Shown one piece after another: positions 1 through 64,000 of a stretch of DNA of 64,000 nt (its first letter is position 1; each line of letters opens with the position of its first letter). The notes under the pieces are model-generated. The model searched no databases. It was not told where the DNA came from and worked only from the letters and a program-made list of their open reading frames with translations. Origin of the DNA: Ginglymostoma cirratum. Lineage: Eukaryota. Both the position numbers and the translations under genes were made by a program. The stretch spans positions 62,001 through 126,000 of the forward strand of contig JAHRHZ010000266.1 of the NCBI GenBank assembly GCA_024137785.1. Reading direction: 5' to 3'.

Positions 1-393
1 CGGACCTGAAACTTTAACTCTGATTTTTGCTGCCAGACCTGCTGAGCTTTTCGAGCAACTTCTGTTTTTATTCCTGAACAGTTAATTGTCACTGGTTGAC
101 TGGCAGTAATTCAGACTCGTCATATTGATAAAACGGCATTGAGGCTGAAATAGACAAAATGTAACTTTCTACGCTGAAGTCAGCTTGTACCACAGAGTGT
201 AGTAACTTCATATCATTCAGTAAATCTCAATGGTCAGACAACAGCAGGGTTTGGTTGTATCAATTAGCAAATTTTGGTTTTCTGTGTTCTGAATCTACAG
301 TATTATTGGTAAGAAATAACAATAAATGCCTTTTGTCTCATCATTGTTACTTCTCAGTCAGCTATGCCCCAACATCTCTCTTAAATCTGGTTG

Positions 394-1684
394 TGCCTGC
401 AGTATTCCGTATCTGCCCTGACTCTCTGGAAGTTTACGTGAGTTTCTGTGAGCTCTGCCCCACATGGACCTCTGATGGGAATGCTGTGGCAGCTTCAGGT
501 AAGCATTCATATCCAGCCTTCATTTTTAACAAAGCAAATAATTTCTCCCTGATGAAGAAGCCACAGTTAAGGAAAAGGCACATTGTGCCAAACAGCAACA
601 GGTTTAGGAATTAAATGCCAGGCAGCAGGCGGGTCATCAAGGAGGAGACAATTGCATGATCAACAAAATGGATTTGAAAGGTCAGTATTAGAAAGTACTT
701 ACTGTAACCCCGCACCGAGACTGACAGGAGGACCGCAGAGAGACAAGCATAGAGAGACCCCATTGTCAATACTTCACCATTTCACCCTTCTCAATCGCTT
801 ATTCTTGTCCTTTTACAGAAAAATACGGAGGTTAGCTGGCTTCCTGTGCACTGCTGAAGAAATGTTGGTCAATCTCACTAGACACGAATAACAGAAGGGA
901 AATCTGTGTATTTTTAGTAACAGCTGAGAGAATGACAAATCTACTGTAAAGCTAAGGCACTAACCACAGCAACTGTTGAGAGTTGAAAGAACAATCCAGG
1001 ATATGAACAGGTCCTTCGGCCCTCCAAGCCTGCACATTTTGCCCTTCCGTACTAAAACTGTCTTCCCTTACAGGATCTGTATCCTCTATTACCTTCCTAT
1101 TCATGTATTCATCCAAGTGCTTTTTGAATGCTGATATTGTGTCTGCTTCCACCACCTCCTCTGGCAGCATGTTCCAGGCACTCACCACCCTTTGCGTGAA
1201 AAGTGTGCCTCACATATCTCTTTTAAACGTCCCCCCCGCCAATGTTTTCAATCTGTGTCCCCTAGTAATTGACTCCTCCACCCTGGAAAAAGCCTCATGC
1301 TTTCCACTTTATCCATGCCATTCACAATCTTATAAACTTCTATTAGGTCACCCCCTCAAACTCCAGCATTCCAGTGAATACAAACCTAGTCTATCCAACC
1401 TTTCTTCATGCTAAAATCCCCCGCAATTGTCTCCTCCTTGATGACCCGCCTGCTGCCTGGCATTTAATTCCTAAACCTGTTGCTGTTTGGCACAATGTGC
1501 CTTTTCCTTAACTGTGGCTTCTTCATCAGGGAGAAATTATTTGCTTTGTTAAAAATGAAGGCTGGATATGAATGCTTACCTGAAGCTGCCACAGCATTCC
1601 CATCAGAGGTCCATGTGGGGCAGAGCTCACAGAAACTCACGTAAACTTCCAGAGAGTCAGGGCAGATACGGAATACTGCAGGCA
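394..1684. repeat. Inverted repeat, 262-bp arms at 394-655 and 1423-1684
   Basis: 1423-1684 is the reverse complement of 394-655. The ORF track shows the identical peptide PAVFRICPDSLEVY...NSNRFRN on both strands. Confidence 0.95.
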
Positions 1685-2830
1685 ACATCCTGGTAAACCT
1701 GTTCTTTACCCTCTCCAAAGCATCCACATCCTTCAGGTAGTATGGTGAACAGAACTGTGTGCAATATTCTCACCGTGGCCTGACTAAAGTTTTATAAAGC
1801 TGCAGCATAACTTGCCTATCCTTATACTCAATGCCCCTTCCAATGAAGGCAAGAATGCCATAAAACTTTTTTACTACCTTATCATCCCGAGCTGCCACCT
1901 CAGTGATCTCTGGACCTGCACATCCAGATACCTCTGCAAATCAATATTCCTAAGGATTCGGCTATTCACTGTATAATTTTCAACTGTACCTGACCTTCCA
2001 AAATGCATCACCTCACATTTGTCTGGATTAAACTTCATCTGCCTCTTTTCTGCCCACGCCGCCAACTGATCCACATCCAGGTGCATTCTCTGACAATCCT
2101 CCTCACTATCTGCAATTCTACTGATCATTGTATCATCTGCAAATTTACCAATTAGATCAGTTACGTTTTCCTCCAAATCATCTTTGCAGAACAGGAATAG
2201 CAGAGGTGGTACCACTGAATCCTGTAGAACACCACAAGTCAAAACCCTCTGTTTCAAAAAGCATCCTTCTTCCACTACCCTCTGTCTCCTATGACTAAGT
2301 CAGTTCTGTATCCATCTTGCCAACTCACCCTGATAGCATGTGACTTGACCTTATGTACCTGTCTGCCATGAGGGACCTTGTCAAAGGTTTTACTAAAGTT
2401 CAAGTAGACAACATCAACCGTTTTTCCCTAATCAATCATCTTCGTCACCTCCTCAAAAGATTCGATCAAGTTACTGAGGCATGATCTCCCTTGCACAAAA
2501 CCATGCTCTCTATCAATAATAGGTCCATTTGCTTCTAAATGTGTATAGATCCCGTAACTGGGAATCTTTTCCAATAATTTCTCTACCACCAACATGAGAC
2601 TCACAGGCCTGTAATTTCCTGAACTTTCCCTGCCACCCTTCTTAAACAATGGGACAACATTGGCTATGCACCAGGCCCCTGGGACCTCACCTGTGGCCAA
2701 AGAGGATACAAAGATGTCTGTCAATGCTCCAGCAATTTGTTCTCTTGCCTCCTTCAATATGCTGGGATAGATCTCATCATGACCCAGGGACTTATCTATT
2801 TTAACACTTTTTAAGATGGACAACACCTCT
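985..2830 (-). mobile_element. CR1-type LINE, 5'-truncated, degenerate, interrupted at 1423-1684
   Basis: RT peptides NYRPVSL, HGFVQGRSCLSNL, KFADDT and FNPDKCEVMHFG, plus the CR1 C-terminus AWNMLPEEVVEADTISAFKKHLD. Confidence 0.9.
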
Positions 2831-2854
2831 TCGATCATCAGTGTCAACATCAAA

Positions 2855-3145
2855 CACTCTGAGGGCTGGACAGGGTTAGAGACGCATCAAAGCTCCCTCT
2901 ACACTGTCCCCATCAAACATTCCCCTAAAGGGACAACCTGTGGGCCATAGAGTAAAGCTGACTCTACACTGTCCTCAGCAAACATGCTCAGGACAGGGAG
3001 AGCATAGGGTTTAGTTAGAGATTAAAGCACCTTCAGCTTTTTTAAACTGAAAATAATGCACAGTAAAGCACAGTTGACACTGTCCCCATCAAACTCTCCC
3101 AGGGCAGATACAGCACAGGATCGGATAAAGAGTTTAGCTCCTTCT
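2855..3145. repeat. Degenerate tandem array of a roughly 65-bp unit (acactgtccccatcaaac...)
   Basis: Recurring acactgtcc(c)catcaaac / ggttaga / agtaaagct motifs in about 4 degenerate copies. Confidence 0.7.
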
Positions 3146-3321
3146 CTCTGGTCATCCAGATCTTTCTGTATTGCTGAAGGGAGATTGACTCAAGACATAG
3201 GAGGCTGCTGTCCTTAACACACAGTGTTGAGATAAGGGCTGACCCAGGGTCACAGGTCTCTGGCAAAATAATCACAAATATACGTGTAGAAAGATGGAAA
3301 TTCAGTTTGTTTTGACATTGC

Positions 3322-3368
3322 AGACAGACAGACACAGACACACACACGCACGCACACACACACACACA
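3322..3368. repeat. (CA)n-type microsatellite
   Basis: Direct reading of the sequence. Confidence 0.9.
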
Positions 3369-5026
3369 TGTCGTGCATTTATAACCAAACACAGGATTTA
3401 ACAGAATAATCAAGTCCGTAGTGGCTGCTGAAGCCGCTGTGTGGTTTGCATGTTATTTCTGCAGTTCCCACAATTTCCTTCTCAGAGCCCCAATGCTTTG
3501 GGTTGTATCTCATGTTTTTTTGCCTAAGTCTGAACTGCACCAATTTTATATTTTTGAGCATTTTTCCCTGCCTCTCTTTCAGTCCAGGAGGGAAACAGCC
3601 CTCAATAGAACAGAAAGAGTCAAGACAGAGGATGTGCTGCTGATCATTTGGCTCATCGGCCTGATGTGGATTTAAAGGATTGCCAAATTTTAACTTGGTT
3701 CTTTAGTTCTATTGGTCATTTCAGAACAACAACTCCAAAGAAACATCCTCAACATAGCAGGCTGCCCAACACCATCTGTCTGGGGGATAATAGAATGTGC
3801 AATGAAAGCTGTCCCACATCAAAGAAAAAAGATCAATAGAGATACAGAAAATATATCGACACACCACCCAAGTATTCAATATCACATGACATATAGATGG
3901 GCATTGTCACACCTCATTGAGGTAGCATGTTAGAAAACAAGCCTCAGTATTCCCGGAGTTAGCGCAAAAATTAAAGTTTTTATAGAAGTTCACAAAATTC
4001 CCTAATTTCCCTGAGTTTTACACCCAGGTTGACATAAAGCACAGACCAGCTTTCTATACTTCACATGGATTACTATTTTATACAAGTAAATAGACTATAA
4101 ACCCAGACAAATAATGATGAACCATTAATATGTGACACCACTCATTAAAACTCTTAAGATCCTCATAAACTCCCACTTAAACGTGCACACACATAGTCAC
4201 ACATGCCCACAGACATTCTGAGTGTTCTGAAGAAAGGTCGTCAGACCCGAAATATTAACTCTATTTTTTTCTTCACAGATGCTGCCAGACACGCTGAGCT
4301 TTGCCAGCAACTTTGTTTTTGATCCTGATTTACAGCATCTGCAGTTCTTTCGGTGTTTATTTAGACGGGGAGTAAATATTGGTCTTTGGATGCAGGGAAA
4401 ACACAGAAAACAGTTTCAGTGGTCCCTGTTCACACAAACTGCTGAGATGATTCTTGTGCGGATCAGAAAGCTGCTTCTCTGGATGCTGTCACTGGGTTAC
4501 AAGAGTCAGAATTCACTTGACACCAGGTTATAGTCCAACAGGTTTATTTGAAATCACAAGCTTTTAAAGTGCTGCTCCTTCGTCAGGTGAATTGTGACTT
4601 CTGACTTTGTCCACCCCTGTCCAACAATGGCACATCCACAGAAGAGATACAGGGTGGCTTATAAAAGGTCTGACATTAGTCAGAGTTCAGATCTTCCTGC
4701 AATTGCTGAAGGAAAAGAGAATAAGCTAGTTTTCCTTCGCTTGAAAGAGGCTTATTCTGCAGGCAACAGAGCTGTTGTTGAAAAGTTCCACAGCTGGCGG
4801 AGGTCTGATGAAATCTCCCTATTTTGATCACATCTACAAGCTGTTCAGTTATCTGGGAACTAATCAAATCATTGTTGGCAGCAAGAACATCTTTGTCACT
4901 GAATACTGGTCATTAGTCCACAAACCAATCAGCTACTTCGTGCTGGCCGAATCGCCATTTGTACACGTCATTGTCTCCAACTCATCTGCACCTTCTTCTG
5001 CTACTATTTGACCCAGCGGCTGCGTA

Positions 5027-7412
5027 AAGGAGTTGCAAGAAAAGGATTTTGTGTAATGTCTATGAGATGGCTTTTTGGAGCAGCTCGTGGTGGAGCCCAC
5101 AAGGGAACAGGCAATACGAGATTTCGTGTTATGCAATGAGGCACACTTGATAAAGGAGCTTAAGGTAAAGGAACCCTTAGGAGGCAGTGATCATAAGATG
5201 TTAGACTTTACACTGCAATTTGAGCGGGAGAAGATAAAATCAGAGGTAACGGTATTACAGCTGAATAAAGGTGACTACAGAGGTATGAGGGAGGAGCTGG
5301 GCAGAATTGACTGGAAGAGGAGCCTAGCAGGAAAGACAGTGGAACAGCAATGGCAGGAGTTTCTGGGAGTAATTCAGGAGACGCAGCAAAAATTCATCCC
5401 TAGGAAAAAGAAGCATGGTACAGGAATGATGAGGCAACCATAGCTGACTAAGGAAGTCAGGGATAGCATAAAAGAAAAAGAGAAAGCATACAATGTGGCA
5501 AAGGGCAGTAGGAAACCAGAGGACTGGGAAGCTAACAAATACCAACAGAAGGCAACAAAAAAGAAATAAGGAGGGAGAAGATTAAATATGAGGGTAAGCT
5601 AGCCAGTAATATAAATAAGACTGTAAGAGTTTCTTTAGATATATAAAGGGCAAAAGAGAGGCAAAAGTGGACATTGGATTATTGGAAAATGACACTGGAG
5701 ACATCATCGTGGGGAACAAGGAAATGGCTGAGGAACTGAATATTTACTTCACATCAGACTTCACGATGGAAGACACGAGTAATATTCCAAAAATTCTAGA
5801 GAGTCAGGGGACAGAACTGAGTATGGTGGCCATCACCAAGGAAAAGGTGCTAGTAAAACTGATTGGACTGAAAGTGGATAAATCACCGGACAGGATGGAC
5901 TACACCACAGAGTTCTAAAGGAGATAGCTGAAGAGGTAGTGGAAGCATTTGTGGTGATCTTTCAGGAATCGCTAGAGTCGGGGATGGTCCCAGAGGACTG
6001 GAAAATCGATAAAGTAACAGGCCTGTTTAAAAAGGGAAAAAGATGGAAAATTACAGGCCGATTAGCCTAACCTCAGTCATGGGTAAGATTTTGGAATCCT
6101 TTGTAAAGGATGAGATTTCTGAATATTTGGAAATGTATAGTTAAACAGCGCAAAGTCAGCATGGTTTCATCAAGGGGTGGTCATGCCTGACAAATCCGCT
6201 AGAATTCTTTGAGGAAGTAATGAGCAGGGTAGACCAAGGAGAGTCAATGGATGTTAGCTACCCGGACTTCAAGAAGGCCTTTGATTAGGTGCCAAACAGG
6301 AGGCTGCTGAGTAAGATAAGGGCCCATGGTGTTAGAGTCAAGGTGCTAGCATGGATAGAAGATTGGCTGTCTGGCAGAAAGAAGACAGTGCGGATAAAGG
6401 GGTCTTTCTCAGGATGGCAACCGGTGACAAGTGGTGCTCCACAAGGGTCAGTGTTGGGACCACAACTTTTCACTTTATACATTAATTTTCTAGATGAAGG
6501 AACTGTGGGCATTCTGGCTAAGTTTGCAGACGATACAAAGATAGGTGGTGGGACAGGGAGTATTGAGGTGGTGGGCAAGCTGCAGAAGGATTTGGACAGG
6601 TTAGGAGGGTGGGAAAAAAAGTGGCAGATGGAATACAATGTGGGAAAGTGTGAGGTCATGCACTTTGGTAAGAATAAAATCATGGACTATTTTCTAATTG
6701 GGAGAAAATTCAGAAGTCTGAAGTGTAGAAACTTGGGAGTTCTAGTCCCGGATTCTCTCAAGGGAAACTTGCAGGTTGAGTCAGAAGTCAGCAAGGCAAA
6801 TGCAATGTTGGCATTTATTTTGAGAAGATTTGAATATAAAGGCAGGGATGTAATACTGAGGCTGTATAAGGTTCTAGTCCGGCCACATTTGGAGTATTGT
6901 GTGCGGTTCTGGGCCCCATATCTCAGGAAGGAAGTACTGGCCCTGGAGCGGATTCAGAGGAAGTTCAGGAGGAACATTTGAGGACTCTGGGACTGTACTC
7001 ATTGCAGGTTAGAAGGATGAGGGGGAATCTAATTGAAACTTACAGAATACTGAATGGCCTGGACAAAGTGGATGTTGGGAAGATGCTTCCATTGGTAGGA
7101 GAGACTAGGACCCGAGGGCACAGCCTTAGAGTAAAGGGAAGACCTTTTAGAACGGAGATAAGGAGAAACATCTTCAGCCAGAGAGTGGTGAATTTATGGG
7201 ATTCACTGCCACAGAATGCTGTGAAGGTCAGGTCATTGAGTATATTTCAGACTGAGATAGATAGGTTCTTGATTACCAAGGGGATCAAGGGTTACAGGGA
7301 GAAGGCGGGAGAACGGGTTTGAGGAACTTATCAGCCATGATTGAATGGGGGAGCGGACTCGATGGGCTAAATGGCCTAACTTCTGCTCCTATGTCTTATG
7401 GCCTTATGGTCT
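5027..7412 (+). mobile_element. CR1-type LINE, 5'-truncated, inserted after the duplication
   Basis: Frameshifted ORF2 (LGGSDH, PQGSVLGPQLF, KFADDTK, RPHLEYC) and (tcttatgg)n tail. The empty site is at about 61205 in the paralog. Confidence 0.95.
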
Positions 7413-7684
7413 TTAACAGGACTTAAATTGAGGGTCAAGTTACTTGCTTTCAAAAACATCCAGTAATCCTTCAGCAATCCCTGGCTTTCCAACAATTCTG
7501 ATACATTTAAGCCCGCAATAAAAAATACAGAACGATAAAAAGGCACGGACTTTACAAAAAATAAAAATACATTTGAAGAAGAAAATTTCAAGTTTAGGCA
7601 TTGGTGAATCCCACAATGTTCCTTGAATTTGTTCTGGGAAATAGTACAGCTCGGTTGCACAGATTCAGTACTTTCTGTGAACGC

Positions 7685-7728
7685 TCACTCCTTATGTTTG
7701 CTCACAACAGCTGCATAGGTTACATCTG
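7685..7728 (-). CDS. Terminal coding exon with canonical ITIM (VTYAAV) and stop
   Basis: Acceptor tttctatatctttctag (NAGNAG tagcag). Reads (A)DVTYAAVVSKHKE*, where VxYxxV fits the ITIM consensus. Conserved in the paralog at 61432-61475. Confidence 0.75.
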
Positions 7729-7856
7729 CTAGAAAGATATAGAAATCAGAGCTGATTGTAGTCATAATTTCAGTTTGAGAGTAATTACAGGAAAGGGGCA
7801 CCAAACATCAGTCCCTTTGGTGTCAGGGCAAATGACAGGGAAGGGAAATGTTTCAT

Positions 7857-8165
7857 CATAATGTCCCTACAGTGTGGAAACAGGCTCTTCACCCCAACAA
7901 GTCCACACTGACCACCCAGACCTATGCCCCTATAAGCCACCCATCCCTTAACACTATGGGCAATTTAGCATAGCAAATCCACCTCATCTGCACATCTTTG
8001 GACTGTGGGATGAAACTCGAGCACCCAGAAGAAACCCACATAGACACAGGGACAGGGACAATGTGCAAACTCCACACAGACAGTTGCCCAAAGGCTGGAA
8101 TTGAACCCGGAACCCTGGCACTGTGAGGCAGTAGGGCAAACCACTGAGCCACCATGCTGCCCCTA
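7857..8165 (-). mobile_element. tRNA-derived SINE, HE1-like
   Basis: The minus strand begins ggggcagcatggtggctcagtgg...gggttcaattccagcc (A/B boxes) and has a LINE-like 3' tail. Absent from the paralog at about 61605. Confidence 0.85.
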
Positions 8166-8635
8166 AGTCCAACAGTCATTCTCATTCTCTTCTGACTGTG
8201 ATACATAGAAAGAGAGAGACAATCTGCTTGACTGATAGTCAAGTATCATCCAATGGAATAGTGAAGAATCTGCTTGTTTTCTGATTAGTGCAGTAAGGTA
8301 ACACCCCAATGGAGATGGACAGTTTGACTGACCAATGAAAGCAGCATTGCAGTGAGGGGATGGAGCTTGAAGGTGATGTGATCAAATCTCCATGCTCCAC
8401 CCAGCCCCAAATGGCACTGTTCCACACATGGGAGAATGGGCTCCAGGGGCTGGGAAAGGAGAAAAGATTAGGATTTGGATTTTGAAAAGAAAAAAACTGA
8501 CTCACTCTCTTCTGAATCAGCAACTGAGACAGTCTTGCCATCTTGAACTGAAAGAGAATATTCTGTTGGTGAGGAGGATGTATTTTAAATGTTGAGAAAC
8601 ATCACTATGTGGAAAAAATATTTGTAGATGGTTAC

Positions 8636-8689
8636 CTTTTCTCTTGCTATCAAACGTGATGCTGGCGTAGGTACAGGAATCAGGCTGAG
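8636..8689 (-). CDS. Cytoplasmic exon with ITIM-like motif CTYASI
   Basis: 54-bp phase-1/1 exon, acceptor tttgtattacag, donor AAG|GTAACC. Reads (A)QPDSCTYASITFDSKRK. Splice sites are conserved in the paralog at 62087-62139. Confidence 0.7.
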
Positions 8690-8717
8690 CTGTAATACAA
8701 ACAGTATCCAAGCTGAA

Positions 8718-8933
8718 GAGATAGTAGGAACTGCAGATGCTGGAGAATCTGAGATAACAAGGTGTAGAGCTGGATGAACACAGCAGGCCAAGCAGCATCA
8801 GAGGAGCAGGAAGGCTGACATTTAGGGCCTAGACCCTTCTTCAGAAAAGGGTCTCGGCCCAAAACGTCAGCCTTCCTGCTCCTACGATGCTGCTTGGCCT
8901 GCTGTGTTCATCCAGCTCTACACCTTGTTATCT
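8718..8933. mobile_element. Short fold-back Penelope-terminus-derived insertion with 16-bp imperfect TSD
   Basis: Inverted arms of about 90 bp. Flanks cagtatccaagctgaa (8702-8717) and cagtatccacactgaa (8934-8949). Single empty site in the paralog at about 62152-62168. Confidence 0.8.
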
Positions 8934-9028
8934 CAGTATCCACACTGAAACTGCCTTACTTCAGCAGCTTTCTTACTTTAGAATCAAAGAATCTTACAGG
9001 AAAACAGAATCCTGTATTTCCATCATAG

Positions 9029-12000
9029 AACATTGAACATTACAGCGCAGTACAGGCCCTTCGGCCCTCGATGTTGTGCCGACCTGTGAAACCAATCTGA
9101 CCTACACTATTCCATTATCATCCATATGTTTATCCAATGACCATTTAAATGCCCTTAAAGTTGGTGAGTCTACTAATGTTGCAGGCAGGGCATTCCACGC
9201 TTTTACTACTCTCTCAGTAAAGAACCTACTTCTGACATCTGTCCTATATGTATCACCCCTCAATTTAAAGCTATGTCCCCTCATGCTAGCCATCACCATC
9301 TGAGGAGAAAGGCTCTCACCATCCACTCTATCTAATCCTCTGATCATCTTGTATGTCTCTATTAAGTCACCTCTTAACCTTCTTCTCTCTAACGAAAACA
9401 GCCTCAAGTCCCTCAGCCTTTCCTCATGAGACCTTCCCTCCATACCAGGCAACATCCTGGTAAATCTCCTCTGCACCCTTTCCAATGCTTCCACATCCTT
9501 CCTATAATGCAGCGACCAGAACTGTACGCAACACTCCAAGTGCCGCCGCACCAGAGTTTTGAACAGCTGCAACATCACCTCATGGCTCAGAAATTCAATC
9601 CCTCTACCAACAAAACCTAACACACCGTACGCCTTCCTAACAACCTTATCAACCTGGGTGGCAACTTTCAGGGATCTATGCACATGGACGCCGAGATCTC
9701 TCCGCTCGTCTACACTACCAAGAATCTTACCATTAGCCCTGTACTCTGTATTCCTGTTACTCCTTCCATAGTGAATCACCTCACGCTTTTCCACATTAAA
9801 TTCCATTTGCCACCTCTCAGCCCAGCTCTGCAACTTATCTATGTCCCTCTGTAACCTGCAACATACCTCTGCACTATCCACAACTCCAGCGACTTCAGTG
9901 TCATCTGCAAATTTACTAACCCATCCTTCTACACCCTCATCCAGGTCATTTATAAAAATGACAAACAGCAGTGACCCCAAAACAGATCCTTGCAGTACAC
10001 CACTAGTAACTGAACTCCAGGATGAACATTTCCCATCAAACCACCACCCTCTGTCTTCTTACAGCTAGCCAATTTCTGATCCAAACCGTTAAATCACCCT
10101 CAATCCCATGCCTCTGAATTTTCTGCAATAGCCTACCGTGGGGAACCTTATCAAACGCTTTACTGAAATCTATATACACCACATCAACCACTTTACCCTC
10201 ATCCACCTGTTTGCTCACCTTCTCAAAGAACTCAATAAGGTTTGTGAGGCACAACCTACCCTTCACAAAACCGTGTTGACTATCCCTAATCAAATTATTC
10301 CTTTCTGGATGATTATAAATCCTATCTTTTATAATTCTTTCCAACACTTTACCCACAACCGAAGTAAGGCTCACTGGTCTATAATTACCAGGGTTGTCTC
10401 TACTCCCCTTCTTGGACAAGGGGACAACATTTGCTATCCTCCAGTCTTCTGGCACTATTCCTGTAGACAATGACGACACAAAGATCAAAGCCAAAGGCTC
10501 TGCAATCTCCTCCCTAGCTTCCCAGAGAATCCTAGGATAGATCCCATCCGGCCCAGGACACTTATCTATTCTCACACTTTCCAGAATTGCTAACACCTCC
10601 TCCTTATGAACCTCAATCCTGTCTAGTCTAATAGCCTGTATCTCAGTATTCTCCTCGACAACATTGTCTTTTTCATGTGTGAATACTGATGAAAAATACT
10701 CTCCTATCTCTTCGGACTCCATGCACAACTTCCCGCTACTGTCCTTGACTGGCCCTAATCTTACTCTAGTCATTCTTTTATTCCTGACATCCCTATAGAA
10801 AGCTTTAGGGTTTTCCTTGATCTTACCTGCCAAAGACTTCGCATGTCCCCTCCTGACTCTTCTTAGCTCTCTCTTTAGGTCCTTCCTGGCTAACTTGTAA
10901 CTCTCAAGCGCCTTAACTAAGCCTTCACGCCTCATCTTTACATAAGCCTCCTTCTTCCTCTTGACAAGAGATTCAACTTCTTTAGTGAACCACGGTTCCC
11001 TCACTCGACCACTTCCTCCCTGCCTGACAGGTACATACTTATCAAGGACATGCAGCAGCTGTTCCTTGAACAAGCTCCACATTTCAATGGTGCCCAGCCC
11101 CTGCAGTTTCCTTCCCCATCCTATGCATCCTAAATCTTGCCTAATCATAACTGCCTTTCCCCCAGCTATAACTCTTGCCCTGCGGTGTATACCTATCCCT
11201 TTCCATCACTAAAGTAAACATAACCAAATTGTGGTCGCTATCACCAAAGTGCTCACCTACCTCCAATTCTAACACCTGGCCTGGTTCATTACCCAGTACC
11301 AAATCCAATGTGGCATCGCCTCTTGTTGGCCTATCTACATACTGTGTCAGGAAACCCTCCTGCACACATTGGACAAAAACTGACCTATCTAAAGTACTCA
11401 AACTATAGCGTTTCCAGTCAATATTTGGAAAGTTAAAGCCCCCATAACAACTACCCTGTTACTTTCGCTCTTATCCAGAACCATCTTTGCAATCCTTTCC
11501 TCCACATCTCTGGAACTTTTTGGAGTCCTATAGAAAACTCCCAACAGGGTGACCTCTCCTTTCCTGTTTCTATCCTCAGCCCACACTACCTCAGTCGATG
11601 AGTCTTCATCAAATGTCCTTTCTGCCTCCGTAATACTGTCCTGGACTAACAATGCCACACCTCCCCCTCTGTTACCACCTTCCCTGATCTTACTGAAACA
11701 TCTAAACCTCGGAACCTGCAACAACCATTCATGTCCCTGCTCTATCCATGTCTCCAAAATGGCCACAACATCGAAGTTCCAGGTACCAATCCATGCTGCA
11801 AGTTCACCCACCTTATTCCGGATGCTCCTGGTGTTGAAGTAGACACACTTCAAACCACCTTCCTGCCTGCTGGTACACTCCTGCGACCTTGAAACCTTAT
11901 TTGTGACCTCACTACTCTCAACCTCCTGTTCACTGGAGCTACCATTCAGTTTCCCACCCCCCTGCTGAATTAGTTTAAACCCTCCCGAAGAGCATTAGCA

Positions 12001-12372
12001 AATTTCTACCCCAGGATATTGGTACCCCTCTGGTTCAGGTGTAGACCATCCCATTTGTAGAGGTCCCACCTACCCCAGAATGACCCTCAAATATCCAGGT
12101 ATCTGAATCCCTCCCTCCTGCACCATCCCTGTAGCCACGTGTTCAACTGCTCTCTCTCCCTATTCCTCGCCTCGCCTCGCTAGCACGTGACACAGGTAAC
12201 AAACCAGAGATAACAACTCTGCTTGTTCTAGCTCTAAGCTTCCACCCTAGCTCCTTGAATTTCTGCCTTACATCCCCATCCCTTTTCCTACCTATATCGT
12301 TGGTCCCTACGTGGACGATGACTTAGGGCTGCTCCGCCTCCCCCTTAAGGATCCCAAAAACACTATCCGAGA
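9029..12372 (-). mobile_element. CR1/HER1-type LINE, near-complete ORF2 (APE endonuclease + RT) and end of ORF1
   Basis: ORFs 11398-11853, 11141-11401, 10036-11148 and 9102-9980 give EN and RT with frameshifts. TSD catcatag at 9021-9028 and 12373-12380. Empty site at about 62240. Confidence 0.95.
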
Positions 12373-13314
12373 CATCATAGCTTTACCTTTGAAAACTTTT
12401 TGATGAGCTGCATTAGAATCAGACATCAAACTGTTTTCAGAGTTATTTGGACAGGTGGTCCTCCAATAGGCCAACTTAAAAGGGGGAAAGAAAGTTGAGG
12501 AGTTCAGGTGGGATTCTCAAAGTCTTGGAGATTGAAAGTTAGGTACCAGAGACAATGTTATCACAGTCCAGTTAAACCAACACCAGTCATCTCTCTCTAA
12601 TGTGAGAACACTGTACCCTCCGGGATAAAGGTGAATTTATATTTACTGTAACGGATATGGAGTAGACAGAATTGGTGGTAAGAAGTTGTCTCAATGGATT
12701 GTAAGTGCATGAGGGTGGTGCAAAGATAGACTCAGTGCTGTAGAGGAATTTGAACCTGAGGAGGGATAACCTTTAATTTTATGCCTTTTTCAACTTGCAA
12801 GCAATTCTGGGCACCACGCCTTGGGAAGGATATTCTGACCTGAGGGAAAGTGTGGTGCAGAATGATGATATCTGGTCTCACACAGTTCAATTACAAGTTG
12901 TTCAATCACAAATTAGATTTGTATCCCTTTGCACTGCAAGGTTTGGGGAGTGATTTGATTTGATATCTCAAGGTAAGAAGAGCATAGACAATCTTTGTGC
13001 ATTTGCCAAGTTGGGATGACTCTGATGCCCTTTCGTGCGGATTCGTGATTCCATAACTACCAATGCTAATGCAGTGTTTCCAATTCTTTCACAGTCCTAT
13101 GGTTCAGGTCACAAAACCTGCACCCAGTACTCCATTGCAGAGGAAACACGTCCTGCTCATCCACAATTTTCATCCAGTTTGTCCAGAATTTTAAAGAGTC
13201 AAGGTTCACAGCGTCTCAGAGATATTGCAAACCGTGGTCTACACGAGGGAACTTATTGAGAGCTAAATTCAAAGTATGCCCTGTAATAAGGCGTGTCTTT
13301 CACATCCTGATTTA

Positions 13315-13920
13315 AACACAGAACATAGAACAGCACAGCATAGTAGAGGCCGTTCAGCCCACGATGTTGTGCTGACCTATTGCCGACATACTCAGGTTAA
13401 TCTACCCTGCATATCCTACATTTTACTATCCTCCACGTGCCTACCCAAGAGTTGTTTAAAAGTATCTAAAGTATCTGACTCCACTACCACTGCCAGCAGC
13501 ACATTTCACATACCCACCATTCTCTGTGTGAAGAACCTACCTCTGGACATCTCCCCTATACCTTCCTCCAATCACCTTAAAATTATGCCCTCTCGCAATG
13601 GACATTTCCAAAATGGGAAAAAGTCTCTGACTATCCACTGTATCTATGCCGCTCATCATCTTGTAAACCTCTATCAAGTCACCTCTCACTCTGCTTCACT
13701 CCAATGAAAAAATCCCTAGCTCCCTCAGCCTTTCCTCATAAGACCTGTCTTCCAGTTCAGGCAGCATCCTGGTAAATTTCCTCTGCACCCTCTCTGAAGC
13801 GTCCACATCTTTCCTGAAATGAGGTGATAAGAACTGAACAAAATATTCCAAGTGTGACCTAACCAAAGTTTTATAGAGCTGCAGCATAACCTCACAGCTC
13901 TTAAACTCAGTTCCCCTGCC
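13315..13920 (-). mobile_element. CR1 3' fragment
   Basis: LYKTLVRSHLEYFVQF...FTRMLP peptide and CR1-type 3' tail. Confidence 0.85.
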
Positions 13921-14064
13921 ACATATACTTGGAAATATATTCTCACTCCTTCACTGTCATCGGGTCAATATCTTGGAATTCCCTCCCTAAAGAGGTCAAC
14001 AATAGATTGGCAATGAATGATGGCCAGCCGGTGACACAAATGTCTCATGAATTAATAAAAACAA

Positions 14065-14950
14065 ACTCCCTGCCCCTTACCTCAAATTAATGCCCCTTAG
14101 TCACTGATCACTCCATCAGGGGGAAAAGATTTTCACGTCAAACTTACCTATGCCCCTCAGAGTTTTATCTATCTCAGTCATGTCCCCTCTCAACTTCCTC
14201 TTCCCGAAGGAAAACAGACTATCCAATCTCTCTTCATAATTGAAACTCTCCAACCCAGGCAATATCCTGGCAATCCTCCTCTGTGCCCTCTCCATATCTC
14301 TCCTATGATTTGGATTCCTGAACTGCACACAATTCTCCAGCTCCGGTTTCACCAATTTTTCATGCAGTTCCAGCATAACCTTCCTGCTCCTACTTAAACG
14401 CTTTGTTTCAACTAAAACAGGCAAGTATCCCATATGGCAATTTAACCTGGACTCGAACTGATATTTCCTTGCTTTTCTACTCTATGTTCTCGTCAATAAA
14501 AATAAACATCCCTTTAGCCTTTTTGAATCCATTTCAACTAATCCGCCAAGCTCAAAGACTTGTCAATGTGCACTTCGACCACCTTTCTGTTACTGTAACC
14601 ATTCTAAAATTATACCATTATTTCGCCTCTCTTCGTTCTTCCCATCATGATCTGTCAATTCACACTTCCTTGCGTTAATTTCCATTTGTCTGGCCATTTC
14701 ACCAGACTATGTGCTCCAAAGCCTGCTAGCACCTTCCTCACTTTTCAGTTGTTTTTGAACTTTGTGGCATTTGCAAAAATTGAAATTTGACCTAATTCCA
14801 CAAGTGTAGATCGTTCACGTAGATCACGAAGAGAATTATATCAACAGCACCGCACACTTCCTTCCAGTCTGAAATACAACCGCGCACCACAGCTCTTTGC
14901 TTTCTGGCTCGAAACCAGTTTCAAAACCACACAACCACTAACTTTGAATC
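14065..14950 (-). mobile_element. Old CR1 fragment (predates the duplication; counterpart at about 62940-63830)
   Basis: LVKPELENCVQFRNP peptide is shared with 63035-63217. Confidence 0.75.
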
Positions 14951-15500
14951 TCATCAGGTTCAACTTAAAGAAGATACGTACATCATACTCAGCAGCAGGA
15001 GCAAGTCACATGCCCATCACTGACAATTCATTAAGATCACGACTGATCTGGTTTTGGGATAACAAGGGGTGGGGCTGGATGAACACAGCAGGCCAAGCAG
15101 CATCATAGGAGCAGGAAAGCTTGACGTTTGGGGCCGAGACCCTTCGTCGGTTTTGGCTCAGTTCCACCTTCCTCGCTTTTCCCCACAGCCTTCAATAAGG
15201 GCAAAGGGCAGTCGTCAAACAACATGTATTCGCACAGAGGCTGTAGAATTGATAGGCATTGGTGGAAGGGGAATACAGTCATTAGTTCACACAAGCAGCT
15301 GTAAGCATTTCATCCCTTGTGTTTTGTACCACCCAGGATCACAGGTCTCTCCGCAATGTACTACACCCCTCAGATGGCTGTTCTCGCCACATCCTGAGTT
15401 CCACACTCCGTTCTATGTGCTGAATTGTGCACACTCTTGACTTCTCTCTCCATCAGCACTGCTTCACGCTGGCTCAGAGCTGCCCTATGCCCCAGTTTCA

Positions 15501-18500
15501 ATAGAACACAGAACAATACAGCTCAGAACAGGCCCTTCGGCCCTCGATGTTGCGCCGACCTGTGAACTAATCTAAGCCCAACCCCCTACACTATCCCAGC
15601 GTCATCCATATGCTTACCCAAGGACTGTTTAAATGCCCCTAATGTGGCTGAGTTAACTACATTGGCAGGTAGGGCATTCCACGCCCTTACCACTCTCTGA
15701 GTAAAGAACCTGCCTCTGACATCTGTCTTAAATCTATCACCCCTCAATTTGCAGCTATGCCCCCTCGTATTAGCCGACGTCATCATCCTAGGAAAAAGGC
15801 TCTCACTGTCCACCCTATCTAATCCTCTGATCATTTTGTATGTCTCTATTAAATCCCCTCTTAGCCTTCTTCTCTCCAATGAGAACAGACCCAAGTCCCT
15901 CAGCCTTTCCTCATAAGACCTTTGCTCCAGACCAGGCAACATCCTGGTAAATCTCCTCTGCACCTTTTCCAATGCTTCCACATCCTTCCTGTAATGGGGA
16001 GACCAGAACTGTACACAATATTCCAAGTGAGGCCGCAGTAGCATTTTGTACAGTTACAGCATGACATCACGGCTCCGGAACTCAATCCCTCTACCAATGA
16101 GACCTAACACACCGTATGCCTTCTAAACAGTACTATCAACCTGGGTGGCAACTTTCAGGGATCTATGGACCTGGACACCANNNNNNNNNNTGCTTGGTCA
16201 CCTTCTCAAAAAACTCAATGAGGTTTGTGAGACACGACCTGCCCTTGACGAATCCATGTTGACTATCTCCAATCAAATTGTTGCGTGCTAGATGATTATA
16301 AATCCTATCTCTTATAATCCTTCCCAAAACCTTTCCTACAACAGATGTAAGGCTCACTGGTCTATAATTACCTGGGTCATCTCTACTGCCCTTCTTGAAC
16401 AAGGGCACAACATTTGCAATCCTCCAGTCATCTGGTACTAAACCTGTAGCCAATGACGACTCAAAGATCAAGGCCAAAGGCTCTGCCATCTCCTCCCTAG
16501 CTTCCCAGAGAATCCTTCGAAAAATCCCATGCGGCCCAGGGGATTTATCTACCTTCACACCTTCTAGGATTGATAACACCTCCTCCTTACTAACCTCAAT
16601 CCTTTCAAGTCTAATAGCCCGTATCTCAGTCTTCTCCTCTACAATATTCTCCTTTTTCCGAGTGAAAACAGAAGAGAAATATTTGTTTAGCACCTCTCCA
16701 ATCTCCACAGGGTCCACACACAACTTTCCACTTCTGTCTTTGACTGGCCCTATTCTTACCCTAGTCATCCTTTTATTCCCCACATACCTATAGAAAGCTT
16801 TAGGGTTCTCCTTAATTCTACCTGCTAATGACTGCTTATGTCCCCTCCTTGCTCTTCTTAACTCTCTCTTTAAATCCCTCCGAGCTAATCTGTAACTCTC
16901 CATCGCCTCATCTGAACCATCTCGTCTCAATGTCACATTAGCCTCCCTCTTCCGCTTAACAAGAGATACAATTTCTATTGTAAACCAAGGTTCCCTTACC
17001 TTATCACTTCCTCCCTGCCTGACAGGGACATACCTATCAAGGACACGCAATATCTGTTCCTTAAACCAGCTCCACATTTCGATTGTCCCCATCCCCTGCA
17101 TTTTGCTACCCCATTCTATCCCTCCTAAGTCTTGCCTAATCGCATTATAATTGCCTTTCCCCCATCTATAACTCTTGCCCAGTGGCATGCTCTTATCCCT
17201 TTCCATCGCTAAACTAAACGTAACCGAATTATGGTCACTCTCTCCAAAGTGCTCACCTACCACTAAATCAAACACCTGGCCTGGTTCATTACCAAGTACC
17301 AGATCCAGTGTGGCCTCCCCTCTTGACGGCCCTTTGACATACTGTGTCAGGAAACCGTCCTGCACACATTGGACAAAAACCGATCCATCCGACGTACTAG
17401 AGTTATAGCATTTCCAGTCAATTTTGGGGAAGTTAAAGTATCGCATAATGACCACCCTGTTCCTTTCACTCCTGCCCAGAATCATTTTGCCGATCATCTC
17501 CTCCACATCCCTGGAACTTTGCGGAGGCCTATAAAAAACTCCCAGCAGTGTGACCTCTCCTCTCCTGTTTCTGACCTCAGCCCATACCACCTCAGTAGAC
17601 GAGTCCTCGTCAAAAGTTCTTTCAGCCACCGTTATACTGTCCTTGACTAACAAAGCCACACCTCCCCCTCTTTTACCACCTTCCCTGATCTTTATGAAAG
17701 ATCTAAACCCTGGAACCTGCAACATCCATTCCTGACCCTGCTGTATCCACGTCTCCGAAATGGCCACAACATCGAAGTCCCACGTAGCTATCCATGCTGC
17801 AAGCTCACCTACTTTATTCCGGATACTCCTGGCGTTGAAGTAGACACACTTCAAACCAGCTTGCTGTCTGCCAGCACACTCCTGTGACGGTGAAATCCTG
17901 TCCATGTCCTCCCTACTCTCATCCTCCTGTGTACTGGAACTACACCACAGGTTCCCATGCCCCTGCTGAGCTAGTTTAAATCCACCCGAATAGCACTAGC
18001 AAATTTCCCACCCAGGATATTAGTACCCCTCTGGTTCAAGTGAAGACCATCCTGTTTGTAGAGGTCCCAGATTCCCCAGAATGAGCCCCAGCTATCCATA
18101 TACCTGAAACCCTCCCTCCTGCACCATCCCTGCAGCCACGTGTTCAGCTAATATCTCTCCCTGTTCTTTGCCTCGCTATCACGTGGCACGGGTAACAAAC
18201 CAGAGATAACAACTCTGGTTGTTCTAGCTCTCAGCTTCCACCCTAGCTCCCTGAAATCCTGCCTTATATCCCTATCCCTCTTTCTACCTATGTCATTGGT
18301 ACCTATGTAGACCACGACTTGGAGCTGGTCACCCTCTCCCTTCAGTACCCCAAAGACACGATCCGAGACTTCACGGACCCTGGCACCTGGGAGGCGACAC
18401 ACCAACCGTGAGTCTCTCTTGTTCCCGCAGAATCTCCTATCTGTCCCCCTAACAATGGAGTCCCCATTGACTAATGCTCTCCTCCTCTTCCCCCTTCCCT

Positions 18501-19288
18501 TCTGAGCAACAGGGACAGACTCTGCACCAGAGACCTGTACCCCATGGCTTACCCCTGGTCATCCCCCTCAACAGAATCCAAAATGGTATACCTGTTATTG
18601 AGGGGAACGGCCGCAGGGGATCCCCGCACTGTCTGCCTGTTCCCTTTCCGTCCCCTGACTGTAACCCATCTACTTTTTTCCTGTACCTGAGGTGTGACTA
18701 CCTCCCTGTAACTCCTCTTAATCACCCCCTCAGCCTCCTGAATGATCCGAAGTTCATCCAGCTCCAGCTCCAGTTCCCTAATGCGGTTTCCAAGGAGCTG
18801 GAGTTGGGTGCACTTCCCGCAGATGAAGTCAGCAGGGACACTAGTGGTGACCCTTACCTCCCACATCCTACAGGAGGACCATGCAACTGCCCTAACATCC
18901 ATTGCCATTGCTCTGAATTCTAAAAAACAGCCTATTGGAAAAAAATACTCGTAACTTACTAAATCGGCGCTCAGAACCTTTTTGGTTAGAGGAGGAGGAT
19001 GGGTGGGAGACACTATCTTAGTAGTGTTTCGAGTAAAGCAACCGCCCAAATATATTACCTCACTTACTCAACCGTCCCGTGATTGCTTCTGTTCGACGCG
19101 CACTCCGCGTCACGAGGTAAGTTTTTAAAAGGAGAAGCTTACTTTCCCAGGCTGCCCTCACGCCTCCTTCTAGACTCCCGCCACTGAAAGACTGAAAGGC
19201 CGCAGTCACGCGAGATAAGACCTTTACACTCCTGAAGCTTACTTTCCCAGGCTGCCCTCGCGCCTCCTTCCGGACTCCCGCCGCTGAA
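15501..19288 (-). mobile_element. Apparently full-length young CR1/HER1-type LINE (ORF1 zinc finger + SGNH esterase; ORF2 EN-RT with the middle lost in an N gap)
   Basis: ORF1 peptides SSCRMWE...FICGKCTQLQLL and VCRLPGARV...IGTND. Uninterrupted 580-aa EN-RT ORF at 16163-17905, a 10-N gap at 16181-16190 and a duplicated unit of about 54 bp at the 5' end (19135-19288). Confidence 0.95.
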
Positions 19289-19535
19289 TATGCCTATCTA
19301 ATAGCCGCTTAAATGCCCCTAATGAGGACGACTCCACTATCCTCTCCAGCAATGCATTCCGCGCCCCTACCACTCTCTGAGTAAAGAACCTACCTCTGAC
19401 ATCTCCCCTATATCTACCTCCATTCACTTTTCAACAATGCCCCCTCGTAATAGTTACTTCCACCCTAGGACAAAGCCTTTGGCTGTCCACTCTATCTATA
19501 CCTCTGAGCATTTTGCACACCTCTGTCAAGTCAAA
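19289..19535 (-). mobile_element. CR1 3' fragment
   Basis: GRFFTQRVVGARNAL peptide. Confidence 0.8.
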
Positions 19536-19701
19536 TATTGCTGTTCACAAATTGGTTGTTGCATTTTCCATTACAAGAATTAAAAGAATTGCATTTATAT
19601 TGCATCTTTCTTGACATCAGGGCACTGCATAACTCTTTACATTAGATGAAAGTAGGTGAAAATAGTTTGGTTAAATGAGTTAACAGGAGAGTTGGATTCA
19701 C

Positions 19702-19745
19702 CTGCATAGTTAATAAGAGTATAGACATTGAGCACAGCAGTAACA
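19702..19745 (-). CDS. Putative cytoplasmic exon 2 with Tyr motif NVYTLI
   Basis: Acceptor ctttttctgcgtactttag, donor CAG|GTGAAT, 44 bp, phase 2 to phase 1. This restores frame between 23953-23992 and 8636-8689. Reads (S)VTAVLNVYTLINYA. Confidence 0.5.
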
Positions 19746-21264
19746 CTAAAGTACGCAGAAAAAGCTGAGTATTATTTAAATGGAGAACAAGTGCAGAAGT
19801 GAGGTGCAGTGGGAGTTATGTCACAAAAAGTTGGAACAGTGGTACACCATGTAATCAGGAAAGTTTACAAAATGTTATTCCGAATAAAAGAGGAATTGGA
19901 TACACGTGTAAAAAGTATTTTGCTTCAGTTTGCAGGGCATTTTCTGAGACCACATCTCAAATACTTCAGTTAATGAATGATATTGAATATAGAATATCCT
20001 CTATTGTCACATAGTGCTGCACAATGTTGTGCTGGTTCAGAAGAGGTTTACTAGATTGATAAGCAGGTTATCTGATGAGGGGAGGGTGGGCCGGCTGGGT
20101 TTGTTTGCCGTGCAGATTAGAAGAGTGAGGGTCTGCCATACTGTAAATTTCACAACTTTAATAACCATTTAGGGATTGAAAGAATCAACAATTACCCTTT
20201 CTGGAACAAAGTGGTCCTGAGATGAAAGGAACAAGGAGAAACTGTTTTCAAAGAATTAAAAGCAACATGCCAAGTCGCCATTCCTGGAAGGAGTCAAAAC
20301 AACATAAACAAGCTGTTTCCTGCTTGTGCTAAGAAGACAAGCTACAGATTTGTTGACTCCAGAAGAGAAATCAATGTTGTGGATGAATAGGCCTGAAGGA
20401 TCATCAGTAATGTTACATCAGAAACTTCACATGACATAAAATCCCATAAGAATTCAACTTCAGGATTTTTCAGTGGCAAAATTCCAGAGAACAACGCAGA
20501 ACAAGAATCAAACCTTGGACATCCAGAGACAGACACTATTGATTAGAAACGTGGCCAAATTAGTTGGGTTATAGCTAAGCTCTACACCTTGTTATCTTGG
20601 GTTATAGCTAAGTTGAGTTGTGAGGCTTAACTTGCTTATGTGATGGGTCTTATTACAAGAATGTTGCCAGGATTGGAGGGTTTGCGTTATCGGGAGAGAG
20701 TGATCAGGCTGTGGCTTTTTCCCTGTCAGAGGCTGAGGACTGAAATTAGAGAAATTTATAAAATCATGACAGACATGGAAAAGGTGAATAGCCAAGGCCT
20801 TTACCCAGCGTAGTGGGTGTCTCTGGCAAGGCCAGCATCTGTTGCACATCCCTCATTGCCCTTGAACTGAGAGTCTTGCTTGGCCATTTTAGAGGGCAGT
20901 TCAGAGTCAGACACATTGCATTCAACCTGTTCTAAAAGGACACAACTAAGTTTGAAATGGGGATCTGAAGTCACCAGTAGATTCATTAGTGAACTGGAAT
21001 TTTTTTACAATAATTGACAATTGTTCAGATGGTCGTGTAAGACAAGGTTCCAATTGCAAATTTATTATTCAAATGCAAATTGCACAAGTTGCCATGGTGA
21101 GAATTGAACCCTTCTCCCTAGAGTATGAATTTAATCCTCTGGTTTACTTCAACAGCCCAGCTACTGGGAGTCATTTGGGATGCATGACACCCAACTGGAC
21201 TCTTTTCCTTGACTCATATAGAAGCAGCACACAGACAGGCTGTGACAACTTGAGACTGCAAGGA

Positions 21265-21715
21265 AAAAGGGTTTCAGATATGGATAGAAGACTGGGACTT
21301 TTTTTCACTGGAGCTAAGGAGGTTAAGGGTTGACTTTATAGAGGTTTATAAAATCATGAGGGATAATGTTAAAATGAATGGCAGCTGTCTTTTCACTAGG
21401 TTGGGTGATTTCAAGACTAGGGGCATATTTTTAAGGTGAGAGGAGAAAGATTTTAAAAAGATACGAGGAGCAATTTCTTTTTATATCGAGAGTGTTTCAT
21501 ATGTGGAATGAACTTCCAGAGAATGTGGTGGAAGTAGAAACAGTTACAACGTCTAAAAAACATTTGGATAAGTGCACGAATAACAAATGTTTGGAGGGAT
21601 ATGGGCCAAGCACAGGCAGGTGTGACTAGTTTAGTTCTGCGATTAATGTCAGCATGGACTGGTTGGACTGAAGGGTCTGTTTCCTTGCTTTATGGCTCTC
21701 TGGCTCTATGATTAT
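21265..21715 (+). mobile_element. CR1 3' fragment
   Basis: Degenerate LGLFSL..RLRGDLIEVYKIM-type coding sequence and CR1 3' tail. Confidence 0.8.
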
Positions 21716-21957
21716 GACTGGGCATTGCCAGCCTTTCAGCCAGACAATTCAGGAAATCAGAAATGGTTATTGTCCAAGAATCCATTCAGAGTCAGTGACT
21801 GAGGAGAGGATTTTCACCTCCATTGCTAGGACAATAATCTAAAGAGCCTGATCATCGCCCTTAATACAAACACGTTGCTTTTCACTCGATTGCATTGAAT
21901 GGAATAAGAATTAAAAAACACATCTATCAAGGGGACAATCTGTGCAATCAGTGTGAA

Positions 21958-21990
21958 GGGTTAAGGTTAGGGTTAGGGTTAGGATTAGGG
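21958..21990 (+). repeat. Short interstitial (TTAGGG)n-like run
   Basis: gggttaaggttagggttagggttaggattaggg. Confidence 0.7.
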
Positions 21991-22264
21991 ATAGTTTTAG
22001 AACAATGCAGACTCAATGAGCCAAAGGGCCTTATTCTGTGCTGTAGAATTCTATAACTCAGTGTAAAAGTCTGCCCCTGAATATCTATCCAGGAACCCCA
22101 CAGTCTTGATGCTTCACACTCTCTCTGTTACAGTGTGGAAAATGGACATTAATTGGTCAGTTAAAGTATAATCAGTACCTGGAGCAGGCGGCTGCTGGGC
22201 ATTATCAGTCCTGGGAATGCTGGACAAACCTGGTTCATTCCTGAAAAACACACAAAGGAACATT

Positions 22265-22958
22265 GTTTTGTAGAGCACCTGTGCTCATTTCGCGACAAAC
22301 GACAACACCTTCCAATTGCAAACCACTTCAACTCCCCCTCCCACTCCCTGGATGACATGTCCATCCTGGGCATCCTTCAGTGTCACAACAATGCCACCCG
22401 GAAACTGGAGGAGCAGCACCTCATATTCCGCTTTGGGTGCCTACAACCCAATGGTCTCAATGTGGACTTTACTTGCTTCAAAATCTCGCCACCCCCCCGG
22501 CCTCATCCCAAGACCAACTCTCCTTCTCATCTCCACCACCTTGACGTGTCCATCTTCTTTCCCACCTATCCGCTCCTCCCACCTCACTGACCAATCCCCA
22601 CCACTGCCTGCCTGCTCTCAAATATCGCCATCCCACCTACCATCCCCAGCCCCTCTTATCCCTGCCTCACTGACCTATCCGTCTTCTCTCCCACTATCCG
22701 TTCCTCTCACTTCACTGGCCAATCCCCACCACTACGTACCTGCACTCACCTATCATCTTCCCACCTACCTTCCCCAGCCCAACACACCCTCTCTCTATTT
22801 ATTTCAGAGCCCCCTTCCCCTCCCACATTCCTGAAGAAGGGTCCCAAACCGAAACATCAGCTTTCCTGCTCCTCTGATGCTGCCTGACCTGCTGTGTTCC
22901 TCCAGCTCCACACTGTGTTATCTCAGACTCCAGCATCAGCAGTTCTTACCATCTCCAA
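22265..22958 (+). mobile_element. Penelope-like element 3' fragment (end of GIY-YIG + terminal repeat)
   Basis: HFNSPSH and RKLEEQHLIFRFGCLQPNGLNVDF peptides, a C-rich tract and a ctgaaga...gaaac terminal motif. Confidence 0.85.
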
Positions 22959-23952
22959 GGAACATAAATATTCTGGGGAAACTAATTGCATTCTTCCAGG
23001 CCACTATCAGGTGTATTCTGACCATAGATTAATCTCCTGCACTGGTTATAGACAGAACAGATTCCTAAGGGTGATATACACAGCTAATCCATTGAACCTT
23101 GTCAGAAATCCCAGATGTTCGGATTTAGACACAATCAGAAATGTCACCCTTGAATAACTCGTCACCAGAAACAGTCTTGGTTTGGCACCACAATGTGGCC
23201 GGCATCCATGGAATCCAAGGAGTTGTCAGCAGCTGTAACATGGAAGGGCCGCAGAAACTGTCGGGAATCACAGTGACTGATTATTCCAGGAAGTTCTGGG
23301 TCAGCTTTGAACAAGCAGTTACAGGGCAGGGAGGGAGGGTATTGGAGATGACAGGAAAATTCCTGCAGGTATTCTCAGCTGCTGTAACTTTGGAGGATGT
23401 TACAGGACTTGGAAAGCTTGGAAAGTGGACAAAGATCAGGAAACCACACGCTCACCCAATGGACATTCAGCTGTTTCAACAGCAAGGGGGAAAATAATAG
23501 GATTCACAAAAACCTCCATGTTATACTCAGCAGTCAATGCAAGTGATAACATTTAAATCTTTCCCACCATAGAACATTCATTACAACTCAAGGTATACAC
23601 TGTGCTAAAAATTAGCAACAGTTTAGTTTTATATCAGGGTAAATTGCAGGTTCATTTGGGGAAGGAAGATCGCAGGCAAATCTGGAGCTGGAGATTCACA
23701 AAGAGATGGAAATTGACAAATTCTGCTCAGGAACGATTCACCTGTCCTTGACGTCTCTGACTACTGAGATCACCCGACCGCACTGAGTGACTATCTCTGA
23801 CTAAGTGATCAAGTGCTCTCTTAAAAGCACAAACCACATTAGCAGCTCATCAGCAGGGGGCTGCATTCTGTCTGCGAATAAGAGGTGTTCAATTCACCTC
23901 TGAACCACAGCATTTTTACCACCATGCTTGTATCAATCGCTAATTACACTAC

Positions 23953-23992
23953 CTCTTCGAAAGTGAGGTCTTTTCGATTTGCTGAGAACCCC
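23953..23992 (-). CDS. Putative cytoplasmic exon 1
   Basis: Strong acceptor ctcttttttgtctctttag, 40 bp, phase 1 to phase 2, reading (G)GSQQIEKTSLSK. The donor GTAGTG is only moderate. Confidence 0.5.
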
Positions 23993-26355
23993 CTAAAGAG
24001 ACAAAAAAGAGAGTAAATATTTTATTAGATTATGAACAGGTTTGCCACATTGTCTCCGCAGTTGGCAGTGTCTCAAGTGAGCAGTCCCTTGTTAATAGTG
24101 TATACATTTCGCAAAATTAGATACAGAAATCTCTAGAATCTTATCTAATACCGAAAACTTTACTCAAGAGTGAGCTCTATAGCTCAGTCCAATACCAATA
24201 ATCGACCAAGTCAGATTAGAGTGTTTTAGAACAATCAGTGGGGACAAGGGTTCAAATGTAGGAGGACGTGTTAAGACAAAGAGCAGAGACAATGTAGGAG
24301 AGATCGGTATTAACATTGTTGTGATCCCAGTTGATATTATTATTTGATAGATCATATCTTGATGTGTTTTAATTTGTGATGAAATGGTGTCTCTCTGAAC
24401 GATGAGCGCACAATGCTGCAGATTTTGCTGTCACAACGAAACAGAAGTGCATTCATAAAAGAAATGAAGATAAAATGGAATAAAGAAAACAGTCTATTTA
24501 TGACAAAAATTCAAAAACTTTTAAACATTGAGTAGAAGTATAATCCCATTCCTGCCAAAACACTTCTTCTCAATGAAAAAAAACACTTTTATATCATACC
24601 TGGAACTCATTCCTGGTACAGTACTCAAGAACACACCTTATGCAATACTCAAAAAGATGAGTTGTTCGATAGTACGACCAGAGCCCCCGTTTCTAACACC
24701 TTGGTAGATTGAATTTTGATCATAAACTATGAACTAGCTGAAGTTCACTTGTAAATTAGTTGAAGGGAATCGTCAATAGACACAAGGACTGATATTTCAG
24801 GGGATATTTTACAAATATGTGTTTGATACATTCCAAAAAGGAGGAGAAATTCCAAGGAGCAGTACCTGCCATTTGTAGTTAACTGAATAAAATTAGTGAC
24901 AGTATCAAACTGGAAGAAAGATCAAATAATTACACAAAGTAAAGGAGCAAGTGAGAAGATTGGACAGAATATAAAATAAAAATAACACACAATGACTAGA
25001 AGATTAATAAGGAGGGAAAAATTACCTGACAGGGAAAAGTTAGGCAGAAATAGAAGAGTGGATAGTCAGAGTTTCTCTAGAGATTTTGAGGATTTGTTAG
25101 CTCAGTTAGCTGAACAACTAGTTTGTGAACGAGAGTGGTGCCAACACTACAGGTTCAATTCCCACATCAGCTGAGCTAACTATAAACGTCCCTCCTTTAA
25201 CCTCGCCCTTTACTTGACATAAGGTGACTATTAGGTTAAACACAGCACCAGCCATCTCTTTCTCTGATCATAGAAAAACCCTATGATCCTCTGGGAACAT
25301 GGCAACCTTAGATTTAAATATTTTTAAAACAACATGAGCTTGGTTAGTGTGGAAAGTGAGCATGCAGAATTAATCATGGAAATGGAAGATGAATTAAACA
25401 GATATTTTACGTCAGTCTTCAGGATAGAGGATGCAAATAACATTCCAGAAGCACTATAATGGAAAGGAGGAGGAACTCAAAAAAATTATCACCAGAGAAG
25501 TGTTCCTGAGTAAATCATTGAAGCTGTGGGCTGACAGCTTCTCAGGTCCGTAATGGACTTCATCTTAGGGTCTTTAAAGTTTAGCAGCTGGGAATGTAGA
25601 ACAACTGGTTTAAATTTCCCAAAATTTCCTAGTTTCAGGGGAGGCCACACTAAGTGCAAAAATACTGAATATAACTCCTGTGATCAAAAAGAGATTGCAT
25701 TATCGATTTGATCAGCCACAGTAAAGCGAGGTCACAAGGGCAGCCCCAAAGCAGATAAATGCATACACATTGAACTCAGTACTCAGTACACAGGAATCCA
25801 TATTACCATTCCGACCCAAGAGACAGCTTTGTTACCCAGCCTCTCTGAGCTGTCATTTGCCTTTATGCAGTAAACTCTCCAAATCCATTTTAACAATAAA
25901 AAACAGAAAAGGTAATTGTTTTGAATAGCAGCTTCCTTTCTCTTCTGTTGAGATTCTGTACTGAGTAGGAATGAATGGAAAAGGTGTTTTCTGTTTGGGA
26001 TTCAGACAACTGAAAAGACATTTTGGCGCATTGAGATTCAACAGTAATGGGGAGAACAATGCGGATCCATCCATCAGAGTTCAATAGAATGGTTATGAAT
26101 GGCCTTGCTAGTTAAACAGCCACAAAGTTAAATCACTCATAAGAAAGCTCAAACAGGAGACAGACGTCAGAGAGTGGCTGATGCTATCAAACAGGCCACC
26201 TTCACCCACCTATTAAAGACAAAGCCAGTGTTTTCAGAGAATGTATTGAAGAGGAGAGTGTCGGTGAGGGAAATTTAACCCAGGGTCATTGTTTGTTGCT
26301 GTTTCAAGCACAGAAACATATTGTTTTATTAAATCTCATTCTCTACAGAACCCAC

Positions 26356-26466
26356 CTCCTTTCTTCCTGAAGATAATGAAGATGATGACAATGATGAAGA
26401 TGATGAGCAGGAGGGCAAGCAATGGGATGACCAGCAGATATACAGTGGGGAACTCAGTCCTCTTGG
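26356..26466 (-). CDS. Transmembrane exon of the Ig receptor (uncharged TM)
   Basis: 111-bp phase-1/1 exon, acceptor atttttacag, donor GTGGGT. Reads (A)KRTEFPTVYLLVIPLLALLLIIFIIVIIFIIFRKKG: a long hydrophobic run followed by the basic stop-transfer RKK, in frame with V2b. Confidence 0.85.
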
Positions 26467-26804
26467 CTGTAAAAATAGCAAGAACGTTGGTCAGTAACAT
26501 CTCAATCTTGCTGCAGCGAAACTTGCAGCAGTGCTGCAGAGCATGAGATTAAATGAACAAAAGGGACAGTCTTTGATGGAGCAAAACAGTTAGTCCCTCT
26601 CCCCTAGCATTCCTATAACCAAGTAACTTGCTCCTTTCCAAATACTTACCCACTTGTATTCTGAAGGATCCCCCAACTGAGTCTGGTTCCACCACCCTTT
26701 CAGGCAGTGCATTACAGATCAGAACAATTTCTGAAGGAGGCAGCTGCTTAACTCTGTGACACCTTCCTCAGGATTCCCACACCCCAGATGTTGTTGTGAA
26801 GGAA

Positions 26805-27260
26805 ACAAAAACAGAAATTGCTGGAGAAACTCAATAGGTCTGACAGCATCTGTGGACAGAAAGCAGAGTTAAAGTTTTCAATCCAGTGACCCTTCTACAG
26901 CACTAATAGTCGCGAGGAAGAGGTGGTATATATGATCTTGACAGGGGTTGTGGGGGAAATGAGTGAGACGATAGGTGGAGATGGAGTCCAGAATGTGAGA
27001 AAGACAGTTAGGCAGACAAACAGATGGACAATGACACTCCAGAGAGAAAGACAACTTGATAAAGGAGACCATAACTCAGTGAAAGTAGACCGTGTCATGA
27101 CCGGACCTGGGGTGACAGTTGGACGCAAGGACATGGAAGGAAGCATTCAGACTCAAAAATTACTGAGGTCCATATTGAGGCCTGGAGGCCGCAGCATCCC
27201 CAAGCAGAAAATCAGATGCTGTTCTTCGAGCTTGCACTAAGCCTTGCTACAACACTGTGG
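26805..27260 (-). mobile_element. Penelope-like element 3' fragment, degenerate
   Basis: The reverse complement contains KLEEQHLIFCLG-type coding sequence and the terminal repeat. Confidence 0.7.
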
Positions 27261-28379
27261 CAAGTTTGAAACAGGGATGACTGGGAATATTTTTCCTGAA
27301 GCTCTTTTGGTGTATTAGTCAACATCTGATTATTAGTCCAGTTTAATTTCTTACCTTAAACTTTGTTGCAGCTTCAGTACAACTGAGTTGTTTGCTTGGC
27401 CATGACGGAATACAACAAATATTCCACCACCTTGCTGTGGGTCTGGAGCCACGTGTACGGAGGGCTAGGGACAGAAATCATGGACCAGGTGCTGTTCCTC
27501 ACCAAGGCTCAGACCAAACCCAAGAGCCAACTCCTGCTGCTTCAGACAGGACACAGTAAAACCCCATTTTTGAACACTGATGTACCACCCACTCCGGTCC
27601 TGCGCCTGACATGCTGGCCAGGCAAAGTGAAGACGGCAGATTTCATTCCTTAAAGGGCATGGTTGAATCAGATGGGATTTCCATCTCTCAACAATGGTCA
27701 CACGCATCCATTAATTTAGCTTTTCATTTAACCTCCAGATGTTTAAAAATGTACGCTCAAATTTGACCTTCTGCTGTTGTCAGATTTAAACTCATGGTCC
27801 CGGAGCTGGGTGCCTGGATTTTTGCAAAGTCACAGCAGCAGTGTACCGCCACCTCCCTTTGTAACCCATGTGTGAATGCAGGGGATGGGATAGGTTCCAT
27901 GTGGCTGTGATGTGTCACGCAGTCAGATGGACACTGGGGGAACACACTTGCACTGAAGGAACTATTCCTGATGAAGGAGTGAACACTTCCACTGGAACCA
28001 AAAGGGACATATTAGACTGTTGCACCTTCTTGCTCGCGGAGATGACCTTAGTGTCAGGATAACTTTGGGTTATTTGGAGATTGAGCTGAATGTTCTGAGT
28101 GTGTCAATGTCTTTCAGTACTGACATTGGAATGCACCTAAAGGGATCACCACATCCAATTACATTAAATATTTAAAAAGTCAAAGATCAAGCACATAAAC
28201 AAAATACTGCAGTTCCTGAAATAAAAATCAAAATGCTGCAAATGCTCAGCAGGGCTAATGTTTTAGTTCAATAACCTTTCACCATAAAATCAAATCATAA
28301 AAAATTCACAGAATCTGTTACACTCGCACTTTACACTCTCCACAGAGTGAAGACTTTATAATTCTCATTCAGTTACAGG

Positions 28380-28700
28380 ATGAGGATGTCACTGGCGAGG
28401 TCAACATTTATTGCCCACTCCTAAGAGGTAAGAATCAACCACATTGCTGTGGGTCTGGAGTCACATGCAGGCCAGTCCAGGTAACTACAACAGCTTCCTT
28501 CCCGAAAGGACGTTACTGAACCAGATAGGTTTTTACAACAATCAAGAGTGCTCACACAGTCATCTTTGGACTCTTACTTTGAGAATTTTATTGATATCAA
28601 ATTCCACCATCAAGCATGGTAGGATTTGACTCTCGTTCCCAGAACATTATCTAGGTATCTGGATTAACAGTCCAGCGATAATGCCACCAGCCATTGCCCC
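28380..28700 (-). mobile_element. SacSINE1/DeuSINE-like SINE
   Basis: Contains the reverse complement of the catgtgactccagacccacagcaatgtggttgattctt central domain, also seen at about 34640, 53150 and 60365. Confidence 0.65.
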
Positions 28701-28722
28701 CCCGGCAAAAAAGATTTCTTAC

Positions 28723-29070
28723 CATATACCTGAAGCCGAGTCTCTTTCTGGATCAGATACTGAGCATTGGGTTCTGAGATGTATTCCACCTGACACAGGT
28801 AAGTGTGATTGTCCCTCACACTCAGCTGGTCAATCCTGGTCGAGGCATTTCCCTCCTCTGGGTTCCCGATGAGCTCGTACCGATTTCTACCGCTTACAGT
28901 TGTCCAATTTCCCTGTGATTGGACTGTAAATGTTACAATGTGTTGGTAGGGCTTCTTCCTCATCCAGGTAACAGTGGACAGGGTGTCGGAGTCTCTGGTC
29001 ATGAAGATACAGGGTAAAGTAACTGAATCTCCATCTATTCCACTCACCACTAAGACATTTCCCTGCGCAG
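28723..29070 (-). CDS. Ig V-set exon V2b (second V-type domain)
   Basis: Open 348-bp phase-1/1 exon, acceptor ctttccccag, donor GTAAGA. Encodes AQGNVLVVSGIDGDSVTLPC...VTW...DNHTYLCQVEY...TRLQVY. Paralog of 43039-43386. Confidence 0.9.
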
Positions 29071-31019
29071 CTGGGGAAAGGACGAAGATCAGAATGGATG
29101 AGGTCAGTATGCAGAAGTTGTCAATTCAATTTGTTACATTTCTTTCAACTTCACGATAAAATGAGTAATTAAATGCGTCACTTATATTTATCACAGTTCT
29201 GGACTAGCCTGTTGTAGTCTCCTAAAGTAATCACCCTGATGAATATTACTCCCTCTCCACCCCCTCATTTTGAGTTACAGGTGCTCATTCACAAGATAAT
29301 TATGGATCAGAAAATGTACTGAACCCACCTGAATTCATTTATCCTGAGCCCAACACCCTCCTTCTCAGCTTTGCTAAATGTGTTTGTTATTTGTTCCCCA
29401 GCCGTACACTTCACACTGTGCCCCTTCAATCTGTCCAGGAATATCATTCCTGATTGAATATACGCCTGTGCGAAGGAGAATATTCCTGATATTAACCTGA
29501 ACATAACCTTTCACTCATTCCAAACTGTGACCTGTGCCATGAATACAGTTTGATTGAGGTCAATTGAAGTCTATAAGAAGATTTCCTGCAGCACCAACCA
29601 TGTCTTTGAATGTTGGGTGGTGGGGGAGAGGAATTAGCCTCATGCTGTACCATCTTTAAAACTTAATCATCTTCTGAAAGAGGGAATCACTCCTCATCTC
29701 CATCCTATTTTGAAAGGAGTTCCAAATTCACCCACTTCCTCTCAGCATCTACACTGTCAAGACCACTCAGGATCTTACAAGTTTCAATAAAGTCACCTCT
29801 TAATCTTCAGCAACGAGTAACCCTTGTTTGACTCTTAACCAATCAGAGTAGGCAGCAGCCACACTCTGATATTCTCAGCCAATGGGAAACAGGGAAGTGG
29901 TTTTTCACATTTTCTCAACCAATGAGACCTGAAGTTCTACAATGTGCTCACACAATGATGGATTAGAAGGTCCTTGCCCAATCTTGTCCTCAACCTCTGC
30001 CAATCACTGGACTGACATCAAGAAGGAGGTCATTTTCCCCATTGGGTCCTGGCTAGCTCCATGTGGAACAATCCAGGCAAGACCCACTCAATAGCTCGAT
30101 TCCCCCCCAACCCCTACCAATTTATTTCTTTCAAGTGTTTGTCTGTTTTTCGTTTGAAATCAATGACTATTCCCATATGCACCTCTGTTGATGTTGGTGA
30201 CTGTCAGCCATCAGCACTCTATGTGTAAAAAATTCACATTGCCTCTTCATCTCTGGCGCAAAATGTAAGGTCTGCATCCTTGTCCCAACAGCTAATGGAT
30301 GGACCTTTTGCTTGTCCTACTTTCTCTTCACCTGTCCCTATCTTCTTCACCTCAATCTAATCTCCCCTCAATCTCCATAGCTCCAAGGAGAACGACCTTT
30401 GCTTCTCAAACCTTGTAACTAAAATCAGTCTCCAATCTCCAACCCAAAAAATTTCAAGACCTCCCTGGAATACTTCAGGTAAATCTGCACTCTCTCACGG
30501 ACTTTCACATTCTTCCCAATGTGTGGTGACTGATCTGGATGCACAGTCGGAGCATTACCAATGTTTACGATTGTTAGGCTCCTTGACTGAAAGGTCAATA
30601 ATGATGGGGCATAATTTAATGTGAAAGCTTGGGAGACTGGAAGGGATTTGAGGAAACTTTTTTTTCAACAAGCAGGGAGTGGGAATTTGAAATGCACTGC
30701 TGGGAGGGTAATAGAGGCAAAAGCACTGAAATATTTTAAAACTACTTGGATGAGCAGCTGACCCATCATAAGATTCAAGGCTATGGGCCAAATGCTGGAA
30801 AGTGGGAGTAGTACAGATTTAGCCCAATTGGTTTGTTGGTGTAGATTCAATGGGCTCAAGGGCATCTTCTGTCCTGTTTGATTCTCTGATGCTGTGGTTC
30901 AGCATACCACGTGGGTGAATGGAAGGAACTAAAAGGGGAAGAAGATGATGGTGGGGGTAATCCTTTGGGTCCATTAAAGTAGCTATATGTTGGGACAGAA
31001 GGGTTCAGAAAAGACAGAC

Positions 31020-33210
31020 AAGGGGGTTACCAGGGTTGGAGGGTTTGAATATAGAGAGAGGCCGAATAGTCTGGGGTATTTTCCCTGGACCATGGAGATT
31101 GACAGGTGACCTTATAGAAGTTTATAAAATCATGACGGGCATGGATAGGATGAATAGGCAAGGCCTTTTGCCCAGGGTAGGGGAGTCAAAATGACAGGAC
31201 ATCGGTTTAAGGTGAGAGGGGAAAGATTTAAAAGGGACCATTTTCACGCAGAGGGTGCGACGTGTGTGGAATGAACTAGCAGATGACAAGGTGGAGGCTG
31301 GCACAATTACAATATTTAAAAGGCATCTTGATGCCTGCATGAATGGGAGGGTTTAGGGTGATATGTTCCAATTGCTGGCAAATGGGATTAGATTAATTTA
31401 GGAGATCTGGTCGGCATGGATGAGTTGGGCTGAAGAGTGTGTTTCCATGCTATACTTATCTATAGCTCTAATAGCTATCAGAAGACAAAAACTGAGAGGG
31501 AAACTGGCTGACTTACAGACCAATTAGTCCCCTGGACGTCTCTGGATGCTTCGAGGATATTAAAGGAAGTAGCTACAGAGACAATAACTGCACATGTACT
31601 AATCTTCCAAGAATCTTTAGATTCTGGATAGGTCCCAGATAATTAAAAATCTCCCAATATAACACCTTTGTCTTTCAAGGAAAGGAGACAAAAAAAGGTA
31701 ACCATAGGCAGTTCAGTTAACAATTGTTATTGGGAAAATGTTAAAGTATAATTAAACATGTAATCATTGTGCATTTGTAAATGTATAATATAATCAAAAA
31801 GAGTCAACATGGCTTCATGAAGGGGAAATCATGCCTGACAAATTTACTTGAATTATTTGAAGTGGTAACATGCTGGATTAATAAAGGGGAATCAGTGGAT
31901 GTTGTATATTTTGATTTTCAAAAGACATTTCACAAGGTGCTACAAATTAAGTTCCTTATTAAGATTAGGTTCCCTAGTGCTGGTGGCAGTATAATCAGCA
32001 TGGATGGAGGATTGACTAACTCATAGAAAGCAGAAAGTTGGGATAACGGCATTGATTTCAGGCTGGTAACCTGTAATTAGTGGAGTGCCACAGGGATCTG
32101 TTTTGGGGTCACATTTATTTACAATTTATGTTAATTTCTTGGATGAGATACTTGAACGTGTTGTAGCTCAGTTTGCTGATGATAGGTGAAAAGGCAATTG
32201 ATGAGGAAGAAACAAAGAAGCTCCAGAGAGATAAAGAGATGTTAAATCAGTGGGCAAAAACTTGGCAGTTGGAATAAAATGTGAAAAATGTTGGGTGATA
32301 CATTTTGGTCGGAAGAATAGAGGAGCTGAATATTATTGAAACAGAGAAAACCTGTAGAATGTTATAGAACAGAGGGATTTGGAAGGTTCATGAATCATAA
32401 AAACATTCAAGCTCAGCAGGTAGTAGGGAAGGCAAATGAAAAGTTGACCTTTATTTCAAAGAGAACGGAATATAAAGCTGGGGAGGTTTTGCCAGGTACT
32501 AGTCAGTTCACAGCTGGAATACTGTAAATAGTTTTGGTCTCTTATCAAAGGAAAGTTAAACTGACATTGGAAGCAGTCCAGAGAAGGTTCAAATAGTTGA
32601 TGCGAGGTATGGAGGGTCTGTCTTATGGGCAGCTGTTGAGTAGATTGGGCCAGTACTTGTTGGAATATAGAAGAATGAAAGGTGACCTTATTGAAACACA
32701 GAAGATTCTTCGGGTGCTTTACAGGAGAGAAGCAGAATGTGTGTTTCTCCTTGTGGGTGAGTGTAGAACCAAACGGCATCATCTCAGAAAAAGGGGTTAC
32801 ACATTTAAGATGAGAGGAATGTCTTCTCTTCAATGTGTTTGAATCCAGATAACAAGGTGTAGAGCTGGATGAACACAGCAGGTCAGGCAGCATCAGAGCT
32901 TTCCTGCTCCTCTGGTGCTGCCTAGCCTGCTGTGTTCTTCCACCTCTACACCTTGTTATCTCAGATTCCAGCATCAGCAGTTCCCATTATCTCTTTTTGA
33001 ATCCAGACTTCATTTCTGCAGAGACCAGTTAAGGTTGGGTCACTAAGCATAGTCAAGCTGAGATTAACAAATTTGTAATCAGCAAGGTGATCAAGGGCTG
33101 TAAAGTAAAAGCAGGAAAATGGAATTGAAGTTATATCTCAGTCATGATGTCATTGAAATGTGGAATGGACACAAGGGGCGAAATGCCTTATTCTATTCCT
33201 ATGTCTTATG
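31020..33210 (+). mobile_element. Cluster of degenerate CR1 LINE fragments
   Basis: SQHGFMKGKSCLTNLLELFE...DVVYFDFQK peptide and CR1 3' ends at about 31470 and 33210. Confidence 0.85.
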
Positions 33211-33779
33211 GTCTACCTGCCTCAATTCTCCATATCTCTCATTTCCTTTTCCAACCACTCTCTCAATATGTCCTGACATCTTCAAAAATGATGGACACAA
33301 ATGGCCAACTTCCTTTATCCAGACCAATCCTTTAAGACCATGACATTGACTCCATATGGCCCATAGGGAGATGGAAATAGTGGGGATCGTGGAGCATGGA
33401 TCCTTTGTGATGTTTTCTCTGTCGCTGTCCCAGAACACTGCAGCCAGTTTGAATGTGACAAATTACTGTGTCAGTGAAGAAAACAGGAGGTTTCAGAGAG
33501 TGTGAGATAACAAGGTGTAGAGCTGGATGAACACAGCAGGCCAAGCAGCATTAGCGGAGCAGGAAAGCTGACGTTTTGGTCTGGACCCTTCTTTCAGAGA
33601 GTGCGATGGAATGGTCTTTAAATCCCAGCATCATCTCTCTCTCTCCTTCTCACTGTCTCCTGCCTGAGACCCAGTGAAAAAGCTCAAGAGAAAGAGCCAA
33701 CCCGAGAGCTCCCTGACCAGGGGAACCTGTTCCCATTGAGCTATCAGGGCAGTGACACCATCCGGACGTTGTTCCTTAC

Positions 33780-34163
33780 CTTGTACTTCCAGCATTGTTG
33801 GAGACCATGTTCGAAAACTGTCAATATTGAGTTCCACACGACAAAGGTAGGAACCAGCATCCTCCCAGCTCAGTCTGTCCATCATTAGTGAGACATCTTT
33901 GTTGCTGAGGTTCCCCACGAATCTGAATCGATTCTCACCATCCTGCTGTTTCACATTCTCACACAGCTCACCCTGGGAATGGTCTAGACCAGGAAATGCA
34001 CATCTAAAGATTACTCCTGTGTCAGATTTAATCCATATCACGGAGCCAGTGAGTGTGAGATTAGTGTCTGGGTGGGTGAAGCTGCAGGGTAAGACAGCGG
34101 TTCTTCCTTCCTCTGCCCTCACACCATCCGCGACTGTCATTGACCAATCATTTTCAGAAAACT
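33780..34163 (-). CDS. Ig V-set exon V1b, Siglec-15-like sialic-acid-binding-type domain
   Basis: Open 384-bp phase-1/1 exon, acceptor ccccttgcag, donor GTAAGG. Encodes FSENDWSMTVADGVRAEEGRTAVLPCSFTHP...IFRC...ELC...RFRFVGNLSNKDVSL...DAGSYLCRVEL...LEVQ. Same length as, and paralogous to, 47839-48222. Confidence 0.9.
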
Positions 34164-34289
34164 CTGCAAGGGGAAAGCAAAAAAGAGAGGATATGAACAC
34201 AGCACAGGAACAGACATCAGTGTTTGGAACAGAAACTTTGAGACTCAATCCTGAGTTTGATATTTAGTGAGAATAGGGTTAGAAATTAT

Positions 34290-34710
34290 AATGAGAGGCA
34301 GTGAACTAACGGTATTACCCATTCATGTGCCATCCAATACACTGGGGACAGAGTTTCACTTTCCACCATGGCCGCTGCTGGAATTTCAATTCAGTTATTT
34401 CATCTGGAATTAAACACTAGTGGAGTTGTTGGTTGTTTCGCTGAGCTGGAAGGCAGATGAAATGTTTGCATGAAAGCCAGCCAGTGAACCAACTAATAAC
34501 TCCAGCTACAAGCCAAGCTACAGATCTTCCCTAAAACTGTAAACACTAGTCGAATGGTCTCCATGAAACCATCATCAATTGTTGGAAAAACAATCTGGTT
34601 CACTGATGCTCTTTAGGGAAGGGAAATGCCATCCTTATCCAGTATGGCCTACATGTGACTCCACGTCCCACAGCAACAGATTTGACTCTAATATACCCTC
34701 AGAATTGGCC
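34290..34710 (+). mobile_element. SacSINE1/DeuSINE-like SINE with an internal insertion
   Basis: Contains the agggaagggaaatgccatccttatccagtatggcctacatgtgactcc central domain. Confidence 0.65.
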
Positions 34711-34764
34711 AGGGAAAACTCTGAGTTGCGCAAAACCATTCCAAAATGTAAAAGGAATGTTATA

Positions 34765-36005
34765 GAGTCATAGAGATGTACAGCACACAAACAGACCCTT
34801 CAGTCGAACTCGTCCATGCCGATCAGATATCCGAAATCAAACCAGTCCCATGTGCCAGCATTTAGCCCATTTCCTTCTAATCTCTGTCTCGCCCATTGCC
34901 ATCTAGAGTCCTTTTAAATGCTGACATTGTGCCAGCCTCCACCACTTCCTCTGGCAGTTCATTCCAACACTCAGTGTGAAAAAGATGTCATTTAAGTGCC
35001 CTTTAAATCTTTACTCTCCCACCCTAAACCCAAGCCCTCCAGATGTGGACTCCGCTACCCTGGGGAAAAGACCTTGACTATTCAGCCTATCAATGCCCCT
35101 CATGATTTTATAAACTTCTATAAGGTCACCCATCAACCTCCAATGCTCAAGGGAAAATAACCCCAACTTGTTCAGCTTCTCCCTATAGCTCAATCCTTCC
35201 AATCCTGGCAACATGCTTGTAAATTTTTTCTGAACTCTTGAATTTCACAACATCTTTCCTATAGCAGGGAGACAAGAAGTGAATGTAGTATTCCAAAAGT
35301 GGCCTAACCAGTGTCCTAGACAGCTGCAGCATGACTAACCAATTCCGATACTCATTGCACTGACCAATAAAGCAAGTGTACCAAATGCCTTCTTCACTAC
35401 CCTGTATACCTGTGACTCCACTTGCAAAGAATTTTAAACCTGCACTCCAACATGTCTTTGTTGGTAACAGTGCCCAGGAGCTTATCATTAAGTGTATAAG
35501 TGTTGCACTGATTTGCATTTCCAAAATGCATCACCTCACATTTCTCTAAATTAAACTCCATCTGCCATTTCTCAGCACATTGGCCTGTCTGATCAATGTC
35601 CCATTGTACTGTGAGATAAACTTCTTCGTTGTCCACTACACCACCAATATTGGTGTCATCTGCAAACTTACCAACCATACCGACGTTATTCACATCCACA
35701 TCATTTAGATAAATGACAATAAGCAATGGATCAAGCACCGATCCTTGCGGCACACCGCCGGAAACAGGCCTCGAGTCCGAAAAGCAATCCTGCTTCACCA
35801 CCCTCTGTCTCCTTCCATCGAGTCAGTAATGCATCCAAATGGCTGGTTCCCCCTGTATTCCATGTGATCTAATCTTGCTAACTAGTCTATAATGTGGAAA
35901 ATTTTCAAATGCCTTAGTGAAGTCCACTTACGTAATGTCCATTTCTCTCCATTCTTCAATCATCTTTGTCACTTCTTCAAAAAACTCCATCAAATTAATG
36001 AGTCA
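34765..36005 (-). mobile_element. CR1 LINE 3' portion
   Basis: GVPQGSVLDPLL, KFADDT and LVRPLLEY peptides plus a 3' tail. Confidence 0.9.
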
Positions 36006-37899
36006 TGTTGTGTCTGAACAGGAAATAGTGTGCCGATAACCATGTCCTGTTGCTCCACACATCACCAGGAACTGTACAAATGTACAACAATCCCAGTGAG
36101 ATCACCCTTGACAGACAGTTACTCAGGACAGAAGTGAACCACACCAGGATTCTTCAGTAACGGTTAAGATAGTTCCATTAGCCAAAAAATCCAATGTGGA
36201 GAGCAGTGAAAAGAAAGGATTCCTGATTAATANNNNNNNNNNNNNNNNNNNNNNNNNNNNNNNNNNNNNNNNNNNNNNNNNNNNNNNNNNNNNNNNNNNN
36301 NNNNNNNNNNNNNNNNNNNNNNNNNNNNNNNNNNNNNNNNNNNNNNNNNNNNNNNNNNNNNNNNNNNNNNNNNNNNNNNNNNAGTCCGTGTGAAGGCAAA
36401 GTCCCACCTTCACATTGAGGGTACATATCCATCATGCATGGCACTAGCCCGGTGTTAAATGGGACTGACTTTGAACAGATCTAACAACTCAAGACCAGGA
36501 TCCATGAGACACTGTGGACTATCAGTCTAGCAGAATTGGGCTCCAACACAATCTGTCAACTCATGGCCTGGTATTTTCCCCCATTGAAACAGTAACATCA
36601 AGTCAGGCGTTCAACTCTGGTTCAATGAACAATGTGGGAGGAAATGCCAGGAACAATACCAGCAAAGCTGAAAATGAGATGTCAGCTACAAAACAGGGCT
36701 ACTTCCATGTTAAACAGCATAAACAGCGTGGGATAAGTGATTCCACTGCCAGTGCATCAGACGTAAGTTCAGCAGACCTGCCACTTGCAGTAACCAACTA
36801 ACAGGAGAATGAGTCCCCACAAATATCTCCATCCACAACGAGAGGGAGCACAGCTCAGCAGTTCAAAAGACAGGGCTGAAGCATTCACAACTAATTTGAC
36901 CGAGAAGTGCTTCGTGATGATTCATCTCAGTCTTCTCCAGAGGTCCCCAGCATCATAGATGACTCTTTACCCAGAAGGCAAACATAATTTGGTGGGTCTG
37001 CAGTCACACATAGGTAGGGCTAGGAACAGAAATCATGGGACCTAGTGTTGTTCCTCATGCAGCCCCTGACCCATCGTCACCAGCCCACACTCGCTTCCAC
37101 TGACCTGGCACAGTGAACCCCATTATTGAAATCTGATGTGCCAGCCACCCCCGTCCTTGCCCTTTATGTGGACCAGACCAAGCAAGGATGGTGGAGAGTG
37201 GAGACAAAAACAGAAATTGCCAGAAAAAATCAGCAGGTCTGGCAGCATTTGTGGACAGAAAGGAGAGTTAATATTTTGGGTCCAGTGACACTGCTTCAGA
37301 AACAAAATGATCGAAAATGGTGGACTGAGAGTAATGTGGATCTTGCAGCTGCTCTGGAGATTCAGGTTCATTTCCAGATTTAGTTTGAGATTTCTTATAT
37401 TTATTAAATTTCGGTAGGGTATGATTTTATTTTGATTCATTGTTAGTTCTTTTACAGGCAAAAACAAAAAAAAACAAAAAATTGACAATTTTTTTTTAAC
37501 AAACGGAGTTCAGTCAATGGACCTTTTGGATCTGCCTGCATGTGGACTGCTCAGTGTTTTTCCTCTGTAACATTGTAAGAGATTTTTTTAACATTGCTAA
37601 AGTGACTTTTTTAAAATTGCAAATTTTAAAGTGTTTTGTTTTAAATGGAGTTGTGTTTACAGAGCTTTGGGAAAGGCTTACACTCTGATGGCTCTGGGGT
37701 GGGATTTCTTTTAATCAGAAGATGGAAAGCTGTTTGCTCGGCCACTTCAGCTGGAGTCATTTTTTTTTTATTTGATCGTTCAGCAAACTGGTTGATTTTA
37801 TTGAAGATTTATACCTCATTTTATTTTATTTCTTATTTCTTACTCTTTGGGTAAGGCAAAACAGTTTGTTTTAGAGATAAGATGCTATTGTAAGCTACT

Positions 37900-40800
37900 T
37901 CTTTTTAAGCCTAATGACATTGAAGGCAGACAAGACGCAAGAATGAGATGGTGAGTAGATTTAGAGAAGTGATTACACAGCAAGATCAGTCAGATCGATG
38001 GATGACTGTCAGGAAAGTTAAGAAGACAGTTCAGAAATCTCCCGTGGCTATTTCTCTCTCAAACAGATTCTTATTTTTGGGTACTGTTGAAAGGATAGTC
38101 TCTCAGAGGAGAATAGACGAAACAGTCAGATTGTGGGGACTAAGAATGAAGCTAAAATGAAGCGGGGTTTGACAAAATTTAAAAGAATAATTGTTGGAGG
38201 TGACTGTCCTATCAAGGGCACAGTCAGGGGATTCTACTGCAGTGAGCACGAATCTAGCATAGTATGCTGCCTTTCTGGTGCCAGGATTCAGAATGTTGCA
38301 AAACATTTGAAGTATATTGTTAAAGGGGAGAGTGAGAAACTGAAGGTTATTGTACAGATTGGTAGGAACAACATTGTTAAGGAAAAGATTTACAAAGTGA
38401 ATATGGAGAGAGGGGGAGATAAAAGGTACTGCAGATGCTGGAGAATCCGAGATAACAAGCATGGGGCTGGATGAACACAGCAGGTCAAGCAGCATCATAG
38501 GAGCAGGAAAACTCGACGTTTCGGGCCTAAACCCTTCATCAGAAATGGGGGAGGGGAAGAGGGTTCTGAAATAAATAGGGAGAGAGGGGGGGAGGCGGAT
38601 AGAAGATGGATAGAGGAGAGGATAGGTGGAGAGGAGGCAGACANNNNNNNNNNNNNNNNNNNNNNNNNNNNNNNNNNNNNNNNNNNNNNNNNNNNNNNNN
38701 NNNNNNNNNNNNNNNNNNNNNNNNNNNNNNNNNNNNNNNNNNNNNNNNNNNNNNNNNNNNNNNNNNNNNNNNNNNNNNNNNNNNNNNNNNNNNNNNNNNN
38801 NNNNNNNNNNNNNNNNNNNNNNNNNNNNNNNNNNNNNNNNNNNNNNNNNNNNNNNNNNNNNNNNNNNNNNNNNNNNNNNNNNNNNNNNNNNNNNNNNNNN
38901 NNNNNNNNNNNNNNNNNNNNNNNNNNNNNNNNNNNNNNNNNNNNNNNNNNNNNNNNNNNNNNNNNNNNNNNNNNNNNNNNNNNNNNNNNNNNNNNNNNNN
39001 NNNNNNNNNNNNNNNNNNNNNNNNNNNNNNNNNNNNNNNNNNNCAGCCCCATGCTTGTTATCTCGGATTCTCCAGCATCTGCAGTACCTTTTATCTCAGA
39101 TACAAAGTGAATATGACAGGTTGTGAAGAAGATTAAAAAAATGTTCCTCAAAAGTACTAAATCTCTGATTTACTCCTGGTGCCTGGCTCAGGTGAGGAAT
39201 GAAAAAACTAAAGGAGGCAAATCAATGACTGAAAAGGTAGTGTAATGAACAGAGTTTCAGATTCTTGAAGCTCTCGGATCATTTCTGGAACAGAAAAGAC
39301 CTGTTCAAAAAGGATGGGTTTTACCTGTACTGGATTAGAGAACAATGGATGGGTAATGATATTGTGGTTCTAGTTAAGATTAAAAAAGTGTCATATATAA
39401 GACACAAACAACTGGGTTTAAATTAATATCTTGAACAGTGTAATGAGTGTAGGGGCATTATTAACAGCGAGGTTAGGAATTCAAAGAAAGGATATGACTT
39501 AGTCTTGGCAAATAAGGTTAAGGTTAATCCAAAGGGATTCTACAGGTACATTAAGAGCAAGACAGCAACTTGAGAAGAAAGTAGGGCCCTTTAAAGATCA
39601 AAGAGGTCATCTTTGTGTTCAACTTCAGGAGTTGGGGAGAGATACTCAGTGAATATTTTGCATTAATTTTTTTCCTGTGGAAAAAGAAATGGAGGCTAGA
39701 GAATTCTGGGAAAAAAAATTGATGTTTTGAAAATAGTTTGCATTGCTGAAGAGTAAGTGCTGGAGGTCTGAGAAAATACAAATCTCTGAGATCTGATCCA
39801 GTGTACACCAAAGCTTTGTGGGAAGTTACGGAAGAAATTAGCGGGCCACTTGCAGAAATATTTGTACCATTTACAAATACAAGTGAGATGCTGAATGTCT
39901 GGAGAGTGGCTAACATGGTGCCTTTGTTTAAGAATAGACTTAAGGAGAGGCGTAGTAACTATAGACTTGTGAGTCCGACTTCGGTGGAGGGTATGTTGTT
40001 GGAAGTGATTCCGACAGTTAGGAGTTCTCTGCGTTCGGAGAAGCAAGGAATGACGAGGGATAGCCACCATAGCTTTGTACAAGGGAAATTGTGTCTCACA
40101 AGCTTGATTAAGTTTTTTGTGGATGTGACCAAGAAGATTGATGAGGGCTGAATGGTAGACATTGCTAACTTTGACTTTGGTAAATCCTTTGAAAAGATTC
40201 TGTATGGTCGACTAATTAGTCAAGTTAACTCACATGCAATTCAGGGTTGCCAAGTGGCTGCAAAATTGACTTAATCGCAGGAGACAGAAAGTGATGGTGG
40301 AGGGATTTTTTTGGACTCGAGGCCCATGACTAATGGTGTTCCACAGGGATTGGTGCTGGGTCCACTTTTGTTTGTCCTTTACATAAGTGATTTAGATGAG
40401 AAAAAACAAAGCATGATTTGTAAGTTTGTGGATGACATCAAGATTTGCAGTACGTTGGGCAGTGAAGAAGATTATCTGAGGTGACAAGGAGACCTTGATC
40501 AATTGGGTCAATGAGCTGAACAGTGAGGAATGCAGTTGAATTCAAATAAATGTGAGGTGTTGTACTTTTGGAAAACAAATAAAGGCAAGACTTTTCAATT
40601 CAGAGTAGGGCCTTGGGTTTTGTTGTAGAGCAGAGAGACACCTCGGCTTTCAGGTTCATAATGTTTTGAAGCTTGCATCATCTTTAAATACGATGGTTAA
40701 GAAGGTGTTTAGCACACTTGCCTTCATCGCTCAGACCTTGAGGGTAAGAGTTGGGATGTTATGTTGAGTTTGCACAGGATGTGAGTGAGGCCTCTACTGG

Positions 40801-41310
40801 GGTACTGTGTCCAGTTCTGGTCGCCTTATTATAGGAAGGACATTATTAAGCTGGAGAGGGTTCAATAGAGATTTATCAGGATGTTGCTGGGAAAGGAGGG
40901 CTTTAGTTATTAGGCAAAGCTGTATAGACTGGGACTTCTCTCAGTGGAGTGTTCAAGGTTAAGAGGTGACCTTACAGAAGTTTATGAAATCATGACGTGT
41001 ATAGATCAAGTGAATGGCTGGTGTATTTTCCCTAGGTTATGGGATTTCAAGACCGGGGGCATAGTTTTAAGGTGAGAGCAGAAAGATTTTGAAAAGACAT
41101 GAGGGCAAATGTTTTCTACATTGACTTTAGTTTGTGTGTGAATGAATATCCAGAGGATGTGGTGGATGTGGTTATAGTTGCAATGTTTAAAAGATAAGTA
41201 CATGAATAAGAAATGTTTGGAGCAATATGGAAGAAGCACAGGCAGGTGGGACTAGTTTAGTTTGGGATTATGGACCGGTTGAACCAAAGGGTCTGTTTCC
41301 CTGCTGGATG
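37900..41310 (+). mobile_element. Old CR1 LINE (ORF1 esterase remnant + RT), internally deleted, interrupted at 38406-39100
   Basis: IVGGDC..VCCLSGARIQ..VQIGRNN (SGNH-like) peptide and WRVANMVPLFK..NYRLVS RT peptide. Confidence 0.85.
38406..39100. mobile_element. Penelope-terminus element with inverted ends and 15-bp TSD (interior in an N gap)
   Basis: TSD tacaaagtgaatatg at 38391-38405 and 39101-39115. 38416-38469 is inverted at 39044-39097. Confidence 0.75.
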
Positions 41311-42407
41311 TCTCGATAAATTTATAACTAGTTCTAGCTGGGAAAATTTCAGTATAAATGCTGAAGATCGGGTGGAGGGAGGGGACAGGAGTGCATGCTC
41401 AGTAGAGATGGAAACCAGAGAGAGAGAAAAATAATTGTACAGACAAAGGAATGGAAAAAGGTCAGCCTGGGAGAATGAATAGCTGCAGAAGGGGGCCATT
41501 AGTCACCGACAATGGATTGTTTGTAGTCACAGCCCATGTGATGACAGGGCCTGGTGTGTTGGGTTTGGGAGAACGAGAAAGGGGAAGGAGCTCAAGCCTT
41601 AAAATTATTGAACACAATATTGAGTCCAGAAGGCCACAGGATCCCCACACAGCGGTGTGTTGAAATGGCAGGCAACTGGAAGCACAGGGTCATTTTTGTG
41701 GATAGAATATATGTATTCTGCAAAGCAGTCTGTGTTTTATCTTCCCAATATAGAAGTAGAAGTGAATTGCACAGAGTTAGAGAGTTTTTTGGTGGAACAT
41801 CTCTGAGCCAGTTGTGATGGAGAGAGAGAGCTCAAGATATTGCCATGCATCGCCGTATGCACAGAGAGTGGAAGGCAGATTTCATTTCCTCACCATATTC
41901 TTACCAGACCATGGGGCTGATTTCTCATTAGGGGCTGACGACTGGTGGCCATTTAACCTGAAGGCCACTACATCTCAGGCGAAGGAAGAGGTTGAGAAGA
42001 ACAGTTCTTCATTGTAACAGCCTGTGTGGGAATTGAACGGTTGGCATCACAACACTTTGGAAACCAGTCGTCCAGCCAACTGAGCTAAACCAACCCCCAG
42101 ATCCCCTAAATGGCTTGACTGAATCAGATGGGCTTTTCCAGTTATAATCTATGGTCACATGTGGCCATTAGATTAATTTCTCATTTAAATTCCAGACATT
42201 TAAAAATTACATTCAAGTTTCACCTTCTGCTCTTGCAAGGTTTCAACCCATGGCCCAGTGACAGCAGCAGTATACCGCCACCACCCTTTATAACCCATGT
42301 GTGGCTGCGTCTTTAGGAAAGGTCCTAGATGGGCGTGAAACCTCTCCCAGATGGACGTGAAACCTCTCCCAGATGGACACTAGAGGAATGTACTTACACT
42401 GAACTAT

Positions 42408-42640
42408 CTCATAGAATCCCTACAGTGTGGAAACAGGCCCTTCGGCCCAACAAGTCCATACCAACCCTAAAAGCATCCTACCCAGACCCATCCCCCCATC
42501 ACCCAAATAATCCACACCATCCTGAACACTGTTGACAATTTGGCCTATACACCTAGCCTGCACGTCTTTTGGACTGTGGGTTGAAACCGGAGCACCTGGA
42601 GGAAACCCACGCAGACACTGGGAGAACGTGCAAACTATGC
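42408..42640 (-). mobile_element. HE1-like SINE, 5'-truncated
   Basis: Homologous to 7857-8070. Absent from the paralogous intron at about 27955. Confidence 0.8.
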
Positions 42641-43038
42641 CTGATGAAGGTATGAGCATTTTCATTGTAAACAAAAGGGACACATTAGATTGTTGCACCT
42701 TGCTGCTCGAGGAGATGATCTCAACGTCAGTATAACTTTGGGTTGTTTGGAGATTGAACTGAATATTCTGAGTGCGTCAATGTCTTTCAACACTGACATC
42801 AGAATGCACGTAAAAGGATCAGCACATCAAATTACAGTAAATATATTACAAACTCAGAAAGCTGGAAATTTGAAATAAAAATCAAAATACTGCCAATACT
42901 CAGCAGGCAACCATCACCTGTGGAAAGAAACAGGGTTAACATTTTAGTTCAATGACCTTTCACCAGAAAATCAAATCACAAAACATCCACAGGATATGTC
43001 ACACACTCAGATTGAAGAATGAGTGAATGGCTGCTTAC

Positions 43039-43386
43039 CATGTACCTGCAGCCGAGTTTCTTTCTGGATCAGATACTGGTAACTGAGTCTTGATCTGTAT
43101 TCCACCTGACACAGGTAAGTGTGATTGTCCCTCACACTCAGCTGGTTTATCCTGGTCGAGGCGTTTCCCTCCTCTGGGTTCCCGATGAGCTCGTACCGAT
43201 TTCCACCGTTTACAGCTGTCCAATTTCCCTGTGACTGGGCTGTAAATGTAATGATGTGTTGGTAGGGCTCCTTCCTCAACCAGGTAACAGCGGCAAGTTT
43301 GGAGTAGTACCTAATCCTGAAGGTACAGGGTAAAGTGACTGAATCTCCCTCTGTCCCACTCACCACTGAAACTTCTCCCTGAGCAG
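43039..43386 (-). CDS. Ig V-set exon V2a (second V-type domain)
   Basis: Open 348-bp phase-1/1 exon, acceptor ttcctcag, donor GTAAGC. Encodes AQGEVSVVSGTEGDSVTLPC...VTW...RYELIGNPEEGNASTRINQLSVRDNHTYLCQVEY...TRLQVH, with canonical B-strand Cys, C-strand Trp and DxxxYxC. Confidence 0.9.
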
Positions 43387-43924
43387 CTGAGGAAAGGGCA
43401 AACATCAGAATGGATGAGGTCAGTGGGCAGAAATTTTGGATTCAATTTGCTGCATTCTTTTCAACTTCATAATAAAATGAACAGTTAACAACTTTCCTCA
43501 TTTCTTTCATGGGTCTGTCCAAGACCTTCCCCTACAAAAGTCACCCTGATCAAAATGTCTCTCCACCTCTCGATTTGAGAACCTTGAACACAAGGTATTT
43601 ACAGATCAGGAAGTCCATTGAATACTTTGGAATTCATTCATGCAGAACCCTCCATCAATTCCTCAAAGTTAATATTGTTTAAAAAAAGTCAAAAATTACA
43701 CAGGTTTCCTCCATCACTCTGCCCAACAATCACATTCCAAGTATTGGCCCCACTCTGAGTGAAGGAGTACTCCCTGGCATCATTCCTAATGTGACTCCAA
43801 GTTCAAGTGAAGGCAAGCGCCCGGCCGAGGGCTGTAAAGAACCTGATTGGCAGTCGGGGTGAAGATTTGCATTGGCGCAGTCACCACTACCAAACAGTGG
43901 TTTGTGGAGGGAGTGGAATCTGTA

Positions 43925-46560
43925 CTGAAAAACAAAAAAAGCTGGAGCTTGCAGCAGGTCAGGCAGCATCCATGGACAGAGAGCAAACGACAGTTTCGAG
44001 TCTAGGTGACTCTTCATCAGAGCTGATAATGAAGTGTGGAGGGGCAAGCACTTATGCAATTTTGTGGGGGTGGGGTGCTGGGGGAGAGACGCTGCTGATA
44101 GTGCTGATTGTGTGATCGGAATGTGAGAATGGCAGAATAATGGTGTATCTAACAGCCAAACAGTACAGATGGTCCCACTGGCGTGGGGAGAGGGGAAATG
44201 GTAACAGAAAATGCAACAAGTAAACTGACAGGAAGGGAATAAATGGGAAGGAGTTCACAATCTGAAGGTGTTGAACGGAATATTAAGACCAGAAGTTTGG
44301 AAAGTGCTCAGTCTGAAGATGAGTTTTGTTCCTCCAATTTGGTCTGTGAATCACTGGGACATTGCAGTGAGCCGAGGACAGAAAAGTGGGCATACGAGCA
44401 AGATGCTGTGTTAAAATGACCAATTACAGGATGATTGGGGTCATGCTTGTGCACAGACCAGAGGTGTTCTGTAAAGCGGTCTCCAAGTCTGTGTTTGATT
44501 TCTCCAATGGAGATTAAGCCACGTAGGGTGCAATGAAAGCACTCAACTAGATTGGAGGAGGTACAGGTGAAATGCTGCCTCACCTTGAAAGACTGTTTAG
44601 GCCCTTGGATGGTGAGCAGCGAGGAGGCAAAGGGCCAGGTGTTGCACCTCCTGCAGTTACGGAAGGTGCTGTGGGAAGGGTTTGGTATTGTTGGCCAATG
44701 AGGATGGACCAGGGTGTCCTGGATGGAACAGGCCCTGTGAAATGGAGACAGAGGAGGCAGGGGAAGGTGTGTTTAGTGGTGGCGTTCTGCCACAGTTGTT
44801 TGAAATGGTGGAGGATGATCCTTTGAATGCGAAGCCATGTGGGATGAAAAGTAGTATACGGGGCACCTGATCACACTATTGTGAGTTATGGAAGGGCAGG
44901 GCAGAAGCACAGGTGACAGGTCAGATGTGGTTCAGGTCTCTGTCACCCACAATGGGTGGGAAACTATAGGTAAGGCAGAAGAAACCTATGTCAGAAGCAC
45001 TGTTTTTGAAGGTGGCATCATCTGATCAGATCCGATGGAGGCGAAGGAACTGGGAGATTGGAAGGGAATCCTTACAGGAAATTGGGTGCGAATAGCTACA
45101 GTGAAGATAGTTATGGGAGTGAGTGGCTTTGCAGTGGGTGGCGGTGGACAGTTAATCCTGCAAGATGGAGACAGAGAGGTCAGGGAGAGGAAGGAAAGTG
45201 TCAGAGATGCACCAGGTGAAAGATGTAGAGGGGTGGAGGTTGGAAACAAAATTAACAAACTTTTTAAAGTCCAGGCAAAAGTATGAAGCAGCACCAAAGC
45301 AGCTGTCACTGTACCAAAAAAAGTGTTATGGGAGGGGACCAGTGTAGGCCTGGAACGAGGATTGTTCCACATACTCCGTAGAAAGACAGGCATAACTGGC
45401 ACTCATATGATTGCCCATAGTCACTCCTTTGACTTGGCAGAAGTGAGATGAATTAAAGGAGAAATTGTTCATTGACAGAACAAGTTTAGCCAAGCAGAGG
45501 ACAGAAGTGCTGGATAGGATTGTTCAGAAGTGTGGTCGAGTAAGAAGCTGAGAGCTCTTAAACCATCCTTGTGGGGAACGGAGGAATAGGGGAATTGGAT
45601 ATCTATGGTGAAGAGGAGGCAGTTAGGGCCAGGCAACTGGAAATTGTCAATATGGCAGAGGGCATCAGAGGAATTGTGGATGAAGGTGGGCAGGTTGGGA
45701 CAAATGCAGGAAGGATGGAGTCAAGGTGGGAGGAAATGAGCTCAGTGGGTCAGGAACAAGTTGCTATGATGGGTGTACCAGGACAGTCCAGAGTGTGGAT
45801 TTTGTGAAGGAGCTAGAAGTGGGGTTGTCTGGGGTTGGGAGACTATTAGGTTAGACGCAGTGGCGGGGAAATCTCTGGTGGTAATGAAGTTGTTGGCAGT
45901 CTTGGCAACAATAGCTTGATGTTAGGATGTGGGGTATTGGTCCACGGGGTGGTAGGATGAAGCGTCCGAGAGTTGGCATTGAGCCTCAGCAAGTTAAAGA
46001 TCAGTGCGCCAAACAACAATGGTACCACCCTCGTTGGTGGGATTAATGACAAAGTTGGGGTTGGACCTGAGAGAGCAAAGTGCGGCAATTTCAGAAGGGG
46101 ACAGCTTAGAGTGGGCAAGAGGATCGGAGAAACTGAGACAACTGATATCATATTGGCAGTATGCAACGAAGAACTCGAGGGCAGGTAGGAGGCCAGAGGA
46201 AGGGGCCCAAGTGGAATGTGAATACTGTAGTGGTGTGAAGTGATCCAATGATTGGTAGGGGGGGGGGACGAATTACTGCCTGAAGGAGTTGGCACAGTGA
46301 TGGAGGTGGCGGACAAACAGGTCAACATCACAGTGATCCCAAAATTCATTCAGGTGGGTGCATATGGATGGGAAGCTGAGTCATTTGCTGAAGACAGTAC
46401 GTTCAGCCTCAGAGATGGGAAGGTCATGAGGGATGGTAAAAATATAGCAAGGGCTGGGGTTGAGGGGACGGACCTCTGGGGACAGAAAGAGATGGCATCC
46501 AAGGGCTAGGAAGAGGTTGGTGCTCAGGGAAGTTAAGGGATTGACTCAGAGGGACAAGAG
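43925..46560 (-). mobile_element. Penelope-like retroelement (degenerate RT + GIY-YIG endonuclease)
   Basis: Peptides LSPSEIAALCSLRSNPNFVINPTNEGGTIVVW (N-terminal of the PLE RT) and HFTCTSSNLV..C....IGEIKHRLGDRFTEH..HFN (GIY-YIG). Terminal repeat with a hammerhead-like core at about 43988-44024. Confidence 0.9.
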
Positions 46561-46589
46561 GGAACAGGGTACCCAGAAAGGAGAGGCAG

Positions 46590-46740
46590 TAGTAGTTTTT
46601 GGAGGTCAGTCATCTCAGCTCCAGGAAATCTCTGCAAGAGTCCCTCAGGGGACTGTCCCAGGCCCAACCATCTTCAACTGCTTCATCAATGACCTTCCCT
46701 CCATCGTAAGGTCAGAAGTGGGCATGGATGTTCGCTGATG
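46590..46740 (+). mobile_element. Non-LTR RT fragment (CR1/L2 clade)
   Basis: VPQGTVPGPTIFNCFINDLPSIV peptide. Confidence 0.75.
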
Positions 46741-47838
46741 AACATGGGCTGCAGGAGAACATCACCACCTACAGGCTCCCCTTCAAGACACTCACCATCC
46801 TGATTTGGAAATATTTCACCATTCCTTCAGTGTCAGTGGGACAGAGATCTGGAATTCCTTCGCCAGCTGCATCATGAGTGTCCCTGCACCTGAGGGAATG
46901 CAGCAGTTCAAGGGGGCAATTCACCATTCCCTTCTCCAGGGCTATTTGGAATTGTCAATAAAGGCTGACTGACTCTGTAAACATCTAAATTATAAATATA
47001 GTTCCAAGTCAGGATGGTATGTATTTGCTGCCAAGTGGGGAGTATTCCAAGCCTGTGACCTGCTCTTGTAGTGACAGTCTCATTTACACTCCTGGGCTCA
47101 CTCCTTGTCCACAACTGAGTGAGCCATTGAGGGGAGTTAAGAATGAATCACATGACTGTCGGTCAGGAGACACATGTCTATCAAGCCAGGTGAGGATGGC
47201 AAATTTCCCTCCTAAAGGACATGAATGTTTTTCAAAAGTGTTGGTTTACCGTCAAGAGCAGTATTCAGTTCTTGATATTTTCAAATTAAAATTTCAAAAT
47301 TAGCCATGGGTTGGAACCTATTCCCCAGGACATGAGCCTCTAGAGAAGGCAGCTCCCCTCGTTTTCTCCTCAGCCAATGGATACATCATATAGCAATAGT
47401 GAGAATCTCAGCCAATGCAAGCTTTCTTCACCCTGAGAAGTACTCATCCAATGATGACTCAGGAGGTACAAGGTCTCTCTTGTCCTCATCCAATGGTGAT
47501 AGAGCAGGGATTTCATTAGTGGGGATTTTGGAGCTTGGATCCTCAGTCATGTTTTCTCTGTTCTCTATCTCAGAATACTGAAGCCAGTTTGAACAAAATT
47601 AATGAGCGAGTGTGAGATACTGTGGGAGGTTTCAGAGATGGTGCTGGAATAGTCTATAAAGCCCAGCCTCCCCTCTTTCTCTCTCTCACTCTCTCGCACT
47701 TCCCTTCTCACTGCCTCCTGCGTCAAACCACCTGAAAGAGCACAGGACAAGTAGCCAACCGAAGAGCTCCCTGACCAGGTGGAGCCTGTCCCCATAGAGC
47801 TATCAGGGCAGCGACACCATCCAGATATTGTTCCTCAC

Positions 47839-48222
47839 CTTCCACTTCCAGCCTTGTTGGAGACCGTGTTTGAAAACTGCCAGAACTGAGTTCCACACGA
47901 CAGCGATAGAAACCAGCATCCTCCTGCTTCAGTCCCTCCATCATTATTGAGACATCTTTGTTGCTGAGGTTCCCCACGAATCTGAATTGATTCCCACCAT
48001 CCCGCTGTCTCATATTCTCGCACAGCTCACCCTGGGAATGGTCTGGACCAGGATGTGTACAGTCAAAGATAACACCTTTGTTCTGTTTCTTCCATATCAC
48101 GGAGCCGGTGACTGTGAGATCAGTGTCTGGGTGGGTGAAGCTGCAGGGTAAGACAGCAAAGCCTCCTTTCTCAGCCCTCACAGTGTTCGCAACTTTAATG
48201 GACCAACCGTTTGCAGAATACT
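47839..48222 (-). CDS. Ig V-set exon V1a, Siglec-15-like sialic-acid-binding-type domain
   Basis: Open 384-bp phase-1/phase-1 exon between acceptor ctcctcacag and donor GTGAGG. Encodes YSANGWSIKVANTVRAEKGGFAVLPCSFTHP...VIW...IFDC...ELC...FRFVGNLSNKDVSI...DAGFYRCRVEL...TRLEVE. The motif order (WSxxV, AVLPCxFTHP, FxC..ELC, FR.GN..D.SL, YxCRVE) matches Siglec-15 V-set as recalled; no search was run. Confidence 0.9.
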
Positions 48223-48484
48223 CTGTGAGGAGGCAGAGAGAGAAAGAGAGAGAGGATATGATACTTTTTTGGCTCCAATTGTGAGGTTTGTAACAAGAGG
48301 AAACATTCAATCTGTATCCACTCTGTCGAAAGATTGCACAATTTGAAATATCTCTGTTCAAATATCCCTTTATTTTTGGTGCTTATTTGAAAGGAGTACA
48401 TTTATTTACTGGGAGGTGATGTTTATCATAAATGTAACTTCTATTACTGCTGCTTCAAACAGCGTCATAAGTTCTGGAACTAAG

Positions 48485-48705
48485 ATAGACAATCAGGGGG
48501 CTGGAAGAACGCAGCAAGCCAGGCAGCATCTCGAGGAAAGGAGAAGTCAGTGTTTTGAGTATTACCCTTCTTCTGGACTGGGGAAGGGTCATACCCGAAA
48601 CATTGATTTTGCCTTTCCTCCAGATGCTGCCTGGCTTTCTGCATTCTTCCAGCCTCCTGTTTGTCTACCTTGGATTCCATCATCTGCAGATTTTATTTTG
48701 TCTCT
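48485..48705. mobile_element. Short fold-back Penelope-terminus-like element
   Basis: Imperfect inverted arms at about 48485-48575 and 48580-48670. Confidence 0.65.
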
Positions 48706-49319
48706 AACCAATTTATGGGACGAACCTATTGTATCTTTATAAAGTTTGCAGTGATTGACAGCATTTTAAGGTGTTTCCACATGAAGGTGGATAGCATCAC
48801 AACATCTCCTGAGTGATTAAGTGGTGTAATCAGCTCCCCACCTTTTCTTATGGGGTCCACTACCGAACTAGGGTCCATTAATGATAACAAAGTCTGGTGG
48901 TGGCCTGAATAAATTGAAGGTTTTAATACAAGGCTTTTTGAAGCAGGGACACATCCCACTGGACCACAACAATGTCCTGCACAATGAACAGGAAAGAATC
49001 AAATGACTTAACTCACAAAGATCATAGTACTGGTTCCCCATGACAACCTTGCGAACCTCCCTCCCTTCGAGTCCAATAAGTAACAGTGCTGAAGCCAGAG
49101 GCAGCTGAACCCAAAGGCACTGGTGAAGCTGCGAGAAACAAGATTCACATGGATTCCAGCAGGTCTGAGTGTTTCACTAGGAGATGCCAAGAGGGAAGAT
49201 TGCTGCTTCAAAACCACCTACTAAAGCAGTAATGAAAGACAGGAACAAGGTTGTTGGTCAGCAGTTGTACTGAAACATGAAAACTCTGTGTGATTCACTT
49301 TTATCCAAGTGATTATCAT

Positions 49320-52300
49320 AAAAAGTGATTCTATAATTAGGGGGATAGATAGTATCCTTTGTAAGGAGGATCAAGATCCCGCATGGTGGGTTGCCTGCCT
49401 GGTGCCAGGGTAAGGGATATCTCTGACCGGCTTGAAAGGATATTGGAGCAGGAGGGGAAGGATCCAGTTGTTCTGGTCCACACTGGAACAACCAACATAG
49501 GCAAGAATGGGAAAGAGGACCTGTTCAGAGATTATCAGGAGCTAGGAACCAAATTAAAGAACAGGTCCTCAAAGGTTATAATCTCCAGATTACTGCCCGA
49601 GCCACGTGCTATTTGTCATAGGGACTGAGAATAAAGGAAGTAAACACGTGACTAAAAGAGTGGTGCAGAAAAGAGAGGTTCCTTTTCATGGGGCACTGGC
49701 ATCAATATTAGAACAGAAGGGATCTGTACCTTTGGGACAGTCTCCACTTGAATCGAGCTAGGACCAATGTTCTAGTGAAAAGAGTAAATAGGCTGGTCAA
49801 CAGGACTTTAACCTAGAATGTGGGGGGTGGGGTGGGGGAGAGGGAGGGAATGGTGAAACTTGCCCCAGTGCAAAACAAAGCAGCAGGTTAACATCTGTCA
49901 TGGTGGATTCAACTACATGGAAAAGTATGAAAGAAATGACAGGGAAGGAAAACTCAGGGGAGGTTTTTAAAATCTCCAGCAATGACACAAATAGAACAGA
50001 ATGTTTGGAAGGGGCTAGCAAGCAAACACTGGAAAAACAACTGACAATGAGAGGAGGGAGGGTTAATACAGGACTGAAGGTGTTATATCAGAATGCATGC
50101 AGTACAAGGAATAAGGTAAATGAGCTTGTGGCGCAGATTGAAACTGGCAGGTATGATGTGGTAGGCATCACAGAGACGTGGCTGCAAGGGGATCAGGATT
50201 GGGAACTGAATATCCAAGGATATACATCCTATTGAAAAGATAGGGAGGTGGGCCGAGGGGGTGGGGTTGCCTTATTCGTGAGAAATGAAATTAAATCAAT
50301 AGGAAGAAATGAAGTAGGTTCAGATGGTGTAGAATCCGTGTGGGTAGAATTAAGGAGCCGCAAAAGTAAAAAAAAACTATAGTTGGAGTTGCGTACAGGC
50401 CTCCAAACAGTAGTCAGGAGCTGGGGCACAAGATACACCAAGAGATAGAAAAGGTGTGTAAGAAAGACAAAGTGACAGTGATCATGGGGAATTTCAACAT
50501 GCAGGTGGACTGGGAAAATCATGTTGGTAGTGGATTGCAAGAAAAGGAGTTTGTGGAATGTCTATGAGATGGCTTTTTGGAGCAGCTTGTGGTGGAGCCC
50601 GCAAGAGAACAGGCAATACCGGATTTAGTGTTGTGCAATGAGGCAGACTTGATTCGGGAGCTTAAGGTAAAGGAATTCGTAGGAGGCAGTGATCATAAAT
50701 TGATAGAATTTACTCTGAAATTTGAGAGGGAGAAATTAGAATCAGAGGTAACAGTATTACAGCTGAATAAAGGTGACTACAGAGGTATGAGGGAGGAGCT
50801 GGGCAGAGTTGACTGGAAGAGAAGCCGAGCAGGAAAGACAGTGGAACAGTAATGGAGTTTCTGGGAGTAATTCAGGAGATGCAGCAAAAATTAATCCCTG
50901 GGAAGAAGAAGCATGGTACAGGGAGGATGAGGCAACCAAAGCTGACTAAGGAAGTCAGGGATAGCATAAAAGAAAAAGAGAAAGCATATAATGTGGCAAA
51001 GGGCAGTGGGAAACCAGAGGACTGGGAAGCTTACAAATACCAACAGAGAGCAACAAAAAAAACGGAGGGAGAAGATTAAATATGAGGGTAAGCTAGCCAG
51101 TAATATAAATGAAGACTGCAAGAGATTCTTTAGATATATAAAGGGAAAAAGAGAGGCAAAAGTAGACATTGGACCATTGGAAAATGACACTGGAGACATC
51201 ATCGTGGGGAACAAGGAAATGGCTGAGGAACTGAATAATTACTTGGCGTCAGTCTTCACGGTGGAAGACACGAGTAATGTCCCAACAATTCAAGAGAGTC
51301 AGGGGGCAGAGCTGAGTATGATGGCCATCACCAAGGAAAAAGTGCTCGTAAAACTGATTGGACTGAAGGTGGATAAATCACCTGGACTAGATGGACTATA
51401 CCCCAGAGTTCTAAAAGAGATAGCTGAAGAGATAGTGGAAACATTAGCAATTTCAGGAATTGCTAGAGTAAGGGACGGTCCCAGAGGACTGGAAGATTGC
51501 TAATGTGACACCCCTGTTTAAAAAGGGAGTAAGGCAAAAGATGGAAAATTACAGCCTGATTAGCCTAACCCCGGTCTTGGGTAAAATTTTGGTGTCGATT
51601 GTGAAGGATGAGATTTCTGAATATTTAGAAGTGTATAGTAAAATAGGGCAAAGTCAGCATGGTTTCATCAAGGGGAGTTCACGTCTGACAAATCTGATAG
51701 AATTCTTTTGAGGACATAATGAGCAGGGTAGACCAAGGAGAGCCAATAGATGTTAGCTACCTGGACTTCAAGAAGGCCTTTGACAAGGTGCCGCACAGGA
51801 GGCTGCTGAGTAAGATGAGACCCATGGTGTTAGAGTCAAGGTGCTAGCATGGATAGAAGATTGGCTGTCTGGCAGAAAGCAGAGAGTGGGCGTAAAGGGG
51901 TCTTTCTTAGGATGGTGGCCGGTGACAAGTGGTGTTCTGCAAGGGTCAGTGTTGGGCCCATAAATTTTCACTTTATACATTAATGATCTAGATGAAGGAT
52001 CTGTGGGCATTCTGGCTAAGTTTGCAGATAATACAAAGATAGGTGGTGGGACAGGTATTATTGAGGAGATGGGGAGGCTGCAGAAGGATTTGGACAGATT
52101 AGGAGAGTGGGCAAAGAAGTGGCAAATGGAATACAACGTGGGAAAGTGTGAGGTCATGCACTTTGGACAGAAGAATAAAAGCATAGACTATTTTCTAAAC
52201 GGGGAGAAAATTCAGAGGTCTGAAGTGCAAACAGACTTGGAAGTTCTAGTCCCAGATTCTCTCAAGGTAAACTTGCAGGTTGAGTCAATAGCCAGGAAGG

Positions 52301-52954
52301 CAAATGCAATGTTGGCATTTATTTTGAGAGGACTTGAATATAAAAGCAGGGATGTACTTCTGAGACTTTATAAGGCTCTGATCAGGCCACATTTAGAGTA
52401 TCGTGTGCAGTTTTGGGCCCCATATCTCAGGAAGGATGTACTGGCCCTGGACCAGGTTCAGAAGAAGTTCACGGGAATGGTCCCAGGAATGGAAAGCTTA
52501 ATATAGGAGGAACGTTTGAAGACTCTGGGACTTTACTCATTGTTGTTTAGAAGGATGAGGGGGGATCTAATTGAAAAAACTTACAGAATACTGAATAGCC
52601 TGGACAGAGTGGATGTTGAGAAGATGCTTCCATTGGTAGGAAAGACTAGGACTCGTGGGAACAGCCTTAAAATAAAGGGAAGACCTTTTAGAACAGAGAT
52701 AAGGAGAAACCTCTTCAGCCAGAGAGTGGTGAATCTATGGAATTCACTGCCACAGAAGGCTGTGGAGGCCAGGTCATTGAATAATTTTAAGACTGAGACA
52801 GATAGGTTCTTGATTATCAAGGGGATCAAGGGTTACAGGGAGTAAGTGGGAGAATGGAGTTGAGGAGCTTATCAGCCTTGACTGAATGGCGGAGCAGATT
52901 TGATGAGCCAAATGGCCAAATTTCTGCTCATACGTCTTATGGTCTTATGGTCTT
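49320..52954 (+). mobile_element. CR1 LINE, near full-length (ORF1 esterase part + ORF2), same subfamily as 5027-7412
   Basis: GCLPGARVRDI..VLVHTGTTN, YDVVGITETWL, GSDH and KFADNTK peptides, with a (tcttatgg)n tail. Confidence 0.95.
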
Positions 52955-52969
52955 AAAAGGGAAGTAACA

Positions 52970-53260
52970 CTCCCATTGTGTTATCAGAAGGCTGTCAATC
53001 CAGAGACCCAGGTAATGTTGCGTGGGCTGGGGTTACAATCCCACCACAGCAGCGTTCCTTTCTTTCTCTTAACATCTGGAATTTGGAGTCCCATGATGAC
53101 TGTGACCTCTTGGGAAGGAAATCTCTTTCTTACCATTTTGGTCTATTTGTGACTCCAGACCTACAATAATGTGAGCGACTGTGAACTGCCCTCTGGGCAA
53201 TTACGGATGGACAATGAATACTGACCCAGCCAGTGACAACTGCATCCCATGAATGAATGA
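52970..53260 (+). mobile_element. SacSINE1/DeuSINE-like SINE, degenerate
   Basis: gtgactccagacc...aactgccctctgggcaatta motif shared with 60140-60445. Confidence 0.65.
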
Positions 53261-53984
53261 TAAAAACAACATGTCCACGGCAGTTGACAAGAACAAACCC
53301 TTATTGTCCTTAGGGTTCAGGCATTTCTGACAACGACCAACGAGATTGACTGTTCCGAGTGTGAAAATGTTGAGGAGCATTTTGGAGAGGATAGCCCAGC
53401 TTACAATCACGAGTCTCAAAGCAAGGTAATGCATCAGAGACAAAAGAAAACCATAAGAAAGCAAAATGAACGTCTTTTAAAAAAACAACATTCTTGGAAA
53501 GGATTCAAGGAGAAGAAAGAGTGAACAGACTCCAGCTTTTTGCTCCAGAATCGGGAAGGCTGACGAATGGAGATGTTGAAAGTCATGAGATGTTGGGTAG
53601 GATAGACAAACAACAAATGTGAAGGGAGCTGAAACAGGGAACCGTAGATATAATAGTCACCACCACATCAGCAAGGGATTCAACACTCGCTTCTCTCTGC
53701 AGGGAGTGGTTAGAATGTGGAACCTGCTAATGCACCAAGAGGTTGACACAGTGACCACTGTTGTATTTAAGGGGAAGCTTGATCAAATCTTGAGGGAGGA
53801 AGCGACAGAAAGAAATGCTAACAAAGTGAATTAAAGAAGGGTGGGGAGGAACTTGTGCAGAAAATGACTAGTGCCAAAAGCCAACAGAAAGGATGGATTG
53901 AGTCTTGCTGTAGAAACAATATCATGTGGAATTGAAAGCTCCCTGCCTAACCTTTGACTGTCAGCTATTAAAATGAGAGAGAAT

Positions 53985-55010
53985 GAGGTTCTTGAGCATT
54001 TGTACCTAATTTTAGGAATGCAGCCACACCCTTGACTAGTTTGCTACAAGAATAAAGAAGGTGGACTAATGCCAGGCAACCTTTGAAAAGCTAAAAGTAA
54101 TTTTAACAATTGAACCCATATTAACTATGCCACGCTTTAATACAATATACAAGATACAATATAATACAGCACAGGAACAGACCCTTTGGTCCATCAAGCC
54201 TGTGCTGATTCATTGTCCTGATTTAGATCAGCTATTTATTGCCCATCCACAGTTTCTATCCCTCTGTTTGCCTCCAACTCAGCGATTACTTCCTAATAAA
54301 TAGCGGTCTCTAATTTACTCACTATCTGACCTCCCTGTACTAACCAGAAGATGAAATAACTGTGCTAACCATTTCGAAAAACTGAGACACACGTACCCTG
54401 TACTGCAGTGAGATTCCTTCACGTGTACTACCAAGGGAATGAATGGGTTAACACAAACTGGCACTGACCAATCAGAAACCATTCTCCCTATTCCCACTGT
54501 GATAGGACAGCAGGACACCGCCCTGGTATAACAAGGTGTGGAGCTGGATGAACACAGCAGGCCAAGCAGCATCATAGGAGCAGGAAAGCTTGACGTTTTG
54601 GGCCGAGACCCTTCTGGAATGGGTGGCTGCTGGCTCCTCCTGAAGGAAATGTGCCTGAACTGAAACTAGGCCTGAGAACCCCCACACTCGATTTTAAATC
54701 TTCCCTCCGGCTCCTGCTGCTGCTTCCTCCTGAAGGAATGTCCTTGAAACAATAATCCATTTCAATTAACGGGAGCTGTTTACGATTTGGGGATTGGACC
54801 ATTTTACAGGATGACAAGGCTGGAATGGAGACCCTTATGGCTTATTATTCAGAAAAAGTTAACCAACATCAGAAAAACTGTTTAACAATAGAGAAGGAAG
54901 CATTGTTATCAGCTCTTCAACACTTTGAAGTTTATTTTGACATGGAAACAATGAGACTGTGGTTTTCACTGATCATGTTCCACTTAATTATGGAGAAAAA
55001 AAATCAAAAT
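53985..55010 (+). mobile_element. Ty3/Gypsy LTR-retrotransposon pol remnants (RT linker + RNase H), split by later insertions
   Basis: FVPNFRNAATPLTSLL..TFEKLKVILTIEPIL (about 54000-54125) and MAYYSEKVNQHQKNCLTIEKEALLSALQHFEVY..FTDH (about 54835-54975). Confidence 0.75.
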
Positions 55011-55229
55011 AAAGACTCCAAGGTGGTGCAGATGGAGTTTAGATCTGCAGCTGGAGAGATGGCAGAGGACGAGAGAAAAACCAATGTGGTACCATGATTC
55101 CAAAAGTGAGCAAGGGATAAACTGGGTAGCTGCAGGCCACTCAGTCTAACCAAGGTGGAAACAATTCTGAGGGACAGAAGTAATCGACACTTTAAGAGGC
55201 AGGGATTAATCAAAAACAGACAGCATGAG

Positions 55230-55530
55230 CTTGTTGGCTTGCTGCTGGCTTGGTTTTGTTCAGCTGTTTCGCCACCATGCTAGGTGACATCATCAGTGGA
55301 GCCTCCGATGAAGCAATGTAATTCTACTCCACTCGGAATTTCTCCTGTCCGGTCCGTTATGGTGAGTAGTGTCATTTCTGGTTTTGATCCGTATGGGTTT
55401 CTATATTGGGTCCAATTCTGTATGTTTGTTGATTGAAGCATGGGTGGAAAACCTTGCCTCCAGGAATTTCCATACGTGTCTATGAAAAAAATTCCAAGCG
55501 GAGTAGAATAACATCACTTCATCGGAGGCT
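55230..55530 (-). mobile_element. Penelope-like 3' fragment of a second family, with hammerhead-like motif
   Basis: The minus strand at 55261-55299 reads ctgatga-tgtcacc-tagcat-ggtggc-gaaac, next to GIY-YIG C-terminal-like coding (EFLEARF). Confidence 0.6.
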
Positions 55531-56182
55531 GTGAGTGCTGTGGCCTAAAGGATCCTTAACAGCAGGATCTCTTATTATTGTTAACTCAATACACGTTACT
55601 AGATCTAAAATAACATGTTCCCGGGCAGAGACTGCAATGTGCTTCTCTACGAAACAATCCTTTCTGCATTTTGCGCGTTTATTTTCCTTGTTATCCTTGC
55701 CTATCTGATTTGTTGAGTCAAAATGCAAATTAAAATCACTCTCTTACATACTTCCACTATTCCTGGCTCATAATGTATTCTGCAGCGAGTCAATTTTTCC
55801 ATGGCCTATAAACAACTCCCACCAGCGATTTCTTTCCCTCGATGTTCCTTATTTCCACACAAACCAATTCCACATCATGATCTACTGTATTTATATTACT
55901 TCTCACCACCACACTGATGCCTTCCTTTATTAACAATGTGACCCCCACCTCCTTTCATTTTTTGCCAATTTTTCCAGACCGATGAAGAGCCCAAAATTCT
56001 CATTTTTTAACACCATTTCTTGCCCTGGTGCTAATTTCTACTGCGCCTTTCTGTGTACATTTTCTCCTCCTTCCCATCACACTTTGATAGTCTTTCACCT
56101 CTTCACTACCCTGCACTCTCTGCTGTTTTGTTTCTTTTTGATTGGTTGAGAGGGAACCTGATAATGTGTATGAGATTATTTT

Positions 56183-56480
56183 CAGAATTCACAGAATCCC
56201 TACAGTGTGGAAACAGGCCCTTCAGCCCAACAAGTCCACACCGACCCTTGGAGCATCCCATGCAGACCTATCCCCCTATAACCCACCTAATCTACATATC
56301 TCTGAACACTACGAGCAATTTAGCATGGCTAATCCACCCAACCTTCACATCTTTGGACTGTGGGAGGAATCCGGAGCACCTGGACGAAACCCATGCAGAC
56401 ATCGGGAGAACGTGCAAACTCCACACAGACATTCATCCGAGGGTGGAATCGAACCCTGGTCCCTGGTGCTGTGAGGCAGC
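56183..56480 (-). mobile_element. HE1-like SINE
   Basis: Homologous to 7857-8150, with B box gggttcgattcc. Confidence 0.85.
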
Positions 56481-58139
56481 AGAGAGGTATTATGATAGGA
56501 TAGGACAAATAAGAATATGTTTTTCATCAGTAGAGGGGTCAATGAGCAGGAAATATAGATTTCAGGAAAGAGATAGAAGATAAAAGGGGAGTTAAGGAGG
56601 GTTGAGGAGAATCTGTTTTGCACAGAGGATGATAAGAGTCTGGCACTCACTGCCTGAAAGGCCGGTTGAGTTCGAAACACGAGTAACGTTTGACCAGTAT
56701 TCAAGTCTCCATCTGCATGTCTATTTGCTCTTCAGTAGCCTGCACCTCTACTGCCTCATTTCTTTTTAATTTTTAAAACTTCCCTCCAATTGAATCCGTC
56801 CTCCCACCCCCACCCTTATACCACTTATTAGTTTAAAGCCCTCAATAAGTTGGTAAAAAGGCATATGGACCAAGTGCTGCAAAATGAGAGAGGTATAGTC
56901 AGATCTTTGTTCTCTGACACAAACATGATGAGCCAATGACCTCTTTCTATGTTGTAAATTGCTAAGAGTTCATGAATCTACAATGAAGCCTTCAAGGAAT
57001 GAATCTTCACACTTGTAATAGTTAATTGTAAAACCGAAAGAAATGCGGATGCTGCAAATCAGGAACAAAAACAGAAAGTGCTGGAAAAGCTCCCCAGGTC
57101 TGTCAGCATCTGTGAAGAAAAAAATCAGAGTTAACATTTCGGGCTGGTGCCCCTTCCTCAGAACCTCGGGTCAATGGGCCCAAAACTTGAACTCTGACCT
57201 TTCCTCACAGATGCTGCCAGAACTGCTGAGTTTTCCCAGCAACTTCTGTTTTTATTCCTGAACAGTTAATTGTCACTGGTTGACTGGCAGTAATTCAGAC
57301 TCGTCTTATTGATAAAACTGCATTGAGGCTGAAATAGACAAAATGTAACTTTCTATGCTGAAATCAGTTTGTCTCAAAGAATGTCATAAATTCACATCAT
57401 GCAGTAAATCTCAATGGTCAGCCAACAGCAGCGTTTTGTTGCATCAAGTAGCAAATTTTGGATTTCTGTGTTCTGAATTTACAGTATTATTTGTAAGAAA
57501 TAACAGCAAACGCCTTTTGATTCATCATTGTTACTTCTCAGTCAGTTATGCCCAATGTCTCTCTGAAACCTGGTTGTGCCTGCAGTATTCCGTATCTGCC
57601 CTGACTCTCTGGAAGTTTACNNNNNNNNNNNNNNNNNNNNNNNNNNNNNNNNNNNNNNNNNNNNNNNNNNNNNNNNNNNNNNNNNNNNNNNNNNNNNNNN
57701 NNNNNNNNNNNNNNNNNNNNNNNNNNNNNNNNNNNNNNNNNNNNNNNNNNNNNNNNNNNNNNNNNNNNNNNNNNNNNNNNNNNNNNNNNNNNNNNNNNNN
57801 NNNNNNNNNNNNNNNNNNNNNNNNNNNNNNNNNNNNNNNNNNNNNNNNNNNNNNNNNNNNNNNNNNNNNNNNNNNNNNNNNNNNNNNNNNNNNNNNNNNN
57901 NNNNNNNNNNNNNNNNNNNNNNNNNNNNNNNNNNNNNNNNNNNNNNNNNNNNNNNNNNNNNNNNNNNNNNNNNNNNNNNNNNNNNNNNNNNNNNNNNNNN
58001 NNNNNNNNNNNNNNNNNNNNGACCCTTCTTCAGAAAATGGGTCTGAAGAAGGGTCCAGACCCGAAACATCAGCTTTCCTGCTCCTCTGATGCTGCTTGGC
58101 CTGCTGTGTTCATCCAGCTCTACACCTCGTTATCTCTTA

Positions 58140-58790
58140 ACTAGGTAAGCTACGTTTTCCTCCAAATCATTTATATGGACCAGGAACAGCAGGGGTCCAA
58201 CCACTGATCCCTTTGGATCACCACTAGTCACAACCCTCCATTTCAAAAAGCATCCTTCCATCGCTACCCTCTGTCTCCTATAACGACGTAGGTTCTGTAT
58301 CCAACTTGCCAACTCACCCTGATACCATGTGACTTCACCTTATGTACCTGCCTGCCATGAGGGACCTTGTCAAAGACTTTACTGAAGTCCACGTAGCAAC
58401 ATCAACTGTTTTTACCTCATTAATAATCTTCATCACCTCTTCAAAAAGCTCAATCAAGTTAGTGAGACACGACCTCCCCTGAACAAAACCATGCTGTCTA
58501 TCACAAATAAGAGATAACAAGGTGTGGAGCTGGATGAACACAGCAGGCCAAGCAGCATCATAGGAGCAGGAAAGCTTGACGTTTTGGGTATCTCTTTCTA
58601 TCACAAATAAGTCTGTTTGCTTCTAAATGTGGAGAGATCTTGTCCCTGGGAATCTTTTCCAATAATTTTCTACCACCGACATGAGACTCACAGGCCTGTA
58701 ATTTCTTGGATTATCCCTGCTACCCTTCTTAAACAATGGGACAACATTGGCTATTGTCCAGGCCTCTGGGACCTCAACTATGGCCAAGGA
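58140..58790 (-). mobile_element. CR1 RT fragment (duplicate of about 2150-2710) with a short insertion at 58512-58596
   Basis: NYRPVSL and HGFVQGRSCLTNL peptides. The insertion is flanked by TSD tctatcacaaataag. Confidence 0.85.
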
Positions 58791-59221
58791 TGTCCCTGCA
58801 TGCCGAATAGATCCTAGAAGAGAAGAATGACAAGGACCCTGTCTGTGTACCTGTGCTGGAGAGCATGTACATGCAACTGGACTGAGAGCCTTCGACTCTG
58901 GCTGAAGCAGCAATGCATTGACAGGCATTGCCTGCACAATACAGCACCGCACAGCTGGCCTGGCACAGCACAGCACAACATGGTCTGGCAAGGCACAGTA
59001 TGATCTGGTAACTTAAGGCAAGGGAACGAATCAATACTATGAGCATGTAGGTCATTGCTAACTAAGCAAGTGCAAAGAAAGGAAGTGAGCAGCCATAAGG
59101 TACAAACAAAAACCAAAGATCTGCGGATGCTGGAAATCAGAAACAGAAACTGCTCTAAAACCTCAACAGGTCTGGCAGTATCTGTGGAGAGAAAGCAGAA
59201 CTGGTGACCCTTCATGAGCAA

Positions 59222-59254
59222 TCTCTCTGTCTTTCTCTCTCTCTCTCACACACA

Positions 59255-59310
<56 letters not shown>
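59222..59310. repeat. (CT)n(CA)n microsatellite
   Basis: Direct reading of the sequence. Confidence 0.95.
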
Positions 59311-60139
59311 TATAGAGGAACCAAATATAAAGGGTCACCTAGGAAAATGAATACGTGCTAATGGGGACCATTAGTGACCGATAATGGGCTATTTGTGGTA
59401 GCAGCCCATGTGATGACAAGGGCCTGGTGTGTGGGCCCTGAGAGGCAGCCAGATCCAATCTGAGAGCTGGGTGCCTGTCCCTCTGCACAAAGTGTCCCTG
59501 CAGCAACCTTTCAATGCTAATTGTCCCCAGTGCAGGTCTGTGCTTCCAAAGTGACCTGGCAATGTATCGGAGAGCTATCACGTAGGTGGCTAGGGGTTAG
59601 AAAGTGTCGGGATGCCAATGTCTGTGGACGTTGGGTTTGTGCAGATGATGGCCTTGGACCGTGCCCTGAGATGCTGTTTGGTGCTGAGCAATATGGAGGC
59701 ACCTCACGGCCAGCGTTGAGCTGAAGTGTCCAGGTACCTGCTCTGGTCTCCATGTCGAGAAACGGTGATGTCTAATTTGCTCAGCATGTTTGGTAAGACA
59801 GGAGGCCGAATGCTAATCAGGCAGGTTCGGGCAGTGATAAGACATTTATAAAGTTATAATGCCCCCTTAATTAACAAGTTCCTGCTGCCTACTGAGAGAC
59901 CTGCCTCTCTGCTCAGCAAATCCATAAAGGGTGCAACGAGATGCTCCCGATATCGAGATAGACCTTTGCGCACTTCTCGTCGGATTCCACCTTAAATTTG
60001 ATCTTGGCTCATCACTCAGGCCTCTCTGAGATGACACCCATAGTGTTCGCAGTGGTAGCTGTGACAATGAACCAGTGACCAAGATTCAAAGTTCTACCTG
60101 ATGTTGTGGTCAATTTTTATCCCTGAACCAGGGGATTAG

Positions 60140-60448
60140 GGGAGGCAATGGCCTAGTGGACCGTTAATCCAGACACTCAGAAAAATTTCTGGGAACCTGA
60201 TTTTGAATCCTGCCATGTCAGATGGTGGAATTTGAATTCAATAAATATGTGGAATTAAGAATCTAATGATGACCGTGAATCCAATGCCAATTGTGGGAAA
60301 ATCCCATCTGGTTCACCAATGTCCATTAGGGAAGGAATCTGCCATCCTTACCTGGTCTGGTCTACATGGGTCTCCAGACACACAGCAATCTGGTTGACTG
60401 TGAACTTCCCTCTGGGCAATTAGGGATGGGCAATAAATGCCTGGCCAG
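60140..60448 (+). mobile_element. SacSINE1/DeuSINE-like SINE
   Basis: tRNA-like head ggggaggcaatggcctagtgg and central domain gggaaggaatctgccatccttacctggtctgg. Confidence 0.7.
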
Positions 60449-60754
60449 CAAAGCTATCAGAATTTTTCTGATGAAGGGTCTAGGCACGAAACCTCAAGCT
60501 TTCCTGCTCCTATGATGCTACTTGGCCTGCTGTGTTCATCCAGCTCCACACCTTGTTGTCACAGATTCTCCAGCATCTGCAGTACCCATTATCATTGGTC
60601 TTGAGGTGGCAGGAAGACACGAAGAGCAGTTTCAGTGGTCCCTGTTCACAGGATTTGCTGAGATGATTCTTGTGCAGATCAGAAAGCCGCTTCTCTGGAT
60701 GCTGTCATTGGGTTAAAATAGTCATAAGTCACATGACACCAGGTTTATTTGAAA

Positions 60755-60791
60755 TCACAAGCTTTCGAAGCACTGCTCCTTCATCAGGTGA
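60755..60791 (-). ncRNA. Minimal type-I hammerhead ribozyme motif (Penelope-derived)
   Basis: The minus strand reads UCAC-CUGAUGA-A-GGAGC-AGU-GCUUC-GAA-AGCU-U-GUGA. It has an intact core, 4-bp stem I, 5-bp stem II and palindromic AGCU stem III. Activity is untested. Confidence 0.6.
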
Positions 60792-61431
60792 ATTATGAAT
60801 TCTGACTTTGTCCACCCCAGTCCAAAACCAGCACCTCCACAGAAGAGACACTGGGTGGCTTTTCAAAGGTCTGACACTAATCAGAGTTCAGAGCTTCCTG
60901 CCACTGCTGAACGGAAAGAGAATAAGATGGTTTTCCTCAGATTGAAAGTAGATTTTACTGCAGGGAGCAGAGCTGATGGAGGTCGGGTGACATCACCCTA
61001 TTTTGATCACATCCACAAGCTGTTCAGTTATCTGGGAACCAATCACATTGTTGTTGGCAACAAAAACATCTTTGTCACTGAATACTGGTCATTAGTCCAC
61101 AGACCAATCAGCTACTTCTTGCTGGCCTAATCTCTATTTGTACACGCCATTGTCTCCAACTCATCTGCACCTTCTTCTACTACTATTTGACCCAGCAGCT
61201 GTGTAAACAGGATTTAAAATGTGGGTCAAGTTACTTGCTTTCAGAAACATCCAGCAATCCTTCAGCAATCTTTGGATTTCCAACAATACTGATGCATTTC
61301 AGTCCACAATAAAAAACATATGTGAAGAATAACGTCAAGTTTAGGCATTGGTGAATCCCATGATGTTCCTTGAATTTGTTCTGGGAAATAGTACAGCTCG
61401 GTTGCACAGATTCAGTACTTTCTGTGAACGC

Positions 61432-62139
61432 TCACTCCTTAAGTGTGCTCACAACAGCTGCATAGGTTACATCTGCTAGAAAGATACAGAAATCAGAGCT
61501 GATTGTAGTTATAATTTCAGTTTGAGGGTAATTACAGAAAAGGGGCACGTTTTCCCCAAACATCAGTCCCTTCGTTGTCAGGGCAATGACAGGAAAGAGA
61601 AATATTTATTCCAACAGTTGTACATTTTTCCCCTCATTCTCTTCTGACCATGTTACATTGAAAGAGTGAGACAAACTGCTTGACTGACAGTCAACTATCA
61701 TCCAATGGAATAGTGAAGAGTCTGTTTGCTTTCTGATTGGTGCAGTAAGGCAACACCCCAATGAAGATGAACAGTTCGACTGCCAATGACAGCAGCATTG
61801 CAGTGAGGGGATGGGACTTGAAGTTGATGTGATCAAAACTGCATGCTCCACCCAGCCCCAAATGGCACTGTTCTACATATGGGAGAATGGGCTCCAAGGG
61901 CTGGGAAAGGGGAAAGGATTACGATTAGGATTTTGAAAGGATAAAAACTGGTTCACTCTCTGCTGAATCAGCAACTGAGACAGTCTTGCCATCTTGAACT
62001 GAAAGAGAATAACCTGTTGGTGAGGAGGATATATTTTAAATGTTTAGAAACATCACAATATGGAAAAAACATTTGTAGCTACTTACCTTTCCTCTTTCTA
62101 ACAAACATGATGTTTCTTAAGTACAGGAATCAGGCTGAG
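61432..62139 (-). pseudogene. 3' exons of a paralogous Ig receptor gene: disrupted penultimate exon (62087-62139) and ITIM exon (61432-61475)
   Basis: The penultimate exon is 53 bp rather than 54 and reads QPDSCT-TAA (stop at 62117-62119 where the other copy has TAC). The terminal exon DVTYAAVVSTLKE* is intact in sequence. The rest of the gene lies beyond the window, so this could be a tail-truncated gene rather than a pseudogene. Confidence 0.6.
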
Positions 62140-64000
62140 CTGTAATACAAACGGTATCCACTCTGAAACTGCCTTACTTCATCAGCTTTCTTTCTCCAGA
62201 ATCAAAGGATCTTACAATAAGACACAATTCTGTGCAAACATCATAGCTTTACCACCGGAAAATGGTCGACGGGTTTCATTCGAATCAGACATCAAACTGT
62301 ATTCTGAGTTTTTTGGACGTGTGGTCCCCCAATGGGCATGCCTTAAGGAGCGACTTAAAAAGGTGTAAAGAGAGTTGGAGAGGTTCAGATGGGATTCTCA
62401 GACTCTTGCAGATTAAAAGTTAGGCACCAGAGACGTTGCTATTCCATTCCAGTTAAGCCAACATCGGCCATCTCTCTATAATGAGAGAACAACACTATGC
62501 TCTCTGGGATAATGGTGAGTTTATATTTACTATAAGGGGTATGGAGGAGCAAGAATTGGAGGTAGGAAGTCGTCTCAATGGGTTGTAAGTGTACAAGTTT
62601 AAATTTATCAACAATCCTCAGACAGCACCTTACAAACCCGCAACCACCTCCATCTAAAAATGCAATGCCAGCAGATAAACGGGAATACGGCCCTTATGAG
62701 TTTCCCTCCAAGGGTCTTACCATCCTGACTTGGAAATATATTCTCGTACCTTCACTGTCGTCGGGTCAAAATCCTGGTATTCTGTCCCTGAAGGCATTGC
62801 GGGTCTACCTACAACACATCTCCCGCAGCACTTCAAAAAGGCAGCTCACCAACAATTTCTCAAGAGGTCAACAAGAGATGGGCAATGAATGCTGCCCAGC
62901 CAGTGACACAAATATCTCATGAATTAATGAAAATATACTTCCTGCCCCTTACCTCAAATTAATGCCCCACACTCCATCAGGGGGAAAACATCTTCATGTC
63001 GAACCTATCTATGCCCCTCATAAGTTTATGCATCTCAATCATGTCCCCCCGCAACCTCCTCTTCCCTGAGAAAAAGCAATCTATCCAATCTCTCTTCATA
63101 ATTGAAACTCTCCAAACCAGGTGACATCCTGGCAAATCTCCTCTGCACCCTCTCCAGATCTCTCCTATGATGTGGATTCCTGAACTGCACACAATTCTCC
63201 AGCTGTGGTCTAACCAATTTTTCATGCAGTTCCAGCAGAACCTTCCTGCTCCTACTTAAACCCTTTGCTTCAACTAAAAAAATGGAAGTATCCCATATGG
63301 CTTTTTAACCATGTTATCCAACTGCCCTGATACCTGAAGGGGAATGATGTAGATGCACACCAAGGTCCCTCTGATCCTTGGTATTTCCGAGGGTCCAACT
63401 GTTTGTTACACCTTCCTTTCCCTTCTTTGTCCTGCCCAAGTATATCACCTCCCAATTATCCAGATTGAATTTTATTTACCACTGATCGGGCCATCTGACA
63501 GCCTCCTGTAGTCTTGGGCTATCCCCCTCACTATTTACCACCCCAACTATTTGTTTATCATCTGGGAACCCACTGATCAACGGTCCGTCATTTAAGTCTA
63601 ACTCAATTCTATAAAGTACAAATAGCAAGGGCACCATCACTGACCCCTGTGGGATCCCACTAGACACAGATTTCCAGTCACAACAATGCCCCTTGACCAT
63701 CTCACTCTGTTTCCTGCCAGTCAGCTAATTGTGGATTTAAATTGCAAAATTCCCTTGGATCCCATAGGCTCTCACCTTTGCTAACAATCTCCCACTTGGG
63801 ACCTGATCAAAAGCCTTGCTGAAGTCCAAGAAGGTGTAAGAACATAAGAAACAGGTCCAGGAGTAGACCATCTGGCTACTCGAGCCTGCTCTGCCATTCA
63901 ATAAGATCATGGCTGATCTCTTCAAGGACTCAGCTCTACTAACCCACTCACCATAACCTTTAATTCCTTTACTGTTCAAAAATCTATCTACCTTTGCCTT

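What the first reader, a model, noticed from the sequence alone, without database searches (positions are those of the whole stretch)
7685..48222. Inhibitory-type Siglec-15-like receptor built only from V domains: a possibly undescribed cartilaginous-fish receptor family
Seen: intact, phase-compatible exons give V1-V2-TM-tail. V1 has the WSxxV/AVLPCxFTHP/FxC..ELC/YxCRVE pattern with four Cys and the F-strand Arg. The TM has no charged residue. The predicted tail (RKKGGGSQQIEKTSLSKSVTAVLNVYTLINYAAQPDSCTYASITFDSKRKADVTYAAVVSKHKE) has up to three YxxI/V motifs, including the ITIM VTYAAV. Known: mammalian Siglec-15 is a single V-C2 gene that binds sialic acid through Arg143 (YFCRVE) and signals through DAP12 via a TM lysine, without an ITIM. 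Inference: this is a tandemly expanded, SHP-recruiting sialic-acid receptor family that uses a Siglec-15-type binding domain with inverted signalling polarity, functionally like CD33-related Siglecs.
Basis: partly seen in the sequence, partly recalled or inferred. Interest (0 to 1): 0.9.

Follow-up and report, generated by a model that had tools for sequence, protein, structure and literature searches.

The report
Shark inhibitory Siglec-15-like receptor gene
This is a real shark gene for a membrane receptor built only from Siglec-15-type V domains (four V exons, not two) with an inhibitory ITIM tail, one member of a large, unpublished shark and ray family of paired inhibitory and activating receptors that may do what CD33-related Siglecs do in mammals.

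Summary
The exons are real, on the minus strand, with canonical splice sites and compatible phases. The interval holds four V exons, not two: Va1, Vb1, Va2 and Vb2, made by an internal duplication of a Va-intron-Vb block. They are followed by an uncharged TM exon and five tail exons.

Both V types match human Siglec-15 best. Va keeps Siglec-15's four Cys, Trp44 and Arg143. Vb has Gln in place of the Arg.

Its 19.7-kb exon (NVYTLI) has no homolog support. Relatives support two other exons instead. That leaves CTYASI and the terminal ITIM VTYAAV.

Transcript-like contigs from two studies confirm the Va2-Vb2 splice. The Vb1-Va2 junction, which decides between one four-V gene and two genes, is unresolved. 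The leader exon probably lies in the gap at 57621-58020. All three gaps inside the finding are intronic.

The family has at least 86 protein clusters in about 20 shark and ray species, under inconsistent automatic names. It comes in ITIM forms and Siglec-15-like TM-lysine forms. Arg is kept in 24 of 25 ITIM-form Va domains and 12 of 22 lysine-form ones. I found no paper on it. ITIM-bearing Siglec-15-like genes also exist in teleosts and salamanders. The scan met this family before, in the adjacent window (s1-879531). Ligand and signalling remain untested.

The parts
47839..48222 (-). Va1 exon (384 nt, phase 1-1): Siglec-15-type V domain with W6, four Cys and the F-strand Arg (YRCRVE)
   Evidence: sequence, splice sites. 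Pfam V-set, 3.6e-11. PDB best hit Siglec-15 7zoz, 6.5e-11. AlphaFold model pLDDT 84.5, Foldseek top hit 7zoz with TM 0.78.
43039..43386 (-). Vb1 exon (348 nt, phase 1-1): second type of Siglec-15-like V domain, with Gln in place of the Arg (YLCQVEY), no A-strand Trp and only two Cys
   Evidence: PDB best hit 7zoz, 3.6e-11; tblastn to domain 2 of relatives, 1e-32 to 1e-42.
33780..34163 (-). Va2 exon (384 nt, phase 1-1): paralog of Va1 (83% nt, 69% aa), Arg kept (YLCRVE)
   Evidence: contigs of runs X1 and X2 cover it and join 33780 to 29070.
28723..29070 (-). Vb2 exon (348 nt, phase 1-1): paralog of Vb1 (86% nt, 77% aa)
   Evidence: the joint 29070<->33780 is seen in two runs, and a 503-nt contig stops aligning exactly at the predicted donor 28723.
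26356..26466 (-). Transmembrane exon (111 nt, phase 1-1): hydrophobic core without a charged residue, followed by RKKG
   Evidence: 77-82% identical to the TM of Hemiscyllium, Chiloscyllium and Heterodontus ITIM-type proteins.
23953..23992 (-). Cytoplasmic exon 1 (40 nt, phase 1 to 2): GGSQQIEKTSLSK
   Evidence: weak match to the same position in relatives.
22179..22240 (-). Cytoplasmic exon 2 supported by homology (62 nt, phase 2 to 1): R-NEPGLSSIPRTDNAQQPPAP.
   Evidence: 90% identical over 21 aa to Stegostoma P0200, 81% to P0198.
19702..19745 (-). It has splice-like borders but no homolog support, so it is probably not part of the main transcript.
   Evidence: sequence; no relative matches it.
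8636..8689 (-). Cytoplasmic exon 3 (54 nt, phase 1-1): AQPDSCTYASITFDSKRK, the conserved CTYA[SED]I motif
   Evidence: 74-89% identical to many relatives; the motif recurs across the family.
8506..8547 (-). Cytoplasmic exon 4 (42 nt, phase 1-1): V-QDGKTVSVADSEE.
   Evidence: matches ...VADSEE(T/N) before the final ITIM in Hemiscyllium, Stegostoma and Heterodontus proteins.
7685..7728 (-). Last coding exon: (T)DVTYAAVVSKHKE plus the stop codon (TGA 7687-7685), holding the classical ITIM VTYAAV
   Evidence: a terminal V[TI]YA[AE]V is conserved in ITIM-type family members of sharks and rays.
26902..34196 (-). Proximal copy of the internal duplication block (Va2, intron, Vb2 and about 1.8 kb). It ends 436 nt before the TM exon.
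   Evidence: colinear blastn chain with 41327-48261.
41327..48261 (-). Distal copy of the internal duplication block (Va1, intron, Vb1 and about 1.7 kb). Homology starts only about 35-40 nt upstream of the Va acceptor, so no leader exon was copied.
57621..58020 (.). Assembly gap where the leader exon of this gene is expected. The letters are unknown and were not looked up.
   Evidence: 28-437 matches 57212-57620 and 2150-2515 matches 58139-58503; in the downstream unit the leader exon lies between those anchors, at 763..703.
703..763 (-). Leader exon (MGSLYACLSAVLLSVSVRGY, phase 1) of the next gene of the tandem array, whose V exons lie beyond the window start
61444..62143 (-). Tail exons of the neighbouring, decayed paralog: the last exon DVTYAAVVSTLKE*, the VQDGKTVSVADS exon, and a QPDSCT exon with a stop at the Tyr codon

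Best explanation
The interval holds all visible coding exons of one member of a tandemly repeated elasmobranch gene family. The family descends from the Siglec-15 lineage and comes in inhibitory and activating forms. This member is of the inhibitory type.

Proposed structure: a leader (probably hidden in the gap at 57621-58020), then Va1-Vb1-Va2-Vb2 with no C2 domain, an uncharged transmembrane helix, and a cytoplasmic tail of about 75 residues with CTYASI and a C-terminal ITIM, VTYAAV.

Shown here: the exon structure, the Siglec-15-type V fold with the conserved Arg and Trp in Va, the conserved ITIM, the Va2-Vb2 splice in RNA-like contigs, and the existence of TM-lysine sister forms in other species.

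Inferred: (a) all four V exons are spliced into one mRNA; (b) the Va domains bind sialylated ligands through the F-strand Arg while the Vb domains act as spacers or protein-binding modules; (c) the phosphorylated ITIM recruits SHP-1/2 and dampens leukocyte activation, as CD33-related Siglecs and PILR-alpha do.
For: Exons, phases and splice sites.

Siglec-15 affinity of the V domains:
- Both V types hit Siglec-15 best among PDB sequences.
- The Va1 model hits 7zoz first, then sialoadhesin.
- In the alignment Va keeps W44, C64, C95, C104, C142 and R143 of human Siglec-15. These are the residues PMC10264397 names as the two disulfides, the salt bridge and a CH-pi contact.

Family:
- 86 clusters in about 20 species.
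- ITIM forms and LCIPLGxK forms both occur.
- Arg is kept in 24/25 ITIM-form Va domains against 12/22 K-form ones.
- Va and Vb each form a strongly supported clade, in which ITIM and K forms interleave by species.

One gene with four V exons:
- The duplicated block excludes both the leader and the TM exon.
- No leader, TM or tail exon was found between Vb1 and Va2.
- NCBI models with a-b-a-b plus TM plus ITIM exist in Hemiscyllium (P0185, 654 aa). a-b-a-b models also exist in Chiloscyllium punctatum and Stegostoma.

Expression: the Va2-Vb2 joint is seen in contigs from two studies, and a contig breaks exactly at the Vb2 donor.
Against: - The Vb1-Va2 junction was not observed. No contig crosses the Va2 acceptor.
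- Two gaps of estimated size lie in that intron and could hide a TM/tail exon or a second leader.
- The leader and start codon of this gene are not visible.
- dN/dS between Va1 and Va2 is about 1.0-1.3. This fits diversification but also relaxed constraint on one copy.
- The polyA RNA run X5 gave almost no reads on the V exons.
- Runs X1-X3 are only guessed to be RNA.
- Tyr87 of human Siglec-15, a sialic-acid contact, is not conserved.
- The cloned zebrafish Siglec-15 ortholog bound glycans poorly, as cited in PMC7226832.
- Ligand and signalling are wholly untested.
- The deeper placement of Va and Vb relative to chondrichthyan Siglec-15 domains 1 and 2 was supported only in the quick tree, not in the careful one.
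Confidence: 0.68

Rival explanations
1. There are two genes rather than one. Va1-Vb1 would be a separate unit: a truncated, secreted or pseudogenic gene, or one whose TM/tail exons are hidden in the gaps. Va2-Vb2-TM-tail would be the functional two-V inhibitory receptor, with its own leader hidden in a gap.
For: - Most family members are a-b two-domain proteins (69 of 94 architectures are 'ab').
- Two gaps lie between Vb1 and Va2.
- Only the Va2-Vb2 junction was seen in RNA-like contigs.
Against: - The duplication block begins about 35 nt upstream of the Va acceptor and ends before the TM exon. It therefore copied neither a leader nor a TM.
- No leader-like or TM-like exon was found in the readable 13 kb between the pairs.
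- Four-V models exist in related species.
Confidence: 0.22
2. It is a real ITIM receptor of this family, but not a sialic-acid lectin. The Va face would bind a protein or other ligand, and the Arg would be kept for another reason.
For: - Tyr87 is not conserved and the G strand is three residues shorter than in human Siglec-15.
- dN/dS is near 1 in Va.
- Zebrafish Siglec-15 bound glycans weakly (PMC7226832).
- NCBI's names for the family wander between pIgR-like, JAML-like and A33-like.
Against: - Arg is kept in 24/25 ITIM-form Va domains and Trp44 in most.
- The best fold matches are Siglec-15 and sialoadhesin.
- Loss of Arg mainly in the activating forms is the pattern known from paired Siglecs (background knowledge).
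Confidence: 0.35
3. It is a decaying copy: an apparently intact reading frame in a birth-and-death cluster that no longer makes a functional protein.
For: - The neighbouring copy at 61.4-62.1 kb is decayed, with a stop at the Tyr codon.
- No leader is visible.
- Introns are filled with LINEs.
- Depth in the polyA run is low.
Against: - Ten exons are open with canonical splice sites.
- Spliced Va2-Vb2 contigs occur in two studies.
- All motifs are conserved.
Confidence: 0.1

Closest known systems
Siglec-15 (human/mouse V-C2, TM Lys, DAP12; PDB 7zoz)
   Same: The V domain is the best sequence and fold match. W44, both disulfide pairs and R143 are conserved in Va. The activating sister forms of the shark family share the PLGxK transmembrane motif.
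   Different: This gene has no C2 domain, an uncharged TM, an ITIM tail, two V types repeated twice, and sits in a multigene tandem array instead of being a single conserved gene.
Chondrichthyan Siglec-15 proper (Callorhinchus XP_042192165, Mobula XP_062903801: V-V-C2-TM Lys) and Heptranchias XP_067838218 (V-V-C2-TM-ITIM)
   Same: They have two successive V domains of the same two types. The Heptranchias form ends in AIYAAVV, like this family.
   Different: They keep the C2 domain. The quick tree placed them as sisters of Va and Vb, but the careful tree left this unresolved.
CD33-related Siglecs, including the paired Siglec-5/14 and Siglec-11/16
   Same: They have an Arg-bearing V domain, a membrane-proximal YA[ST][LI]-type motif plus a distal motif, paired inhibitory and activating members with homogenised ectodomains, Arg loss in some members, and rapid tandem evolution.
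   Different: CD33-related Siglecs have V plus C2 domains with a different Cys pattern. Fish are reported to lack them (PMC7226832). Here the scaffold is Siglec-15-like and V-only.
PILR-alpha / PILR-beta
   Same: They are paired receptors with a Siglec-like V domain and no C2 domain, using an ITIM versus a TM Lys with DAP12, and show Arg-dependent sialoglycan recognition (background knowledge).
   Different: PILR has a single V domain. PILR was not among the top sequence or fold hits. I take the resemblance to be functional, not shared ancestry.
Teleost siglec15l (e.g. Conger XP_061119044) and salamander 'Siglec-12-like' V-V proteins (Pleurodeles XP_069061771, Ambystoma XP_069482836)
   Same: They combine a Siglec-15-like Arg-bearing V domain with an uncharged TM and ITIM tail. 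The salamander tails read CTYADI...VTYAVV, much like this gene.
   Different: siglec15l keeps a C2 domain. The salamander proteins have two Arg-bearing V domains of one type. The relationship to the shark family is unresolved.
Skate MDIRs (modular domain immune-type receptors)
   Same: They are an elasmobranch multigene family with a variable number of Ig domains and both ITIM and charged-TM members (background knowledge).
   Different: MDIR domains are described as I- or C2-set and CD300/pIgR/TREM-like. No hit among the 86 clusters carries that name or comes from Raja eglanteria. No MDIR sequence was available, so there was no direct test.

Membership tests
Siglec family (general) | N-terminal V-set Ig domain with the conserved sialic-acid-binding Arg on strand F | tested here: met
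   Va1 YRCRVE and Va2 YLCRVE align with R143 of 7zoz. The model has the F strand at residues 103-111. Vb has Gln at that position.
Siglec family (general) | V domain followed by one or more C2-set domains | tested here: not met
   No C2-like exon was found in the window by motif scan, or by tblastn with the C2 regions of Siglec-15 proteins and siglec15l. Family proteins go from Vb straight to the TM.
Siglec family (general) | Sialic-acid-dependent ligand binding | not testable with these tools
   This needs Va-Fc binding with sialidase and Arg-to-Ala controls.
Siglec-15 (orthologue) | Siglec-15-specific Cys pattern (C64-C142 and C95-C104) and Trp44 | tested here: met
   The alignment checked against PMC10264397. 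It is met in Va only, not in Vb.
Siglec-15 (orthologue) | Transmembrane Lys for DAP12/DAP10 pairing | tested here: not met
   The TM exon 26466..26356 has no charged residue in its core. No K-type TM exon was found in the window.
Siglec-15 (orthologue) | Single-copy conserved gene with V-C2 (or V-V-C2) architecture and no ITIM | tested here: not met
   The gene lies in a tandem array, is V-only, and has an ITIM tail.
ITIM-bearing inhibitory IgSF receptor | Cytoplasmic (I/V/L/S)xYxx(I/V/L) motif after an uncharged TM | tested here: met
   VTYAAV lies in the last exon. It is conserved as V[TI]YA[AE]V in ITIM-type relatives of sharks and rays.
ITIM-bearing inhibitory IgSF receptor | Phosphotyrosine-dependent recruitment of SHP-1/SHP-2 and inhibition of activation | not testable with these tools
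   This needs peptide pull-down or a chimeric receptor assay.
Paired inhibitory/activating receptor family | Closely related ectodomains joined either to an ITIM tail or to a charged TM with a short tail | tested here: met
   One search found about 25 K-TM clusters and about 30 ITIM clusters. One search placed Heterodontus ITIM and K forms as sisters (99/95), and found the Leucoraja ITIM and K Vb domains nearly identical. No K-form gene lies in this window.
Skate MDIR family | Sequence membership | not tested
   No MDIR sequence could be obtained. The only indirect point is that no hit was named MDIR or came from Raja eglanteria.

The most novel reading that the evidence does not exclude
Cartilaginous fishes built their own 'CD33-related-Siglec-like' system from the Siglec-15 lineage. 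It would be a fast-evolving, V-only family of paired receptors in which:
- the inhibitory members are held to sialic-acid ('self') recognition, with Arg kept in 24/25;
- the DAP12-type activating partners drift away from it, with Arg kept in 12/22;
- ectodomains are homogenised between the partners;
- valency is tuned by duplicating a Va-Vb exon cassette (two, four or a-b-b-b domains).

That would be an independent origin of inhibitory sialic-acid self-recognition in a lineage said to lack CD33-related Siglecs.
Probability: 0.35. Interest if true: 0.8.

Novelty: new variant of a known kind. Interest (0 to 1): 0.62.

Why it matters
The literature says fish have only the four conserved Siglecs and lack the inhibitory CD33-related ones (PMC7226832). 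How non-mammalian vertebrates sense sialic acid as 'self' through inhibitory receptors is therefore an open question.

This gene family gives a concrete and testable candidate in sharks and rays. It has a Siglec-15-type binding domain on an ITIM tail, with DAP12-type partners. It also shows Arg-loss and ectodomain-homogenisation patterns that parallel mammalian paired Siglecs.

It shows as well that chondrichthyan, lungfish and gar Siglec-15 carries two V domains. That bears on how the mammalian V-C2 form arose.

In practical terms, the family is annotated under about ten unrelated names and would benefit from a proper description.

Tried and rejected
1. Protein search with Va2 alone found only six short models and no transcript fragment spanning an exon junction.
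2. The window's own species is not among the protein hits. The best identity was 76-84%, to Chiloscyllium and Stegostoma, so no existing model of this very gene could be consulted.
No contig crossed the Va2 acceptor. The polyA run X5 had a depth of about 0-4 on the exons.
The Vb1-Va2 intron of the Hemiscyllium four-V gene could therefore not be inspected for hidden exons.
5. Domain-by-domain identity to four-V proteins of other species gave no clean d1/d3 orthology. I dropped the argument that the duplication predates speciation. Concerted evolution or repeated duplication are equally possible.
6. The quick tree made Va and Vb sisters of domains 1 and 2 of chondrichthyan Siglec-15. The careful tree left this open, so I do not claim it.
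7. Searches for a C2 exon, a Lys-bearing TM exon, or an ILYAEI/SFYVEI-type tail exon in the window found nothing.
8. The upstream in-frame stretch before Va2 looks signal-peptide-like in tblastn, but it is the translated polypyrimidine tract and has no ATG. I rejected it as a leader.
Comparison with them rests on PDB rankings only.
All searches were exon by exon, by reference.
11. The gaps were not filled or looked up.
Full report
**1. What is there**

The window is vertebrate DNA rich in LINE and SINE copies, with N runs at 16181-16190, 36233-36382, 38644-39043 and 57621-58020. All receptor exons are on the minus strand. Reading the DNA fixed the borders.

| Exon | Coordinates | Length and phase |
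|---|---|---|
| Va1 | 48222..47839 | 384 nt, phase 1-1 |
| Vb1 | 43386..43039 | 348 nt, phase 1-1 |
| Va2 | 34163..33780 | 384 nt, phase 1-1 |
| Vb2 | 29070..28723 | 348 nt, phase 1-1 |
| TM | 26466..26356 | 111 nt, phase 1-1 |
| cyt1 | 23992..23953 | 40 nt, phase 1 to 2 |
| cyt2 | 22240..22179 | 62 nt, phase 2 to 1 |
| cyt3 | 8689..8636 | 54 nt, phase 1-1 |
| cyt4 | 8547..8506 | 42 nt, phase 1-1 |
| last | 7728..7685 | stop TGA at 7687-7685 |

All exons have AG acceptors after pyrimidine tracts and GT donors. The lengths sum to a frame that closes exactly at the stop.

There are two V types (Va and Vb), each present twice. The same reader raised this four-V question separately (s1-879555).

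**2. The gaps**

No exon touches a gap and no reading frame crosses one.
- The gap at 16181-16190 sits inside a LINE reverse-transcriptase ORF, in the 13.5-kb intron between cyt2 and cyt3. Comparison with the sister LINE copy at 9.0-12.4 kb suggests about 0.5 kb of LINE is missing there.
- The gaps at 36233-36382 and 38644-39043 lie in the 8.9-kb intron between Vb1 and Va2, among repeat fragments.
- Their true sizes are unknown, so hidden exons cannot be excluded. I did not fill them or look them up.

**3. Internal duplication and the tandem array**

Self-comparison gives a colinear chain 26902-34196 <-> 41327-48261.
- The chain is a block of Va exon, intron, Vb exon and about 1.7 kb.
- Homology starts only about 35-40 nt upstream of the Va acceptor and ends 436 nt before the TM exon. 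The duplication therefore copied neither a leader nor a TM.
- Va1 and Va2 are 83% (nt) and 69% (aa) identical. Vb1 and Vb2 are 86% and 77% identical.
- dN/dS is about 1.0-1.3 for the Va pair and 0.55-0.7 for the Vb pair.

A second chain, 28-14447 <-> 57212-63310, shows the whole gene is one unit of a tandem array.
- A leader exon (MGSLYACLSAVLLSVSVRGY, 763..703) lies downstream of our stop codon. It belongs to the next gene.
- Tail exons of an upstream, decayed copy lie at 61.4-62.1 kb, with TAA at the Tyr codon of the CTY motif. This confirms note s1-879649.
- By colinearity our own leader should lie between 57620 and 58139, which is inside the 57621-58020 gap.

**4. The tail**

tblastn with relatives supports cyt2 (R-NEPGLSSIPRTDNAQQPPAP, 90% identical to Stegostoma P0200) and cyt4 (V-QDGKTVSVADSEE, followed by T-DVTYAAV exactly as in Hemiscyllium P0185). 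That exon has the same phases as cyt2 and is probably a chance AG...GT stretch.

The supported tail therefore has two Tyr motifs:
- CTYASI, a family-wide CTYA[SED]I motif;
- the terminal ITIM VTYAAV, seen family-wide as V[TI]YA[AE]V.

**5. Expression**

Only one read-laying run of at most 6 kb was allowed, and I used 28650-34250.
- Contigs of two runs from two studies (X1, depth 10.8; X2, depth 24.1) carry the joint 29070<->33780. It has CT..AC ends on the plus strand, which is GT..AG on the gene strand. This is exactly the predicted Va2-Vb2 splice.
- A 503-nt X1 contig stops aligning exactly at the predicted Vb2 donor (28723), with 363 nt lying elsewhere.
- No contig crosses the Va2 acceptor, so the Vb1-Va2 junction is unresolved.
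- The polyA raw-read run gave almost no reads on the exons.
- The contig runs are only guessed to be RNA, but an intron-less joint at canonical sites is hard to explain otherwise.

**6. What the domains are**

- Both V types are Pfam V-set.
- Among all PDB sequences the best hit of Va1 is human Siglec-15 (7zoz, E 6.5e-11). The next single-domain Siglec hits are sialoadhesin at 1.8e-5 and CD33 at 2.6e-5. Vb1 also hits 7zoz best, at 3.6e-11.
- In the alignment Va keeps W44, C64, C95, C104, C142 and R143. According to PMC10264397 these are the CH-pi Trp, the two disulfides and the salt-bridge Arg. Tyr87 is not kept, and the G strand is three residues shorter but retains an aromatic residue.
- Vb has Gln at the Arg position, no A-strand Trp and only the canonical Cys pair.
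- An AlphaFold model of Va1 (pLDDT 84.5, pTM 0.80) matches 7zoz first (TM 0.78), then sialoadhesin and Siglec-7.

**7. The family**

- An exhaustive profile-free search with Va1 found 310 proteins at E <= 0.001.
- A search with the full-length Mustelus relative found 86 clusters in about 20 shark and ray species.
- All are automatic NCBI models. Their names include 'uncharacterized', 'Siglec-15', 'Siglec-12', 'Siglec-10', 'pIgR-like', 'JAML-like', 'A33-like', 'sialoadhesin-like' and 'CD33-like'.

The family comes in two signalling types:
- an uncharged TM with an 85-127-residue ITIM tail;
- a TM reading LCIPLG[LV]K with a short tail. The PLGxK motif is that of bird and other Siglec-15 proteins.

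Architectures are mostly a-b. There are also a-only, a-b-a-b (Hemiscyllium twice, C. punctatum, Stegostoma, Narcine) and a-b-b-b (Heptranchias) forms.

The Arg after the F-strand Cys is present in 24 of 25 Va domains of ITIM forms, but in 12 of 22 of Lys forms. Vb never has it. These counts are of clusters, not of independent events.

In a careful ML tree:
- Va (99/99) and Vb (99/100) are each monophyletic;
- ITIM and Lys forms interleave by species. Heterodontus ITIM and K forms are sisters, and the Leucoraja ITIM and K Vb domains are nearly identical;
- the two copies within a four-V gene pair with each other in both this window and Hemiscyllium.

That pattern indicates gene conversion or repeated recent duplication.

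Deeper links are unresolved. The groups concerned are:
- chondrichthyan V-V-C2-TM(K) Siglec-15 of Callorhinchus and Mobula;
- the Heptranchias V-V-C2-ITIM protein;
- tetrapod and teleost Siglec-15;
- teleost siglec15l;
- salamander V-V-ITIM proteins.

A quick tree had suggested domain-by-domain sisterhood with chondrichthyan Siglec-15.

No C2 exon and no Lys-TM exon exist in this window.

**8. One gene or two**

For one gene:
- the extent of the duplicated block;
- the absence of leader, TM or tail exons in the readable sequence between the pairs;
- full phase compatibility;
- four-V models with TM and ITIM in related species.

Against one gene:
- the junction was not seen;
- two gaps lie in that intron;
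- Va dN/dS is about 1.

**9. Mechanism**

Shown:
- a type-I membrane protein gene with Siglec-15-type V domains;
- a conserved binding-site Arg and Trp in Va;
- an uncharged TM;
- a conserved ITIM;
- partner genes with a DAP12-type Lys elsewhere in the family.

Inferred:
- Va binds sialylated ligands;
- Vb is a spacer or second binding module;
- the phosphorylated ITIM recruits SHP-1/2.

The contrast in Arg retention between inhibitory and activating forms is what one expects if the inhibitory forms must keep recognising a host ligand. It is suggestive only.

**10. What is known**

- Siglec-15 in mammals and teleosts has R143 and a TM Lys and signals through DAP12/DAP10. Fish are stated to lack CD33-related Siglecs (PMC7226832).
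- Searches for Siglec-15 with shark, Siglec with cartilaginous fish or elephant shark, MDIR and siglec15l found no description of this family.
- siglec15l appears in the literature only as an annotated zebrafish gene.
- The library lacks most subscription journals, so a description elsewhere cannot be excluded.
- The scan itself met the family before, in the adjacent window (s1-879531), and reached the same reading.

**11. Verdict**

This is a real gene of a real, large, apparently unpublished family. The exon model needed correction, the family is a paired one, and similar polarity switches exist in bony vertebrates. I class it as a new variant of a known kind.

Every search was exon by exon, by reference.

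Noticed in passing
window 394-655 and 1423-1684: A 262-bp inverted repeat at 100% identity brackets the leader exon (763..703) of the next gene. It could be an assembly artefact or a very recent inversion or duplication.
   Followed up: no
window 61444-62143 (-): The neighbouring paralog's tail exons are decayed. The QPDSCT exon has TAA at the Tyr codon and a shifted frame after it, while the last exon (DVTYAAVVSTLKE*) is still open.
   Followed up: yes
window 22117-22178 (-), the intron just after cyt2: Read-through of the cyt2 donor gives APGTDYTLTDQLMSIFHTVTERV*. This is 59% identical to the C-terminus of a Hemiscyllium isoform (P0003/P0188) that ends there without an ITIM. It may be a conserved intron-retention isoform lacking the inhibitory motifs.
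   Followed up: partly
proteins P0025 (Callorhinchus), P0053 (Mobula), P0018 (lungfish), P0020 (gar): The Siglec-15 proper of chimaera, ray, lungfish and gar has two V domains before the C2 domain. The single-V form of teleosts and tetrapods may therefore be derived.
   Followed up: partly
proteins P0017 (Pleurodeles) and P0027 (Ambystoma): Salamander proteins named 'Siglec-12' by NCBI are V-V proteins with Siglec-15-like Arg-bearing domains. Their tail reads CTYADI...VTYAVV, very like the shark tail.
   Followed up: no
window 9025-12377 and 15501-18373 (-); 5029-7420 and 50532-52960 (+): There are two pairs of related LINE (reverse-transcriptase) copies at 83-89% identity. One ORF of 580 aa runs into the gap at 16181-16190. 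These copies account for the very long introns.
   Followed up: no
window 33512-33698, 32764-32950 and 31081-31267: Short intronic stretches have enormous depth in all four runs (up to about 2e5 in contig word depth, about 800 in raw reads) and many loose ends. They are highly expressed or abundant SINE-like repeats, not part of the gene.
   Followed up: no

What the first reader, a model, noticed from the sequence alone, without database searches (positions are those of the whole stretch)
28723..48222. One four-V receptor (V1-V2-V1-V2) or two genes? Internal duplication of the V pair within a single repeat unit of about 57 kb
Seen: the locus period defined by the duplicated 3' ends (about 1 vs 57180) holds two V1-V2 pairs but only one recognisable TM exon and one ITIM end. 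All four V exons are open and phase 1/1, so V2a can splice in frame to V1b. Intron sequence downstream of V2 is also duplicated (about 42100-43000 and 37020-37140 vs 27460-28330). Inference: either a single receptor with two Arg-bearing domains, which would be unusual because most Siglecs have one N-terminal V-set, or a TM-less or secreted upstream gene. The missing exons could also be hidden in the N gaps (36233-36382, 38644-39043).
Basis: partly seen in the sequence, partly recalled or inferred. Interest (0 to 1): 0.75.

Follow-up and report, generated by a model that had tools for sequence, protein, structure and literature searches.

The report
Shark Siglec-like receptor with doubled ectodomain
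A shark immune-receptor gene carries its pair of outer antibody-like domains twice; it likely makes one membrane protein with four such domains, predicted to sense sialic acid and damp immune cells, a layout that automatic annotation already predicts in related sharks.

Summary
The four V exons are real: open, AG/GT, phase 1/1. No leader, TM or tail exon lies in 34164-43038, while the same searches find those exons elsewhere in the window. One gene is likely (about 0.85): leader (probably in N gap 57621-58020), V1a-V2a-V1b-V2b, uncharged TM, tail with two tyrosine motifs; 604 aa open from V1a to stop. V1b's three closest relatives in other carpet sharks also follow a V2 exon, not a leader. Complete four- and six-V models are already in RefSeq. 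RNA contigs show the V1b-V2b splice. The decisive V2a-V1b junction was not displayed, but one contig leaves the V2a donor with 46 unplaced letters, exactly what that splice predicts. V1 domains are Siglec-15-like (Trp, both disulfides, Arg kept); V2 domains lack the Arg. With no C2 domain and no TM lysine this is not Siglec-15; sialic acid binding is untested. Correction: the '1 vs 57180' duplication is intron 1, not a 3' end. Precedents: Siglec-12, 4Ig B7-H3. Nine literature searches found no description of this shark family. Modest interest.

The parts
57621..58020 (-). N gap inferred to hide the leader (signal-peptide) exon and promoter of this gene
   Evidence: 57212-57620 matches 28-437 at 91%; in that paralogue the leader lies at 763-698, 260 nt further on. 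Inferred, not seen.
47839..48222 (-). V1a exon, Siglec-15-type V-set, Arg kept (YRCRVE), 4 Cys
   Evidence: covered by contigs in runs X1, X2, X3
43039..43386 (-). V2a exon, V-set without the Arg (YLCQVE), 2 Cys
   Evidence: contigs in X1 and X2; X1 record 5 leaves the genome exactly at the donor 43039
34164..43038 (-). V2a-V1b intron, 8875 nt with 550 N; starts with a copy of the V2-TM intron that stops about 970 nt short of where the TM acceptor would be; rest largely repeats
   Evidence: no leader, TM or tail hit
38644..39043 (.). N gap inside one repeat element, between 54-nt perfect inverted arms 38416-38469 and 39044-39097
36233..36382 (.). 150-N gap; flanks have no similarity to TM or tail flanks
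33780..34163 (-). V1b exon, Siglec-15-type V-set, Arg kept (YLCRVE), 4 Cys
   Evidence: spliced to V2b in X1 record 2 and X2 record 9
28723..29070 (-). V2b exon, V-set without the Arg
26356..26466 (-). Transmembrane exon, no charged residue in the hydrophobic span
   Evidence: top hydrophobic 19-mer of the minus strand, matched by 22 homologues; AG/GT
23953..23992 (-). Cytoplasmic exon T1
   Evidence: read from the sequence; AG/GT and in frame
22179..22240 (-). Cytoplasmic exon T2
   Evidence: 21 homologues hit it
8636..8689 (-). Cytoplasmic exon with ITIM-like motif CTYASI
8506..8547 (-). Cytoplasmic exon T6
7684..7728 (-). Last coding exon with ITIM VTYAAV and stop

Best explanation
This is likely one gene for a type I membrane receptor with four V-set domains (V1-V2-V1-V2), an uncharged TM segment and two tyrosine motifs, predicted to bind sialic acid through its two Arg-bearing V1 domains and to send an inhibitory signal. 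Shown: exon anatomy, open 604-aa frame from V1a to stop, absence of leader/TM/tail in the assembled 8.3 kb of the V2a-V1b intron, expression of all four exons, the V1b-V2b splice. Inferred: the V2a-V1b splice (about 0.85); origin by unequal crossover in the tandem array or internal duplication, with one break in a post-V2 intron and one in a leader-V1 intron, tolerated because all exons are phase 1/1; sialic acid binding (about 0.55); SHP-type phosphatase recruitment (ITIM consensus and pathway recalled, about 0.7). The second pair would lengthen the ectodomain and add a second, divergent binding site.
For: No leader, TM or tail match in 34164-43038 by blastn with flanks, leader HMM, short-word tblastn with 30 homologue tails, or hydrophobicity (best 2.2 vs 3.7 for the true TM), while the same tests find the leader, TM, T2 and end exons elsewhere. 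An intact unit needs 18.8 kb from TM to stop, 6.9 kb to the next leader and about 9.7 kb from leader to V1; the intron is 8.9 kb with 550 N. V1b groups with zebra shark P0001 domain 3, bamboo shark P0007 and epaulette shark P0050 (95/84); in 3 of 3 it follows a V2 exon, not a leader. Complete leader-4V-TM-tail models exist (P0037, P0041, P0003, P0042), with isoforms skipping one V1 (P0038, P0051), and a six-V model (P0044). X1 record 5 is 87 nt of V2a with 0 mismatches (V2b differs at 12 of these 87) plus 46 unplaced letters; a splice to 34163 ending in the usual 30-nt contig overlap with record 3 predicts exactly 46. In X2 the four exons have similar contig depth, 8.7-14 (the tool calls depth a poor measure). 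Best solved relative of V1b is Siglec-15, E 3e-14.
Against: The V2a-V1b junction was not displayed: the lay was swamped by repeats and showed 15 joints with 262 hidden. The 46 letters were never seen, and only 1 of the 7 other neighbouring contig pairs overlaps by exactly 30, so this is a likelihood argument. Gap sizes are not reliable: the 400-N gap at 57621 stands where the paralogue has 1.7 kb. The relatives' proteins are automatic models whose RNA support I could not see; none of V1b's three closest relatives is complete (P0001 lacks a TM, P0007 and P0050 start inside V2). The leader itself is unseen. Raw-read run X22 had depth under 2 on the exon bins and showed no junction. The Tyr87 equivalent of Siglec-15 is absent from V1b; CTYASI departs from the recalled ITIM consensus at position -2. 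The AlphaFold model was poor (pLDDT 62).
Confidence: 0.75

Rival explanations
1. One transcription unit, but the main products are shorter: leader-V1a-V2a spliced straight to the TM exon, or a secreted V1a-V2a form ending in the intron, with the four-V form minor.
For: All exons are phase 1/1, so skipping is in frame; relatives have skipped or truncated models (P0038, P0051, P0011, P0005). The TM exon lay outside the stretch laid, so the 46 letters of record 5 could be TM sequence.
Against: The 46-nt fit to V1b; similar depth of all four exons in X2; V1b-V2b spliced contigs in two runs, which need an upstream leader. Record 5 does not read into the intron.
Confidence: 0.12
2. Two ordinary two-V genes; the TM, tail, intergenic region and second leader are lost in a mis-sized gap or a collapsed part of the array.
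For: Two N gaps in the interval; nominal gap sizes understate at least once; V1a and V1b are only 69% identical and are not sisters in the tree.
Against: Some 35 kb and about seven exons would have to be hidden; the 400-N gap sits inside one repeat; intron homology towards the TM stops 609 nt before the 150-N gap; V1b's relatives in three chromosome-scale assemblies also lack a leader.
Confidence: 0.06
3. The four-V architecture is right but the V1 domains bind a protein or microbial ligand, not sialic acid; the Arg is a relic of Siglec-15 ancestry.
For: V1a/V1b dN/dS is 0.99, as for ligand-driven or relaxed divergence; 10 of 84 family V1 domains have another residue at the Arg and 4 could not be parsed; TIM-3 is the second-best solved relative.
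Against: Arg is kept in 70 of 84 V1 and 0 of 78 V2 domains; Trp44, both disulfides and Arg143 of Siglec-15 align.
Confidence: 0.3

Closest known systems
Siglec-15 (PDB 7ZOZ)
   Same: V1 aligns with E 3e-14 and keeps Trp44, C64-C142, C95-C104 and Arg143 equivalents (features from PMC10264397 passages). V2 also has it as best hit.
   Different: Siglec-15 is V-C2 with a TM lysine for DAP12. This gene is V-V-V-V, has an uncharged TM and tyrosine motifs, and sits in a tandem array.
Siglec-12 / CD33-related Siglecs
   Same: Two V-set domains in one receptor (PMC6288428 passage); clustered, fast-changing family with ITIM and charged-TM members.
   Different: Siglec-12's V-sets are followed by C2 domains; here Arg-bearing V1s alternate with Arg-less V2s and there is no C2. 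The V1 type is Siglec-15-like, CD33 scoring far lower (E 2e-6).
4Ig B7-H3 (CD276)
   Same: A two-Ig cassette doubled by tandem exon duplication, with 2Ig and 4Ig forms (PMC3172298, abstract).
   Different: B7-H3 is V-C, single copy and a ligand; only the mechanism is shared.
RefSeq elasmobranch models XP_059501001.1, XP_072449476.1, XP_060690354.1, XP_060703220.1
   Same: Same family and the same V1-V2-V1-V2 layout (six V in the last).
   Different: Automatic models named 'uncharacterized' or 'polymeric immunoglobulin receptor-like'; none is the window's own protein (best V1b identity 84%). The window's upstream pair is only 64-67% identical to the zebra shark's upstream pair.

Membership tests
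Siglec family | N-terminal V-set domain with the essential F-strand Arg | tested here: met
   CRVE in V1a and V1b aligns with Siglec-15 C142-R143
Siglec family | V-set followed by C2-set domain(s) | tested here: not met
   All four exons score as V-set; homologue searches place the TM exon directly after V2b
Siglec family | Arg-dependent sialic acid binding | not testable with these tools
   needs a binding assay
Siglec-15 | Disulfides C64-C142 and C95-C104 in the V domain | tested here: met
   four Cys at aligned positions 26, 54, 67, 107 in V1a and V1b; bonds themselves inferred
Siglec-15 | TM lysine for DAP12/DAP10 | tested here: not met
   TM span has no charged residue; feature from PMC6941304 passage
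Siglec-15 | Same three-dimensional binding site | tested here: inconclusive
   model pLDDT 62; 7ZOZ ranked first but E 1.7e-3, TM-score 0.32
Siglec-15 | Orthology by synteny | not testable with these tools
   no genome held for the window
Inhibitory ITIM receptors | Cytoplasmic ITIM in frame with the TM | tested here: met
   VTYAAV (fits the recalled consensus) and CTYASI (ITIM-like) in the open frame
Inhibitory ITIM receptors | Phosphatase recruitment and inhibition | not testable with these tools
   needs a cell assay
Elasmobranch V1-V2 Siglec-15-like array (database family) | V1-V2 cassette, TM and CTYASI/VTYAAV tail, nested among family members | tested here: met
   both V1 rows lie in a 98/92 clade and both V2 rows in a 100/99 clade of carpet-shark domains
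pIgR / CD300-like (a RefSeq label) | pIgR as closest solved relative | tested here: not met
   Siglec-15 outranks pIgR for V2a (4e-11 vs 1e-7); pIgR is absent from the 23 V1b hits

The most novel reading that the evidence does not exclude
Sharks and rays have their own expanded array of paired, Siglec-15-derived sialic acid receptors, inhibitory (ITIM) and activating (TM lysine), built only of V domains, in which repeated duplication and skipping of a V1-V2 cassette sets one, two or three sialic acid sites per chain: an independent counterpart of the mammalian CD33-related Siglec cluster.
Probability: 0.35. Interest if true: 0.6.

Novelty: new variant of a known kind. Interest (0 to 1): 0.38.

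Why it matters
The single gene is a modest result: cassette doubling is a known route and related sharks have the same predicted layout. The family matters more. If V1 binds sialic acid, elasmobranchs evolved a clustered, paired Siglec system from the Siglec-15 branch, which in mammals is one activating gene, and natural two-, four- and six-V forms would let one test how valency and reach change glycan self-recognition.

Full report
Observation. The window holds, on the minus strand, one full unit of a tandem array of Ig-superfamily receptor genes, with the tail of the preceding gene (61206-62167) and the leader of the next (763-698). Four V-set exons are open, AG/GT and phase 1/1: V1a 48222-47839, V2a 43386-43039, V1b 34163-33780, V2b 29070-28723. 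V1a/V1b are 69% and V2a/V2b 76.5% identical in protein, V1 to V2 about 28%. Chained to the TM exon and five tail exons they give 604 residues with a single stop at the end and the motifs CTYASI and VTYAAV. Homologues place the window among carpet sharks; none of the annotated proteins is its own (best 84%) and the species was not identified.

Is a second gene end hidden between V2a and V1b? Four tests found nothing in 34164-43038: blastn with the window's own leader, TM and tail exons plus flanks, a leader HMM from 28 homologues whose only hit is 763-698, short-word tblastn with 30 homologue tails, and a hydrophobicity scan (best 2.2 against 3.7 for the real TM). The intron begins as a copy of the V2-TM intron, and that homology ends at 36992, about 970 nt short of the TM acceptor's position and 609 nt before the 150-N gap. 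At the other end, homology to the V1a upstream intron reaches only about 35 nt beyond the acceptor. The 400-N gap lies between 54-nt perfect inverted arms of one repeat. An intact unit spends about 35 kb between TM and the next V1. Against this, nominal gap sizes are loose: the 400-N gap at 57621 stands where the paralogue has 1.7 kb.

Relatives. Three homologue searches and a cluster look-up gave 82 proteins; the 76 held were parsed. The family's basic unit is leader-V1-V2-TM-tail. 17 of 76 records, from 5 species and including isoforms and near-duplicates, have three or more V domains: V1-V2-V1-V2 in zebra, bamboo and epaulette sharks and, partially, in an electric ray; six V in epaulette shark; V1-V2-V2-V2 in Heptranchias. 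V1b forms a supported group (95/84) with zebra shark P0001 domain 3, P0007 and P0050, and in 3 of 3 it follows a V2 exon, so its leaderless, internal position likely predates these species. These are automatic models; none of the three is complete, and I could not see their RNA support. The bamboo and epaulette complete four-V models sit in another clade of V1s (97/96), which suggests more than one origin of the layout.

RNA. Four of 24 listed runs were laid on 28500-48400. Displayed contigs cover all four exons in X1 and X2 and three in X3. X1 record 2 and X2 record 9 join 33780 to 29070 exactly. X1 record 5 (133 nt) matches the last 87 nt of V2a without mismatch, leaves at the donor 43039, and has 46 letters not displayed. 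Record 3 of the same run starts at 34147; directly adjacent contigs overlap by 30 nt (records 6 and 7), so a contig spliced to 34163 would carry 46 letters of V1b. This fits exactly, but only 1 of 7 other neighbouring pairs is directly adjacent, the letters were not shown, and the TM exon was outside the stretch. I take it as good, not final, support. The raw-read run added nothing.

How it likely works. V1b's best solved relative is Siglec-15 (E 3e-14); Trp44, C64-C142, C95-C104 and Arg143, described in PMC10264397 (passages), have aligned equivalents, Tyr87 does not. The Arg is present in 70 of 84 family V1 domains and 0 of 78 V2 domains (newt, elephant shark and colugo rows dropped). The TM is uncharged and the tail has one ITIM and one ITIM-like motif (consensus recalled). 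So the likely product is an inhibitory receptor with two sialic acid sites separated by V2 spacers; binding and signalling are inferred. V1a/V1b dN/dS is 0.99 and V2a/V2b 0.55 (simple pairwise count), so the two sites may differ in specificity or be under relaxed constraint. Origin is likely unequal crossover or internal duplication with breaks in two phase-1 introns; AU tests could not separate these or show a later head swap.

Known and new. It is not Siglec-15 (no C2 domain, no TM lysine; PMC6941304 passages) and fails the V-plus-C2 definition of a Siglec, though it likely works like one. Two V-sets are known in Siglec-12 (PMC6288428 passages) and cassette doubling in 4Ig B7-H3 (PMC3172298 abstract and outline). 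Searches (family and organism terms; precedents) showed, from listings and abstract starts, no paper on this shark family; the whale shark genome paper mentions Siglecs once (PMC8455134, one passage) and its Supplementary file 9, which I did not open, may list the family. The library lacks most subscription journals.

Verdict. One four-V receptor, likely (0.85 for the splice, 0.75 for the whole reading); a variant of a known kind whose layout is already in databases. Interest 0.38; the family-level reading would merit 0.6 at probability 0.35.

Noticed in passing
window 394-655 and 1423-1684: A 262-nt, 100% inverted repeat flanks the next gene's leader exon (763-698); the outer copy interrupts a LINE-like repeat. 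The paralogous position upstream is where the N gap 57621-58020 begins. Very recent templated insertion or assembly artefact.
   Followed up: partly
window 62140-62087: The preceding paralogue's tail exon has a stop where this gene has the Tyr of CTYASI, with a shifted continuation: a truncated or dead tail, while its downstream exons remain 81-89% alike.
   Followed up: partly
P0019, P0023, P0025, P0026, P0074: Family members with a lysine inside the predicted TM and no tyrosine motifs, candidates for activating partners of the ITIM members.
   Followed up: no
P0072, P0073: Newt proteins with two tandem Arg-bearing V1-type domains and similar tail motifs (CTYADI, VTYAVV): the family, or a parallel one, may reach tetrapods.
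   Followed up: no
window 22178-8691: This gene seems to lack the two extra tail exons (one with a third tyrosine motif) of many paralogues; the 13.5-kb intron is filled with LINE copies and has a 10-N gap at 16181.
   Followed up: partly
P0005, P0039, P0047-P0049: Several near-identical bamboo shark models are leader-V1-V2-V1 ending in intron read-through: secreted three-V forms or incomplete models of four-V genes.
   Followed up: no

Follow-up and report, generated by a model that had tools for sequence, protein, structure and literature searches.

Siglec-15's V-set domain is defined by a B-F disulfide plus an extra C'-C'' disulfide (PMC10264397). Siglec-15 itself is an activating receptor of the V-C2-TM(Lys) type and carries no ITIM. 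A study of the bony fishes describes four conserved Siglecs, with the CD33-related inhibitory ones lacking, and sharks go unmentioned in the available part of its text (PMC7226832). Here we describe a carpet-shark locus whose V domains have Siglec-15 as their best PDB sequence match, but whose architecture and predicted signalling are different.

The window, i.e. the whole stretch of DNA that was analysed, comprises 64,000 nt of Ginglymostoma cirratum (GCA_024137785.1, JAHRHZ010000266.1, positions 62,001-126,000, forward strand). It contains what we read as one gene of roughly 50 kb within a tandem cluster; the exons are observed, and we infer that they are joined into a single transcript. The product would be a predicted inhibitory receptor consisting of a leader, V1, V2, V1, V2, a neutral transmembrane (TM) segment and a tail with an ITIM-like motif and an ITIM. 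The features are:

61436..62139 (ends approximate), minus strand: final cytoplasmic exons of the family member that lies upstream, with a premature stop in the CTYASI exon
57621..58020, minus strand: N gap of 400 N that probably conceals the leader exon, expected near 57886-57946
47839..48222, minus strand: exon V1B, predicted to be domain 1, a V-set resembling Siglec-15 that carries the A-strand Trp, the F-strand Arg and an additional Cys pair (C'-C'')
43039..43386, minus strand: V2B exon, predicted domain 2, V-set without the Arg, BC and FG loops basic/aromatic
36233..36382, no strand: N gap of 150 N between the end of the V2B-intron homology (36992) and V1A, the main possible hiding place for a gene boundary
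33780..34163, minus strand: exon V1A, predicted to be domain 3, a V-set resembling Siglec-15 that carries the Arg
28723..29070, minus strand: V2A exon, predicted domain 4, V-set without the Arg, BC and FG loops acidic
26356..26466, minus strand: transmembrane exon, membrane span without a charged residue
23953..23992, minus strand: cytoplasmic exon 1
22179..22240, minus strand: cytoplasmic exon 2
8636..8689, minus strand: cytoplasmic exon with the ITIM-like motif CTYASI
8506..8547, minus strand: penultimate cytoplasmic exon, read by eye, with a phase that fits both neighbours
7685..7728, minus strand: final coding exon, which encodes the canonical ITIM VTYAAV and contains the stop codon
703..763, minus strand: leader exon belonging to the family member that follows downstream

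The gap at 57621-58020 is probably the leader site because the adjacent segment 57212-57620 has 91% identity with 28-437, which is intron below the leader of the next gene. According to Pfam, all four Ig exons encode V-set domains, with no C2-set domain among them, whereas in Siglecs C2-set domains come after the V-set. V1B, which is flanked by splice sites, matches the Pfam V-set at 3.6e-11 and Siglec-15, its best PDB sequence match, at 6.5e-11; the corresponding best match of V2A is again Siglec-15 (1.4e-9). The V2A and V2B exons are 348 nt each, in phase 1-1 on the minus strand, and the coordinates given are their exact ends. A rearranging antigen receptor (Ig, TCR or IgNAR), in which the V segment stops short of the G strand and recombination joins it to J, was rejected, as the coding sequence of each V exon includes the G strand and has a GT donor at its end. 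Neither an activating-type exon nor an ILYAEI-type tail exon was found within the 64-kb window.

In a first-pass annotation, V2A and V2B had been called paralogs. If taken to mean two genes, this term is probably wrong, and the two exons probably represent domains 4 and 2 of a single V1-V2-V1-V2-TM-ITIM gene. A search between V2B and V1A (34164-43038) revealed no TM, tail or leader-like exon, and this interval has repeats alone in common with the DNA upstream of V1B. Were V1B-V2B and V1A-V2A separate genes, the boundary would have to lie within an N gap or to have dropped out of the assembly. There are N gaps at 36233-36382 and 38644-39043, most relatives have a single V1-V2 cassette, and V1B and V2B fall outside a grouping with domains 1-2 of a Stegostoma model that has four domains. 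In the tree, the sister of V1B is not domain 1, and the V2 tree, a quick version, placed neither V2A nor V2B with support. On the other hand, a lost segment would need tens of kb, the homology between the V2 introns stays colinear on either side of the 400-N gap, the splice phases are compatible with one gene, and the nearest relatives of V1A are internal domains (sister to domain 3 of the Stegostoma model, support 96/87). We therefore regard two genes as unlikely. The alternative concerns structure only and is compatible with our preferred explanation as well as with any other reading of the loops given below.

Siglec-15 (PDB 7ZOZ; PMC10264397 and the available part of PMC7226832) is the best PDB sequence match for both V1 and V2. 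V1 has the equivalents of W44, R143, C64-C142 and C95-C104: YxCRV of V1B and V1A aligns with R143, the Arg is present in 39 of 49 shark V1 domains, and both Cys pairs are found. V2 has just the B-F pair (C64-C142) and keeps Y87 (53/53) and mostly Y154 (36/53). Its exon begins past the position of the A-strand Trp, and the essential Arg and Trp are both absent. The first-pass annotation had pointed to a Gln in place of the Siglec Arg. Gln93 does align with Arg143 of Siglec-15, but we rejected the view that it is a special substitution: in 53 shark V2 domains, position 93 is Leu in 43, Gln in 8, Val in one and His in one, and never Arg (0/53).

The sequences place the window gene in an elasmobranch-wide, Siglec-15-derived family with ITIM and TM-Lys forms, i.e. 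paired receptors. A hydropathy/motif screen assigned 27 of 100 relatives to the TM-Lys forms and 33 of 100 to the neutral-TM ITIM forms, which co-occur in 12 of 21 elasmobranch species; the TM of the TM-Lys relatives resembles that of lungfish Siglec-15 models. In the elasmobranch relatives the TM directly follows V2, and five of the 100 are V1-V2-V1-V2 models. RefSeq and UniRef relatives in sharks and rays, up to 83% identical to V2A and with no identical protein among the matches, carry automatic names (uncharacterized, "Siglec-15-like", "pIgR-like" or "JAML-like"). A newt and a caecilian likewise have ITIM-bearing relatives. A literature search aimed at this family found no description of it, though supplementary gene lists could name it.

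V2A and V2B are identical at 88 of 115 amino acids and 297 of 345 nucleotides. They differ at 9 of 12 residues in BC and 5 of 6 in FG (14 of 18 together) versus 13 of the 97 framework residues (Fisher p 1e-7; p 3.5e-4 once corrected for the choice of the best 12+6-residue window, 20,000 permutations). DSSP applied to the AlphaFold models of two homologues agrees with the loop assignment, and every peptide quoted in the first-pass annotation is present. The frameworks that it called nearly identical are 87% identical at the protein level, and the loops that it called "almost wholly replaced" are changed at 78% of residues. The switch from acidic to basic loops holds for the pair (net charge -2 in V2A, +5 in the basic/aromatic V2B). 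A family-wide dichotomy was rejected, as net charges span -3 to +5 and are mostly 0 to +4; with both members near the extremes among 31 carpet-shark V2 domains, the switch is a property of the pair and not of the family.

An even spread of substitutions in a larger set of copies had been named in the first-pass annotation as evidence that would refute its reading. Such a spread was not seen; at the protein level, BC and FG still concentrate the variation. In 29 non-window carpet-shark V2 domains, entropy is 1.65 bits in BC and 1.60 in FG versus 0.35 in the other loops (p 5e-6, with related sequences counted as independent). This focus holds across the 29 V2 domains from carpet sharks and across 51 from sharks, and 22 of 24 disjoint pairs within species show it too; the V2 core is strongly constrained, with variation almost confined to BC and FG. 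The lower variation of DE and EF could be explained by the conserved sequons for N-glycosylation located there (N74 in 50/53, N87 in 44/53). The V2 FG span ranges from 12 to 17 residues in sharks and reaches 31 in skates (of the 98 V2 domains, 33 could not be parsed and are omitted, most of them batoid or fragmentary), whereas FG of V1 spans 10 residues in each of the 65 parsed domains, which argues for exposure of the V2 FG loop.

Diversifying selection on the V2 loops is at most suggested, the selection test being confined to one pair (V2A/V2B). Measured against their own dS, the loops have a dN/dS of 1.4, which is not significant (Fisher p 0.39), and loop dN is about three times the exon-wide or intron divergence (p 0.003 or smaller). 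The 18 non-synonymous loop changes were reached in 0 of 3000 neutral simulations at the intron/exon divergence of 0.22 (p 0.0007 for structure-defined loops). The excess persists at d 0.30 (p 0.0007-0.014); if the loops are older (d 0.49), it loses significance under two of three loop definitions (p 0.08-0.14; p 0.02 for the third). It is possible, though we doubt it, that BC and FG just form the tip of a spacer, free of constraint, and that V2 has no specific binding, with short conversion tracts from older paralogues lifting both dN and dS in the loops. Loop pS (0.36) exceeds framework pS (0.16; p 0.09), the local dN/dS is indistinguishable from 1, loops are shuffled among relatives, and the conservation of DE and EF could be due to their glycan sequons. 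Relaxed constraint and import fit less well with remaining V2 loops that are about five times less variable, with a V1 BC loop that is conserved (0.30 bits) and with the non-synonymous excess over intron divergence that survives d 0.30.

The first-pass annotation had also considered that gene conversion homogenised the framework. For this pair it is not needed: framework pS (0.158) is near intron p (0.190; p 0.30 and p 0.20 in two comparisons), and purifying selection (framework dN/dS 0.37) suffices to account for the framework identity. A recent conversion event, after which neutrally diverged loops would look special, could have left the 51-nt identical run (permutation p 0.012, uncorrected for constraint) and the mid-framework pS of 0.10-0.11 versus 0.19 in the intron (p 0.06-0.13). 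Since the loop pN of 0.45 also far exceeds intron p, we hold this to be very improbable. Among relatives, Heterodontus and Chiloscyllium punctatum each have all four combinations of BC and FG variants, and a PHI-like test for recombination gives p 0.0005-0.002 in bamboo/epaulette sharks (Hemiscyllium alone is weak, p 0.049 and 0.28), with the caveat that the gene models may be allelic or chimeric.

AlphaFold V1-V2 models of two relatives (pTM 0.81 and 0.85), which are homologues of the window gene built from one common alignment, each align with Ig1-2 of Dlar along the two domains (Z 12.9, rmsd 4.0-4.2, 179-180 residues). Foldseek yielded no good superposition of two domains (TM about 0.35-0.45 at best). 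LAR-type Ig1-2 has been described as V-shaped (PMC6078854). If V1-V2 has this shape, the V2 BC and FG loops would sit at the exposed apex, a candidate fast-changing ligand-contact surface of the hinge type known from KIR and LILR. The apex placement is taken from standard Ig topology, in which BC and FG of a second Ig domain adjoin the linker. V1A and V2A entered as separate chains gave a complex-prediction score of 0.05 (alignments not used), which is evidence neither way.

The same adjacency to the linker would be expected if the V2 loops acted inwards, touching V1 or the linker, setting the V1-V2 angle and tuning presentation or cis-masking of the sialic-acid site of V1, to which the selected surface would then belong. 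V1 is indeed the more variable domain overall (mean 0.69 vs 0.54 bits; 20 vs 11 sites above 1.5 bits), its variation sits around the sialic-acid site (CC' loop and G strand), and dN/dS between V1A and V1B, taken over the entire domain, is about 1.0-1.3. Skates, however, tolerate insertions that lengthen FG by up to about 18 residues, there are models of V2-only isoforms and one of the form V1-V2-V2-V2, and the predicted arrangement is V-shaped. An inward role thus appears rather improbable. The first-pass annotation was right about the loop focus of V2 and missed the probable single gene, the V1 variability that is at least as high, and the paired activating/inhibitory family.

By a modest margin over doubt, we favour a single four-V inhibitory gene with V-shaped cassettes and a variable V2 apex as contact surface, its loops reshuffled and their change driven by ligands or pathogens. 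Both V types would descend from a Siglec-15-type V-set domain, V1 retaining the sialic-acid residues and V2 having dropped the Arg and the A-strand Trp. Each V1-V2 cassette would fold as a V, with V2 BC and FG at the exposed apex beside the V1 CC' loop, making up a variable surface for hinge-type contacts such as those of KIR and LILR. Loop change may be driven by pathogens that engage the ITIM forms or by polymorphic ligands, and exchange within the V2 exon would reshuffle BC/FG variants among paralogues, including the TM-Lys activating partners. The window gene would then carry two cassettes with apices of opposite charge on one inhibitory chain.

Tentatively, the family may constitute an undescribed paired system of sharks and rays derived from Siglec-15, in which V1 reads sialic acid as a mark of self and V2 loops at the apex of the V recognise protein ligands; this proposal includes germline CDR1/CDR3-like V2 loops of variable length, reshuffled from gene to gene, microbial or polymorphic self ligands, and multi-cassette genes that provide two specificities per inhibitory chain. 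If true, it would be a cartilaginous-fish counterpart of the CD33-related Siglecs or of KIR-type leukocyte receptors. If the V2 loops are a binding site, these would be candidate inhibitory leukocyte receptors of the oldest jawed lineage, with a lectin domain turned into a CDR-like sensor. The loop pattern alone is unsurprising, as variation concentrated in loops is well known from clustered paired immune receptors; the novelty lies in the family, an expanded elasmobranch set derived from Siglec-15 with inhibitory and activating forms.

Among known systems, the skate MDIR receptors are likewise elasmobranch multigene activating/inhibitory Ig receptors, described as CD300/TREM/pIgR-like in the available part of the report (PMC3031540). 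V2 also has weaker PDB matches to TIM and pIgR. Compared by name, no MDIR-named protein was among the 86 matches of a skate query or the 100 profile matches. The Ig1-Ig2 unit of LAR-type phosphatases (3PXJ, PTP-delta, PTP-sigma) is the best two-domain fold match to both models, but at 14-18% identity this likeness is one of geometry only, with no functional link. KIR2D, LILRB1/2 and NKp46 (PMC3972465), bent two-domain receptors with paired signalling that bind by loops of both domains or by the interdomain hinge, are a candidate for how the V2 loops might work, the hinge site being here deduced from models; those receptors have C2-type domains, and no sequence kinship was found. In contrast to Siglec-15, the shark family forms a multigene cluster of V-V or V-V-V-V receptors without C2, has a second V domain without the Arg, and includes many neutral-TM ITIM forms such as the window gene with its VTYAAV motif. 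The closest functional analogue is probably provided by the CD33-related paired Siglecs (Siglec-5/14, Siglec-11/16 and the two-V Siglec-12) and PILR alpha/beta, which are likewise clustered and fast-evolving, with ITIM/charged-TM pairs, gene conversion and loss of the Arg in some domains (PMC13358205, PMC6288428, PMC3533184). The shark family differs from the CD33-related Siglecs in deriving from the Siglec-15 rather than the CD33 V type, in lacking C2 domains, and in placing its CDR1/CDR3-like variation in a non-lectin second V domain.

The window belongs to a tandem cluster whose copies recur about every 55-57 kb: besides the gene under study, it includes the last exons of one further family copy and the leader exon of a third. 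The gene under study carries two cassettes (B, then A), each pairing a Siglec-15-like V-set domain with the Siglec Arg (V1) and an Arg-less V-set domain (V2):

about 61400-62140, minus strand: final exons of a further copy, the upstream neighbour
48222-47839, minus strand: V1B exon, V-set (Pfam)
43386-43039, minus strand: V2B exon, V-set (Pfam)
34163-33780, minus strand: V1A exon, V-set (Pfam)
29070-28723, minus strand: V2A exon, V-set (Pfam)
26466-26356, minus strand: single neutral transmembrane (TM) exon, after V2A
ending at 7685, minus strand: five tail exons bearing CTYASI (ITIM-like) and VTYAAV (canonical ITIM)
763-703, minus strand: leader exon of a third copy, the next gene

Identity of the Ig exons to carpet-shark proteins (Hemiscyllium, Chiloscyllium, Stegostoma, Rhincodon) reaches 83%, which points to an orectolobiform shark; their database matches include no identical protein. 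The gene is neither a canonical Siglec, having no C2 domain, nor Siglec-15, having no TM Lys. In the upstream neighbour's CTYASI exon (62067-62139, minus strand), which is one base shorter, the Tyr codon has become a stop, which would truncate the tail ahead of both tyrosine motifs except where this exon is skipped. A 262-bp inverted duplicate (394-655 and 1423-1684, 100% identity) on both sides of the next gene's leader exon is either a recent inversion or an assembly artefact. LINE-type reverse-transcriptase fragments, presumably CR1, are abundant; long copies lie in introns at 9102-12377, 15501-18373 and 50535-52957, the last being 87% identical to 5033-7416.

Of 115 residues, V2A and V2B have 88 in common, and 14 of 18 positions in the BC (CDR1-like) and FG (CDR3-like) loops differ versus 13 of 97 in the framework (Fisher, 1e-7; still 3.5e-4 once window choice is allowed for). 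The loop-focused difference claimed in the first-pass annotation is confirmed, and with more copies aligned it extends across the family. Mean entropy in 29 other carpet-shark V2 domains was 1.65 bits for BC, 1.60 for FG and 0.35 for the six other loops (p = 5e-6), and in 51 shark V2 domains 2.1 for BC/FG versus 0.65 for the others, related sequences being counted as independent throughout. In 24 disjoint within-species V2 pairs, V2A/V2B included, 128 of 332 loop positions and 188 of 2327 framework positions differ, loops exceeding frameworks in 22 pairs. In V2, FG spans 12-17 residues among 51 shark sequences and 14-31 among seven batoid ones (33 of 98 domains unparsed); in V1 it spans 10 in 65/65 parsed. 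In skate and electric ray (relatives P0060, P0061, P0078, P0081, P0051), V2 FG loops are extended by inserts of roughly 14-18 residues, a CDR3-like length. The proposed acidic-to-basic switch is real in the window pair (charge -2 to +5) but extreme within the family. Gln in place of the Siglec Arg does not characterise V2, whose position 93 is mostly Leu in 53 shark domains (Leu 43, Gln 8, Val 1, His 1, Arg 0); Arg occupies the equivalent position in 39 of 49 shark V1.

For the V2A/V2B loops, pN was 0.45 and pS 0.36 (dN/dS 1.4, p = 0.39); for the framework, dN was 0.066 and dS 0.178 (ratio 0.37), with an exon-wide dS of 0.22. The non-synonymous excess in the loops is significant against exon-wide or intron divergence (Fisher, 0.003; binomial, 1.5e-4). 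Neutral simulation with three loop definitions gave p ≤0.0007 at d = 0.22 and ≤0.014 at d = 0.30; at d = 0.49, which is the dS of the loops themselves, p was 0.02-0.14. Selection is thus favoured only on condition that the loops are as old as the exon. Homogenisation of the framework by gene conversion, the other suggestion of the first-pass annotation, is unlikely and indeed unneeded for this pair, because framework synonymous divergence is close to, and not below, that of the introns (p = 0.30; second test, p = 0.20); the only signs of it are an uninterrupted identity of 51 nt (p = 0.012) and a reduced pS in the middle of the framework (p = 0.06-0.13). Relatives do show exchange: with two BC and two FG variants, each of the four possible combinations is seen in Heterodontus and in C. 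punctatum, the Heterodontus variants being multi-residue and their combinations spanning TM-Lys and ITIM forms. A PHI-like test at the protein level gave p = 0.0005-0.002 for 22 bamboo/epaulette V2 domains and 0.049-0.28 for Hemiscyllium alone. Alleles or chimeric gene models could account for part of this signal.

Both cassettes quite probably belong to a single gene. Neither a TM nor a tail nor a leader-like exon turned up in the V2B-V1A interval, nor, repeats excepted, anything homologous to the DNA upstream of V1B; V1-V2-V1-V2 models make up five of 100 relatives, with V1A placed as the sister of domain 3 in a Stegostoma four-domain model (support 96/87). Two separate genes, to which two N gaps in this interval and the failure of V1B to group with domain 1 of that model would point, are the less probable arrangement. 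The 400-N gap at 57621-58020 is the expected place for the leader of the single gene, since intron sequence directly below the gap has its match in the intron below the leader of the next gene. Between the cassettes, 212 of 1118 intron sites differ (0.19), versus 0.107 between the gene and its upstream neighbour; thus, either the cassettes duplicated before the gene did, or later homogenisation has acted on the neighbours.

Judged by sequence, V1 is apparently no bystander in this variation. V1A and V1B agree at 88 of 127 positions, their dN and dS being much the same (0.19), and in 31 relatives variability reaches 2.28 bits in CC' and 1.35 in the G strand, with a conserved BC loop (0.30). CC' and the G strand adjoin the site that serves Siglec-15 for glycan binding according to PMC10264397 (excerpt). 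A J-like FGxG motif is present in the V1 G strand of many relatives (window V1: 33780-34163, 47839-48222). In alignments, V1 retains W44, R143 and both disulfide equivalents of Siglec-15; V2 is without the Arg and Trp equivalents and keeps those of Y87 (53/53) and Y154 (36/53). At about 30-32% identity to V1A and to Siglec-15-type V domains of lungfish, V2 thus goes back to a duplication of this one domain, followed by divergence.

For two natural V1-V2 homologues, P0020 and P0004 (domains 3-4), AlphaFold models (pTM 0.81 and 0.85), with identical alignment rows behind both, agree with the BC/FG placement originally annotated. Both match Dlar Ig1-2 across two domains (Z 12.9, rmsd 4.0-4.2, 179-180 residues), level with PTP-delta and with single-domain Siglec-15. 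Dlar Ig domains reportedly form a horseshoe, as the title of one paper has it. By standard Ig topology, a V arrangement would bring V2 BC and FG and the V1 CC' loop together at the apex. If the cassette adopts the V shape of LAR-type Ig1-2 (PMC6078854, excerpt), V2 BC/FG would lie beside V1 CC' at its apex. We lean slightly towards a V2 BC/FG contact surface as the best explanation; it is a rather doubtful further step to a Siglec-15-derived paired system in which V1 might read sialic acid and germline V2 loops might bind protein ligands at the apex.

Relatives gathered by profile search and then by a skate-seeded search came from 21 elasmobranch species, one more (skate-seeded), lungfish, newt and caecilian, all under automatic names. 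The first 100 comprise 27 with a charged TM, 33 with a neutral TM and ITIM, 12 with a neutral TM without ITIM and 28 with no TM found; both signalling types coexist in 12 of the 21 elasmobranch species. A V1-V2-V2-V2 layout (Heptranchias) and V2-only and V1-only isoform models were seen among P0048, P0028, P0029, P0042 and P0058. Among P0094 and P0097-P0100, the lungfish Siglec-15 models combine a TM Lys with two or three V domains in tandem; relatives from newt and caecilian are V(-V)-C2-TM-ITIM with identical CTY and VTY motifs, and inhibitory Siglec-15-like receptors may therefore be ancient. Literature searches aimed at the receptor family found no description of it; the whale shark genome paper, in the portion available, has a single generic mention of Siglecs. 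Compared by name, none of the skate-seeded matches is an MDIR, the skate receptors of PMC3031540 (excerpt).

The paired-receptor layout is that of Siglec-5/14, Siglec-11/16 and PILR, in which gene conversion is known (PMC13358205, PMC6288428, PMC3533184, in excerpts). KIR2D binds ligand by loops of both domains and LILRB by the hinge (PMC3972465, excerpt); the V1-V2 apex predicted from the models may serve in a similar hinge-type or two-domain way.
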